Part shown: in pieces, positions 1 through 64,000 of the stretch
How the letters are laid out: every line of letters begins with the position of its first letter
Numbering within the stretch: the first letter of the stretch is position 1
Assembly (NCBI RefSeq): GCF_023055435.1
Contig: NW_025964383.1
Span: 9,858,001-9,922,000 of the forward strand
Direction of reading: 5' to 3'
Source of the DNA: Haliotis rufescens
Lineage: Eukaryota
Length of the DNA stretch: 64,000 nucleotides
Translations under genes and position numbers: made by a program
The notes under the pieces: model-generated
Told to the model about the DNA's origin: nothing
Database searches by the model: none
What the model saw: the letters and a program-made list of their open reading frames with translations, nothing else

Positions 1-10
1 TTCATTTTAG

Positions 11-1932
11 GTATAGGTCATTCCATGATTCACGGCCCCGCACTGGTACTGATCGGAAAGTACTTCAAGAAGAGAAGAGCCATTGCAACAGCAGTTGCCA
101 TGTCTGGCATCAGTTTGGGGGGCAGTGTCTTCCCACCTCTAGCCAACTTCCTACTGAATGAATATGGAGTCAGAGGAAGTATGTTGATCCTCACAGGGCT
201 GACAATGAACGTGTGGGTCGGGGCAGCCCTGTTTAGACCATTAAGTTATTTTCAAAAGAAGGCAGCAAAGAACAGATCAGTCATGAATAAAGAACATGGA
301 GATGGAGATGATGATGTTGCTAAAGACTCTTCTGTAAAGATGGCTGTTGATGACTCTGGTGGAAACAATGCAGGGCTCTGTGACAGTCAAATGGACACAG
401 ACAAAGAAAAGGTTGTTAATAAAAGAAACAGACCTGATTCGGCTATTAGCTTTGGATCACAAATAGATGAACATTCCGAATGTCAACTAAGAATGTATAA
501 AAGCAACCCTGATTTGACATCAATGTCATTGGTGGATATACGAGAGGTTCATCCACAATATGCTGACGATCAACAAGAAACACGGCTACACAAAAGTGCG
601 TGCATGCATGTTAAACAAGCTTTCGCAGCATTTGACTTTTCCTTGTTCAAACAACCAATGTTTCAGCTGATTGCAGCATTTTCTCATTTTGGTATAGTGT
701 TTACATTAGCAGGAGCATACCTTCCTGTCCTAGCAAATGAAAAAGGCATTCCACCAACAGAGGCAGCCTTTTTGTTGACTATTGCAGGTGTGCTTGATTT
801 CTGCGGTAGACTTGCACTCGGATTCGTGGCTGATCTCAAATACATCAAAATCAATCATTTGATGGCTATTGGAATAGTAATATCTGGAACAGTGGCTCAA
901 TTCGCCTCTTTTTACAACACGTACGCACTTTTCATCGTATTCTCCGTGCTTGCCGGGATATTTGGCAGTTTTTATAATTGCCTGATTCCTATTGCCATTG
1001 TTGAGTTTATGGGACTGAAACACATGGCCAAAGTTCTTGGATTTATATCTGTGTTTCATGGACTTGCCATGTGTCTAACACATCCAATCATGGGTAAGTC
1101 TTCCAGCCACTTTGCATCTAATGTACAAATGATTATTTCCGCATTCATATATCAGGTGTCATTTATATTGTAGATGATGCATTTCTGTGTGAATAAGACT
1201 TTCATTAATACATTCAATGCTAAATTGTTTAAAAAATGATCATGCGTTTATAACATACAGGAAACTGTGGGTGTGCAAACATTTCAACTTAAAGAATGTT
1301 TGGTTTATCGAAATATTATAATGTTAGTTTAGAGGTTAATGCTAATCAGTTGATAATTTATAATGATCGAGTATAGTCATGCGTTTTTTACCAATAGTCC
1401 AGCACGATCACGGCAGGGATCATCAGAACTAACTTCACACATTGTATTCATGTTGGGAACGAACGGCGTTAACGCTTTAACTACCAGGCTATCGCTCCAT
1501 CCTAATAAGTTATAAGTCAGATTGATCATGTGATTTGCATGTATGATGTATTGATACGTTTTATGTTTCCTGTAACCAGTAAGTAATCGATTTTAAAAGC
1601 AACTGCTTGGTTTCGCGTCTTCACAGATACTGCAACTTAATTTGTGATCAGAAATAGCAAATTATAAGATATATAGTTATATAATTTGAAATATTTCACT
1701 TTTTGACTAAAATTCTAAGAAAATGTTTGAAAACATTACTCATGCTAAAACATTTCTTGCAGGGGCAATCCGTGACCTGACTGGCTCGTACAACTTGTGC
1801 TTTAACTATATTGGAATATGCAACTATATCTGTGCCATATTGCTTCTGTGCATACCACTAGTCACAAAGAAGACACCAACGACACCAAAAGCAAAGGAAT
1901 TGGAAGAAGGCCAACCACTGAAAAATGACTGA
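11..1932 (+). CDS. Gene A, SLC16/monocarboxylate transporter (MFS), 5'-partial; exons 11-1093 and 1763-1932
   Basis: Acceptor ttttag|11, donor G|gtaag at 1093/1094, acceptor ttgcag|1763, stop TGA at 1930-1932. Motifs YFKKRRAIATAVAMSG (TM4-5 loop), LDFCGR (TM8 D-x3-R) and GAIRDLTGSY (TM11-12 loop). Exons 1-3 lie upstream of the window. Confidence 0.92.
1375..1503 (-). mobile_element. Degenerate family-1 SINE in the last intron of gene A
   Basis: CTTCACACATTGTA..ATG and AACGCTTTAAC.AC.AGGCTA match family 1. Confidence 0.6.
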
Positions 1933-4915
1933 GATTGAATATTTTAAGAGTGGTTAGTGTGTGTCCATTCATCGAAATACTAGTACACATTCGTGTATAG
2001 AGTTGTGCAGCCACTGGTGTGTTGTGTTTGTGTACCGCAACATATTGGAACAATGTCGTAAACATTGTGTATAAAATAGACATGTGTCGTTTTGTTTTTC
2101 GTGTGGACCATTGGAAACACCAAAAGATTATTTTCTGAAGACCGAAAAGTGAAGCGATTGTGATCCTCCCACGTTATGTTAAATTCTACCTGCGAATAGA
2201 TAAGAAATTGATTACAGATATCATGTATTAGAAATGTAAATGTATTATGCGAGCCTTATGATATTTACGATACGTAAACATACAAGAGTAATAATATCCT
2301 TATCGTTGTTTAAGACATAATTTCACTGACTGAAGTAATGTTAGAAACCGCGAATATGATATTTGAGTGAACCGCCCATTTATCATATTGTGCCTTAATG
2401 ATTAGCAGCCCTGTTTGTCAACAGAAACACCAATATACGGGAAAGACTGCTTTGAACAATAGTTCAGTTATCAGCCTAATATGGAAGAGAAGTGACCTTT
2501 GTAGACGCCTACCAATCAGGAGAAACCTACGAAGGGCTCATATATGGTGGTGACAACCAAGTATCGCATGGGAGAAGTTTGGATTCGATAATACGGGCCG
2601 CTACTCTACATTGCGAATTATACTCCACCGGTCTGCCCGCGTCCTCTCTGAAAGCAGACACGTTGTGGACAAAGCAATAAAACTTGCTTCATTCACACGA
2701 TCGAATATCAGGGTAGATAACAGATCTAGTGATGTAGGTCAGTTGTACGACGCGGCACAGAATTCCCTCTACGTCTCTTGCCTGTACGGGTATGTGCAAT
2801 GTCAAGGAGATTAGCAGGTCAAGGGCAGCAGGGTGACCTCGTCAGTACATACCGGCTATGTCATCCCGTCTTGAAGAGAAAGCAGCTGGAGAGGAATTAT
2901 TAGTGTTCATTCAAGCCACTGATGTTATAATCGTAAATGATTTAATGTATTTGATATTTAATAAGTTCGTTTTTTAACAATGTTTGACACTGAGTTTGCG
3001 AGGTAACGCAAAGAGATAATTTTTGAAGTTCACTATTTCTTAGAAACTGAAAAACCTGTTGTGTGACTGTACAATCGGGGCCGTTCGTCTGGGGCTGCTT
3101 GTGTCTTGCAAATATAACGCTCACGACTCGATTTATAGTCTATGGTTCTGTCATGTGAGTTTGCGACTATTGATATTTGCTGACATAAGTAGCTATCATA
3201 GGTTCGTGTTAATGTATGGGTGGAGCTAAAGTGAAACAGGGTCCTAAGGTGTTATTGCCAAGCGATTCGATCATTTAACACCGTTTCTTTATGCATGTAT
3301 ACCACAGTATAAATAGTATAGGACAAGGCTGTATATCACGTTATGATGATACTCCTTTTTAACATTTGTAAAGAAGAAATGAAAATAGTTTTATTGAATG
3401 AATCGCTATTGATATTACGAGATCGAATCGATAACCCACTAACGAACCCACACGATATAAAATGTATTATTAGTTCTGAAAAGCAAATGACAATATTTTC
3501 ATTTTTTGTTTGTTTCATCTTCTTCTATATATTCCTGTTCACACAACAACACGTTTAGTTTTCTAAAGGTATTTAAACGTGCCGGAAATCTATTATCGTG
3601 GGTTCGAGTCCCAAATTCATCATGATTATGTTCGAGGTTTGTCTGCACCATGCCCGTGCTCGTGGTGGTCAACGTCTATAATCTGCATCACTTCGAGCTT
3701 CCCGTTAAATTAAGCTGACACGCTGTCATATAAATGTACAAAGCATTGTTAAACCGAACTCATTCATGTTTCTTCTTTGAAGGTGTAAGAAACGGTGATG
3801 AATGAATGTGTGAATGGTGTTTTACGCCGCAGCCATATTCAAGCTATATCATTGTGTCATTGAAGCAGGCTGAAAGTAGTTCTGGCCTAAAGTATTAATT
3901 AACTCAATTGAAGTGTTAACGGTATTTCTTTCCGATAAATAAAGTATTCATCACTAGATACACAATACAAACTGATATGTCATAATCGATGAGACATAAA
4001 TTTAAGAGTAAGAAGTAGCCGATGCATTATTTACTGAGTTGAGGGAAAGTCATTTGTACAAAAGATGCAGATAGCTTGGGAGATCGGTGAACTATGACAT
4101 GCAATGGTAGCAAACGTGTTTATTTCAGTCAATCAATCGGGACGGCCTTCGGAATGCAAAACATGAGCGTCATGTGTATTCAGTCTCACTGTTTACCTAC
4201 TGTACGAAATATTGATTTTAAACAAACATTTCGGTCTCTTATCTTAAGACACATCAAGTTCGCACAGTGCAGTGTCCCTGCTAATCTCGTAGTGTGTTTA
4301 CTAGCCTATGGTTTATTGTTATATTGCATGGGGGGGGAGGGCATAATGTCCATATTCATTTTTAGCGCTAATGTTTTCATCCACGATGATATCGATTGTT
4401 GTATTGCTGAATGGAAAAGGTCTTTATCCACCTTGACACTTTCACTCTTATTCTACAATCAAACATTACTCTTTGATATTCAAAGCATCATATTACTTTA
4501 GAAGCAAGATCTACAGTGAACTGATACTTTTGTATTGATAGCAATTGATTACTTGAGATATATGCACATGATTGTGAATATAATGTGAAATTTGAACGTT
4601 TTAATATCATACAATACATGTTAAATTAAACTGTGGACATGGACCCGGAGAGAGATAAATCAGTATGAAATCATATACTAAATCTAAGCCATGGATGACC
4701 ATGTTAGCAGTGCCGAGTTGCGTCCCTTTGGCGACGGGATGCACTGATCGTAGGTTCGAATCCCAATTAGTATTACTGGTCAGCGTATGTTTTAAGACGG
4801 ATGACGGATTTAGGCATAGTTGGAGTAATGGCAACTGTATCCCAAATAATATCATGTAATTATCGGTGTAACTTTATGACGGCGACTCTGTGCTTCTGGT
4901 TTTACAAGAAGTTGG

Positions 4916-5428
4916 ACCGCCTCCGTGGTCTAGTAGTACAGCGTCTGCCCGAAGAGCGGAAGGTTCGGGGTTCGATCCCTGACCGCGTCATCCCAAAGTA
5001 CGATAAAATATGGTACTTGTTGTTACCCTGCCGAGCTCTCGGCATTAAGGGGCTAAAATGGGTTGGCTCGGAGTCAGTATACTGGTTCTGAGTAGGGTAT
5101 TCATGTTAAACTGCGACATGGAATCTCAGTGTACCAGCACCATAAATCGGCATACGTNNNNNNNNNNNNNNNNNNNNNNNNNNNNNNNNNNNNNNNNNNN
5201 NNNNNNNNNNNNNNNNNNNNNNNNNNNNNNNNNNNNNNNNNNNNNNNNNNNNNNNNNNNNNNNNNNNNNNNNNNNNNNNNNNNNNNNNNNNNNNNNNNNN
5301 NNNNNNNNNNNNNNNNNNNNNNNNNNNNNNNNNNNNNNNNNNNNNNNNNNNNNNNNNNNNNNNNNNNNNNNNNNNNNNNNNNNNNNNNNNNNNNNNNNNN
5401 TAAGTGCAATAATCCTGAACGCGACGTT
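4916..5428 (+). mobile_element. tRNA-derived SINE (family 2) spanning the assembly gap
   Basis: A box TGGTCTAGTAG and B box GGTTCGATCCC; the tail TAAGTGCAATAATC..CGCGACGTT after the gap matches the tails of the copies at 10797 and 12837. Confidence 0.8.
5158..5400. other. Assembly gap (243 N)
   Basis: Run of N. Confidence 1.
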
Positions 5429-5892
5429 GTGTCGGCCAGGGTTGTATTGTTTATTGGTAATTACAACAAGTAAACCGCACAAGTAGAGAAGTAGTCACGA
5501 TGAATTCTATACCCAAATCATTGTGTGGCTTCAGTTAAGTTCTCTTGTAAACGCTTAAGCGTTTTTGTATCATTTCAAAAATAAATTTGCGTGACAAACA
5601 AATGTGAAATTACATTTTATTGTCGCACCCTACCGATTCTATTTCCAAGGGTTTTCTATTATTTGTCCGACCACCGATAACAAAGCCTATATAGACATTA
5701 ATGTGTATTTATTATATTTCTTTGGACGTTACCTACAATAAGAACATTGAATGCCCTCAATAACACGAATTCAGTTCATTTTAATGTCATTGGGATGATA
5801 AAGAGTTAAAACATTCAAACACTCACAACAGGTGAATATTTATACTTCTGGACACCAAACCAGTAAAATGCCTGGAAAAGATAAATTTCCCA

Positions 5893-8800
5893 TTACAGTT
5901 CAGTTGTTTGCTGCAAGGGTTTGATTTCCTCTTTATTTTCGTTTAAAGTTTTTTCATTAAGATGCCTCGTAACATGTCTTGTTAGTAGTGGTACACACAA
6001 CAGAACGATTGCTGATGTATATGCACATGCACCAAGATAGTTGAAGCCTGCAGTATACGAACCAGTGCAATCTGTGAGACTACCTGTAAGAAGAAAATAC
6101 AATGCATCATATAATCGGTGGTTGATGATTATTATAATAACTGGGACTTCTCGAAGTCGATATGTCATTAACAAAAATGTAATGGTAATTCTTATTGCCA
6201 CAATTGTTTAATATATGTTTCTCTCGAACTACGGATTACTGGATCTCTTTTTTTCATGCTTATGACGAGTTACAAGGCGTCACTGTAAATACACAAATAA
6301 ATGACAGTTATCATTCCTCATTCTATGTGTAAAGCTAATGACTTTACAGTTGTATATGCATTAAATATTTGTACACCATATCGACCATGTTATACTTACC
6401 TACGATAGGGTGCGTTATGGCCATTGAAACACCATGGAAAAGAGATACAAAGCCAAGTGTCTTCGCCATGTACTGCAATCCAAGGAGGTCTACAATTGCG
6501 ACAGGAATCAGGCAAAAGTAGGAGCTCGCGAACATTCCGTACACTACAGAATATATCAGCAATGTCACATACGAATTGAAAAAAAATGTGAGATGAGTCA
6601 TAGTCCCAGTAATTATAAGACCAATCGCCATAATCGTTGTAACTCGCATGATTTTCGTGTCTGCCAAAAACCCATAGAACAACCTGCTAAAGAAATCTAT
6701 TGCTCCAGATATGAGCAGAAATATTGCAGCGTCACTCTGGCTGATGTCTTTGTCTTTAGCCAACGCAGGCAAGTATACCGGCACAAGGCCTATGGTTATT
6801 CCAAAGAAAGAATACAAAATGATTAATACAAACACTGGATTCTTGAACAATGAAAACTCCAATGTTGAAAGCACTTTCTTCATGTAAAATATCGCATTCT
6901 TGGAAGTGACAGTATCCTTCTCACTATTTTCATCAACTTTTGGAAACGCTTCATCTTCATCTTCTGCACTTAACACTGACACTGAACCCAGCTCGGCATT
7001 GCTTGCATACAGATTGAAGCTTATTTGACTCGTCCCTGACAGTGGTCTGCTGATTCTTCTTACGAGTGTAGGCGAATCAGGTACACCTGTATTGAGGAGC
7101 GAATACCCTTGAAGGGGAGACCTTCCTATCATTTCCGAGGTAATAGAGCTTACACTCAGAAACTTTTCAGGATTTAATTTTCCAAAATGTTTCATATCAG
7201 CTCTCAATGAACGCCGATTTAGTTTGGTATCTGCTGCATGTCCGTTTTGTTTTGTGTTTGCTGTTGTCTTCATTTTTCTGTACGACTCCAGCGGGCGGTT
7301 CACCATTCCACCCACCCACATGTTCATTGTTATTCCTGTGAGTATTATCATACTGCCCTGTAACCCATACTCGTCTAAAAGGTATCGTATCAAAGGGGGA
7401 AACACGCTGCTGCCAAAACTGATGCCGGACATAGCTATTGCTGTAGCAAGTCCTCGTCGTTTGTTGAAGTAGTGCCCAATCAGAACAATAGCTGGTCCAT
7501 AGATCATGGAGTGTCCCAAACCTGTGTGTGGAAATACATATATCATCAGTGCACATCAAAGTGATAGGGATACGAGCAATGAGAAACACAGTGAGCATCA
7601 TGAAAAGCCAAAGGTAGCAGTATTCCACCCGCTTGTAGTTGGCGACACTAATGGTAGGATCCACACATTTTACAAATGACCATTGTCTCTTAACATACAC
7701 GCTGTAATCGTTCGGCAAGTGCAGTTTTCAGATAACAGGGTGCTGACTAATAAAATGTCATTGTAATTTAGTGTGCGGATGCATTAATCATTTGGCCACC
7801 AATTCGATCTTAGATTACCTTCAGCAAAATGCCATTTATCAATTTCGTAAAGAAAAAAACAATAAATTAGAAAGATCTTCTATTGTTTGTTGGCTCAACG
7901 GTCTCCATATGAGTTGGGTTGTCCATCTCATTACTGTCAACTGAATGATGGCGAGAAAGTCAAAGTGACATTGGAAGTAGTGTTATGTGCCGGATGGCGA
8001 TGGCAGCAAACGCAGTGGTGATCAGATGTTAACAGACAGTGATGAAAGTCATCTGTCCCTGGTAGTTGACAATTATGAAAGGCTTGATAGTTCGAGAAAG
8101 ATGCGACAGTTTCTGGAAGGTTGGCTATACCTGTGTATGGGCGACAAGCGGGCCCTTTTCAGGCTGACTTGCGTTGTATGTACTTGCCAAGTGTGGATTG
8201 CCGACATTATTCTTGATTCAAGAACGAAAACAGGCCCGTGTCAAGACATTCGACAGTGACACATTTCTGGGCATCATTAATTCTTGAGCATGCTACCATT
8301 TGCTTCTGTCACCTATTTGACCCGTTGCATTGTCTTATTTCATTGTAAACCTCAAACTGATTATTTCAAAACACAAGGAAATTTATTGATTATTAATTGA
8401 TCTTTTGTGGTGGTTTACTGATTTTGCGTTTCACTTCCGAATCACACAGTAACAGTATGCGATAGAAATGCTGCTATACAAAAAAATAATAACAGGGGTC
8501 CTTAACCACCAAGCAGTGGATCCTAGATCGGCTAAGCAGAGCTACGATGCACAGCAAATTATGCCACCAAATAAACGTGTATATAAACGGAGATGTGTTA
8601 GCAAATATTATACATGTATGATTTCTCATCTGTTTGATGTTTTACGCCGTACACAGCAAATTCAATATGACGGTGACTTTAAATAATCGCGTCTGAAGTA
8701 TTTTGAAAAACGACCCACACCGTCGGGTGTGATGGCATCCAATCAACAGAATCAGAGATTCATTAAGGGACTTATCACATGCTCTTTGTGCCTATTTCAA

Positions 8801-11800
8801 GCCTTAATCAAACCAGGATGTGGCATTTATTAAATGAACATCCGTTCATGTTTGTGTTGTACATGAGCAGCTTTAGTTCACATACTACATCCTACATTCA
8901 GTGTGCATGTATCATGTATGGTGATAAGAGAATCGTAAATATAATGATATCCTTACCGATAAATGCACTGTGTGTACAAATCAAGTACGTAATACTTGTA
9001 GGGAAGATAGCCATTACCATGGCAGCGGTTGTTATGGTTGCTCCTAGCATCACAGTTTTCCTGACTCCAAGAAGGTCTACCAGTACGTGCATGGATATGA
9101 GTGCTGGAAGAGGAAACCGGATAAAAAGAATGCCTAAAACAAATACGCGGCTATCCACTAAGATGCACATACACTCAACATCTTAACAAGACAGCATATA
9201 CTTGGAGATACATGTGTGTATGTACTTACTCACTTAATATACATTAAAAAACGCCTAGCATACTCACAAAATTCATCATAAATTCTCAGAAGATGGGCTT
9301 GTCAAAACTAAGAAGAAAATAACACAAAATAGTTTCAGTGCAATTCCGTTATTCTGAAACCCTTTGGTCAAATACTGTTGGAACTATACAGGGTAATTAA
9401 AGTCAGCATAGTAACTCTGCAGATTTTAGGGCATACTTAATCACAAATGCATGACCAAAACAGAATTTGGATAACGGAAATAGCGTAAAACAGACAAAAC
9501 AAACATCAAAACGCGACATCGTCGTCAAAAGAAAAATTCATCCAGTAAGGGGAACACGAGTAAGGTGCTGACAAATCTTGAAACAAAATTGGAGTGAACA
9601 AGAATGTCAAAATAAGAATTTGCACGTGGAAGAAATCTGATTTATAGTGACACAAATAGTGTCAGAGCAACCCGTTAGTCCTGAACCTTCCTTCAGAACA
9701 GAAAAGTTCAGAACTTTATTTGCTCTCAGGACGATATATTCGGCATATGAGGTACAAACGCAAAGTACAAATTACATGATGGCGGAAGTAGAATGACTAT
9801 TTAACGAATTTCATGATAATATTACAAAATATGCTTAGTTTTTTATGATGCCGAGTTTTGTACATTGAAAGAGAGATTGAAAACTAACATGTCCAGTGCA
9901 TCTGAATAACATTTCGGAACAAATATCTTACGTTCTGATTTAAGATATGGACGCAAAAAATGTAATCTTATGATATTCATCCCTTATATCGGACAGATGG
10001 CAAAAAGTACATTGCGCTCTAGAAGGAGCAATCTATTGCGTTCATTATTGTTGGCATACTACTATTTTTATTTTAGAAATACACGACGAAAGGGAGTCGT
10101 TCATCGTGCAATAAAACACTGCAGGGAGAATAAACCATAATAGGCCCAGCCCCGAGTGGTTTATTCTCACTGCAGTGTTTTATTATACGATAAACAACGA
10201 CCACGAGTCTTTTATATCTTATATCAGATATCAACATTATGTGCAGCTTCTTTAAGGATGTTACTAAAACTTACAAGCTTTAAAAATATTCGCCCGTATT
10301 TCAATTATGATGACTCCCTCAATAGAATCCGACCTCGGCAATGTCGGACAAGTCCATTTTATGCACAGGTGGGTATTCCCCTCACATTCGTACAATCCTC
10401 ACATCAATTACCTGTACCTTTTCTCCCAATACCGATTGTCATATCTCTTCCGTATTTGGATACGATCGCTCTGCCATCGCATTTATCTGCGTACACGCAA
10501 CTTAGTTGTTGTTGTGTAACAATTTACTACACAATATGCGCATGTATACTTACAAGACAGGCTATAGACACCAGCCATGACGCCCATCAGTAATGTGGTT
10601 TTGGTGGTTGATGCCTCGAATAACGTCAAGTATTCCACGAAAAGGATTGCCATCCCTCGGGCATAGCCAATCATTATAATGACGTTGAGAAAACATCCTG
10701 AAAAGGGTATTTTTTGCTCAAAATGATGATACGGAGACATACTCATAAGACAAAGAGAACAAACACTCTGAGTGAGTGAGTGAATTTGATCTTAGGTGAG
10801 GTGAGGTGAAATTGGGTTTAACGTCGCGGCCAAGATTATTGCACTTATATAGCGACGTGCATGTACGTGTATGTGTTTGTGTGGCTGCTTCTACTAGTCC
10901 GGACTGATGCCGATTAATAGTGCTAGCTCACTGAGATACCATGCCGCAGTTTAACATGAATACCCAACTCAGACACAGTATACTGACTCCGAGCCGACCA
11001 GTCCTTGTTTTAGCCCTCTAATGCCGAGCGCCAGACAGGGTAACAACAAGTATCATCTTTTAACGTATTTTGGTATGACGCGGCCGGGGATCAAATCCCG
11101 GACCTTCCGCTCTCCGGGCGGACGCTCTACCACTAGACCAAGGAGGCGGTGTTGATCTTAGGAGTAGTTATTTCAGCTTTGTCACAGTGAATCAGCTTAA
11201 GGTTGGACGTAATGCAAAACTGACGCTAGTAGAGATCTTTACTTATTTTGTTTGTGAAACCAAAGAGAACGCATGTAGCGCTGGCAAACAAAGGGTCATT
11301 ATCAACACGAATCTTATATTAGAACCTAAGATGAGAGGACGTGATTTTGTACAGCGTAGTACGATGCCTTTGGCTACTTTGTCACCCTTGACTCCAACAA
11401 AGATAAAATAATACTTCCGAAAATATCAAGTTCCCATGCTAAAACGTATTGTCATCCCTATACCAAGACGCATATATGACAGGGTGACAATAGTTGTCAG
11501 TATGAGTACATGGGACCCTGGTACGATTGCACATCAGACATCTAAATAGTAAGATAGACACAATATTTTTATGGATAACAACTTCTTTAATACCTTTTCA
11601 CAGTATTAAAGAAGTTGTTATCCATAAAAAAATATTGTGTCTATCTTGTCATCCGTCAACTTCTATGTAATGCCTATCAAACAAGTTATCTAAATAGTAT
11701 TGAACAATTTTACTGTTGGGGGCGGAGTGGGCAAGGCGAGCAAGCGCAATGAGATGAGATTCGGCCGGGTTGTGGACCAACAATGTTTACAGATGTTTAC

Positions 11801-12542
11801 AGTGTCGTTTCCCCTAGTGTACAGCGCATTCGCCCTTTGCACTCAAAAGAACGCCCTCATCCGATGGTAGATGTACAAATGTTGGAAAAGCGAATACGTT
11901 CATACTCGAGTGTAAGAGTTTGTGGTGTCAGCTTGGGCAAGTGACTTAGTGCCTCTGTTCACCAAGCAGGGAATGGGTACCCGATATGTGAGGTGGATGT
12001 AAAACCCCCGTTGGCAGCTTGGGTATTATACACCCCAGGGAGTTGACAAAGGATACATACGGATTCACTGGTCGGGGATCAACTAAACCACATTTGAGCA
12101 GATACCAGTACCTGAATAATTGCAGAAGGAATATAGGTATGTTGGTAAGCGACATTGTGATATTGGTTCAAAGTTACGCAATGAAATGGACAAATGTTGC
12201 ACATGTTGATTAAAGAATATTACCATTGGCAAGTTACTACATACCCGCTAGTATCATCCACGCCCAGCCTCCATCTATGGGGAGATGACTGTCATCAGTC
12301 TCACCCATCTGGACATCCGTAGTTTTTGTAACAGGCATCGCCACGTGTCCCGATTCACCGACATGTACATCGTTGTGTTGGTGTACCTTAGAGAGTCTGT
12401 TCCGGACAAACACATCCTCTTCTTCCTCGCTGCTTGCTCCAATGATATTGATGCTAAAATCCTCCACCTCGGCTTCGAGGCTTTCAGGACCGTATGCAGT
12501 CCCATACCGGTCTGCCGGCACACACTCTTCATCAGAATCCAT
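5893..12542 (-). CDS. Gene B, SLC16/MCT family transporter, 633 aa; exons 12542-12245, 10697-10554, 9103-8957, 7521-6400, 6083-5893
   Basis: All junctions are GT-AG and phase 1; exons total 1902 nt in an open frame. Motifs PIDGGWAW (SLC16 N-terminal motif), YFNKRRGLA and IDFFSR. Confidence 0.92.
10073..10450. repeat. Hairpin-ended interspersed repeat in intron 2 of gene B
   Basis: About 150-bp imperfect palindrome (ATAAAACACTGCAGGGAGAATAAACCA / TGGTTTATTCTCACTGCAGTGTTTTAT) plus a roughly 230-bp tail; homologs at 24155, 27331 and 43670. Confidence 0.75.
10797..11151 (-). mobile_element. tRNA-derived SINE (family 2), full length
   Basis: Pol III A/B boxes on the - strand, (TCACC)n tail, 11-bp TSD TTGATCTTAGG (10786-10796 / 11152-11162). 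Confidence 0.88.
11551..11687. repeat. Hairpin insertion: 43-bp inverted repeat with 9-nt loop plus 40-nt tail
   Basis: Arms 11551-11593 and 11603-11647; flanked by the direct repeat ATCTAAATAGTA (11540-11551 / 11688-11699). Confidence 0.8.
11922..12070 (+). mobile_element. Old SINE fragment with CORE/Nin-Deu-like domain
   Basis: TTGGGCAAGTGACTT..GTGCCTCTGTTCACCAAGCAG..AATGGGTACC..CCCCAGGGAGTTGA resembles these conserved SINE domains (recalled, not searched). Confidence 0.45.
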
Positions 12543-12836
12543 TCGGGCTCTACATCGTACGTTATCTCAGCTAAATGTTAACGCTTACCTTTGCACCTTC
12601 ACTATCAAGGAGGTTGATGTGTACAACATTCATACTGTTATCAGTATAGGTGTGCGCGTTCATTGGTGAAGTAGCTAATGATTTCATCATGTACGCATCA
12701 TGCACAGCTCTCTCGGTAATTATATGGCATCACCATAACCGGTTCACCAAGCTAAACTGGTTTTGATGTCTGCTGTCTGTGTTTAATGCATATGAATGTC
12801 TTATTTTGGAGTGTCCAGTAGGTCTTCCTGATGAGG

Positions 12837-13181
12837 TGAGGTGAAATCGGGTTTAACAAAATTATTGCACTTATTAAGTGACGTGCATATACGTGTGTGT
12901 GTTTGTGTGTGTGTGTGTGTGTCCGGCAGCTGGTACCAGTCCGGACTTATGCCGATTTTATGGTGCAAGCCCACTGAGGTACCATGTCGAAGTGTATCAT
13001 GAATACGCGACTTGGTACACTGAATCTAATCCGATCAGTCCTTGTTTTAGCCCGTTAATGGCGAAGGTAACAACAAGTACCATCGTTTAACGTATTTTGG
13101 TATGACTCGGCAGAGGATCGAACCCCCGACCTTGCCCTCTTCGGGCAGACGCTCTATCACTAGACCAAGGAGACGGTCTCA
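12837..13181 (-). mobile_element. tRNA-derived SINE (family 2)
   Basis: Homologous to 10797-11151; TSD TCCTGAT(G/A)AGG. Confidence 0.82.
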
Positions 13182-13419
13182 TCCTGATAAGGCAATGTTA
13201 GCTATATGAAATAGATCCTTATACTTTCCTTGTGGATAGTTCAGATTAGGTACGGCTATATATGTGGTTTGTCCTGGATTGTCTGCATCACACTGCCTTG
13301 ATTGGATTTGCACATGATGGTCTCATTCGCCTTGATCAAGAAAGCATCGACTCTAATGTATCTACTACCTATCTACATTTATCTACTACCTATCTACGCG
13401 TATCTACTACATACATGCA

Positions 13420-14165
13420 TGCGAATATGCTTGTCGTAGGAGGCGACTAACGGGATCGGGTGGTCGCTGACTTGATCCCAATTGCGTGGATCGATGCTCA
13501 TTATGTCAATCACTGGATTGTCTGGTCCAGACCGTCTTCCCGAGGCAAGAGAGTTAATTGACTATAAAAGTCCAGTTTCCACCCTTGCCAAACTAGGCTG
13601 GTATTATGGTGTAACATTTTGGCTGGACTAACGAGTCTATGCATAGTCCTATCAAAATCGCGCAACGAAATCGAAATACGGTTCGTAAACTGTGGTGCAG
13701 ATTTCGGTCGATTGCAGGATTTGCAAAGCATGTGCACCGCCAACTCGTTGTCAAGAGATATTTTCCAAATCTTTTCATGTTTTTAATCAAGGTGGTCACG
13801 TGATTTGATTTATTTCGCGATGTACATGTAAGACCCGTTTTATGACAATATAGACCTTGATTATCGATCAGATTGTCTTGACCGGGCGCCGCTGTTTTGT
13901 TTGAAGCAAATGCAAGTGATACGAGAGGTGAAATCTGATTGGTCCATAGGAGAGGCATAGAAGGGACATAACTCGTAATAGCCACTGGTGGCGCTACAAT
14001 CGAGCACAGGAATTCCAGCCTAGTTCGGCAAGGGTGGAAACTGGACTTTCAAAGTCAGTTAACTCTCTTGCCTCGGGAAGATGGGTCCAGATCCGATTAT
14101 TTACAGACCGCCGTCATATAGCTGAAATATTGCTGAGTGCGACGATAAACAACAAACAGACAAAC
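13420..14165 (+). mobile_element. 5'-truncated SINE with a Meta/MESC-like core, split by the MITE
   Basis: ATGCTTGTCGTAGGAGGCGACTAA resembles the Meta-domain motif (recalled, not searched); (CAAA)-type tail; flanking TACATGCA direct repeat. Confidence 0.6.
13533..14083. mobile_element. MITE with about 65-bp TIRs and 9-bp TSD (Mutator-like by TSD length), nested in a SINE
   Basis: Left C(G/A)TCTTCCCGAGGCAAGAGAGTTAA..AAAGTCCAGTTTCCACCCTTGCC.AACTAGGCTGG with its reverse complement ending at 14083; flanks GGTCCAGAC / GGTCCAGAT. Confidence 0.85.
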
Positions 14166-14273
14166 TACATGCAGCTATCTACTTATGTATGAGTAGATAT
14201 GTTCGTATATATGGCAATCCCTTTTCACATTTATTGCAAAATTACTGATATCTTCAATTGCTTGAACTATATC

Positions 14274-14446
14274 TGAGTGAGTGAGTGAGTGAGTATGGTT
14301 TTACGCCGCTTTTGACAATATTTCAGCAATATCACGGCGGGGGACACCAGAAATGGGCTTCACACTTTGTACCCATGTCGGGAATCGAACCCGGGTCTTC
14401 GGCGTGACGAGCGAACGCTTTAACCACTAGGCTACCCGATCGCCCC
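14274..14446 (-). mobile_element. Short tRNA-derived SINE (family 1) with (TCAC)n tail
   Basis: On the - strand: A box TAGCCTAGTGG, B box GGTTCGATTCC; several copies in the window. Confidence 0.88.
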
Positions 14447-17283
14447 TAAATATATATGAGATACAGATTGAACGTCAGGGTACCGTTCAATCTAACGTCG
14501 ATAAACCCGTTGACGGCCGCTACTGCAGTCCAGGATTCATCTTTGAAGAGGTCTGAACCCCAGTCAAGTAACCTCAGCATCAGATGTTGTCTTGTAGTTC
14601 GGTGATATAGCAGAAACCATGGACGTACAGCTAGTCGTAGTCGATGGTATGCTCTTGTAATCGATTCCCCAAAGTCATTGCACTGATCGGACGTAAGGCT
14701 GGGGCTGTTGCGGAGTATAAAACATCTGAAACCGACTTCGCAGGTGGATCAGATGGATATGGTTATCTTACCGACGTGATGTTACTTGGGGACGTCCTGA
14801 ACTTAGTCGGTACCTGGCGTTTAAAATCTGTTGGCACAGGCACAAGAGTGACTGTATGGTTTTTCGATGACGACCAAACTGACTAGCAACAACGTGTTGT
14901 GCAATCACCGGTTTCAAACATTCCAATTGCACCCCCCTGCTCATTTGCAGATAGAGACTGCATAACTTTAACGAGATTTCGGGGCCAATAAAGTTGCTTC
15001 TTTCAGACTGTCGGTTGCACAAACAAACTGTCAGCATGTCAAAATAATGTGCACGTATGGCTTTGATCATGAAAGTCTGCAAACATCTTTTAATTTGAAA
15101 GTTATTAAGGTACCTGCATGTATACTGAAATATCAAACAAATTTGATACGGTTGCCTGACCCTCTTGAATACACATATATGGATTCCCTTTTTACGCACT
15201 GTCTAGAACTCTTCGCATTGGCACATCAGGTAGATACTTTACTTCAAAATCAATAATGTTTGTCTGTCAAACTTTGAGGGCAACATAAACAAAACATCCT
15301 GATGAATAAACTTAAAGTATTTATCGCATTGCGATGATCAGACTTTACTTGTGTCGTCTGTCCCTGCATAATGATCAATAGAGTTGCTTTCTTCATACCC
15401 AAACTGTACGTCTTTACTATGAACAGTAAAAAATACCTTCAGCAAAAGGTTTCAATCCACGTAGATTGTTTGTGTCTGTTACAGACATAACTAATAGTAG
15501 TATACCGAATAGTCACTATACCGATAGTCAGTAGAAGTATGAAATATGCGGTTGTTTTTCTCATATAAATAAAGAACTTTCTACATATTATAGGCTGTGC
15601 ACGTGTATACAGAATAGATTGTTCTATCGGGATACCGATTTACGAATTCGAATATCAATCGAATAAAAACAACTATAAAAGCTTTAAAAGAAATCGATGT
15701 CAAATCTTAGAAGCCAACATTGAATGCCAAAATTCAAACAAGAGCTATAAACTTCCAACTGACAAAACAAAATAGCAACTGTCATTGCAACTTATATGAT
15801 AGTTATTTACTACAGACCTTAAATCTTTGCATAACTAACTTGTCCCGTCTTCAAATCGAAACTTGCAAAAGAAAATTATAGATGGAAGAAAGTTCCATTA
15901 CACAATACAACAACATATATACATATTGTTCTACCCACAACATGTTTAATGAGGTATATTTTTCGGTTGAAATGATAACGCCAAATGTGCTATATATTCC
16001 CTGCTTCGAATGAATGACAAAAAGGACAAAAATAAGTAACTTTTGTTCAAATCTCTGTATTTTGTGTAAATCGAAAACTTTATGAATATCCTTTGCCTAG
16101 CTATGATGTTATTGTTATATTTGAATAACATACATTCCTGCGTTTGGACATATTTTTGATAATGTTGGCTTCGTTTTGTTGGTAATATAAGATTAATTTT
16201 TTGATAATGTGTTTGTTGAATATTAACTCACACGACAACAGCGAACTGGAGTTATTCGTGCTTATGATTCCTGGATAACTGGTTAACCTCCTTACCCAAG
16301 CGAACTTGTAAAACACTAATCATTGCCAAAAGCACCGTAACGGGATATTGGGGAACGTACACAGCGTTGTGTTTTGAATTTTATTTTAAAAATGTTGGAC
16401 TGTAGACTTGAATTACATGTACTTTTGCTTGTACGTATGCATTTTACCAATTACATCTTTCTCTTCAGTAACTGTCGAACGACATTCTGTGTCTAGTTAT
16501 ATTGAATTCTATGTATATATTGTCAACTCATCTCGTCATCATTATCTATCCCTTCATCGTCCTCGTCGATGTCATGAACTTAACGCTGGACACAATTCTG
16601 TCAAAACTCTTAATCTTGGTTCTTATCGAATCAAAGAATACTCCTTTGAGAGTGAGAGAGAGACAGACAGACAGACAGACAGAGAACGAAAACGATCAGT
16701 TATTGATTGAACTTTGACATCATTCATATAGATTATGAACAGTGAAAGCCTTATTGCATCTTCCCTGACTAAGTTGCTTCCTCATCGTGTTCCTAATGAC
16801 CGGCTTCGAGAAATTTTGTTTGTTGAACATGTCCAAGTATTTGACGCACCTGCATCAAAAGCCACACTCTTCTAAAGGGGTTATAACAGGAACATACAGC
16901 ATGTTTTATGGAAACACAATGCATTTTTAACCATTTTGTATTATTTCACAAAACAAACAACGTGACAGACAAATGTGGAATAACAATTGGTTGTCGCATC
17001 CCACAGATTATATTTCTAAAGGTCTTACTTTTTCACCTCCGATAAGCAGGATCATGTAGACATTTACGGATGTCGATATTTCGATCTGAAGAAAACCATT
17101 GCTGTTACAGTAGATGCAGCGAGTGTTCAATCATCTCCCTCAATTTCACCAATTCGAATTATTTTAAAGTATCCAGGGTCCAAAAGAACTAAAACAATCA
17201 AACACTAACAACAGGTCAATGTTCATACTTCTGGATCGACGTCCAATTAAAAAGTAAAATTTCTTGAAAAGATAAATGTCCCA

Positions 17284-20200
17284 TTACAATTCCGTTGTTA
17301 GCTGCAATGGTTTGATTTCCTCCTCATTTTCATTTAATGATTCTTCTTTCAGGTGTCTTGAGACGCGTCTTGTTAGTAGCGGTACACACAGCAGAATGAT
17401 TGCAGATGCATATGCACATGCACCAAGATAGTTGAAGCCTGCAGTATATGAACCAGTGTAATCTGTAAGACTACCTGAAAGAAGAAAATACAATGCATCA
17501 TATTGTTCAGGATCATTAACAGGATCACTAATCTCCTTTATCTCGGTCTGTCCTTAAAGGCGATTTAAATTTATGGTCTTGGTATAATACGGATTACACG
17601 ATACATTTTCATGCTTAAGGACTTCGAGTTACAAGGCATCACTGTGTCTACACAAAGAATGCAAGTTAATTCATTCTTAGTTAATCTAATGTGACTACAA
17701 ATTCTGCAAGTTGTATATATACTCTTCAAAAAAAGAAACTTGACAGATGTAAAACCACTTTTTGCCAAATATCTAAAATAATTACATTAAATGAGAACCA
17801 AATAAGTCAAACAGAAAGATGATGTGTCTATAATTCACGAAAACACATGTTAAGCACATAAACGTAGCGTTTGGGGATCAATTTTACAGCTTCATCCAAA
17901 CGCAACCACCTGTAAAAAAAGGGCAGCACAGGATCCAGCATTTAGGCATGCAGACCCCCCTGCTGAATGGGTATGAAAATCCACATCAACGGCTGTTCAT
18001 ACAGTCCTATAACGGCAGTAGAGGCGGTGACAGAATGCCGAGACTGAATGCAGCTCAACGGAACAACGCCATTGGGAGATTACAAGCTGGAGCAACTCAG
18101 TAAGAAGTGACCAGGCACTTTGGCGTATCCAGACAGACAATCTCCGCACTGTGGACCCGATACAAAAACACCAACAGAGTGGACGACAGACCAAGGTCAG
18201 GAAGACCAAGGATGACAACCCAAGCACAAGATCGATACATCCGGCTGCGACATCTCCGAGACCGCACTACCACAGCCACGTCTACAACCACACAGATCCC
18301 TGGGGTACGCAGAATATCAGATCAAACGTTACGCAACAGACTGAGGGAGGCTGGACTTTTTGCACGAAGACCTGTTCGACGTCATGTATTGACCCCACGT
18401 CATCTGGCGGACCGTCTGCTTTGGTGCCAACAGGGGGTTAGATAGGCACGTGCATGGTGGAGAAACTGTTTACTGACGAGTCCCGTTTCCTACTCACACG
18501 TGCTGATGGGCGCGCACGTGTCTACAGACGTCGGTGTGAACGTTACGCCCCCAACTGTGTGCAGCAGGTTGTCCCCTTTGGCGGCAGGAGTGTCATGGTA
18601 TGGGCCGGAATTCATCACGGTGGTAGGACGCCTCTCGTGCATGTGTCAGGTGCATTGACGGGTGTGCGTTACAGAGACTTGATCCTACAGCCCTACGTTC
18701 TTCCTCACGTCAACGTTCATGGCGGACAGTTCCAGCAGGACAACGCTCGACCGCACGTGTTTGTCAGGACTTCTTACAGCACAACAACATGCAGACATTA
18801 CCTTGGCCAGCCCGTTCACCAGATTTGTCCCCGATTGAGCATCTGTGGGACGAGTTGGATCGACGCGTTCGCAGAAGGAATCCACCGCCCCAAACACTTC
18901 CGGCGCTTCTTCATGCACTTCAGCATGAATGGCAGCACATCCCACAGCGTGTTATTGACAACTTGATTGCATCTATGGGTCGTCGATGCAAGCGGTGATT
19001 GATGCACGTGTTGGGCACAACCGATACTGACATTTTCTGTACCCCTGTGACATTAACTGTATCGTGTACGTGTGTCTGTCTAGGTGACACGATTAATGTT
19101 TTGAACATTGTGTACATTGATCTTCAAACAGTGTTTCAATAATGGTTTCTGTGTCCTATTTTAAAACAATCGCATTATATAACATTTTGAAAATCAGTGT
19201 CAAGTTTCTTTTTTTGAAGAGTATATATTAAAAGCGTGTTGTACTTACCTACGATAGGGTGCGTTATGGCCATTGAAACACCATGGAAAAGAGATACAAA
19301 GCCAAGTGTCTTCGCCATGTACTGCAATCCGAGGAGGTCTACAATTGCGACAGGAATCAGACAAAAGTAGGAGCTCGCGAACATCCCGTACACTACAGAA
19401 TATATCAGCAATGTCACATACGAATTGAAAAAAAATGTGAGATGAGTAATAGTCCCAGTAATTATAAGACCAATCGCCATAATCGTTGTAACTCGCATGA
19501 TTTTCGAGTCTGCTAAGAAACCATAGACAAATCTGCTAAAGAAATCTATTGCTCCAGATATAAGTAGAAATATTGCAGCGTCACTCTGATTGATGTCTTT
19601 GTCTTTCGCCAACGCGGGCAAATATACCGGCACAAGGCCTATGGTTATTCCAAAGAAAGAATACAAAATAACCATTAAGAACACTGGCTTCTTGAACAAC
19701 GAAAACTCCAATGTTGAAAGCACTTTCTTTATGTAAAAAATCGCATTCTTGGGATTGACAGTATCCTTCTCAATATTTTCATCAATTTTTGGAAATGCGC
19801 CATCTTCATCTTCATCTTCTAAACTTAACATTGACACTGAACCTATTTCGGCATTGCTTGCATACACATTGTAGCTTGTTTGACTCGTCCCTGACAGTGG
19901 TCTGCTGATTCTTCTTACGAGTGTAGGCGAATCTGGTAAATCTGTATTGAGGAGCGAATACCCTTGAAATGGAGACCTTCCCGTCATTTCCGATGTAATG
20001 GAACTTACACTTTGAAACTTTTCAGGATTTGATTTTCCATAATGTTTCAATTCAGCTCTCAATGAACGCCGATTTAGTTTGGTATTTGCTGCATGTCCGT
20101 TTTGTTTTGTGTTTGCTGTTATCTTCATTTTTCTGTGCGACTCTAGTGGGCGGTTCACCAATCCACCCACCCACATGTTCATCGTTATTCCTGTTAGTAT

Positions 20201-23200
20201 TATCATACTGCCCTGTAACCCATACTCGTCTAAAAGGTATCGTATCAAAGGGGGAAACACGCTGCTCCCAAAACTGATGCCGGACATAGCTATTGATATA
20301 GCAAGTCCTCGTCGTTTGTTGAAGTAGTGCCCAATCAGAACAATAGCTGGGTCATAGATCATGGAGTATCCCACACCTGTGTATATAAACATGCATCATT
20401 AGAGCAAATGAAGTGGATAAGAGTAGGAGCAAATATAAGCACGGTGAATATAAGCAGTGAATATTAGCATTTTTTGTTTGTTTCACCTACATCGGCGGAG
20501 ACGCGAATAGTTGGATCGACACGTTTTACAAATGTGGGCATTCCATGTACGATGTAATCGTTCGGAAAAAGCGGTTTTCGGATTAAAGGGGTGCGGGACT
20601 TACGATGTTTTATTGCAACAGAGTGTATGCGGATGCACTAACCTCTTAGCCACTGATCCCGTCGGAGAGTAACTTATGTGCGCATAATTTAATCAGTTAG
20701 TTAAAGGAAAATAAAATAAGTAACCTTTCCATTTCAACTGCCGACCTCTGGTTACATGTAATCATATACACTTTTGTTTGCAAGTATATATATTTTATTA
20801 TTTGCAAACAACTTCCATTGTTTGTTGGCTGTTCGGTCATAAAATGTGAATGAGGTTTTGTAACAACATTTTATGTACGAGTACGTCATTCCTGTCCACT
20901 GAATGTGGCAGAATAATTTTTTTTGTCGTTATTGTCTGTAGCAGTAACTGTCGAAGTAACTGTGTGAAGTACTGTTGTGTTTAGAGTTATCCAACGCTCC
21001 GTTTTGACAAACATGACCGAATGGAAGCATTCAACAGTATCAAAATTCAAGGTATTGGTGATGCTTTATCTCTAATTCTGAGCCATGTTATTTGTCAACG
21101 TATTTGTCCCATGGTATTGCCTTGATATATTGCAAACCTACCACTAATGTATTGATTATTCATTGATCTTGAGTGGACATTTACTGATTCTGAGTTTAAT
21201 TTGGGAAATCACCCAGTACCACAAGGTCGTAGAAATGAATCTTGGGTCGGCTTATCTATTCAATGACACAGCCAAATGTGTCCCAAAAAATATTATGCAT
21301 GTGATGACATTAACCATTTCTCTATGAAGCACATATGATTTGGCATCTGTTTGTTGTTTAAGTAAGTACACAGCAATATTCCAACTATATAACGGTTGTT
21401 TTAAAACAATAGATTCTGGAACAGACAAACCCGTATTATGTGCCTAAATCAACACGATGACAAGCAGTCAACTCAATTTAGCCTTACCGATTAACACACT
21501 GTGTGTACAAACCAGGTACGTAATACTTGTAGGGAAGATAGCCATTACCATGGCAACGGTAGATATGGTTGCTCCAAGCATCACTGTCTTCCTGACACCA
21601 AGAAGGTCTACCAGGACATGCATGGATATAAGCGCTGGAACAGGAAACCGGATTATGTGGATGCTTTCAATACATATGCGGCCATCCTCTAAGATACACA
21701 TACAGGTGTAGCCTAAAAGACACATGTGACCAACCAAGTAATACATAACATAATACAATCACCATTTAACTTCTCTTATTTTAAAACTGCGGTATCTTAG
21801 GACTATAAGAAAAGAGTTTATAAGCTTCGATTCATATTCATTACAGAGATACATTACTTCAAACATTTCTTTTTCTGCTAAGTCCAAATTTTCAGACTTA
21901 TAACTGTTTATACAACGATAGCAGTTTTTAGATACCATGTCTTATTAATCGAAAGTAAGCAGGTATACTGATATGGTTTGAAATAATGTTTTATAGCATT
22001 ACGAACTAACGAGAGAAAAATAAAATAGTTTTGTAGAGTGAGCACACAAGGTTATTTTCACGGAATTACGTTGACGTCAAAAGTTTTCTTTATGACGTCA
22101 CAGCATATAAGTACTAATAGCACCCAGTAGGTGCCTTTTCTCCTGCCGGGTCACATATGATTGGACTTTTCTCACTTAATAAACATTCATGATTCGTGAA
22201 CCCGGGCATTAATGTATCGACACGTTGAACAGTACATTTCGGATCAACGGTTCCACTGTACGTGCTAGTATGTTATAGCTGTGTACACAGTATAGTATGG
22301 ACATGTATACTTACAAGACAGGCTATAAACACCAGCCATGACGCCCATCAGTAGCGTCGTTTTGGTGGCTGATGCTTCAAAAATCTTCAAGTATTCCACG
22401 AAAAGGATGGCAATCCCTCGACCATAGCCAGTCAGAATAATGACGTTGAGAAGACATCCTGAAAAGGGGTATATGTTGCTCTAACGGATGTCACTGAGAA
22501 CAAATACTCTTAACTATGTTTGGTCTTAGGCCCCAGTTATTTCGGTCATTCATGAGGTAAAGCACAAGTGACGTTGGTAAAGATATTTACCCATTTGCAG
22601 GTGAACGGATGCGGTGCTGACAAACCAAAGGTCTTAATCAGCGCGAATTCGCTTCGAACTTGAGTTCATAGGATGCAAAGACTACTATGCTCTTTGCCTC
22701 CTACAAAGATGAAATAAAACTCACAAAACCGCGGTACTATTACACATCATTGCGGTCAAACTGACCAGAGAATGTGTATGTCATCACGCTACGGCACCGT
22801 GTGTCAGTTGAAGGTTGGTGGTTATTTAATAGTGATACATTTTCTTCGTAAACCAATGAACACACACGTGGCGCTGGCAAAGACCACACTCAACTGGAAT
22901 CTGGGCTTCGAACCTAAGATGAGAGGACGCAGTTGCGTACAGCGTATTACGATACCTTAGACTACTTTGTCATCCTTGCCTTCCACAAAGATAAAAATAT
23001 TATTTCCGAACATAAACCCTTCTAGTAATTATTGTCACCCTTATGCCAAGACGCATATATCAAGGGGTGGGGACAATAACTATTAGCGTGGATACATAAG
23101 GCCACGGTCCTATTACACACCATTGCTGTCAACATTACCAGTGCATGTGTATGACATTAGGAATATTTAATGGGTATTGAACAGACATACGAATGTTGGT

Positions 23201-23994
23201 CAATCCTGAGAGACACTGCAATAGAGGTCTATGAAAGCTATTTAGAAGTGATACACATAAGGAAGAGAATATATTAGCAATAGACAATGGAAGCCAACAC
23301 TTTACAGTGATTAGCGCTGATAGTATGGAAGCCAGTATTTAAATTATCATAGATAAGTAATAGGCAATGGACACAGGGCAAACAGGAGGCCGGGGGTAAT
23401 TAGCACAGAACGGCGAAAGAATTGACATAGAAATGCCAGCCATGAACCGTGACCAGGGAACCTATCTGCCTAGTGCTTGGATCTTTGTCGGTGCTAATTA
23501 CCTAGCTGGCTTCCATTTGCTCATTGCTGGTGAAGAAGTAAGAATGTACTCCGAAACGTTGTGTTCCTCATAATAAAAAAGTTGACATCCATACGTTCTC
23601 TGCCTTAATGCAATAGAGGTTCCCATAAAACAAAACAAAAGCCAATATTTACACCATCTTTGGTGAAGAATATTACCATAGGCAAGACATATGCAAGTAA
23701 CTATATACCCGCTAGTATCATCCACGCCCAGCCTCGATCTATGGGGAGATGACTGTCATCAGTTCCATCCGTCTGGACATCCGTAGTTTTTGAAATAGAG
23801 GTCTCCACGTGTCCCGATTCACCGACGTTGCGTTGGTGTATCTTAGAGAGCCTGTTCCGGACAAACGCATCCTCTTCTTCATTGCTGTTTGCTCCACTAA
23901 TATCGATGCTAAAATCCTCCACCTTGTCTCCGAGGCGTTCAGGTCCGCCTGCAGTCCCACACCGGTCCGTTGGTAACTCTTCATCAGAATCCAT
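17284..23994 (-). CDS. Gene C, SLC16/MCT family transporter (paralog of B), 631 aa; exons 23994-23709, 22458-22315, 21634-21488, 20376-19249, 17474-17284
   Basis: GT-AG phase-1 junctions, 1896 nt open frame, PIDRGWAW motif; intron 4 contains a Tc1 element. Confidence 0.9.
17720..19223 (+). mobile_element. Tc1-family DNA transposon, full length, in intron 4 of gene C
   Basis: Perfect 26-bp inverted repeats TACTCTTCAAAAAAAGAAACTTGACA (17720-17745 / 19198-19223) in a TA context; absent from the equivalent intron of gene B. Confidence 0.93.
18035..19030 (+). pseudogene. Inactivated Tc1 (DD34E-type) transposase
   Basis: Starts MPRLNAAQR; motifs RSGRPR, FTDESRF, QQDNARPH, WPARSPDLSPIEHLW. In-frame stops at 18101 and 18443; frameshifts near 18466, 18757 and 18990. 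Confidence 0.9.
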
Positions 23995-24482
23995 TTGGTC
24001 AAATGGTCTGTGTCGTACGTATTCTCTGCTCGTGTTACCTCTCACCTTTGTACCTTCACTATCAATGAGGCCAAAATGTACGGCATTCATCCTGTTATCA
24101 GTACATGCTTGTTCACGGAGGAAATACAAAGAATGTGACCGCGTGTAAGTCACATTAGAAATAAATAAACGACGAGTGGGGGTTGTTTATCGTACAATAA
24201 AACACTGCAGGGGGAATAAACCATGAGGGGTGCAGCCCCAAGTAGTGTATTCTCCCTGTAGTGTTTTATTGTACGATAAACAACGACCACAATTCGTTTG
24301 TTTCTTATATGAGATATCTACATTTTGTACAGCCTCTTTAAGTAGTTGATAAAATGTACAAGCTTTAAAAATATATACCCCAATTTTAAAAACGATGAAT
24401 AAAATCCTGAATAAAATCCGAACTCGGAAATGTCGGACAAGTCCATTCACAGGTGGGTTAAGTTTGGTATTTCCCAACATTA

Positions 24483-27400
24483 ACATTAACCATTTCTCTA
24501 TGAAGCACATATGATTTGGCATCTGTTTGTTGTTTAAGTAAGTACACAGCAATATTCCAACTATATAACGGTTGTTTTAAAACAATAGATTCTGGAACAG
24601 ACAAACCCGTATTATGTGCCTAAATCAACACGATGACAAGCAGTCAACTCAATTTAGCCTTACCGATTAACACACTGTGTGTACAAACCAGGTACGTAAT
24701 ACTTGTAGGGAAGATAGCCATTACCATGGCAACGGTAGATATGGTTGCTCCAAGCATCACTGTCTTCCTGACACCAAGAAGGTCTACCAGGACATGCATG
24801 GATATAAGCGCTGGAACAGGAAACCGGATTATGTGGATGCTTTCAATACATATGCGGCCATCCTCTAAGATACACATACAGGTGTAGCCTAAAAGACACA
24901 TGTGACCAACCAAGTAATACATAACATAATACAATCACCATTTAACTTCTCTTATTTTAAAACTGCGGTATCTTAGGACTATAAGAAAAGAGTTTATAAG
25001 CTTCGATTCATATTCATTACAGAGATACATTACTTCAAACATTTCTTTTTCTGCTAAGTCCAAATTTTCAGACTTATAACTGTTTATACAACGATAGCAG
25101 TTTTTAGATACCATGTCTTATTAATCGAAAGTAAGCAGGTATACTGATATGGTTTGAAATAATGTTTTATAGCATTACGAACTAACGAGAGAAAAATAAA
25201 ATAGTTTTGTAGAGTGAGCACACAAGGTTATTTTCACGGAATTACGTTGACGTCAAAAGTTTTCTTTATGACGTCACAGCATATAAGTACTAATAGCACC
25301 CAGTAGGTGCCTTTTCTCCTGCCGGGTCACATATGATTGGACTTTTCTCACTTAATAAACATTCATGATTCGTGAACCCGGGCATTAATGTATCGACACG
25401 TTGAACAGTACATTTCGGATCAACGGTTCCACTGTACGTGCTAGTATGTTATAGCTGTGTACACAGTATAGTATGGACATGTATACTTACAAGACAGGCT
25501 ATAAACACCAGCCATGACGCCCATCAGTAGCGTCGTTTTGGTGGCTGATGCTTCAAAAATCTTCAAGTATTCCACGAAAAGGATGGCAATCCCTCGACCA
25601 TAGCCAGTCAGAATAATGACGTTGAGAAGACATCCTGAAAAGGGGTATATGTTGCTCTAACGGATGTCACTGAGAACAAATACTCTTAACTATGTTTGGT
25701 CTTAGGCCCCAGTTATTTCGGTCATTCATGAGGTAAAGCACAAGTGACGTTGGTAAAGATATTTACCCATTTGCAGGTGAACGGATGCGGTGCTGACAAA
25801 CCAAAGGTCTTAATCAGCGCGAATTCGCTTCGAACTTGAGTTCATAGGATGCAAAGACTACTATGCTCTTTGCCTCCTACAAAGATGAAATAAAACTCAC
25901 AAAACCGCGGTACTATTACACATCATTGCGGTCAAACTGACCAGAGAATGTGTATGTCATCACGCTACGGCACCGTGTGTCAGTTGAAGGTTGGTGGTTA
26001 TTTAATAGTGATACATTTTCTTCGTAAACCAATGAACACACACGTGGCGCTGGCAAAGACCACACTCAACTGGAATCTGGGCTTCGAACCTAAGATGAGA
26101 GGACGCAGTTGCGTACAGCGTATTACGATACCTTAGACTACTTTGTCATCCTTGCCTTCCACAAAGATAAAAATATTATTTCCGAACATAAACCCTTCTA
26201 GTAATTATTGTCACCCTTATGCCAAGACGCATATATCAAGGGGTGGGGACAATAACTATTAGCGTGGATACATAAGGCCACGGTCCTATTACACACCATT
26301 GCTGTCAACATTACCAGTGCATGTGTATGACATTAGGAATATTTAATGGGTATTGAACAGACATACGAATGTTGGTCAATCCTGAGAGACACTGCAATAG
26401 AGGTCTATGAAAGCTATTTAGAAGTGATACACATAAGGAAGAGAATATATTAGCAATAGACAATGGAAGCCAACACTTTACAGTGATTAGCGCTGATAGT
26501 ATGGAAGCCAGTATTTAAATTATCATAGATAAGTAATAGGCAATGGACACAGGGCAAACAGGAGGCCGGGGGTAATTAGCACAGAACGGCGAAAGAATTG
26601 ACATAGAAATGCCAGCCATGAACCGTGACCAGGGAACCTATCTGCCTAGTGCTTGGATCTTTGTCGGTGCTAATTACCTAGCTGGCTTCCATTTGCTCAT
26701 TGCTGGTGAAGAAGTAAGAATGTACTCCGAAACGTTGTGTTCCTCATAATAAAAAAGTTGACATCCATACGTTCTCTGCCTTAATGCAATAGAGGTTCCC
26801 ATAAAACAAAACAAAAGCCAATATTTACACCATCTTTGGTGAAGAATATTACCATAGGCAAGACATATGCAAGTAACTATATACCCGCTAGTATCATCCA
26901 CGCCCAGCCTCGATCTATGGGGAGATGACTGTCATCAGTTCCATCCGTCTGGACATCCGTAGTTTTTGAAATAGAGGTCTCCACGTGTCCCGATTCACCG
27001 ACGTTGCGTTGGTGTATCTTAGAGAGCCTGTTCCGGACAAACGCATCCTCTTCTTCATTGCTGTTTGCTCCACTAATATCGATGCTAAAATCCTCCACCT
27101 TGTCTCCGAGGCGTTCAGGTCCGCCTGCAGTCCCACACCGGTCCGTTGGTAACTCTTCATCAGAATCCATTTGGTCAAATGGTCTGTGTCGTACGTATTC
27201 TCTGCTCGTGTTACCTCTCACCTTTGTACCTTCACTATCAATGAGGCCAAAATGTACGGCATTCATCCTGTTATCAGTACATGCTTGTTCACGGAGGAAA
27301 TACAAAGAATGTGACCGCGTGTAAGTCACATTAGAAATAAATAAACGACGAGTGGGGGTTGTTTATCGTACAATAAAACACTGCAGGGGGAATAAACCAT

Positions 27401-27653
27401 GAGGGGTGCAGCCCCAAGTAGTGTATTCTCCCTGTAGTGTTTTATTGTACGATAAACAACGACCACAATTCGTTTGTTTCTTATATGAGATATCTACATT
27501 TTGTACAGCCTCTTTAAGTAGTTGATAAAATGTACAAGCTTTAAAAATATATACCCCAATTTTAAAAACGATGAATAAAATCCTGAATAAAATCCGAACT
27601 CGGAAATGTCGGACAAGTCCATTCACAGGTGGGTTAAGTTTGGTATTTCCCAA
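24483..27653 (-). repeat. Tandem duplicate (period 3176 bp) of 21307-24477, carrying second copies of gene C exons 1-3 (27170-26885, 25634-25491, 24810-24664)
   Basis: ORF translations are identical at a constant 3176 offset; no mismatch seen by eye; 5 extra nt (CATTA) at the junction 24478-24482. Confidence 0.93.
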
Positions 27654-27718
27654 ATATTCGCACAATCCTCAAGTCGATTATCTTTACCTTTTCTCCTTAT
27701 ACCGAATGTCGTATCTCT
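27331..27718. repeat. Same hairpin-ended repeat upstream of gene C (truncated copy at 24155-24477; paralog at 43670-44020)
   Basis: TTGTTTATCGTACAATAAAACACTGCAGGG / CCCTGTAGTGTTTTATTGTACGATAAACAA arms. Confidence 0.75.
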
Positions 27719-29056
27719 CCAGCTACATCTATAAGGCAGAATGATTTTGACACTTCCCTCTGATAAATAACGTCGTCCACTAAATGACGTTATCTATAGG
27801 TATAATTACAAAGCTGAACTGGTTTGAGTGTCTGCTGTCTACGTTCAATGACTATTAATGTCTTGTGTTTATCTAAAAACATATTTTTTAAAACACGAGG
27901 TACCAGTCAAAATAGGGAATCGCATCAGATATAATTTTTATACTGATGCGTCAAATTTGGAAATGTCCTCCACATGTCTACCATAAAACCCGAAAGCTTT
28001 ACTGGGACCTTGAAACAAACAAACGTAAACATCATTATCATTAAATGTGACACAAGCGAATTAAGTCGCAACAATTCTTTATCACGAGATTTATTATAAA
28101 ACCCGACACTAGCTGGTATGAATGAATTCCGGGACCTGCTTATTTTCAACATCAGCAAAGGTTTTCGGCGTTTTCGGAAGAAGTTGATACTCTGAAAGTA
28201 AAATTTTATCATTTTATGTTGTAATTGCTTCATTAACTATTTGCGACTCATAAAAACTGTCTGAGTGACCGTTTCAATACACATACATGATTATCTCTGT
28301 CTGTTAAAAGTGCTTAACATTCAACAGTTTGTTATATCGGAGTGTTGGAAGGACATTTTTTTGTTTGAGAATGAGACCATGAGACATTATGAAACGGCAA
28401 GTGACCTTTAATTTATTCGTGGCTCCTTAATAATGTGGGTAGGTGGTCTAGCTATATAAGAAACATTACATGCACATACCTGGCTCCGTACTATAGCCTC
28501 CATTGTATTTTGAGCAAATGCTAAAATCGTTCCGAAATGACATTTCAGCGATTTTTAATTCTGACTGGTCCGTTAAAGCAATATGACTTTACTTTATCCA
28601 ATTTTGTGCACAGTAGTATGACGTCATCCATTATTGATTATAATGTATCACAAACTGATACAAATACGTCACTTAAACAATAGGCTGCCTTAAGTGATGG
28701 TTCATTTTACAGTTGACATTTCATACGTTTTTCTCTTCATTTTCATTCATCAATGAGACAGAATAATGTATAGAATACTCTATTATGGAGTATACTACAC
28801 CATTCATTCTCAAGAGACAGCTAATATATAACACTGAACATATATATGGGTTTCCCGGCGGCATATGAATACATAAATAGTTGTATCATTTGAGTTATAA
28901 TTATTATAACATAAAATGCCAGTTTGACAAATTTAAATATAAACATAACACGCGCACATAACATAAAGATACGAGTTCAATGCACAGACATGTAGCATGT
29001 GTCTTAGTAAAACAGTTTATTCAACGTTTATAGATGCACAAAACGTCCTTGATACA

Positions 29057-32000
29057 TCAGTGGTTTTTCAGTGGTCGGTTTTCTTCAATGTTCTTAGGGG
29101 AGCTCTGTGACTTCATTCTGTTCGCCCGACCTCTGACGAGCGGTACACAAAGTAGAAATATTGCAGCTATGAAGTTACATATTCCAATGTAGGTGAAACA
29201 AAGGTTGTATGAACTGGTCAGGTCACGGATTGTCCCTGTAACAACAATACGCAGAACATTAGTGTCACAACGTTGTCAGATTTGAACAAAGATTTTAAAC
29301 GTTCCATTTAACAATAGTTTATACAGCCTAACATGACAAGTTGTGGTACTAAATAAAATTGAGACGTGGGTCAGTAATTAAACGCCTAACCCAGCAAAAT
29401 AATTTTCACACTTCTGACTAAAAAAATAACTCGGGTAATAATGACAACATCTTCTGAGACAAGGCAGTTAATTGTCTAAAAAGTCCAGTTTCCACCCAAG
29501 CTGACCAGTGGCTATACCGAGTTATGTTTTTTCTATGTCCCTCATATTGACTGATTGGACTTCACCTCTCAAGACGACCCGATCAAGTTAATCGAAGAAA
29601 AGTCTCACATTTCCTGTCTCAGACACCAAGTGCATGTGGAATGTAGCACGTTGAGAGGTGTAGTGCACGTTGATTATAAACATGAACAAATTAGAAAGCA
29701 TCTGCCGACCCCCAGACGGTACACGTGCTTTGCAAATTCTTGAGTGGAGCAAACACGACAGTCGCCATGTTATTTACGAACATGATGTCGATTTTGTAAT
29801 GCGATTTTAATTGCTAATCAAACCTTTAAACGTCCAGCCTACTTCGGCAAGGTTGAAACTGGACTGTTTTAGTCAGTAATGGCCGTTGCTTCGGGAAGAT
29901 GACAAGCAATCAGACACTGTGCCCGACCGTATTTACAACCGAAGTAAGTTGGCCTATGACGAGCACTGGAGATTTGATTTTAGACCCGGATTCCAAACAA
30001 TGTGGTGAAACAACAGAAATCTACACCAATGTCTGACAATGAAAGCAAGTGATATATGTGGCAAAATTATTTCTGAAGAAATCAATCCTAAAACATAGCA
30101 TTGGGAAAGTCTTGAAGCACTTGACCTCGGACAGCACGTTGAGGGGGTGGTATATCAGATTTACTATTGTCACTCAGACTCGGTTGTGAGCAGACGCATA
30201 TTGTTTTCTTGGAACCAAACGCTCAAAGACCCTATATTAAACACATGATTTAATCATTATGATCCAATTCATCCAACTAAAAAAAACATCTATGAAATGC
30301 CATGGCCAGCACCCAGTCCTGACCTTTCCACCATTAAACACGTCTGGACGTCATTGGCAGACGTGTGCGCCAACATCACAATCCACCGACCAGTCTAAAT
30401 GAACTCGGTGCAGCTCTCACTGATGAATGGGACAACACGAGCCAATCTGACATTGGTCGACATCATCAGAAGTTCTGCCTCGAATAATTCGTTCATTTCT
30501 GGCCAACAGAGTTGGTTGTTCCCGACATGAGTGCAAAGCGCAAAATCAAATTTCGAATTTTAACCTCTAACCTCATGAACGACATCGTACGCCACTATCA
30601 AACAAAAACAACTAGAACCCACTAGATGTGATCGCTTACCCCTTAATAGATAATATTATATCAATCCCATTTGCCAATATCATACAGGTGAGAACATATG
30701 TCTTGAAGATTCACACTGTCTCCTCCTATATTTGCATAGTATATAATGAAATTTATTATCGGACATATTTGCAGTTCAAAACAAAATGATTTAACTTGAA
30801 TCACTTGCTAATGGCTGCTTGTTGGAATGGACCAATATTTCTTTAATGACATTCATAATATTTGACCCTTACAGACAATCTTATATTAAGAAACTGACTT
30901 CAATCTGTTTTGTTTTTGGATGTAAAAACCTAAAAACTGATGTGAACATTGTAAATTCGAATAGCTTCAGGAAAACTTCTTAGTATTTTATCAGTATCAC
31001 TAACAGATTGTAGAGATATTCGGTGACATCGTTCAGCGCAAGGATGCATCACAAGCCCCATCCACCTTATTATCAGTCAATATATTTCGGTATTATGCAT
31101 GGTTTGCCAACAAAATTTCATGGAAGCATTTACAAGTTATTATAAGAGGGTATAGACGGTTCGTGCTTGTGTACCAGCTGTATTCCCAAACGTTTAGCAA
31201 TGTTACTACAATGTACGTTTGACAGTGCTGTTACACAAGTAACTCCATGAATGCTGATGGTCTATTTCAGCATAACATTATTTAACATAAAATACAGAAT
31301 GAGGATCTTACCCATAATCGGATGCGTCACAGACAGGGCTAAACCGTGGAACACAGCTATAAATCCAAGAACCTTCGCCATGTATTCAAGTCCCATGAAG
31401 TCGACAATGGCAACAGGAATAAGGCAGTAATAAAAACTGCCAAAGAGTCCGACAATCACGGAGAATACGACAAGAAGAGCATACGTATTGAAAAAATAGA
31501 CAAACTGTGTTGCCATTCCAGATATCAGCATTCCAATAACCATCAGATGATTTACTTTGATGTATTTGAGATCGGCAACGAACCCGACAGCAAGTCTGCT
31601 GAAGAAATCCAGAACACACGACAAAGTCAACAAATATGCTGCATCTGCTTGTGAGATGCCCTTTTCATTTGCCAGGGCAGGAAGGTAGACTCCAAACAAT
31701 CTAAATATTATGCCAAAGTGAACAAATGCAACTATCAACAGAAACATTGGTTGCTTAAACAAGGAAAAGTCAAATGCTGATAATGCTCGTTTCACATACA
31801 TGCCACAACCTCTGGGTTCTTTTGATTCCTGTTCATTGTCAAATGATTCAGCATTAACTTCTGTAATATCCACCACTGACATTGAAGTCAAATCTAGGTT
31901 ACTTGTGTACAATCTAATCTGACTTTCTGAGAGGGAATCTACTTGTGATTCAATGCTGACAACTGATTCTGGTCTTGTACTTTTGCAGATAATCGTACTT

Positions 32001-33963
32001 ATTTGTCCCTTTCCCCTATTTGATTGACTCGCAAATGAGACCACTGCTTTTCCACCATTAATACTAGTTAGTTCCTTGACAGAACGTGCTCCAACCACAT
32101 CATGTTCATTTCCATGTTTTTCATTGCCTTGTCTTTGGTCATGTTTTCGCCCTTCACTCATGACAGATGGGTGTTTTGGTATCCTTTTATGAAAGAAACT
32201 TAATGGTCTAAACAAAGCAGCCCCGACCCACATGTTCATTGTCAGCCCTGTTAGGATCAACATACTTCCTCTGACACCATATTCATCTAATAAGAAACGA
32301 ACGAGGGGTGGGAAAACGCTGCCCCCAATACTAATTCCAGACATGGCAACTGCTGTGGCAATGCCTCTTCTCTTTTTGAAGTACTTTCCGATCAATACCA
32401 ATGCTGGAGCATGAATCATGGAATGCCCTATACCTGAAAGTAAATTATTCATTATCATATATCATTAATGTTTTGTTCAAGATACTTACAGATTTACATG
32501 ATTACAATATCCTTCAATACAGCTTACACAGTTATATTATATATGCCACATCATGCTTTAATCTGATCATGTCTATGAAGCTTTATGTCTCTTTCTCATG
32601 CCAGAATTCTATACTCGATTTTCCAGTATATTTCTAAATGTTCAAGACTTGCATCACTTTGTTACGCCATTGTATGACTGAACTATTGTTATAGAGTGTG
32701 TTCAACTCATTCAAACCTCCAATAAAATCTTACATTTAGGAATAAGCTGCAGGAGTAAACTGTTTATAAACATATATGTAAAGATAATGATCATATAAAG
32801 TGACCTAATGTTACAAAATCCCATATGGATGCATTTACTTGAGCCATCAATTATTTTCTGTGCTATTATGGATTCGTGAACACGTATAGATTACGCACCA
32901 GTGAGAATGCTGTGAGTGCAGATGAGGTATGTAATACTGGTGGCGAAAACCCCTGTCAGCATTCCTACAACTGATATAGTCCCACCAAGAAGTACAGTCT
33001 TTCTCTCCCCAAGCAGTTGCAGAATTATGTTCATCGATAGGAGAGCTGTTGACATACAGAACATGGTTGTGTCAAAATAGGGAAAATTAGTACACTGTAC
33101 ATATATATGTAATTTGTACGACCACAAGGGTCAGAATATGTTATCAGTAGAGATGATATACGAGAGGGATTATTTTTGTCCATGATATGAAAGTATCATT
33201 GTAACAATATATTTATGGCCATTTTGTATCAGTATTCTTCAGTATTCAAGAACACAAGGATGTCTTTCTTTACCACAATAGTTTACATTTGCACGTACTG
33301 TTTAATACTCACAACTTATACTGTACGTCCCTGCCATCACACCCATGAACAAGGTTGTTTTTGTGGCAGATGCCTCGAATTCTTCCAAGTATGCCACAAA
33401 GAATATGGCAACGGACCGTCCATATCCAGCCAGTAACATAACATTCAGGAAACTCCCTGGAGAAGGTCAAAATACAAAATGTGGTATCAGTGATTACCAA
33501 GGCGTGTTTTTTCATAATTTAATTGCTTTCAAAATGCAAGAAGCAGAAACACATTTAATCCAGAATTCTTAATCTTAAGATTCCATACCCTATAGAATGA
33601 CAGAGTACTATATCTTATACTCTGTTATCTGGATGGATGTAGAAATATGCACAATCGATCACCTGCTAACACAAACCAAGCCCATCCACGATCTATAGGT
33701 ACACCATCATCCTCTTGCTCTGGTTGACTGTCATCTGGTAGCTCGCCATTACTACCATCATGCAACATGTTCTGCTTCTCGGCATCTCCCACAGCTACAG
33801 TCCCACCTTCTTCTGTCACCGTTCCCAACAAACTGTCTTCCCCATCAACGGCCTCTCCCGTCTTCGGTATGAACAGTTTTCCGTTGTTTGTACTTGGTGT
33901 CATAGCTTGATGTTCGCTTCTGCTAGCTTCGTCCTCCCGACACGTTTTTGAATCTTGTGTCAT
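29057..33963 (-). CDS. Gene D, SLC16/MCT family transporter, 630 aa; exons 33963-33663, 33456-33313, 33045-32899, 32433-31312, 29235-29057
   Basis: GT-AG phase-1 junctions, 1893 nt open frame; motifs PIDRGWAW, YFKKRRGIA, LDFFSR, GTIRDLTSSY. Confidence 0.92.
29448..29901. mobile_element. Older copy of the same MITE family, intron 4 of gene D
   Basis: Ends CATCTTCTGAGACAAGG...AAAGTCCAGTTTCCACCC and GAAACTGGACT...TCGGGAAGATG. Confidence 0.75.
30220..30745 (+). mobile_element. Old Tc1 transposase 3' remnant in intron 4 of gene D
   Basis: Around 30296-30348 the sequence reads MPWPAPSPDLSTIKHVW; boundaries approximate. Confidence 0.65.
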
Positions 33964-34444
33964 TTTTACTCTGTCGATAGTATATCGGACCTATATAATT
34001 TATGAAACTGCATTTACACAATACCAATGTGACATTTTCCTAGAAAGTGAATGTGGCTGCTTGTAACTATCAGTGATTGTGTGAATGTAGTTTAAGGCTG
34101 CAAAAAACGAACAAACATTCCATATAAATAACTGTGAACAGTCAGTATGGACGGTATGGTGATTGAAAACACGAAGAACGATCCACGTCATCAAGTCTCG
34201 ATGGTAAACAATCAACCAAGTAACAGAGCCTTTCCACCTGATCCCCATGTCAGTTTCTACCACAACACATAAGGTACTTTCACCTATTATGATCCGAAAT
34301 CCGTACAAGCCTGTATGTTACACGAATATATAGCAACGCAAGTGTCCGAGACAATGCATACCTGTCATCTTCACCACGATGATATTGTGTAAACATTTAC
34401 ATACGTATCTATGCTTGTGTTTGGTCACAAATTATCTTCACAGA

Positions 34445-34609
34445 GTGGGTGAGTGAGTGAGTATGGCTTTACACCGCTTTTAGCCATATTCCAGCAATAT
34501 CACGACGGGGGACAGCAGAAATTGGCTTCACGCATTGTACCCATGTCGGGAATCGAACCCGGGTCTTCGGATTGACGAGGAAACGCTTTAACCACTAGGC
34601 GACCCGACC
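34445..34609 (-). mobile_element. Family-1 SINE upstream of the gene D CDS
   Basis: Homologous to 14274-14446; same position in genes F and G. Confidence 0.85.
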
Positions 34610-36338
34610 AGACTGGAAATGTTGAAAACGCACGCACTTGAACTCTTTTGAGAGTGTCTTCCAAAACTGGATATCTGCTCACATGATTTGTTCACTTTAT
34701 ATATTGTGAGCATCGTTTATATAATTTACGTCGACTCCGTGCGTAGAGTAAAACGTTTCGTATTCATATTATTATTATTAACAAAGTAAATCATATTTAG
34801 TACTTAATTAACTCTTACATGCGCATTGTTTTATAGCATAGTAATATACGAGAGGATATTTTCTTTTCTACCAAACTCATGAAAACGACAAAATGTCACT
34901 GGTATAATCACAAACGGGTAAATTCCTGAGAAAGAACAAATTGCACGTCACAAGACGCCACGAATCTTTGTCTAGTATAACGGTACTTGATACAAATTTA
35001 CCTTATATAACACGAAGCTCACCTGTATGTGTCGTCAAAAAGTCCTTTTTGTTCCGCCACGCCTCCACTGATGAAAGAGCTCTGACAACGCTGAGCAAGA
35101 TGTCCAACGTGCTTTTTATAGGCAAACTGTTTGCCCTAGTGTCCGATAAGCCTTAGTGGAAATATTTGTGTGATGGAGATTAAGGTCGCGTTAAAGACTA
35201 TTCACTCACATAGACTCCGATACAGTCCTTGTCCATAGGCATTGTAATACCGAGCGCCAGGCGAATGACGAAAATATATAGCCATTATTTTTTTCACGAA
35301 CTGTAATTGAAATCAAATTCTGTCTATAATATCATAAGAAGAGCATCCAACTAAATACACATGCCTTACAATCTAACCATCATTCGCATTTGAAAGGCCA
35401 TTTTTTAAAAAGGGTGCGTTCCCCATATAAGTTACCCTCCTTCCCGAAATTCGACGCCAATCCATACGTTGCCTTTGCAAATATTTAGTATACGGTTATA
35501 TGACATTTTGGTCGGGCTTGCAATCATGATGAGTAGTTACTTCGGCCAATATTGATCCTATTGCAGTGAGTCAGTGAGTAAGTATGGTTAGCACGGGGAG
35601 TTTCGTGAATTTTGTCTGTAGGATACTTACATGCAGTCTAGCCACGTTGTCTCGAATACCAGTTGTGTGTATCTCACAGTATGGTACCTGCAAATTATAT
35701 TTAATTACTATTTTAACCTGGATGTGTCGAATCCTGGTTAACATAATTCAAAGTCAAAAGAATTCAAAAGACATAAGTAATTACCACGATAAGATGTTTC
35801 ATTACATCATACGTCATACGATTATATTGAAGGAACGAGGAGGCGGCAACTTCGTCACGGTAGCGTATACATGTCAAACAGCCATCGGTGACCAAGGGAG
35901 GGGTCGTGTGATGTCCGCGATGACTCTCACAATTATTTCTCTCACACAATCGACTGCAGGACGTCGACAAACACTCTCGTCAGGTTATATGACGTCGATA
36001 AACGAGCGTTTTAGATGTAAATATTAACTCATTTCTTGCAGCCTTAAGACTGTTTCAGAGTTGTTCACACACATTTGTAATATTGAATGTGATCTATAGA
36101 TAAAGGTAAGAGAGAAAACAGTTTCAGTGCCATTCATAGTCAAGTAATATTGTTAAAATTTATCGCCGTTACTATTCTGTTGTAATTGTTTCAGGGCCAT
36201 TCATTTCTATATTATAACATTTCATCTGCATCTCTGAATTTCTGAATAAAACGATCACAACCCCACAGCGAGTCATGTTTCACCCTTGGCGCTGAACCAG
36301 CTGTAACACATGCATACTGATAAATCAAATAAATTTGA

Positions 36339-36622
36339 GTGAGTGAGTGAGTGAGTTGGGTTTTTACGCCCTTTTAACAGTATTCCAGTTGTATCGCGGC
36401 GTGTCAGCTTAATGTGGGAGGAAAGCCCGAAGTGATGCAGGTCTCAGACCTTTACCACTTCGGTGAAACCCACGAGCACGGGTATGGTGTTGACAAACCT
36501 AGAAACAAAATTGGGGCAAACCGGGATTCGAACCCACAATCATAGGTTTCTGGCGTGCCCAAGGGACGAAACTCTGCACAGCGAATCGCTGCGCCTTAGA
36601 CGACTGGGCCACCCGTGCCCCC
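36339..36622 (-). mobile_element. tRNA-derived SINE (family 3) with widely spaced A/B boxes
   Basis: 13-bp TSD CAAATAAATTTGA (36326-36338 / 36623-36635); A box TGGCCCAGTCG, B box GGTTCGAATCC, (TCAC)n tail; degenerate relative at about 3575-3770 (+). Confidence 0.85.
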
Positions 36623-36654
36623 CAAATAAATTTGAAAGGTTGTTTGGCCCTCTA

Positions 36655-37880
36655 GAATACACACATGTGTCCTGTATGCGCACTGTCTAGAACTCTTCGA
36701 TTTGGCCTTGAAACACATTAGGTAGATACTTTACTTCAAAATCAATAATGTGTGTCTGTCAAACAAACTTTGACGGCAACATAAACAAAATAGATCTTGA
36801 TAAATAAACTTAAAGTATTAACCTCATTGCGATGATCAGACTTTATTTGTGTTGCGTGTCCCTGCATACTGATTAATAGAGTTTCTTTGTTTACACCCAC
36901 ACTGTACGTCTGTACTAGGAACAGTAAAACATCCCTTTAGAGAAAGGTTTCAATCCACGTATATTGTTGTGTCTGTTTAGTCACTATACCGATAATCAGT
37001 ACAAGTATCAAATTAAATATGCGTTTGTTTTTTCCCCATAAATATAACGAACTTCGTATATGTTATAGTTCATGAACGTGAATATAGAAACAGACTGTTG
37101 TATCTACCCATTTACGAATTCGAATATCAATCGAATAAAAACAGTTGTAAAAGCTTTAAACGAAATCGATATCAAATCTTAGAAGCCAACATTGAATGCC
37201 AAAATTCCAACCAGAGCTATATACTTCCAGCTGTCAAAACAAATAAGCAACTACCATTGCAACCGATGATAGTCGAGTACCTACACATCAAACTGCCATT
37301 TACTACAGTTCTTTATTCTTTTCATAACCAACTTGTCCCGTCTTCAAATCTAAACTTGCAAAAGAATGATCAAAGTTCCATGACAAAACACAACAAAATA
37401 TACACATTCGTTTCTACCAAAACATGTTTGATATATGAATTATATGTTTTGGTTGAAATGATAGTGGCAAAAATGCTATATATTTCCTGTTATGTTACAG
37501 AAAAGACAAAAAAAGGTAACGTCGTTTGTTCTTATCTCTGTATTTTGTGTAAATCGATAACTTTATGAATATCCTAAGCCGAGCTATGATGTTATTGCTA
37601 TCTTTGAATAACATACTTTCCAGCGTTTGGACATATTATTGGGTAATGTTGGCTTCAAGAATGTTGGCTTCGAATGTGATAATGTAGTTGCCACGACGAA
37701 TTTTGTACTCAAAGCAGTGTGCGGCTCTATGGAAACACTATACTTCCCTGACCATTTTGTATTATTTCACAAAACAAACAATGTGACAGACAAATGTGAA
37801 ACTACATTTTATTGTCGCATCACACCGATTCTATTTCTAAAGGTCTTACTTTTCGACCTCCGATAAGAAGGATCATGTGA
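36655..37880. repeat. Start of the second block of the segmental duplication (homologous to about 15165-17090)
   Basis: Colinear non-coding match beginning GAATACACA..CGCACTGTCTAGAACTCTTCG. Confidence 0.8.
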
Positions 37881-37892
37881 AGAAAAAACATT

Positions 37893-38621
37893 TTATTACT
37901 TGCCCGTGAAGAGATCACCCGTTTTAATACATATACATCTGTATTACACATTTTGTAATACCAAAAAGCGTCCTTATGTACTCTCGGAACACGTTCACGA
38001 ACAAATATTGAAAGCTCTCAACATACATTGGCTTATTCAACGACATTGCGTGTGGAGTTGATAGACCACTGAGGGAAGCTTATGCACAATCGATGCATGG
38101 GCAACCTTGTTGCTAGGCTGACGTCACGTGGCATTGTTTCGCCGATGGATCTTGCAACAAAATTCCACAAATTATGTCGGGTATTTTGACGTTATTATAA
38201 ACTTTGAAGTGCAAGGCCCGTTCCACAAGGCGATCGTTTTGTAGCGCTACGACAGTCGTTAGTCTGTTAAAGTATGTGAGTTGCTATAGTCTTAGCCCTA
38301 CGATAATTTTGTGAAATCTAAAGGTAAGGTAATAAATTCGTGCGTTTAAATTTTTGACGTGTTCGAATAATTATTCTGTTAAACTCAATTGGACTATGCC
38401 GTGGATCGTGTAGGTGTCAGCCTATTCATACTCAACAGTATAATTCTAAAAACGTTATAAATGGCAAGCAATAAATAAAATACTAAATTCGCCCCCGTTT
38501 AAAATCAATTTTATGAAACTCGTGAATTTTATGTAACTCGCTTTCGCTCGTCAGATACCACAACTATTCACTCCGTTTCATAAAATTGGTATTACACAGG
38601 AGCTCGTTTAGTAATCTGTAT
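37893..38621. mobile_element. Non-autonomous hairpin-ended element
   Basis: Absent from the paralogous site near 17100; terminal hairpin 38475-38621 with a perfect CAATTTTATGAAAC core. Confidence 0.7.
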
Positions 38622-38694
38622 GTTGTTACAGTAGATGCAACGAGTGTTCATGAATCCTCTCAGTTCCACCGATTCTCTATGAGATAACTCAACA

Positions 38695-41600
38695 TGGGGT
38701 GTGTTAGGCTTGATGAAAGGAGGTGCCATGAAAGCCAAGTGTCTTCGCCATGTACTGCAATCCGAGGAGGTCTACAATTGCGACAGGAATCAGGTAGAAG
38801 TAGGATCTCGCAAACATACCGCACACTACAGAATATATCAGCAATGTGACATAAGAAACGAGAAAAAATGAGAGATGAGTTATAGTTCCAGTAGTTATAA
38901 GACCAATCACCATAATCCTTGTAACTCGCTTGATTTTCGTGTCTACCAAGTAACAATAGAAAAATCTACTGAGGAAATCTATTGCTCCAGATATAAGCAG
39001 AAATATTGCAGCGTCACTCTGACTTATGTCTTTTTCTTTAGCCAACGCGGACAAATATACCGGCACAAGGCCTATGGTTATTCCAAAGAAAAAATACAAA
39101 ATAACTATTAAAAGCACTGGCTCCTTGAACAATGAAAACTCCAATCTTGAAAGCACTTTCGTCATGTACAATATCGCATTCTTCGAAGTGACAGTATCCT
39201 TCTCACTATTTTTATCAACTTTTGGAAAAGCTGCATCTTCATTTTCTACACTTAACACCAACACTGAACCCAGCTCGGCATCACTGGCATACACATTGAA
39301 GCTTGTTTGACTGTCTGTGGTCTGCTGATTCTTCTTACCCGTGTAGGCATATCTGGTAAATCTGTATTGGGGAGCGAATACCCTGGAAGGGGAGACCTTC
39401 CCGGCTTTTCCGATGTAAAGGAACTTAGACTTTGAAACTTTTCAGGCTCTAAATGAACGCCGATTTACGTTTGTCATTTGGTGCATGTCCGTTTTGTTTT
39501 GTGTTTGCTGTTGTCTTCATTTTTTTGTACGACTCTAGTGGTCGGTTCACCAGTCCACCCAACCACATTTTCATCGTCATTGCTGTTAGTATTATCATAC
39601 TGCCCTGTACTGCCCTGGTGGAACACGCTACTGCCTGTCCTCGTCGTTCGTTGAAGTCGTGCCCAATCAGAACAATAGCTAGGTCATAGATCATCGAGTA
39701 TTCCACACCTGTGTATATAAACATGCATCATTAGAACAAATGAAGTGGAAAAAAGTACGATCAAATAGAAGCACAGGGAATGTTATCAATTTTCCACCTA
39801 CATCGGCGGAGACGCGAAAAGTCACATTTTACAAATGTGGGCATTCCTTCTGAAATCGTCCACATTAATACATTTAAGGACAAAAGAAAAATTATAACTG
39901 ACCAATGTCATTTTAGAAATTACAGAATATATAGGGTAGGTGGAAGATTAGTGATTGTGTGTTATTGTTGTCACTTTAACTATTAATCCTCAACCTACTA
40001 TAAAGAAACTGTGCACGGAGAAAATATATTCTGGATTGAAATACAACACAGCAAGAACAAAATGATGCAGACGCTGTAGCAGCTGAATGATCGGACCACA
40101 AGAAAATGGCAACGGGACCTGAACAACATCTGTTACGATGACGTCAGAAGATCAATATGGAGTAGGGGGTCATGACCACCCTGTGCGTGAGTCACAGCAG
40201 TGCATCGGCGACGCATGGAGTCCACCAAATGGGCATGGAAGGCCTGGGGAATGGCCTGCCATATCCTCCTCAAATCCTGTGCCAAGTCACGGACGTTATC
40301 TGGAGGATGTGGAAGACGACGCAGACGGCGCTCCATTTCATCCCACACATGCTCTATTGGGGAGAGATATGGAGAATTTGCAGGCCATGGCAGTAACATG
40401 ACATTGTTATGGTGAAGGAAATCCATTGCGACCCTAGCCGTGTGAGGACGAGCGTTGTCCTGATGAAATGTCAATCCCGGGCCATGACGTTGCAGGAAAG
40501 GAATGACCACAGGCCTCAGAATCTGATCTCTGTAGCCAACACCGGTGAGATTGCCCTGAACAACCACCAATGGGGTTCGGTGCCGTGCTGTTATCCCACC
40601 CCAAATCATCACAGAGCCACCTCCAAAACGATGCCTCTCCACAATACAGTTGCGTGCATAACGTTCTCCCAAACGCCGGTAGACACGTTGGCGCCCGTCA
40701 CTGTTGGAAAATGTTGAACCTCGATTCATCTGTAAAGACAACATTTCAACACCATATTCGAGGTTGGCGAACATGATTTCGACACCATCTTAGACGGTTG
40801 ACTCGATGACGGTGTGTCAGGATGGGACGTATGGCAGGGCGTCGTGGTCGAATCCCGTACTGACGTAAACGATTCCTGACAGTGTTGGGATGGATACGGC
40901 GCAGTCCAGGAATTGTCTGGGACGTCGTTACTGACGTTTGGAACATGTGTCGGAGATGTTTAACTCGAATCCATCTGTCCTGTCTAGGCGTTGTTACTCG
41001 GGGACGTCCTGAACGTGGGTGGTCGGCAACGTTATTTGCGTTCTGATAACGCCTCACCAATGCCGATATCGTGTTACGATGGCATTGGAAATGTGTTGCC
41101 ACCTGTTGTTGCCTCATTCCCGCTCGGATCATTCCAATGCCTTCATGACGCTGTGCAGCTGTCAATCTTAGCATGATTTGCTCGTGATATGCTTGTGTCT
41201 GCGCCAGAGAAGTTTTGAATTTTTGAATGGCCACAGATCATGCTTTCCAAAGTGCTAGCGAATTTTGAGTTGCACATGCTGTGTACAGCTGCACAGGATG
41301 CACGTGCAGTAACACATTGCACGTCCATAGGCCCCCATCAATGACGTTATATCGCATGGCACGTGCATGAGCGTTTGAATGTCTCCAATAATTGCTGTGT
41401 TCAAACCTATATTTCATATGTGGACGGTGTGCCCTTACATCTATATTTTCTCCGTGCACAGTTTCTTGATGTGGCTAGTATATATTCTGTACCATATTCA
41501 TTACAATAAAACAAAGAAGTCGTTATCCATAAATTGTGTCCACTTTGTCATCCGCCAACTTCTAAGAAATGCCTTTCAAACAAATAGTATCCGTTTACAT

Positions 41601-43504
41601 ACACGTTTGGAAATGGCTGTTTTCGGATTAAATGGGTGCGGGACTAACGATGTTTTGTTGCAAGAGAGTGTGCGGATGCACTAACCTCTTAGCCACTGAC
41701 CCCGTCGGAGGGTAACTTATGTGCACCTAATTTTATCAGTTAAGTGAAGGAAAATGATATAAGTAGCCTTTTCATTTCATCTGCTGACCTCTGGTTACAT
41801 GTAATCACATAACCTTTTGTTTGCAAGTATGTATATTTTATTATTTGCAAACAACTTCCATTGTTTGTTGGCTTTCGTTCATTATATGTGAATTGGGTTT
41901 TGCAACAACATTTTATGTACGACTTCGTCATACCGGTCAACTCAATGCGGTCGAGAAGCTCAAACTGACGAAAAAACGTAGTTTTATGTGGCAGAATAAA
42001 AATTTAGTAAATTTGTTTGTCGTTATTGTCGGTAGCAGTAACTGTCGGAAACGTTGGTAAAATGTGAAATGCTGTTGTGGAAGAGATTAGAGTTATCTAC
42101 CGCTGCTTTGTGACAAACATGACCGAATGGAAGCATTTAACAGTATCAAAATTCAAGACATTGGTGATGCTTTAACTCATGTTAAGCCATGTTATTTGTA
42201 CACGAATTTGTCCCATGGTATTGCCTTGTTATATTGCAAACCTACCACTAATTCATTGATTATTCATTGATCTTGAGTGGACACTTACAGATTCTGCGTT
42301 TTATTTGGGAAATCACCTAGTACCACAAGGTCGTAGAAATTAATATGGTGTTTCACCGCCAAGCAGTAGTTCTTGGGTCGGCAAATAAGCGCAACGACAC
42401 TGCCAATTGTGTCACAGAAATATGATGCATGTGATGACATAAACCATTTCTTTATGAATATGATGTGTCATCTATTTGATGATAAGCACAGTACACAGCA
42501 ATATTCCATCGATATAATGGTTGTTTTTAAACAATCGATACTGGCACAGACAAACCGGTAGTAAGTGCCTAGATCCACACGGTGACAAGCAATCAACTAA
42601 ATTTAGACTTACCGATGAACACACTGTGTGTACAAATCAGGTAAGTAATGCTTGTGGGGAAGATAGCCATTACCGTTGCTCCAAGCATCACTGTCTTCCT
42701 GACGCCAAGGTCTACCAGGACATGCATGGATATGAGCGCTGGAACAGGAAACCGTATTATGTGGATGCTTTCAATACCTATGCGGATATCCACTACGATA
42801 CACATACAGGTGATACCTAAAATACAACACATGTGACCAACCATGTAATAAAGAACCTTATGGGTTAAAAATCACAATTTGACACAACTGTGGTATCTTA
42901 GGACTACAAGAAACACAGTTTATAAGCTTCGATTCATATTCATTACAGAGATACATTACTTCAAACATTTCATTTTCTGCTAAGTCCCATTTTCAGACTT
43001 AAAACTGTTTATAGAACGATAGCAGTTTTTAGATACCATGTCTTATTGATCGGAAGTATGCAGGTATACTGATATGGTTTGGAATAATGTTTCATAACAT
43101 TACGAACAAACGAGAGAAAAAAAAAAAGTTTTATAGAGTGAACACATGTACACAAGGTGATTTTCACGAAATTACGTTGACGTCAAAAGTTTTCTTATAA
43201 AGTCACAGCATAAATGTACTATAAACCCGCTAGCATCATCCATGACCAGCCTTGATCTATGGAGAGATGACTGTCATCAGTTCCATCCGTCTGGACATCC
43301 GTAGTTTTTGAAACAGGCGTCTCCACGTGTCCCTATTCACCGACGTTGCGTTGGTGTATCTTAGCAAGCCTGTTCCGGACAAATGCATCCTCTTCTTCAT
43401 TGCTGTTTGCTCCAATAATATCGATGCTAAAATCCTCCACCGAGGCGTTCAGGTCCGCCTGCAGTCCCACACCGGTCCGCTGGCAACCCTTCATCATAAT
43501 CCAT
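38695..43504 (-). pseudogene. Pseudogene E, decayed copy of gene C; remnants of exon 1 (43504-43227), exon 3 (42738-42613) and exon 4 (39708 to about 38695); exons 2 and 5 deleted
   Basis: 8-bp frameshifting deletion in exon 1 near 43441; 21 bp missing from exon 3; exon 4 broken into ORFs 39449-39724 and 38704-39294; flanks are colinear with gene C. Confidence 0.9.
39996..41480 (-). mobile_element. Second, distinct Tc1-family transposon with frameshifted DD34E transposase (ATG 41174 to about 40152), in intron 3 of pseudogene E
   Basis: Inverted repeats AAGAAACTGTGCACGGAGAAAATATA (40003-40028 / 41442-41467), outer part of the left TIR partly deleted. Motifs RSGRPR, FTDESRF and HQDNARPH...SPIEHVW with 34 residues between D and E. 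Confidence 0.9.
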
Positions 43505-44119
43505 TTGGACAAATGGTCTGTGTCGTACGTATTCTCTGCTCGTGAAACCTCTCACCTTTGTACCTTCACTATCAATGAGGCCAAAATGTACGGCATTCAT
43601 CATTATCAGTACATGTTTGTTCACTGAGGAAATACAAATTTTGAAAGTCACATTAGAACATTCACAGTGTTTAAGAAATATATGACGAGTGGGAGTTGTT
43701 TATAGTACAATAAAACACTACAGGGAGAATAAACCATGCGGGGTGCAGCCCCGAGTAAGTGTTTTCTCCCTGTAGATCAACAAGGACGACGAGTCGTTTG
43801 TTTCTTGTATGAGATATCTACATTTTGTACAGCCCTTTTAGGTATGTTGATAAAAAGGACAAGCTTTAAAAATTTTAACCCAAATTTTAAAAAGGATGCC
43901 TTCCTGAATAGAATCCGAACTCGGAAATATCGGACAAGTCCGTTCACTGGTGGGTTAAGTTTGGTATTTCCCGCATATTCGCACAATCCTCAAGTCGATT
44001 ATCTTTACCTTTTCTCCTTCCTTCTCAAAACTAACTTCAACTAAATGACGTTATCTACAAGTATAATTACAAAGCTGCACTGATTTGAGTTGTCTACTGT
44101 CTACGTTCAATGCCTATGA

Positions 44120-44276
44120 GTGAGTGAGTGAGTATGGTTTTACGCCGCTTTTAGCAATATTCCAGTGGGAGGGACACCAAAAATTGGCTTCACACGTTGT
44201 ACCCATGTCGGGAATCGAACCGGGGTCTTTTGCGTGACGAGGGAACGCTTTAACCACTAGGCTACCCGACCGCACC
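44120..44276 (-). mobile_element. Family-1 SINE
   Basis: 13-bp TSD TCAATGCCTATGA (44107-44119 / 44277-44289); empty paralogous site near 27845. Confidence 0.9.
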
Positions 44277-45507
44277 TCAATGCCTATGAATGTCTTATGA
44301 TGAAGTGTCTGGTAAGTCATCCCTATATCATCATAGGATCTATTTTAAGTGTAATATGTAAATGTGTTTATTCATTATCCCAAAGAAATTTTGGATTTCA
44401 TTAGCACAAGGTTTCAGCTTATTGTTAAACATATTCACAAATAAACAATCAAGAGCTACAAAGACCTTTCCATATTTATAAGAAATATTTGTCGATTGTT
44501 CGATTCCGATTATGAGCTTGTATTTATAAATCACTATCAAATAGTGATGTTACCAGGTGTTCGTGAAAATGTAATCGTTCCCTGTCCCACCGGCGTCAGG
44601 TACGAGTCAAAATAGGGAATTGCATCAAACATAATTTTTATACTGATGCGTCAAATTTGGAAATGTCCTCCACAACTCTACCATAAAACCTAAAAGCTTT
44701 ACTGAGACCTTGAAACAAACAAACGTTAACATCATTATCATTAAATGTGGCACAAGCGATTTTAAACGCAGCAATTCTTAACACGAAACTTATTATAAAA
44801 CCTGGTACTAGCTGGTATGAATGACCTGTTTGTTTTCAACATCAGCAAATGTTTTTTTGGCGTTTTCGGATGAAGTTGATACTCTGAAAGTAAAATTTTT
44901 ATCGCATTGTCTTGTATTTGCTTCATTAACTATTTGCGCCTCATAAAAACTGCCTGAATGACCGTTTCAATACACATACACGATTATCTCAGGCTTTCAA
45001 CAGTTTTTTATATCGGAGGGTGGGAAGGACATTATTTTGTTTGAGTAATGAGACAATGGGGGAGTATGAAACGGCAAGTGACCTTTAATCTGTTCGTGGC
45101 TCCTTAAATACTGTGGGTAGGTTGTCTAGCTATATAAGAAACATGACATGCACATATCTGTTCCATAGCCTCCATTGTATTTTGAGCAAATGCTAAAATC
45201 GTCCTGAAATAACATATCAGCGATTTTCAATTCTGACTGGTCCATTAAAGCAATAACACCTTACCTTATCCAATTTTGTGCAGAGTAGTATAACGTCATA
45301 CATTATTAATGATAATGTATCACAAACTGATACAAATACGTCACCCAAACAATAGGCTGTCTTCAGTGATGGTTCATTTTAGAGTTAACGTTTCATACGT
45401 TTTTCTCTTCATTTTCATTCATCAATGACACAGAGTAATGTATAGAATATTCAATTATGGAGTATACTACACCATTCATTCACAACAGACAGCTAATAAA
45501 TAACACT

Positions 45508-45511
<4 letters not shown>

Positions 45512-45576
<65 letters not shown>
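45512..45576. repeat. (TA)n microsatellite downstream of the gene F stop
   Basis: Direct; only about (TA)4 at the paralogous site in D. Confidence 0.95.
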
Positions 45577-45578
<2 letters not shown>

Positions 45579-45784
45579 CTTCCCGGCGGCATATGAATAC
45601 ATCAATAGTTGTATCATTTGAGTTATAATTATTATAACATAAAATGCCAGTTTGACAAATTTAAATATAAACATAACACTCGCACATAATATAAAGATAC
45701 GAGTGCAATGCACAGACATGTGGCATGTGTATCAGTAAAACAGTTTATTCAACGTTTATAGATGCACAACACGTTCATGATACA

Positions 45785-48700
45785 TCAGTTGCCTTTCAGT
45801 GGTCGGTTTTCTTCAATGTTCTTATGGGAGCTCTGTGACTTCATTCTGTTCGCCCGACCTCTGACGAGCGGTACACAAAGTAGACATATTGCAGCTATGA
45901 AGTTACATATTCCAATGTAGGTGAAACAAAGGTTGTATGAACTGGTCAGGTCACGGATTGTCCCTGTAACAACAATACACAGCAGGACATTAGAGTAACA
46001 ACGTTGTCAGATTTGAACAAAGATTTTAAACGTTCCATTTAACAATAGCTAATACAGTCTAACATAACCAGTTGTGATACTAAATAAAATGGATTTAAGT
46101 AATTAAACGCCTAACCCAGCAATATAATTTTAACACTTCTGACTAAATTATTAACTCGGGTAATAATGACAACATATTCCGAGACAAGGCAGTTAACTGT
46201 CTATAAAAGTCAAGTTTCCACCCTAGCTGAACCAGTGGCTATAACGAGTTATGTCATTTCTATGTCCCTCATATTGACAAATTGGACTTCACCTCTTCTA
46301 TAACTTGCATTTGCTTCGGTGTCTAGTCAAGACGATCCTATAAAGTTAATCGAAGAAAAGTCTCAGACACCAAGTGCATGTGGAATGTAGCACGTTGAGA
46401 GGTGTAGTACCCGTTGATTATAAACATGAACAAATTAGAAAGCATCTGCCAACGCCCAGACGGTACACATGCTTTGCAAATTCTGGAGTGGACCAAACAC
46501 GACAGTCGCCATGTTGTTTACGAACATGATGTCGATTTTGTTATGCGTCAAACGTTGTTCAAACGTCCAGCCTACTTCAGTAAGGTGGAAACTGGACTGT
46601 TATAGTCAGTAATGTCCGTTGCTTCGGGAAGATGTGATGACAAGCAATCAGACAAATCACTGTGCCTGACCGTATTTACAACTGAAGTATGTCAGCACAT
46701 TCGTATATTAAGACCTGACTTCAATCTGTTTCGTTTTTGGATGTATAAACCTAAAACCTGATGTGAACCTTGTAAATTCGAATAGCTTCAGACAGACCTC
46801 TTGGTATTTAATGAATATCACCAGATTGTAGTCGAAATTGGTGACATAGTTCAGCGCAAGAACGTATCGCAAGCCCCACCCACCTTATTATCAGTGAATA
46901 TATTTCTGTATTTTGCATGGTTTAGTGTATAGACGGTTCGTGCTTGTGTACAAGCTGAATTCCCCTACGTTGATCAATGTTACTACTGTATGTACGTTTA
47001 ACAGTGCTGTTGAGCCAATAACTCCATGAATGCTGATGGTCCATTTCAACATAACATTAATAACATAAAATACAGAATGAGGATCTTACCCATGATCGGA
47101 TGCGTCACGGATGTGGCTAAACCGTGGAACACAGCTAAAAATCCAAGAACCTTCGCCATGTATTCAAGTCCCATGAAGTCGACAATGGCAACAGGAATAA
47201 GGCAGTGATAAAAACTGCCAAAGAGTCCGACAGTGACGGAGAATACGACGAGAAGAGCATACGTGTTGAAAAAATAGACAAACTGTGTTGCCATTCCAGA
47301 TATCAGCATTCCTATAATCATCAAATGATTAACTTTGATGTATTTGAGATCGGCGACGAACCCGACAGCAAGTCTGCTGAAGAAATCCAGAACATACGAC
47401 AAAGTCAACAAATATGCTGCATCTGCTTGTGAGATGCCCTTTTCCTTTACCAGGGCAGGAAGATAGATTCCAACCAATCTAAATATGATGCCAAAATGAG
47501 CACATGCAACAATCAACTGAAACATTGGTTGCTTGAACAAGGAAATGTCAAATACTGATAATGCTCGTTTCACATACATGCCACAACCTTTGGCTTCTTT
47601 TGATTCCTGTTCATTGTCAAATAATTCGGCATTAACTTCTGTAATATCCACCATTGACATTGATGTCAAATCTAGGTTACTTGTGTACAATCTAATCTGG
47701 CTTTCTGAGAGGGAATCTACTTGTGATTCAATGCTGACAACTGATTCTGGTCTTGTACTTTTGCAGATTATTGCACTTGTCTGTCCCTTTCCTCTGTTTG
47801 ATTGACTCGCAAATGAGACCACTGCTTGTCCACCATTAACACAAGTTAGTTCCTTAAAAGAACATACTCGAACCACATCATGTTCATTCCCATGTTTTTC
47901 AATGCCATGTCTTTGGTGATGTTTTCGCCCCTCACCCATGACAGATGGGTTTTTTGGTATCCTATTATGAAAGAAACTTAATGGTCTAAACAAAGCAGCC
48001 CCGACCCACATGTTCATTGTCAGTCCTGTTAGGATCAACATACTTCCTCTGACACCATATTCATCTAATAAGAAACGAACGAGGGGTGGGAAAACGCTGC
48101 CCCCAATACTAATTCCAGACATGGCAACTGCTGTGGCAATGCCTCTTCTCTTCTTGAAGTACTTTCCGATCAATACCAATGCTGGAGCATGAATCATGGA
48201 ATGCCCTATACCTGAAAGTATATTATTCATTGTCAAATATAAATTGATGTTTTCTTCAAGATAATGTCTATGAAGCTTTATGTCTCTTTCTCATGCCAGA
48301 ATTCTATGCTCGTTTTTCCAGTATATTTCTAAATGTTTAAGCCCTGCATCACTTTGTTACGCTGTTGCATCACTGAACTATTTTTTACAGAGTGTGTCCC
48401 ATTTATTCAAGCCTTCAGTGAAATCATACATTTAGGAATAAGGTGCAGGAGTAAACAGTTTATATGCATATATGTATAGATAATGATCATATAAAGGGGC
48501 TTCAAGTTAAAAAATCCCATATGGATGCATTCACTTGAGCCATCAATTATTTTTTTGTGCTATTATGGATTCCTGAACATGTATAGTTTACGCACCAGTG
48601 AGAATACTGTGAGTGCAGATGAGGTATGTAATACTGGTGGCGAAAACTCCTGTCAGCATTCCTACAACTGATATTGTCCCACCAAGAAGTACAGTCTTTC

Positions 48701-49686
48701 TCTCCCCAAGCAGTTGCAGAATTATGTTCATCGATATGAGAGCTGTTGACATACAGAACATGGTTGTGTCAAAATAGGGAAAATTCGTACACTGTATATA
48801 TATCATGTACCAAAATAATCCCTCTCGTATATATTCTGACCCTTGTGGTCTGACCCTTGTGGTCGTACAAATTATATATATATATATATATATAAAGTAT
48901 CATTATAACAATATATTCATGTCCATTTTGTATCAGTATTCTTCGAAGAACACGATGATGTCTTTCTTTACCAATATAGTTTACATTTGCACGTATTGTT
49001 TAATACTCACAACTTATACTGTACGTCGCTGCCATCACACCCATGAACAAGGTTGTTTTTGTGGCAGATGCCTCGAATTCTTCCAAGTATGCCACAAAGA
49101 ACATGGCAACGGACCGTCCATATCCAGCCATTAAAATAACATTCAGGAAACTCCCTGGAGAAGGTCAAAATACAACGTGGTATCAGTGATTACCAAGGCG
49201 TGTTTTTTTAAATAATTTAATTGTTTTCAAAATGCAAGAGGAAGAGACACATTTAACCCAGAATTCTTAATCTTAAGATTCAATACCCAATAGAATGATT
49301 ATGACAGAATACTATATCTTATACTCTGACAAACATATTTGTCTCTGTTATCTGGATGGACGTAGAAATATGCACAATCGATCACCTGCTAACACTACCC
49401 AAGCCCATCCACGATCGATAGGTACACCACCATCCTCTTGCTCTGGTTTACTGTCATCTGGTAGCTCGCCATTACCACCATCATGCAACATGTTCTGCTT
49501 CTCGGCATCTCCTCCAGCTCCAGTCCCACCTTCTTCTGTCACCGTTCCCAACAAACTGTCTCCCCCATCGACCGCCTCTCCCGTCTTCGGCACAAACAGT
49601 TTTCCGTTGTTTGTATCTGGTGTCATAACTAGATGTTCGCTTCTGTCAATTTCGTTCTCCCGACACGTTTTTGATTCTTGTGTCAT
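45785..49686 (-). CDS. Gene F, SLC16/MCT family transporter (paralog of D), 630 aa; exons 49686-49386, 49154-49011, 48742-48596, 48211-47090, 45963-45785
   Basis: Exon lengths identical to D (301/144/147/1122/179), GT-AG junctions, open frame. Confidence 0.92.
46173..46634. mobile_element. Same MITE, paralogous position in gene F
   Basis: Same TIRs; 9-bp TSD TAATGACAA / TGATGACAA. Confidence 0.75.
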
Positions 49687-50157
49687 TTTTACTGTGATAG
49701 TATATCGGACCTATATAATTTATGAAACTGCATTTACACAATACCAATGTGACACTTTCCTAGAAAGTGAACGTGGCTGCTTGTAACTATCAGTGATTGT
49801 GTGAATGTAGTTTAAGGCTGCAAAAACAAACATTCCATATAAATAACTGTAAACAGTATGGACGGTATGATTATTGAAAACACGAAGAACGATCCACGTC
49901 ATCAAGTCTCGATGGTAAACAATCAACCAAGTAACAGAGCCTTTCCACCTGATACCCATGTCAGTTTCTACCACAACACATAAGGTACTTTCACCTATTA
50001 TGATCCGAAATCCGTACAAGCCTGTATGTTACACGAATATCTAGCAACGCAAGAGTCAGATACAATGCATACCTGTCATCTTCACCACGATAATATTGTG
50101 TAACCAGATAATACGTGTCTGTGCTTGTGTATAGTCACAAAGTGTCTTCACAGACTA

Positions 50158-50324
50158 AGTGAGTGAGTGAGTATGGCTTTACACGGCTTTTAGCCATATT
50201 CCAGCAATATCACGACGGGGGAAACCAGAAATTGGCTTCACACGTTGTACCCATGTCGGGAATCGAACCCGGGTCTTCGGATTGACGAGGAAACGCTTTA
50301 ACCACTAGGCTACCCGACCGCCCC
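50158..50324 (-). mobile_element. Family-1 SINE upstream of the gene F CDS
   Basis: Paralogous to the 34445 copy. Confidence 0.85.
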
Positions 50325-53300
50325 TTATAGTCTGGAAATGCTCAAAATGTACACACATGAAGAGAATGTGAGTGACCTACATATATATATATTCAGTGAC
50401 TGACGGCCACACACACACTCTCTTATCGCCAAGCCGATAACACACGTGGTACAATCGAAATGGCGGCCTACTGTTAGGGTCAGAGATTAACAATACCTCG
50501 TCAGCCTAAAGTAACAAGCTCGGACATAATCGTTGCAGTTGTTTGTCCGTCACAATGCATTGCTCTAGTTGTTACTTTCAGCTTTTTGAAGGTTGCAGTA
50601 TCGTTGTCTGTTTCATGAAATCAGTCAAGTTTATTGTATTGTCTTTTGATTGAACTCTTTTTAGAGTGTCTTCCAACACTCACGTGATTTGTTCACTTTA
50701 TATATTGTGAGCATCGTTTTTATAATTTACGTCGACTCAGTGCGTAGAGTATAACATCTCGTATTCATATTATCATTATTAACAAAGTAAATAATATTTA
50801 GTTCTTTACTAACTCTTACATGCGCATTGTTTAATAGCATAGTAATATGCGAGAGGATATTTTCTTTTCTACCAAATGTCACTGGTATAATCACAAACGG
50901 GGTAAATTCCTGAGAAGGAACATATAACACGTCACAGACACAAGACACCACGAATCTTTGTCTAGTATAAAGGTACTTAATACAAATTTACCTCATATAA
51001 CACGAAGCTCACCTGTATGTGTCGTCTAAAAGTATTTTTTGTTCTGCCACGCCTCCACTGATGAAAAAGCTCTGACAACGCTGAGCAAGATGTCCAACGT
51101 GCTATTTATAGGTAAACCGTTTGCCCTAGTGTCCGATAACTGGAAATATTTGTGTGAAATGGAGTTTAACGTCGCGTTAAAGACTATTCTCTAAAAAAGA
51201 CTCCAATGCAGTCTTTGAACATCGTCCTTGTAATACCGAGCGCCAAGCGAATGGGAACAATATATAGCCATTATTTTTTTCACGGAATGTAGTTGTAATC
51301 AAATTCTGCCTATAATAGCATATGAATAACATCCAACTAAATACACATGCCTTACAATCTAACCATCATTCGCATTTGAAAGGCCGTCTTTTTAAAAGGG
51401 TGAGTTCCCCAAATAAGTTACCCTCTTTCCCGAAATTCGACGCTAATCCATACGTTCCCTTTGCAAATATTTAGCATACGGTCATATGACATTTTGGTCG
51501 GGCTTGCAATCATGATGAGTGGTTACTCTTGCCAATATCGATCACATTGCAGTGAGTCAGTATGGTTCTACCCCGCTTGTGCCATATTCCAGGAATAACA
51601 CGACGAAATGGTCTTCACACATTGTACCTGTTTCTGTAATGGGACCCTGACCTTCGACTTAACGAGCCAACACAAAGGGCCACACTACTAACCATGTAAC
51701 AAAACAAAATGTTTAACGGTTTAACACTATTGTCCTTCAGTGACCACACGAACTGGTAACTAGTATTAAAATTAATTATATATGTACGTCCATCATTTGG
51801 AAAGGTTTTCACGAATTTGTATGCTACGTGGGTTAAAGGGATAGCTTACAAGGTTTTACAAAGGTCATCGTCTCACTGATTCATTGGACCAGTTGATGGC
51901 CATTTCGAGTCCACTCTCATAGCATACATACATGGGATGGGGTCGAAATTGATATGACTCCAGATCATATATCAAGCATAACGAATGTGCCACTGAACCT
52001 GTTGTGGAAGGTTGCGTCCTTTAGAATCTAGCTTTGGTTGAATGAATTCCAGGTTGCAATTACTTCATACACCATTCCTTATTTCGGATTAAAGTGTTTT
52101 CACTGTACAACAGTTTATAACTGGGTATTGGCAGGACGTCAACTTGTTGACCAAAATTATTCCCATGGTGTCCAAGTGCGGTATTCTTTGATGCTTGGTC
52201 CGCTGGGCTGTTGTTGTTTTAACTGGGAAACCATCTTGTTCTCGAGAGAAGTTACCATGAGCGTGAGTAAACTCGCAAAATGTCATGCCGTGAGTGATGT
52301 TTCATATTGTTTTAGTGAGCGATATGATTTGAGAATATACCCGTTCAATGTTTGACTGTCATGGCAGATTTTACGCTGTATACAACAATCAACAACCGTA
52401 TGCTATGAGCATCCAGACATTCTTACATTTGTGTGCCATATTAACGTAATAGAAGATTTCAAATCCAACGTGACTGTTTCTGGTATGAACTATACAAATT
52501 GGTTGTAGATGGTAATTTCTACTTCGATGTTAAATTTTTGTATGAAACAAGTTGGTCAAGAGTTTCTGAAATTGTCATTTTATTGAAATTAACGAATGAA
52601 TTTTATATTCATGGTTGCGTAAAGTTGCGCGATGTCACCAACCTTATGATCTTTTTTTTCGTAATGACTTGGCTGACGTTATTAACGACCTAAAGTGGGG
52701 TATTACCATTCTGAGTACGATCACACGAGGTTTGGTACACGATTACCTAGAGTGAGATGGGTGTGTATGTATGTTGGGTGGGGAGGAGAGTGGGGCTGCA
52801 TGTATGCGGGTATGAGTATGGATACATGCAGCAGATTGGAATATATCGATGATTTTGTTTTCAATTTTAGTGTTTCTATTATATATTTATACATCGTTTA
52901 ATATTCTTAAAGCCTTTTGTGTCTCATAGGTCATGTTGATCGGGCATTGTAATATCTACCTAAAATGTATATGACACTTAAATAAAGATCACTATCTTTT
53001 TCTTCTTCCGTAACCAAACATCTAACTTGGTAGGCACTTAATTATTTACTCTTTGCTTTGGCGACGACCTCCTTCTTACTCATGACGACATCTTTTAATG
53101 ATTATTTAACACAAAGTGTATGACGAAATAAAACTCCTTATTCCAGATTTATGACAATATCACTTGGATTAATCGTTCCAAATCGTTTCTGACAGATATG
53201 ATGACTAAAAAAAGAGACAAACATAAAGTGTGTTGAAAGGAGGAGGTAACATCAGGTCCCTTTTTCTGAAAAAAAACGAACAAAATTTAAAGTTCTGATA

Positions 53301-54776
53301 AATATTAATCAAATTTAATACATAATTAATGCTCTATGGTATCAATTTCCCTAAGTCGACAGGCACGTGTGATCACATTTTGGATTCAGAAGGAAACCGA
53401 AACATCCACAAGATTTCAGTAATTCAGTCCAATTGAGCAATGTAAGCAATTTGCAGATAACACACAGAAGCCGCATTGTGATATGTGGTCAAGAGGCAAA
53501 CATCTTCTGAAAAACATCTTCTGAAACATCTTCCAAAAGTAAAGTTCAATATGGTAAAGTTTATGCTTAGTTTATATAACAAAGCTCTTGATGTTTAATC
53601 AGATGGGTATTTACACGAAACGTATCATAAAACCTGGCAATGGGAAGTTAATTATAATCCAAAAAAATACACGAGGTACGAGTCAAAATAGGGAATTGCA
53701 TCAAACATTATTTTTATACTGATGCGTCAAATTTGGAAATGTCCTCCACAACTCTACCATAAAACCTAAAAGCTTTACTGAGACCTTGAAACAAACAAAC
53801 GTAAACATCATTATCATTAAATGTGGCACAAGCGATTTAATACGCAGCAATTCTTAACACGAAACTTATATTATAAAACCTGGTATAAGCTGGTATGAAT
53901 GACCTGTTTGTTTGCAACATCAGCAAATGTCTTTGGCGTTTTCGGAAGAAGTTGATACTCTGAAAGTAAAAATTTATCGCATTGTCTTGTACTTGCTTCA
54001 TTAACTATTTGCGACTCATAAAAACTGCCTGAATGACCGTTTCAACACACATACATGATTATCTCTGTCTGTCAAGAGTGCTTAACTTTCAACAGTCAAT
54101 TATATTGGAGGGTTTGTTGTTTTTTTTGTTTGAGAAATGAGACCATGGGGGAGTATGAAACGGCAAGTGACCTTTAATCTATTCGTGGCTCCTTAGTAAT
54201 GTGGGTAGGTGGTCTAGCTATATAAGAAACATTACATGCACATACCTGGCTCCGTACTATAGCCTCCATTGTATTTTGAGCAAATGCTAAAATATTTCCG
54301 AAATGACATTTCAGCGATTTTTAATTCTCACTTGTCCATTAAAGCAATATGACCTTACTTTATCCAATTTTGTGCACAGAAGTATAACGTCATCCATTAT
54401 TAATGATAATGTATCACAAACTGGTACAAATACGTCACCCAAACAATAGGCTGTCTTAAGTGATGGTTCATTCATCAGTTACACAGAGTAATATATAGAA
54501 TACTCTATTATGGAGTATGCTACAACATTCATTCTCAGCTAATAAATAACACTGGACACGTATATGGGTTTCCCAATGACAAATGAATACATCAAAAGTG
54601 GTATTATTTGTGTTATACATATTATAATACATAAAATGCCTGTTTCACAAATTTAAATATAAACATAACACTCGCACATGATATAAAGATACGAGTTCAA
54701 TGCACAGACATGAGGCATGTGTCTTTGTAAAACAGTTTATTCAACGTTTATAGATGCATAAAACGTCCTTGATACA

Positions 54777-57700
54777 TCAGATGCCTTTCAGTGGTCGGTT
54801 TTCTTCAATGTTCTTATGGGAGCTCTGTGACTTCATTCTGTTCGCCCGACCTCTGACGAGCGGTACACAAAATAGAAATATTGCAGCTATGAAGTTACAT
54901 ATTCCAATGTAGGTGAAACAAAGGTTGTATGAACTGGTCAGGTCACGGATTGTCCCTGTAAAAACAATACGCAGCAGGACATTAGAGTAACAACGTTGTC
55001 AGATTTTAAACGTTCCATTTAACAATAGCTAATACAGTCTAACATAACCAGTTGTGGTACTAAATAAAATGGATTTAAGTAATTAAACGCCTTACCCAGC
55101 AATATAATTTTAACACTTCTGACTAAATTATTAACTCGGGTAATAATGACAACATCTTCCGAGACAAGGCAGTTAATTGTCTATAAAAGTCCAGTTTCCA
55201 CCCTAGCTGAACCAGTGGCTATAACGAGTTATGTCATTTCTATGTCCCTCAGTGTATGAACTGGTCAGGTCAAGGATGGTCTCTGTAACAACAATACGCA
55301 GGACATTTGTGTCACAACGTTGTCAGATTTGAACAAAGATTTTAAACGTTCCATGTAACAATCGCTATTACAGACTAACATAACCAGTATTGGTACCGAA
55401 GTTAATGGAGACGTGGGTCAGTTATGTACGCCTAACTCGGTAATAATGACCCGGGTAATATGTCCTTAAAAGTCCAGTTTCTACCCTAACTGAACCAGTG
55501 GCTGTAACGAGTTATGTCACTTTTATGTCCCTCATATTGACAGATTGGACTTCACCTCTCATATAACTTTCATCTGCTTCAAACAAAATGTCGGTGTACA
55601 GTCGATCCGAGCAAGTTAATCGAAGAAAAGTCTCACATATCCTGTCTCAGACACCCAGTGCATGTTGAATGTAGCACGTTGAGCGTGGAGTACACGTTGA
55701 TTATAAAGCAAGTTTGGAAAGCATCTTCCGACGTCCAGACGTTACACATGCTTTGCAAATTCTGGAGTGGAGCAACACGACAGTCACAATGTTGTTTACG
55801 ACCATGATGTCGATTTTGTAATGCGATTTTGATTGCTAATCAAACTTCAAACGTCCAGCCTACAAACGTCAGTAATGTCCGTTGATTCGGGAAGATGTGA
55901 TGACAAGCAATCACAAATTGTGCCGGAACGTATTTACAACTGAAGTATGTTGGACTATGACCAGCACTGGTAATCTGATTTTGGACCCGTATTCCAAACA
56001 ATGTGGTGAAACTACAGAAAACTACGCCAATGTCTGGCAATGAAAGCAAGTGATGTGGCAAAAATTATTTCAGAAGAAATCAATCCTAACACATAGCATT
56101 GTGAACGGCATGAAGCACTTGACCCTGGACAGCACGTTGAAGGGGGTGGTATATCAGATTTACTATTCTCACTCAGACTCGGTTGTGAGCAGACGCATAT
56201 TGTTTTCCTGGAATCAAACGCTCAAAGACCCTATATCAAACACATGATTTAATCATTATGATCTAATTCGTCCAACTGCAAAACATCCATGAAATGCCAT
56301 GGCCAGCACCCAGTCCCGACCTTTCCACCATTAAACACGTCTGGACGTTATTGGCAGACGTGTGCGTCAACGTCACAATCCACCGACCAGTCTAAATGAA
56401 CTCGGTGCAGCTGTCACTTATGAGTGGAACAACACGAGCCAATCTGACATTTGTCGACATTATCAGAAGTTCTGCCTCGAATAACTCGTGCATTTCTGGC
56501 CAACAGAGTTGGTTGTTCCCGGCATGAGTGACGTTGACTGCAAAGCGCAAAGTGCAAATTTCGAATTTGACCCCTGACCTCATGAACGACGTCGTACGCC
56601 ACTATCCCACACCAACCACTAGAGCCCACATGATGTGATCGCCTACCCCTTAATAGATAAGATCATATCACTCCCATTTGCCAATATCATACAGTTGAGA
56701 ACATATGTCTTGATGACTCACACTGTCTCCTCCTTTATTTGCATAATATATAATGAAAATTATTGTCAGACATATTTGCAGTTCAAAACAAAATACTTTT
56801 AACTTGAATCACTTGCTAATGACTGTTTGTTGAAATGGGCCAATATTTCTTTTTAATGACATTCATAATATTTTACCATTACATACTTTTTTATGTATTA
56901 AGAACTGTCTTCACTCTGTTTCGTTTTTGGATGTATAAACCTAAAACCTGATGTGAACATTGTAAATTCGAATAGCTTCAGACAGTTCTTAGTATTTACT
57001 CAATATCACTAACAGATTGTAGACGAAATTGGTGACATCGTTCAGCGCAAGAATGCATCACCTTATTATTAGTCAATATATTTCTGTATTATGCATGGTT
57101 TGCTAACCAAATTTCATGGAAGCATTTACAAGTTATTATTAGAGTGTATAGACGGTTCCTGCTTGTGTAGAAGCTGTATTCCCTCACTTTTATCAATGTT
57201 ACTACTATATGTATGTTTAACACTGCTGTTGAGCTAGTAACTCCGTGAATACTGATGATCCATTGCAGCATAACATTAATAACATAAAATACAGAATGAG
57301 GATCTTACCCATGATCGGATGCGTCACGGATCTGGCTAAACCGTGGAACACAGCTATAAATCCAAGAACCTTCGCCATGTATTCAAGTCCCATGAAGTCG
57401 ACAATGGCAACAGGAATAAGGCAGTGATAAAAACTGCCAAAGAGTCCGACAATCACAGAGAATACGACGAGAAGAGCATACGTGTTGAAAAAATAGACAA
57501 ACTGTGTTGCCATTCCAGATATAAGCATTCCAATAACCATCAAATGATTTATTTTAATGTATTTGAGATCGGCGACAAACCCGACAGCAAGTCTGCTGAA
57601 GAAATCCAGAACACACGACAAAGTCAACAAATATGCTGCATCTGTTTGTGAGATGCCCTTTTCCTTTGCCAGGGCAGGAAGGTAGATTCCAACCAATCTA

Positions 57701-59054
57701 AATATTACCCCAAAATGAGCACATGCAACAATCAACTGAAACATTGGCTGCTTCAACAAGGAAAAGTCAAATGTTGATAATGCTCGTTTCACATACATGC
57801 CACAACTTTTGGCTTCTTTTGATTCCTGTTCATTGTCAAATGATTCAGCATTGATTTCTGTAATATCCACCATTGACATTGATGTCAAATCTGGGTTACT
57901 TGTGTACAATCTAATCTGGCTTTCTGAGCGGGAATCTACTTGTGATTCAATGCTGACAACTGATTCTGGTCTTGCACTTTTGCGGATAATTGCACTTGTC
58001 TGTCCCTTTCCTCTATTTGATTGACTCGCAAATGTGACCACTGCTTGTCCACCATTAACACTAGTTAGTTCCTTAACAGAACATACTCGAACCACATCAT
58101 GTTCATTCCCATGTTTTTCAATGCCATGTCTTTGGTCATGTTTTCGCCCTTCACTCATGACAGATGGGTTTTTTGGTATCCTTTTATGAAAGAAACTTAA
58201 TGGTCTAAACAACGCAGCCCCGACCCACATGTTCATTGTCAGTCCTGTTAGGATCAACATACTTCCTCTGACACCATATTCATCTAATAAGAAACGAACG
58301 AGGGGTGGGAAAACGCTGCCCCCAATACTAATTCCAGACATGGCAACTGCTGTGGCAATGCCTCTTCTCTTCTTGAAGTACTTTCCGATCAATACCAATG
58401 CTGGAGCATGAATCATGGAATGCCCTATACCTGAAAGTAAATTATTCATTATCAAATATCACTGATGTCTTGTTCGAGTTCCTTATAGTTTTACATGATA
58501 ATAAACATCCTTCAATACAGCCTACATAGTTATATTAAATATGACACATCGTGCTTCAATCTGAAAATGTCTATGGAGCCTTATGTCTCTTTCTCATGCC
58601 AAAATTCTTTGCTCGATTTTCCAGTATATTTCTAAATGTTCAAGACCTGCATGACCTTGTTATGCCGTTGCAAGCCTTCAATAAAATCTAACATTTAGGA
58701 ATAAGGTGCAGGAGTAAACAGTTTATAAACATATATGTATAGATAATGATCATATAAAGAGACCTAATGTTACAAAATCCCATATGAATGCATTCACTTG
58801 AGCCATCAATTATTTTTCTGTGCTATTATGGATTCGTGAACATGTATAGTTTACGCACCAGTGAGAATACTGTGAGTGCAGATGAGGTATGTAATACTGG
58901 TGGCGAAAACTCCTGTCAGCATTCCTACAACTGATATAGTCCCACCAAGAAGTACCGTCTTTCTCTCCCCAAGCAGTTGCAGAATTATGTTCATCGATAT
59001 GAGAGCTGTTGACATACAGAACATGGTTGTGTCAAAATAGGGAAAATTCGTACA

Positions 59055-59114
<60 letters not shown>

Positions 59115-59275
59115 GCACTGTAAAGTTCTAGTTCTAACTCTCAGGCACAATATAGTAATAATTAAATAAGTGGAGTAAGATTGAACACAGTTTTAACAGT
59201 TATTGCCTGATGAGAGTTGAAAGCGCTAGCCTATTAAAACTGTGTTCAATCTTACTCCACTTAATTAATTATTAC

Positions 59276-59307
<32 letters not shown>

Positions 59308-60230
59308 TGTATGTATGTATGTATGTATGTATGTATGTATGTATATTTAATTTGTACGACCACAAGGGTCAGAATATGTTGTCAGTAGAGATGGAATACG
59401 AGAGGGATTATTTTTCTCTATTATATGATATAAAAGTATCATTGCAACAATATAGTTATGTCCATTTTGTATCAGTATACTTCGGTATACAAGAACACGA
59501 GGATGTCTTTCTTTACCAAAATAGTTTACATTTGCACGTATTGTTTAATACTCACAACTTATACTGTACGTCGCTGCCATCACACCCATGAACAAGGTTG
59601 TTTTTGTGGCAGATGCCTCGAATTCTTCCAAGTATGCCACAAAGAACATGGCAACGGACCGTCCATATCCAGCCATTAAAATAACATTCAGGAAACTCCC
59701 TGGAGAAGGTCAAAATACAACATGGTATTAGTGATTACCAAGGCGTGTTTTTATTATAATTTAATTGTTTTCAAAATGCAAGAGGAAGAGACACATTTAA
59801 CCCAGAATTCTTAATCTTAAGATTCAATACCCGATAGAATGATTATGACAGAATACTATATCTTATACTCTGACAAACATATTTGTCTCTGTTATCTGGA
59901 TGGACGTAGAAATATGAACAATCGATCACCTGCTAACACTACCCAAGCCCATCCACGATCGATAGGTACACCATCATCCTCTTGCTCTGGTTTACTGTCA
60001 TCTGGTAGCTCGCCATTACCACCATCATGCAACATGTTCTGCTTCTCGGCATCTCCTCCAGCTCGAGTCCCACCTTCTTCTGTCACCGTTCCCAACAAAC
60101 TGTTTCCCCCATCAACCGCCTCTCCCGTCTTCGGCACAAACAGTTTTCCTTTGTTTGTATCTGGTGTCATAACTAGATGTTCGCTTCTGTCAATTTTGTC
60201 CTCCCGACACGTTTTTGAATCTTGTGTCAT
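54777..60230 (-). CDS. Gene G, SLC16/MCT family transporter (paralog of D/F), 630 aa; exons 60230-59930, 59699-59556, 59005-58859, 58430-57309, 54955-54777
   Basis: Exon lengths identical to D and F, GT-AG junctions, open frame. Confidence 0.92.
55153..55897. mobile_element. Same MITE, paralogous position in gene G, interrupted by a local duplication
   Basis: Same TIR ends and TSD as in gene F. Confidence 0.7.
56220..56750 (+). mobile_element. Paralogous Tc1 remnant in intron 4 of gene G (deleted in gene F)
   Basis: Colinear with 30220-30745, same WPAPSPDL motif. Confidence 0.65.
59058..59110. repeat. (TA)n microsatellite
   Basis: Direct. Confidence 0.95.
59111..59280 (+). mobile_element. 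Penelope-like/retrozyme-like fragment: 50-bp inverted repeat whose loop holds a minimal hammerhead motif
   Basis: Arms 59150-59199 and 59231-59280; loop contains GC-CTGATGA-GAGTT-GAAA-GCGC-TA-GC; absent from intron 2 of genes D and F. Confidence 0.6.
59278..59344. repeat. (TATG)n microsatellite
   Basis: Direct. Confidence 0.95.
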
Positions 60231-60350
60231 TTTTACTGTGATAGTATATCGGACCTATATAATTTATGAAACTGCATTTACACAATACCAATGTGACATT
60301 TTCCTAGAAAGTGAATGTGGCTGCTTGTAACTATAAGTGATTGTCTGAAT

Positions 60351-61132
60351 TAGGAGATAAATGTTAAATTGAGCGCAGTTAAATCTAGAGGTAACCTAGC
60401 TCTACATTGAAAACACAGTATGTTTATCTCCATTCTACCATGATTAAATAAAACGCGAACTCTTTGGTGTTAGCAAATATACTGAGTGAAGCGTCATGGA
60501 TTGAGTTCAGTGTTTTGAGTGGGTTATCGATCTGAATTACGGAATCACCGAACAAAATATGGTGCTGTATGGTGCTGTAAAGAAGTTTGTTTACACCGTA
60601 ATACTTCACTCGAATATATGACAGGCATTGAAAGCATATAAGCACGGCCACTTGGTCAGCAAACATGAGGTGGGCATCCCTAAAGTAAACAAAGCAAGCT
60701 TTGCATGGCTTTCGCTCTACATCGCGCGTCACCATTACGACGTCATGCCGCTCATTGTGACGCAAACGATATGACGTCACAGTCATATATAGAAAAGCAG
60801 AGCGCCAAAATTCCAAGCTCTCTGTTGTCTCCAAAACGTAAATACATTCCCTTTGTTGATTTCTGTCGTGTTTTTCTGCACAAAATGTATTGCCACACAT
60901 CCTTTGAATATTGTAGTAACCGCATCTGTGCATTTTGTAACCTGTAATTGTAGATATAATTATTTAAATATGCCTACCGACAATGACTGAAAATAGTATT
61001 ATTCTACGAATATTAGCTTCCGCGATGAAGCGGCCGTCAAACCAGCTGTTTCAATCAGAGGGGGTTTATTGTGATTTAAAAGCAGCTGATTGACCAATCA
61101 GAATCGAGTAAATTCCAAATTCATGGTAGAAT
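60351..61132. mobile_element. 782-bp non-autonomous insertion upstream of the gene G start codon
   Basis: Empty site GTGAAT|GTAG in D (about 34086) and F (about 49806); bounded by a GAAT direct repeat. Confidence 0.8.
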
Positions 61133-61496
61133 GTAGTTTAAGGCTGTAAAAACAAACCAAAACAAACATTCCATATAAATAACTGTAAACAGTCAGTATG
61201 GACGGTATGGTGATTGAAAACACGAAGAACGATCCACGTCATCAAGTCTCTATGGTAAACAATCAACCAAGTAACAGAGCCTTTTCACCTGATCCCCACG
61301 TCAGTTTCTACCACAACACATAAGGTACATGTACTTTCACCTGTTATGATCCGAAATCCGTACAAGCCTGTATGTTACACGAATATATAGCAACGCAAGA
61401 GTCAGATACAATGCATAACTGTCATCTTCACCAAGATAATATTGTGTAAACATATACATACGTATCTGTGCTTGTGTTTCGTCGCAAATTAAGAAT

Positions 61497-61587
61497 TACC
61501 AGAAATTGGCTTCATATGTCGGGAATCGAACCAGGGTCTTCGGATAGACGAGCAAACGCTTTAACCACTAGGTTACCCGACCGTCCC
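61497..61587 (-). mobile_element. Partial family-1 SINE upstream of the gene G CDS
   Basis: tRNA head retained, tail deleted. Confidence 0.75.
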
Positions 61588-62454
61588 TTACAGACTTGAA
61601 ATGTTCAAAACGTACACACATGAAGAGAATGTGAGTGACCTACATAGATATATTCTGTGACGAACGGCAACACACTTCTCTTATCACTAAAGCTGATAAC
61701 ACACACGTGGTACAATCGAACAGGCGGCCTACTGTTAGGGTCAGTGACCATTTCAGCCCAAATTAACAAGCGCGGACATAACCGTTGCAGTAATTTTTCC
61801 GTATCAATGGACAGCTCCAATTGTTACTTTAAGCCTTTAGAAGGTTGCAGTGTCGTTGTCTGTTTCATGAAATCAGTCAAGTTTATTGCAATGTCTTTTG
61901 ATAGAACTCTTTTGAGAGTGTCATCCAACACTGGAGTTCTGTTCACTTTATATATGGTAAACATCGTTTATATAATCTACGTCGGTGCGTAGAGTATAAC
62001 ATTTCGTATTCATATGATTATTAACAAAGTATATCATATTTAGAACTTAACTAACTCTTACATGCGCATTGTTTAATAGCATAGTACTATACGAGAGGAT
62101 ATTTTCTTTTCTACCAAATTCATGAAAACGACAAAATGTCACTGGTATAATCACAAACGGGGTAAATTCCTGAGTAGAAACGTATTACACGTCACAGACA
62201 CAAGACGCCACGAATCTTTGTCTAGAATAACGGTACTTGATACAAATTTACCTCATATAACACGAAGCTCACCTGTATGCGTCGTCAAAAAAGTACTTTT
62301 TGTTCTGCCACGCCTCCACTGATGAAAGAGCTCTGACAACGATGAGCAAGATAGGCAAACCGTTTGCCCTAGTATCCGATAAGTGGAAATATCTTTGTGA
62401 AATGGAGTTGAGCATCACGTTAAAGATTATTCACTCATATATCTTATGAGATGT

Positions 62455-62680
62455 TTCATAGTGCTAGCCCACTGATATACTATGTCGCGGATCAACATCC
62501 ATACCCAACTCAGAGAAAGTATGCTGACTCCGATACAGTCCTTGTCCATCCCGTTAATACCGAGCGCCAGGCGAATGACAAGAAGTACCATCTTTTTAAC
62601 GTCGTTTGGTCGGGCGCGGCCGCGATGAACGTCCTCACTTCCGGGCAGACTCTCTATTCATTTCACCGTGGAGGCGGTTC
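62455..62680 (-). mobile_element. Degenerate family-2 SINE
   Basis: Body TGCTAGCCCACTGA..ACCCAACTCAG..TGACTCCGA..CCGAGCGCCAGG and head end GGAGGCGGT shared with the 10797 copy. Confidence 0.65.
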
Positions 62681-64000
62681 CATCCGTTACAGACTTGACT
62701 TCTATATAGCATCCATCGGCAATAACCATTGTGCATCAGATTAAGAAACAAACATGCAAATAAGGACTTGTAATATTACACTTTTACTGTGTGTGTCATC
62801 ACCAATGCGCCTTCAGCGTGTACAGACATACCTGATTGTGCCGAAAGAGAGATCATGGTTGACTGAACATAAAACTGCTCTTGACCCGCGAATCGCATTA
62901 TAGTCCCGCCAAACGGCGTTATGCAGACATCAGCCACTGCCTCATTTCTGTAGCAAAATAAACACATTACATACAACACTATACTACATTCGAGTGTTAG
63001 AAAGAGATACATAAAAATATACGGCCATTATTTTCATTTTGCTGTTTTTCCACGAACTGTATTTATTATCAAATTCTGTCTATACTATCCTAAGAAGAGC
63101 ATCCAGCTAAATACACACGCCTTACAATCAAACCATCATTCGCATTTGAAAGGCCGTCTTTTTTAAAGGGTGAGTTCCCCAAATTAGTTACCCTCTTTTG
63201 CCGAAATTCGACGCTTATCCATACGTTTCCTTTGAAAATATTTAGCATACGGTTATATGACATTTTGGTCGGGCTTGCAATCATGATGACCAGTTACTTC
63301 GGCCAATATTGATCACATTGCAGTGTGTCAGTGAGTAAGTATGGTTCTACCCCGCTTGTGCCATATTCCAGCGATATCACGACGAAATGGTCTTCACACA
63401 CTGTACCTGTGTCGGTAATCGGACCCTGACCTGCTACTGGGTCACCCTACTAACCATGTAGCAAAACAAAATGTTTAACGGTTTAACTCTATTGTCCTTC
63501 AATGATCACATGAACTGGTAACTAGCATTAAAGTTAATTATATATTTACGTCCATCATTTTGAAAGGTATTCACGAATTTGTATGCTACGTTGGTTAAAG
63601 GGATAGCTTACAAGGCTTTACAAAGGTCATCATCTCACTGGACCAGATTCATTGGACCAGTTGATGGCCATTTCGATTCCACTCTCATAGCATACATACA
63701 TGGAATGTGGTCGAAATTGATATGACTCCAGATCATATATCAAACATAACGAATGTGCCACTGAACCTGCTGTGGAAGGATGTGTCCTTAATAATCCAGC
63801 TTTGGTTGAATGAATTCCAGGTTGCAATTACTTCATACACGATTCCTTATTCCGGATTAAAGTGTTTTCACTGTACAACAGTTTATAACTGGGTATTCGC
63901 AGGATGTCAACCTGTTGACCAGAATTATTCCCATGGTGTCCAAGTGCGGTATCCTCCGCTAGGCTGTTGTTGTTTTAACTGGGAAACCATCTCGATCTCG

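What the first reader, a model, noticed from the sequence alone, without database searches (positions are those of the whole stretch)
31312..57450. Near-identical paralogs differ at TM10/TM11 substrate-pocket positions
Seen: the TM11 motif HGx(A/S)-X has X = M (A, B, C), L (D, CTG), T (F, ACA) and R (G, AGA). TM10 reads GSFY-N/Y/H/H-CLIP in A/D/F/G and ASSY-F-CLIP in B/C. Established: human MCT1 F367 and S371 in TM10 line the substrate site, and a small residue at rodent F360 admits larger substrates such as mevalonate. Inference from a by-eye gapless alignment anchored on G...DxxG: the variable N/F/Y/H site equals S371, and the F367 position is Gly or Ala in all copies. This suggests a panel of enlarged-pocket transporters diversified for different, bulkier substrates (for example dietary algal metabolites or pigments; speculative).
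Basis: partly seen in the sequence, partly recalled or inferred. Interest (0 to 1): 0.72.

Follow-up and report, generated by a model that had tools for sequence, protein, structure and literature searches.

The report
Abalone transporter copies retuning substrate cavity
These are tandem copies of an abalone monocarboxylate-type transporter gene, and the four youngest copies each carry a different amino acid at one predicted cavity-lining position, the same way in two species, so they likely prefer different small acids, though no substrate is known.

Summary
The window lies in a tandem array of about 21 SLC16-type transporter copies in an abalone (Haliotis). The mapping holds: Gly/Ala = MCT1 F367, the variable TM10 site = S371, and the TM11 X = V402, one turn beyond E398 on the ligand-facing side (inferred; no coordinates were available). 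A fourth young copy, H, lies just outside the window and keeps the ancestral Ile. Leu, Thr, Arg and Ile are each kept in the four H. cracherodii orthologs, and a spliced Thr-type and Ile-type transcript were seen. K38/D309/R313 equivalents are kept, so proton-coupled anion transport is likely. Corrections: the roomy pocket is ancient, not special (small residue at F367 in 85 of 118 outside homologs), and the S371 site changed only once among D/F/G/H. Selection support is modest: none family-wide; in young clades M8a-M8 p=0.018 but M1a-M2a p=0.11. The top sites map to V402, P37, Y34 and L124, and gene conversion weakens the test. D, F and G also gained an Arg at F278. Verdict: probable substrate retuning in a known family; substrates untested.

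The parts
29057..33963 (-). Gene D, SLC16-type transporter, 630 aa; exons 33963-33663, 33456-33313, 33045-32899, 32433-31312, 29235-29057; F278 site Arg, S371 site Tyr, V402 site Leu
   Evidence: H. cracherodii ortholog P0004 96.5% identical with the same residues
45785..49686 (-). Gene F; exons 49686-49386, 49154-49011, 48742-48596, 48211-47090, 45963-45785; F278 site Arg, A306 site Tyr, S371 site His, V402 site Thr
   Evidence: equals P0032 over 544 aa; F-type spliced contig in run X1
54777..60230 (-). Gene G; exons 60230-59930, 59699-59556, 59005-58859, 58430-57309, 54955-54777; F278 site Arg, S371 site His, V402 site Arg
   Evidence: equals P0034 over 544 aa; AF2 model matches MCT1/MCT2
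31334..31336 (-). D codon 564 CTG (Leu), MCT1 V402 position, TM11
47112..47114 (-). F codon 564 ACA (Thr)
57331..57333 (-). G codon 564 AGA (Arg)
31427..31441 (-). D TM10 codons 529-533: Gly (MCT1 F367) to Tyr (S371); same stretch in F 47219-47205 and G 57438-57424 ends in His
57697..57699 (-). G codon 442 AGA (Arg), MCT1 F278 position in TM7; also Arg in D (31702) and F (47480), Gly in H and in the H. rubra and H. asinina proteins
57592..57606 (-). G TM8 Asp473 ... Arg477 = MCT1 D309/R313 pair; kept in all intact window copies
11..1932 (+). Gene A, exons 4 (11-1093) and 5 (1763-1932); exons 1-3 lie left of the window; S371 site Asn, V402 site Met
   Evidence: equals P0008 over 528 aa
5893..12287 (-). 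Gene B (from the modelled last 43 nt of exon 1 to the stop); F367 site Ala, S371 site Phe, V402 site Met
   Evidence: equals P0015 over 548 aa
17284..23751 (-). Gene C (from the modelled last 43 nt of exon 1 to the stop); same TM10/TM11 residues as B
38716..43269 (-). Copy E, B/C-like pseudogene with deletions, a frame change and a stop; no intact TM11 motif

Best explanation
D, F and G are young tandem copies of an abalone SLC16-family transporter that keep the Lys/Arg, Asp and Arg of MCT1's transport core and have likely been retuned, by a few substitutions on the predicted cavity wall, to prefer different organic anions. Shown: one ancestral gene (single copy found in H. rubra and H. asinina, Ile at the V402 site, Gly at the F278 site) became four (H, D, F, G) before H. 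rufescens and H. cracherodii split; H kept the ancestral residues, the D/F/G ancestor gained Arg at the F278 site and Ala at the Y34 site, and the V402 site then changed to Leu (D), Thr (F) and Arg (G). Inferred: the protein works by alternating access; TM8 Arg binds a carboxylate or similar anion and TM8 Asp takes the proton, as in MCT1; the cavity is wide because MCT1's Y34, L66, Y70, F274, L281 and F367 are Ala, Ser or Gly here; the number of Lys/Arg on the cavity wall rises from 2 (H) to 3 (D, F) to 4 (G), which would favour larger or more highly charged anions. The substrates are unknown.
For: Register to MCT1/MCT2 gapless through TM7-TM12 with the 142-sequence profile; AF2 model of G (pLDDT 78.3, pTM 0.74) has MCT1 and MCT2 as best structural matches, target TM-score 0.87-0.89. 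Position 564 is i+4 of the E398 site and i+7 of the T395 site; by a constant offset of 36 these equal SfMCT C362 and F359, which touch the ligand (passages of PMC6573034; offset is my inference). It has the highest entropy in TM11 (3.6 bits) and 11% strongly polar residues among outside homologs, against 0-1% at 558, 559, 562, 566, 570. It is the only one of 544 columns with four residues each fixed in its ortholog pair. Five young clades pooled: M7-M8 p=0.014, M8a-M8 p=0.018, top sites 564, 113, 110, 201 (posterior 0.93-0.98). The quartet alone picks 564; the other four clades independently pick 113, 201, 110 = MCT1 P37, L124, Y34. 18 literature pocket sites carry 16 nonsynonymous changes, more per site than the other 357 (permutation p=0.017). 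Six sites have 4 or more residue changes against a null mean of 1.55 (3 of 400 simulations). Arg/Lys occurs at 564 in 0 of 118 and at 442 in 1 of 118 outside homologs. F and G share species-specific residues at 10 columns yet stay distinct at 564 in both species. Spliced F-type and H-type contigs in run X1.
Against: No selection signal over 16 family members (M1a-M2a LR 0, M7-M8 LR 0.33). The stricter M1a-M2a test is not significant in any young-clade run (p=0.11, 0.21, 0.20, 0.16), and M7-M8 is not significant in either subset (p=0.21, 0.086). Posteriors are naive empirical Bayes, from my own code, with branch lengths only rescaled. Signs of gene conversion can inflate such tests and were not simulated. 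Pocket N/S ratio versus other sites is borderline (Fisher p=0.059 in the preferred TM7 register). Paralogs do not differ at pocket sites significantly more than orthologs do (17 of 128 versus 6 of 75 differences, p=0.18). One of the top sites, 417, is a loop-edge residue. V402 is in none of the ligand-contact lists I read, and a search for it found no paper. MCT1 S371G leaves lactate kinetics unchanged (PMC13265630). The H. cracherodii G ortholog has Ser in place of the R313-equivalent, which may mean decay.
Confidence: 0.55

Rival explanations
1. Relaxed constraint and drift: the copies are largely redundant (dosage or tissue-level copies), and cavity-wall positions vary because a wide cavity tolerates many residues.
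For: These columns are hypervariable across the whole clade (entropy 3.1-3.7 bits at 110, 113, 201, 442, 564). Family-wide tests are null and M1a-M2a is never significant. A four-residue column arises in 8.75% of null simulations. The array has broken copies (E; the match at C605:9759548 with 2 stops; a frameshifted copy on C168). Two species that split recently share paralog residues by descent alone.
Against: Omega is 0.43 in the quartet's membrane domain, so the copies remain constrained. Arg at 564 and 442 is nearly absent elsewhere in the clade. Independent clades repeat changes at the same cavity sites beyond the null.
Confidence: 0.3
2. The substitutions tune gating, pH dependence, transport direction or sensitivity to dietary inhibitors while the substrate stays the same.
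For: V402 lies one turn outward of the core site, towards the outer vestibule (inferred). In MCT1, F367Y shifts affinity and direction, and S371G lowers inhibitor potency but not lactate transport (PMC13265630 passages). In SfMCT, charge changes at the outer end of TM7 (R256) alter the pH response (PMC6573034 passages).
Against: The top sites in other young clades (Y34, P37 positions) are direct ligand contacts in MCT2 structures (PMC12894981 passages). At the S371 position SfMCT F335A shifts preference to a bulkier acid.
Confidence: 0.12
3. D, F and G are alleles or haplotypes mis-assembled in tandem, not separate genes.
For: The window holds an exact 3,171-bp tandem duplicate (21307-24477 = 24483-27653) that may be an assembly artefact.
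Against: The copies are only about 87-91% identical over long DNA stretches including introns, and H. cracherodii has four separate proteins with the same diagnostic residues. One DNA run of another label holds Thr-type and Ile-type contigs together.
Confidence: 0.03

Closest known systems
Human MCT1 (SLC16A1) and MCT2 (SLC16A7)
   Same: Best sequence and structure matches in the PDB; 12-helix MFS fold; K38, D309, R313 and M151 positions kept (Arg for K38 in D/F/G/H).
   Different: About 18-20% identity; Y34, L66, Y70, F274, L281, F367 replaced by Ala/Ser/Gly; F278 is Arg or Gly; S371 is His/Tyr; E398 is His; long loop between TM6 and TM7. Below the TIGR00892 cut-off (209.5 versus 586.1 bits).
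Mevalonate-transporting MCT1 F360C mutant (Mev)
   Same: Small residue at the F367 position (PMC7228944 and PMC6573034 passages).
   Different: The mutant has Cys; Ala at this site inactivates lactate transport in SfMCT and mammalian MCTs. Here the small residue is the clade default and is often paired with an aromatic at the S371 position (F, Y or H in 59 of 118 outside homologs).
SfMCT (Syntrophobacter fumaroxidans lactate transporter)
   Same: TM10 F335 (S371 position) sets specificity and TM11 F359/C362 touch the ligand, the helix face that carries residue 564.
   Different: Bacterial; 14-16% identity; keeps an aromatic at the F367 position.
MCT8 and MCT10 (thyroid hormone and aromatic amino acid carriers)
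   Same: SLC16 members whose pocket is remodelled for bulky substrates; D424 replaces F367 (PMC12078798 passages).
   Different: They lack the D309 and K38 equivalents and are not proton-coupled; the abalone proteins keep both.
Abalone MFS/SLC duplications on chromosome 1 (Hirase et al., PMC12627906)
   Same: Reports chromosome-specific accumulation of MFS-domain genes including monocarboxylate transporters in abalones (passages).
   Different: In the passages read there is no residue-level, selection or substrate analysis; the authors state that no functional validation was done. Whether this array lies on that chromosome was not checked.

Membership tests
MFS (Pfam PF07690) | Score above the gathering threshold; two six-helix halves | tested here: met
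   133.9 bits versus 33.4; AF2 model is all-helical and matches MFS folds
SLC16 / MCP family | Closest solved relatives are SLC16 proteins | tested here: met
   13 of 13 PDB sequences passing the threshold are MCT1, MCT2, MCT8, MCT10 or SfMCT; top 19 Foldseek ranks likewise
SLC16 / MCP family | N-terminal signature before TM1 and the YFxK/RRxLA motif before TM5 (motifs recalled) | tested here: met
   PIDRGWAW aligns with MCT1 PPDGGWGW, and YFKKRRGIA with YFYKRRPLA
Proton-coupled MCT1-4 type | K38, D309, R313 triad | tested here: met
   Arg114, Asp473, Arg477 in D/F/G/H; Ser at 477 in the H. cracherodii G ortholog
Proton-coupled MCT1-4 type | Y34 and an aromatic at F367 forming the lactate/pyruvate site | tested here: not met
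   Ala/Val at 110 and Gly at 529
Proton-coupled MCT1-4 type | NCBIfam TIGR00892 cut-off | tested here: not met
   194-210 bits for F, G and the D ortholog versus 586.1
Proton-coupled MCT1-4 type | Measured H+/monocarboxylate symport; basigin or embigin partner | not testable with these tools
   needs uptake assays
MCT8/MCT10 type | Asp at the F367 position, no Asp at the D309 position, Asn at the K38 position | tested here: not met
   Gly529, Asp473, Arg114; definition from PMC12078798 passages
Adaptively diversified paralog array | Site class with omega above 1 concentrated on functional sites | tested here: inconclusive
   M8a-M8 p=0.018-0.038 in four runs; M1a-M2a p=0.11-0.21; family-wide null

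The most novel reading that the evidence does not exclude
The H/D/F/G quartet is a step-by-step record of a monocarboxylate carrier being rebuilt into importers of seaweed sugar acids in North Pacific kelp-eating abalones. Two new arginines (F278 and V402 positions) added to an already wide cavity would bind larger or more charged anions such as alginate-derived DEH or KDG, uronates or sulfated fragments. That would supply an animal uptake step for the alginate pathway, whose reductase HdRed is known from H. discus hannai (reference listing in PMC8778563). In the H. cracherodii G copy the TM11 arginine may even have taken over from the lost TM8 arginine.
Probability: 0.1. Interest if true: 0.8.

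Novelty: new member of a known kind. Interest (0 to 1): 0.45.

Why it matters
Most invertebrate SLC16 carriers have no known substrate (own knowledge). Four copies that are over 90% identical, of known ancestry, and differ at a handful of cavity positions are a ready-made swap experiment for learning how the SLC16 pocket sets specificity, and point to an untested position (V402). If the substrates prove dietary, the array links a gene expansion to seaweed feeding in a farmed animal. The family and the general pattern (tandem transporters diverging at pocket sites) are not new.

Tried and rejected
1) 'Gly/Ala at F367 marks these paralogs': rejected; G/S/A in 85 of 118 outside homologs. 2) 'S371 is the diversifying site of D/F/G': rejected; one change, not in the selected class. 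3) Family-wide site models on 16 of 18 gene models (two most distant dropped): no signal. 4) Paralog-versus-ortholog contrast at pocket sites: not significant, p=0.18, and 0.22 without site 564. 5) No residue-level superposition was possible: the fold tools returned scores, not coordinates, so the orientation of 564 is inferred. 6) Literature searches for V402 or TM11 contacts found nothing; searches for abalone or mollusc MCT expansions gave only the chromosome-level paper among the listings seen (20 of 91 listed). The 2021 Cell MCT1 structure paper and all supplements were not read and may list V402. 7) Run search: no RNA holder on record; RNA status of X1, X2, X3, X9, X10 and X13 is the tool's guess, though their contigs skip or end at the modelled introns. 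No D-type or G-type spliced contig showed in the three such runs laid on the TM11 stretch; contigs cannot show absence. 8) Earlier findings near this place: none. 9) No complex prediction was run, as no binding claim is made.
Full report
Setting. The window is G000:C605:9858001-9922000. Proteins identical to my gene models are labelled Haliotis rufescens monocarboxylate transporter-like. A search with the C-terminal part of D gave 55 matches in the genome, 21 of them within C605:9.59-9.94 Mb. I fetched 20 stretches and built 18 gene models without internal stops. Four lack a terminal exon, one has a misplaced acceptor, and all but D start at the last 43 nt of exon 1. I did not model E, the matches at 9759548 and 9593355, or the C168 copies. 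The window holds A (part), B, C, D, F, G and pseudogene E; H and I follow just to its right.

Observation. The fourth close copy H has ATA (Ile) at the TM11 site. The single H. rubra and H. asinina relatives found also have Ile there, His at the TM10 site and Gly at position 442 (numbering of G, P0034). So Ile is ancestral, Thr and Arg are each one base away from it, and Leu is two. H. cracherodii has four proteins that match D, F, G and H with the same residues. Position 564 is the only one of 544 columns with four residues each fixed in its ortholog pair.

Mapping. A 31-sequence profile aligns TM10-TM11 to human MCT1 without gaps, and a 142-sequence profile does so for TM7-TM12 against MCT1 and MCT2. 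Reading the numbers off: 529 = F367, 533 = S371, 557 = T395, 560 = E398, 564 = V402, 442 = F278, 473 = D309, 477 = R313, 114 = K38, 110 = Y34, 113 = P37, 201 = L124. TM7 carried gaps in the shallower alignments, so 442 is less certain. The AF2 model of G has mean pLDDT 78.3 and pTM 0.74, with low confidence only in the N-terminus and the central loop; MCT1 and MCT2 are its best matches. The tools gave no coordinates. That 564 faces the cavity is inferred from two things. First, SfMCT F359 and C362 contact the ligand (passages of PMC6573034) and map to T395 and E398 by an offset of 36 that holds at both ends of TM11 (my reading), putting 564 on the same face one turn outward. Second, 557, 560, 564, 567 and 568 are the variable, partly polar columns of TM11, while 558, 559, 562, 566 and 570 are hydrophobic.

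The pocket. At 18 positions named as ligand contacts in passages of PMC13265630, PMC12894981, PMC7228944 and PMC6573034, summed side-chain volume is 2731 A3 in MCT1, 2118-2159 in D, F and G, and 2056 in H (D and H scored through their H. cracherodii orthologs). All 114 fully scored outside homologs, of 118, are also below MCT1 (median 2318). The F367 position is Gly, Ser or Ala in 85 of 118, and the S371 position Phe, Tyr or His in 59 of 118. A wide pocket is therefore the ancestral state of this clade; the abalone copies sit at its roomy end. The transport core is conserved: Lys/Arg at K38 in 103, Asp/Glu at D309 in 97 and Arg/Lys at R313 in 111 of 118, and in all intact window copies. What is unusual is charge: Arg at 442 in D, F and G and at 564 in G, against 1 and 0 of 118 outside homologs.

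Selection. I wrote codon site models (F3x4; 375 membrane-domain codons). Over 16 family members omega is 0.145 and no test is significant, though the three fastest sites are 110, 564 and 442. Pooling five young clades (D/F/G/H, A/I, B/C and two more; 13 genes) gives M1a-M2a p=0.105, M7-M8 p=0.014 and M8a-M8 p=0.018, with 564, 113, 110, 201 and 417 above 0.9 under M8. The quartet alone gives M8a-M8 p=0.038 and only 564; the other four clades give p=0.023 and 113, 201, 110; M1a-M2a and M7-M8 are not significant in either subset; dropping the loop-edge codons 417-425 leaves p=0.027. Parsimony counts give 16 nonsynonymous and 10 synonymous changes at the 18 pocket sites against 135 and 175 at the other 357 (permutation p=0.017; Fisher p=0.059; across three TM7 treatments 0.006-0.026 and 0.008-0.059). 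Site 564 was not in that list. In 400 simulations under the nearly neutral model a four-residue quartet column appeared in 35, and six or more sites with four or more residue changes in 3. The paralog-versus-ortholog contrast was not significant. Position 533 does not appear among the top sites in the young clades. Overall: modest, repeated but not decisive support.

Gene conversion. F and G share species-specific residues at 10 columns (118, 285, 293, 301, 313, 326, 343, 453, 507, 511) but keep paralog-specific residues at 7 (377, 394, 439, 460, 470, 556, 564) (read). This suggests sequence exchange after the species split that spared 564, and it also cautions the tests above.

Expression. 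In four runs guessed to be RNA, contigs skip the modelled introns of G's gene structure (introns 2, 3 and 4 in 4 of 4 runs, intron 1 in 3 of 4) and carry H-type letters (decoded). On the TM11 stretch, run X1 holds an F-type contig (Thr564, Leu556) and an H-type contig, both running on into exon 5 sequence; X3 and X10 show the H type; DNA-like run X16 shows Thr and Ile types. The organisms are coded and tissue is unknown.

Mechanism. Shown: family, gene history, residue states, kept transport core. Inferred: proton-coupled alternating access with the anion held by TM8 Arg; a wide, His-rich cavity; preference shifted by changes at the Y34, F278, S371 and V402 positions. I put substrate divergence at 0.55, drift at tolerant sites at 0.30 and tuning of gating, pH or inhibitor response at 0.12. 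A dietary sugar-acid role is a bold guess (0.1): abalone has a DEH reductase (reference listing in PMC8778563), and the kelp diet of North Pacific species is recalled, not from a call.

Known context. Abalone MFS and MCT duplications are reported at chromosome level without functional work (passages of PMC12627906). My searches listed no residue-level study of this array; subscription papers and supplements were not seen. It is a new member of a known kind, with a concrete and testable lead.

Noticed in passing
window 21307-24477 and 24483-27653: Exact 3,171-bp tandem duplicate covering exons 1-3 of gene C; either a very recent duplication or an assembly artefact.
   Followed up: partly
window 40133-41237 (-): Tc1/mariner-type transposase in two frames (HTH_Tnp_Tc3_2 and DDE_3) inside pseudogene E; a similar-looking fragment at 18442-18998 (+) in the last intron of C, whose first frame had no family match.
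   Followed up: partly
protein P0005 (H. cracherodii G ortholog), position 477: The R313-equivalent, Arg or Lys in 111 of 118 outside homologs, is Ser in the copy that carries the new TM11 Arg: decay, error or a relocated anion-binding arginine.
   Followed up: no
G000:C605:9744-9808 kb (loci L008-L011): A sister subfamily carries Lys at the MCT1 M65 position and varies at the Y34, P37, M69, L124 and F278 positions with charged residues (Asp, Lys, Arg, His), a second case of cavity diversification.
   Followed up: partly
G000:C168:7006-7024 kb (loci L017, L018): A partial A/I-like copy and a frameshifted H-like copy in the same order as I and H on C605; dispersed duplicate or alternate haplotype.
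   Followed up: partly
proteins P0003, P0033, P0038: Database gene models are faulty here: D appears only as a 385-aa piece, I and H are fused into a 1,274-aa protein, and a similar fusion exists in H. cracherodii.
   Followed up: partly
window 54926-55534: A local duplication just upstream of G exon 5 (about 69% identity) beside a stretch with very high contig depth (55074-55260), probably a common short repeat.
   Followed up: no

Follow-up and report, generated by a model that had tools for sequence, protein, structure and literature searches.

At issue in this locus is what kind of element has placed a hammerhead-like core inside a 50-nt inverted repeat within an intron of Haliotis rufescens, and whether that core is a ribozyme in use or a remnant. 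The window, that is, the whole stretch of 64,000 nt that was analysed, carries in positions 1-60350 about seven MFS_1 genes in a tandem array, present in both orientations and presumably monocarboxylate-transporter-like; three of them are 87-96% identical, introns included. The gene that hosts the insert, an MFS_1 transporter which we also take to be monocarboxylate-transporter-like, lies on the minus strand, and the hammerhead runs antisense to it in intron 2, as a sequence-only reading of the window had proposed. The letters on which that reading relied are all in place: CTGATGA at 59207-59213, GAGTT at 59214-59218 and GAAA at 59219-59222, followed by GCGC and TA (A59228), a second GAAAGC at 59111-59116, which is 108 nt before 59219, and AACTCTCAGGCA at 59136-59147. 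The inverted repeat (59150-59199 and 59231-59280) is likewise real, 50 nt long with 96% identity. The hammerhead core occurs once in the window and was matched in 0 of 100 shuffled sequences, and the predicted fold of the insert has a z-score of -13 against 200 shuffles.

These letters belong to an insert of 169 nt (59112-59280), a head-to-head pair of short pLTR end pieces of a Penelope-like retroelement (Table 1). Numbered from the predicted cleavage site, the insert reads on the minus strand from +84 back to +6 (left arm) and on the plus strand from -48 to +52 (right arm). The homologous arm is 47 nt long (59150-59196) and differs from its partner at 1 of 47 positions; the inner 3 nt of the 50-nt repeat belong to the junction. 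We regard it as highly probable that the insert is a truncated pair of head-to-head Penelope-like end pieces in a TA tract, with a hammerhead that lacks 16 nt of helix II and for which inactivity is predicted.

Table 1 Position of the insert, its parts and its surroundings in the window; positions with + or - are counted from the predicted cleavage site.
Feature	Positions	Strand	Remarks
Host gene, MFS_1 transporter	57220-60254	-	in tandem array; insert in intron 2 (about 59000-59554)
(TA)n target tract, left flank	59058-59110		expanded when compared with a paralogue's short empty site, rich in TA, at ~33099-33112
Optional 3' tail of the element	59112-59149	-	+53 to +84
Left arm, inverted pLTR piece without hammerhead	59150-59196	-	+52 back to +6
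Start of right arm (-48)	59197-59206	+	helix I 5' strand, including the CAGUU half of the distal stem
Hammerhead core CUGAUGA..GAAA	59207-59228	+	AGCGCU palindrome at 59222-59227; A59228 (CUA triplet) precedes the predicted cut
Right arm, +1 to +52	59229-59280	+	helix I 3' strand and pLTR to the short 3' end of the family; tail-less
(ATGT)n tract, right flank	59281-59345		followed by host intron sequence matching that after the empty site of the paralogue

A search of the genome yielded 87 scored matches from 624 candidates; exact patterns located 200 hammerhead cores and 252 3' anchors genome-wide, and control patterns 0. A Penelope origin had been suspected from the window, linkage to an ORF encoding a reverse transcriptase (RT) and GIY-YIG being named as a check, and family loci do contain such an ORF. 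In locus L094 it scores 31.1 bits for GIY-YIG (cut-off 22.6) and E = 7.6e-5 for RVT_1, which is below the Pfam cut-off of that model, and it has the RT motifs FDV, GTK and FLDD and a CX4CX2C linker at residue 337 of the piece; the DKG motif is present in L091. The order of domains in the family ORF is reverse transcriptase, CX4CX2C linker and C-terminal GIY-YIG. Among the family loci read, only broken or truncated copies and no intact full-length ORF were found. Four loci (L095, L098, L091 and L101) consist of an inverted pLTR piece, a truncated ORF and a second pLTR. In L236 the hammerhead, the tail and the start of the ORF follow one another in one direction, which identifies the segment as a pLTR; the pLTR with its hammerhead thus lies before the ORF in L236 (one locus, present three times) and after it in L095 and L009. 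The 3.4 kb of L236, L237 and L238 are the same almost letter for letter on the small contigs C542, C464 and C17, and represent either a tandem array or assembly duplicates.

By the definitions in the part of PMC8557442 consulted, where a CX2-5CxxC linker between RT and EN marks the Neptune and Nematis clades, the family is a canonical endonuclease-positive Penelope-like element of the joint Neptune/Nematis type. Assignment to the Hydra clade (DKT, CxCX5C linker) was ruled out by DKG and CX4CX2C. As far as the excerpts of PMC8557442 and PMC3846280 go, the likeness to Neptune/Nematis-type elements extends from the RT with C-terminal GIY-YIG, DKG and the CX2-5CxxC linker to the hammerhead in the pLTR, the adjoining inverted 5'-truncated copy placed head-to-head, the (TA)n targets and a tail of 30-40 bp at one end, here 32 nt. 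The insert has the same structure as the longer family loci; unlike them and unlike those elements, it is without any element body.

A DNA transposon of MITE type, bounded by terminal inverted repeats and inserted at TA, would also account for a 47-bp inverted repeat and a TA target, and 20 of the 35 close opposite-strand pairs in the family are short hairpin-like units. The arms, however, come from retroelement 3' ends and differ in length, the middles vary between copies, and longer members contain RT and GIY-YIG; a linked DDE transposase and numerous dispersed units, identical to one another and fixed at their ends, would be expected of such an element and were not seen. We give this origin practically no credence.

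The tail clarifies several features that had been read from the window as parts of a self-contained ribozyme unit. It measures 32 nt in the family and 38 nt in the insert, owing to a 6-nt tandem duplication, and it is carried by the left arm only, in keeping with the inverted pLTR with one-sided tail that had been envisaged. The upstream GAAAGC, thought to be a second ribozyme boundary, consists of the tail end in antisense and one base of flank, and that base completes the motif at 1 of 55 tail ends, the insert's own. The supposed anti-ribozyme segment is likewise tail sequence, which shares its strand with the core in the element's own RNA; the apparent complementarity comes from the inversion of its arm, and in the fold of the insert locus it does not pair with the core. 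In one fold the tail end paired with the AAAGCGC of the core; no such match was seen in a second Penelope family described below, and this pairing was taken as chance. A search for sequence beyond the tail met 6 unrelated flanks. The family tail (+53 to +84) has TGTGC at both ends and, read in direct orientation, is similar to the 5' half of the core, and in L086 and L087 the portion between the two TGTGC repeats is lost.

With these assignments the proposed ribozyme-bounded unit of ~108 nt disappears, there being one core and no tandem unit. We still weighed a non-LTR retrozyme, in which such a unit with a built-in anti-ribozyme would spread by circular RNA: the core and palindrome are kept in the family, and an origin of retrozymes from Penelope pLTRs is reported in the available portion of 10.64898/2026.07.22.740005. 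That source and PMC7761336, as far as excerpted, describe metazoan non-LTR retrozymes with a type I hammerhead and a Penelope link, as here, but arranged as tandem units of 150-300 nt, whereas the insert is one damaged core of a coding family. The locus has one core and no tandem array; in 191 segments, same-strand neighbours lay 155, 284, 611 nt or more apart and none near 108 nt. The upstream GAAAGC is not conserved (1/55 tail ends), the collapsed variant is single-copy, and all its parts map to the pLTR of a coding element. The retrozyme reading is therefore extremely improbable, and the insert is better described as an end-piece pair of the Penelope-like family.

The hammerhead itself was compared with its relatives. 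A type I motif with palindromic helix III had been recognised at the locus, and both letters and palindrome are present; core and palindrome are also conserved across the family, where 81 of the 100 listed core matches have the full motif length of 41 nt. Family helix II occupies 21 nt and comprises a G-U pair, 8 Watson-Crick pairs and a 3-nt loop (9 bp). It is closed by G10.1-U11.1 in 95 of 96 full-length helices (drawn from 123 cores, seven cores of the second family being left out), and a G10.1-C11.1 pair is as a rule absent; the G-U closure, suspected of being damage in the insert, is thus the family state. In the insert, a deletion of 16 nt between GA repeats leaves helix II with 5 nt (59214-59218) instead of 21. 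The tiny helix II, which had been regarded as the normal state, is a deletion scar, and it is not the published type either: the excerpt of PMC4209133 reports 7-8 bp for the long helix II of metazoan PLE hammerheads. The family resembles the minimal type I hammerheads described there in its long helix II, short helix I and tiny palindromic helix III suited to dimers, and the same text mentions dual motifs on opposite strands 100-700 bp apart. It differs from them, as far as that source is concerned, in closing helix II with G10.1-U11.1 instead of the 'highly conserved' G-C and in having no extra base between 9 and 10.1, and the insert copy differs further by the loss of helix II. The insert also has T59204 in helix I where most family copies have G; the same T occurs in 5 of the 100 listed copies and was probably inherited.

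Predicted folding agrees with the loss. In an isolated family copy helices I and II are both in the centroid, with pair probabilities of 0.66 and 0.97 and a palindromic helix III, against at most 0.005 in the insert copy, whose possible inactivity had already been suspected. With 180 nt of context the helix I pair probability of an intact family copy also falls to 0.003; folding alone hence separates live from dead copies weakly. The insert copy has the core letters that a hammerhead needs (CUGANGA, GAAA and NUH); the helices that it needs, I and II, are not predicted to form. A covariance-model search, which had been put forward as a check of the motif, gave no hit: the Rfam hammerhead models matched neither the insert copy nor an intact family copy up to E = 10. 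Since 16 nt of helix II are gone and no hammerhead helix is predicted, we consider the insert hammerhead probably inactive on the basis of these models. This is stated as likely only, because engineered minizymes can cleave.

We therefore considered that the collapsed motif might still act, alone or as a dimeric minizyme, or that the host gene has recruited the hairpin for its regulation. All core nucleotides are intact, as are the palindrome, for which a self-duplex of -8.3 kcal/mol is predicted, and two helix I pairs; in the part of PMC544870 consulted, hammerheads without helix II can retain some activity and engineered minizymes with a 5-nt linker cleave. Against this, helix II is closed around a 3-nt loop by G-U instead of G-C, helix I is down to its 2 pairs, and the motif is enclosed in the loop of a 47-bp stem. 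The core is moreover antisense to the host transcript, no core was found on the minus strand of the insert locus, and two paralogues manage without the insert. Transcription of the host gene, which reads the opposite strand, would yield only an intronic 47-bp hairpin. Taken together, activity or co-option appears very unlikely.

Collapse of helix II is not confined to this copy. A helix II of 12 nt or less was found at 9 places genome-wide with 6 different remnants, the insert's remnant occurring once, and from their sequences we read the nine as repeated slippage across the hairpin, presumably not a spreading variant. A remnant similar to the insert's, with part of the core missing, is present in L013. 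Internal deletions across the family cluster in the hammerhead, where some take out helix II by itself and another, at C68:30088883, the entire core between AGGC repeats, and 5' ends of family copies are rare inside the core (1/78 at -22 to -42).

The second Penelope family, 46% identical in protein to the first, was detected by 301 pattern matches, a few of them by chance (controls 9). Its helices I, II and III are made of different letters, yet pairing and palindromy are preserved, which supports selection on the hammerhead fold in these families; the CAGUU/AACUG distal stem is common to both. This second family (L202:2136-4172 in G000:C583, and L204-L223) has a canonical G-C-closed hammerhead with a 6-bp helix II and an AGUACU palindrome, an optional tail in 5 of 17, and an open RT-GIY-YIG stretch of 603 codons. 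The TA tract in which it sits often holds a copy of the first family as well (L006, L009, L018, L020 and L030). An 83-nt palindromic repeat of another family, present in many copies, lies at L094:5757-5840 (G000:C1).

The site of insertion was read from the paralogues. It was borne out that the insert went into a TA microsatellite and that two close paralogues (near 33100 and 48800) lack it at the corresponding TA position. Both paralogues are 87-96% identical around the site; one has a short TA-rich empty site, and in the other about 80 bp of flank lie locally inverted between two TA runs (48795-48895), possibly the scar of a break at the TA site without insertion. The insert is thus younger than those gene duplications. 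Over a 43-nt segment its arms show 0 and 1 differences from the family majority, while the mean divergence of the family is 3.2% over the same segment (163 of 189 segments, those with up to 6 differences). Contigs assembled from 4 runs of other individuals break at the flanking microsatellites.

The ends of the family copies bear on how such pairs form. All 35 close opposite-strand pairs are head-to-head and none is tail-to-tail, contrary to the tail-to-tail inverted pseudo-LTRs that had been expected; head-to-head is also given in the excerpt of PMC3846280 as the usual arrangement of inverted Penelope copies. Among 103 copies anchored regardless of tail, the 3' end lies at +52 in 34 and at +84 in 35, most others ending within a few bases, and family 3' ends finish in TATAT and T-run sequence resembling the TA target. 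After setting aside 4 duplicated loci, 31 independent pairs remain, of which 27 carry exactly one tail, 1 carries both and 3 carry none. Independence of the tails between arms is rejected (P = 1.5e-5; P = 5e-4 given at least one tail). The excerpts of PMC8557442 and PMC3846280 say of the tail 'often' or 'optionally' at one end; here the rule was counted. The tail sits on the shorter arm in 15 of the 27 pairs, including the insert, and on the longer arm in 12, in a sample partly picked with a tail-bearing query and with several arm-length calls near ties. Later deletions between TA repeats could be a source of tail loss.

The 5' ends were taken from local alignment in AT-rich sequence with duplicated loci kept in, and with that definition 0 of 103 fall exactly at the predicted cleavage site, while 3 of 103 lie at -2, a position at which TA could equally belong to the target. 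Their density is 0.47% per nt at the cleavage site versus 1.7-1.8% per nt at +5 to +10 and at -43 to -62. Such 5' ends flanking helix I, with no pile-up at the cleavage site, fit an uncleaved template, as in the portion of PMC11167929 considered here. The junctions of L003, L004 and L006 lie exactly at the inverted microhomology CAGTT/AACTG of helix I, and the junction of the insert adjoins it.

For such pairs we propose the following mechanism. The endonuclease would cut (TA)n on both strands, and each DNA end would prime its own cDNA on element RNA, one from +84 and one from +52. At the insert both cDNAs would have stopped early, at the two sides of hammerhead helix I, and then been joined; helix II may have collapsed by slippage across its hairpin, in reverse transcription or in later replication. 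We put forward tentatively, with less than even confidence, the wider reading that the stubs record the insertion process itself: the two ends of one (TA)n break would be primed independently, one end at each of two fixed RNA starts, every inverted insertion would gain exactly one tail, on either arm, and the hammerhead would be an uncut structural barrier, with stops flanking helix I and helix II skipped, and not the knife. Separate priming from two starts is the simplest reading of the arm contents taken with the in vitro two-start results in the available text of PMC11167929. There, green anole Poseidon likewise has two RT start sites bounding the tail, AT-rich DNA is cleaved on both strands and extended, and the hammerhead is dispensable for insertion, which agrees with the lack of 5' ends at the cleavage site here; the Poseidon starts, by contrast, lie 111-118 nt inside the ORF, at an AC-rich stem loop, whereas both ends here precede the first ATG.

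The same elements could instead have been inverted by fold-back self-priming of one cDNA, as proposed in the excerpt of PMC3846280, or by endonuclease resolution of one intermediate, as proposed for the tail in that of PMC8557442. Fold-back would explain why junctions are often at the CAGTT/AACTG microhomology of helix I. A fold-back copy cannot, however, carry sequence missing from its template, yet the shorter arm alone is tailed in 15 of 27 pairs, the insert among them. Each insert arm has sequence missing from the other, hence neither was copied from the other. The one-tail pattern and the shorter-arm tails favour two separate priming events over fold-back copying, and we consider inversion of a single cDNA or intermediate rather unlikely.

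The insert is real and explained, and its architecture is already published; as a decayed retroelement stub in an intron, this copy is of little weight in itself. The statistics of its family bear on the origin of inverted Penelope ends with their one-sided tail and on the role of the hammerhead, and the numbers are testable in vitro, namely the two starts, the single tail of each pair, its placement on either arm and the absence of ends at the cleavage site. If separate priming at two starts past an uncut hammerhead is true, the fixed G10.1-U11.1 pair of this family would be a natural test of whether cleavage matters.
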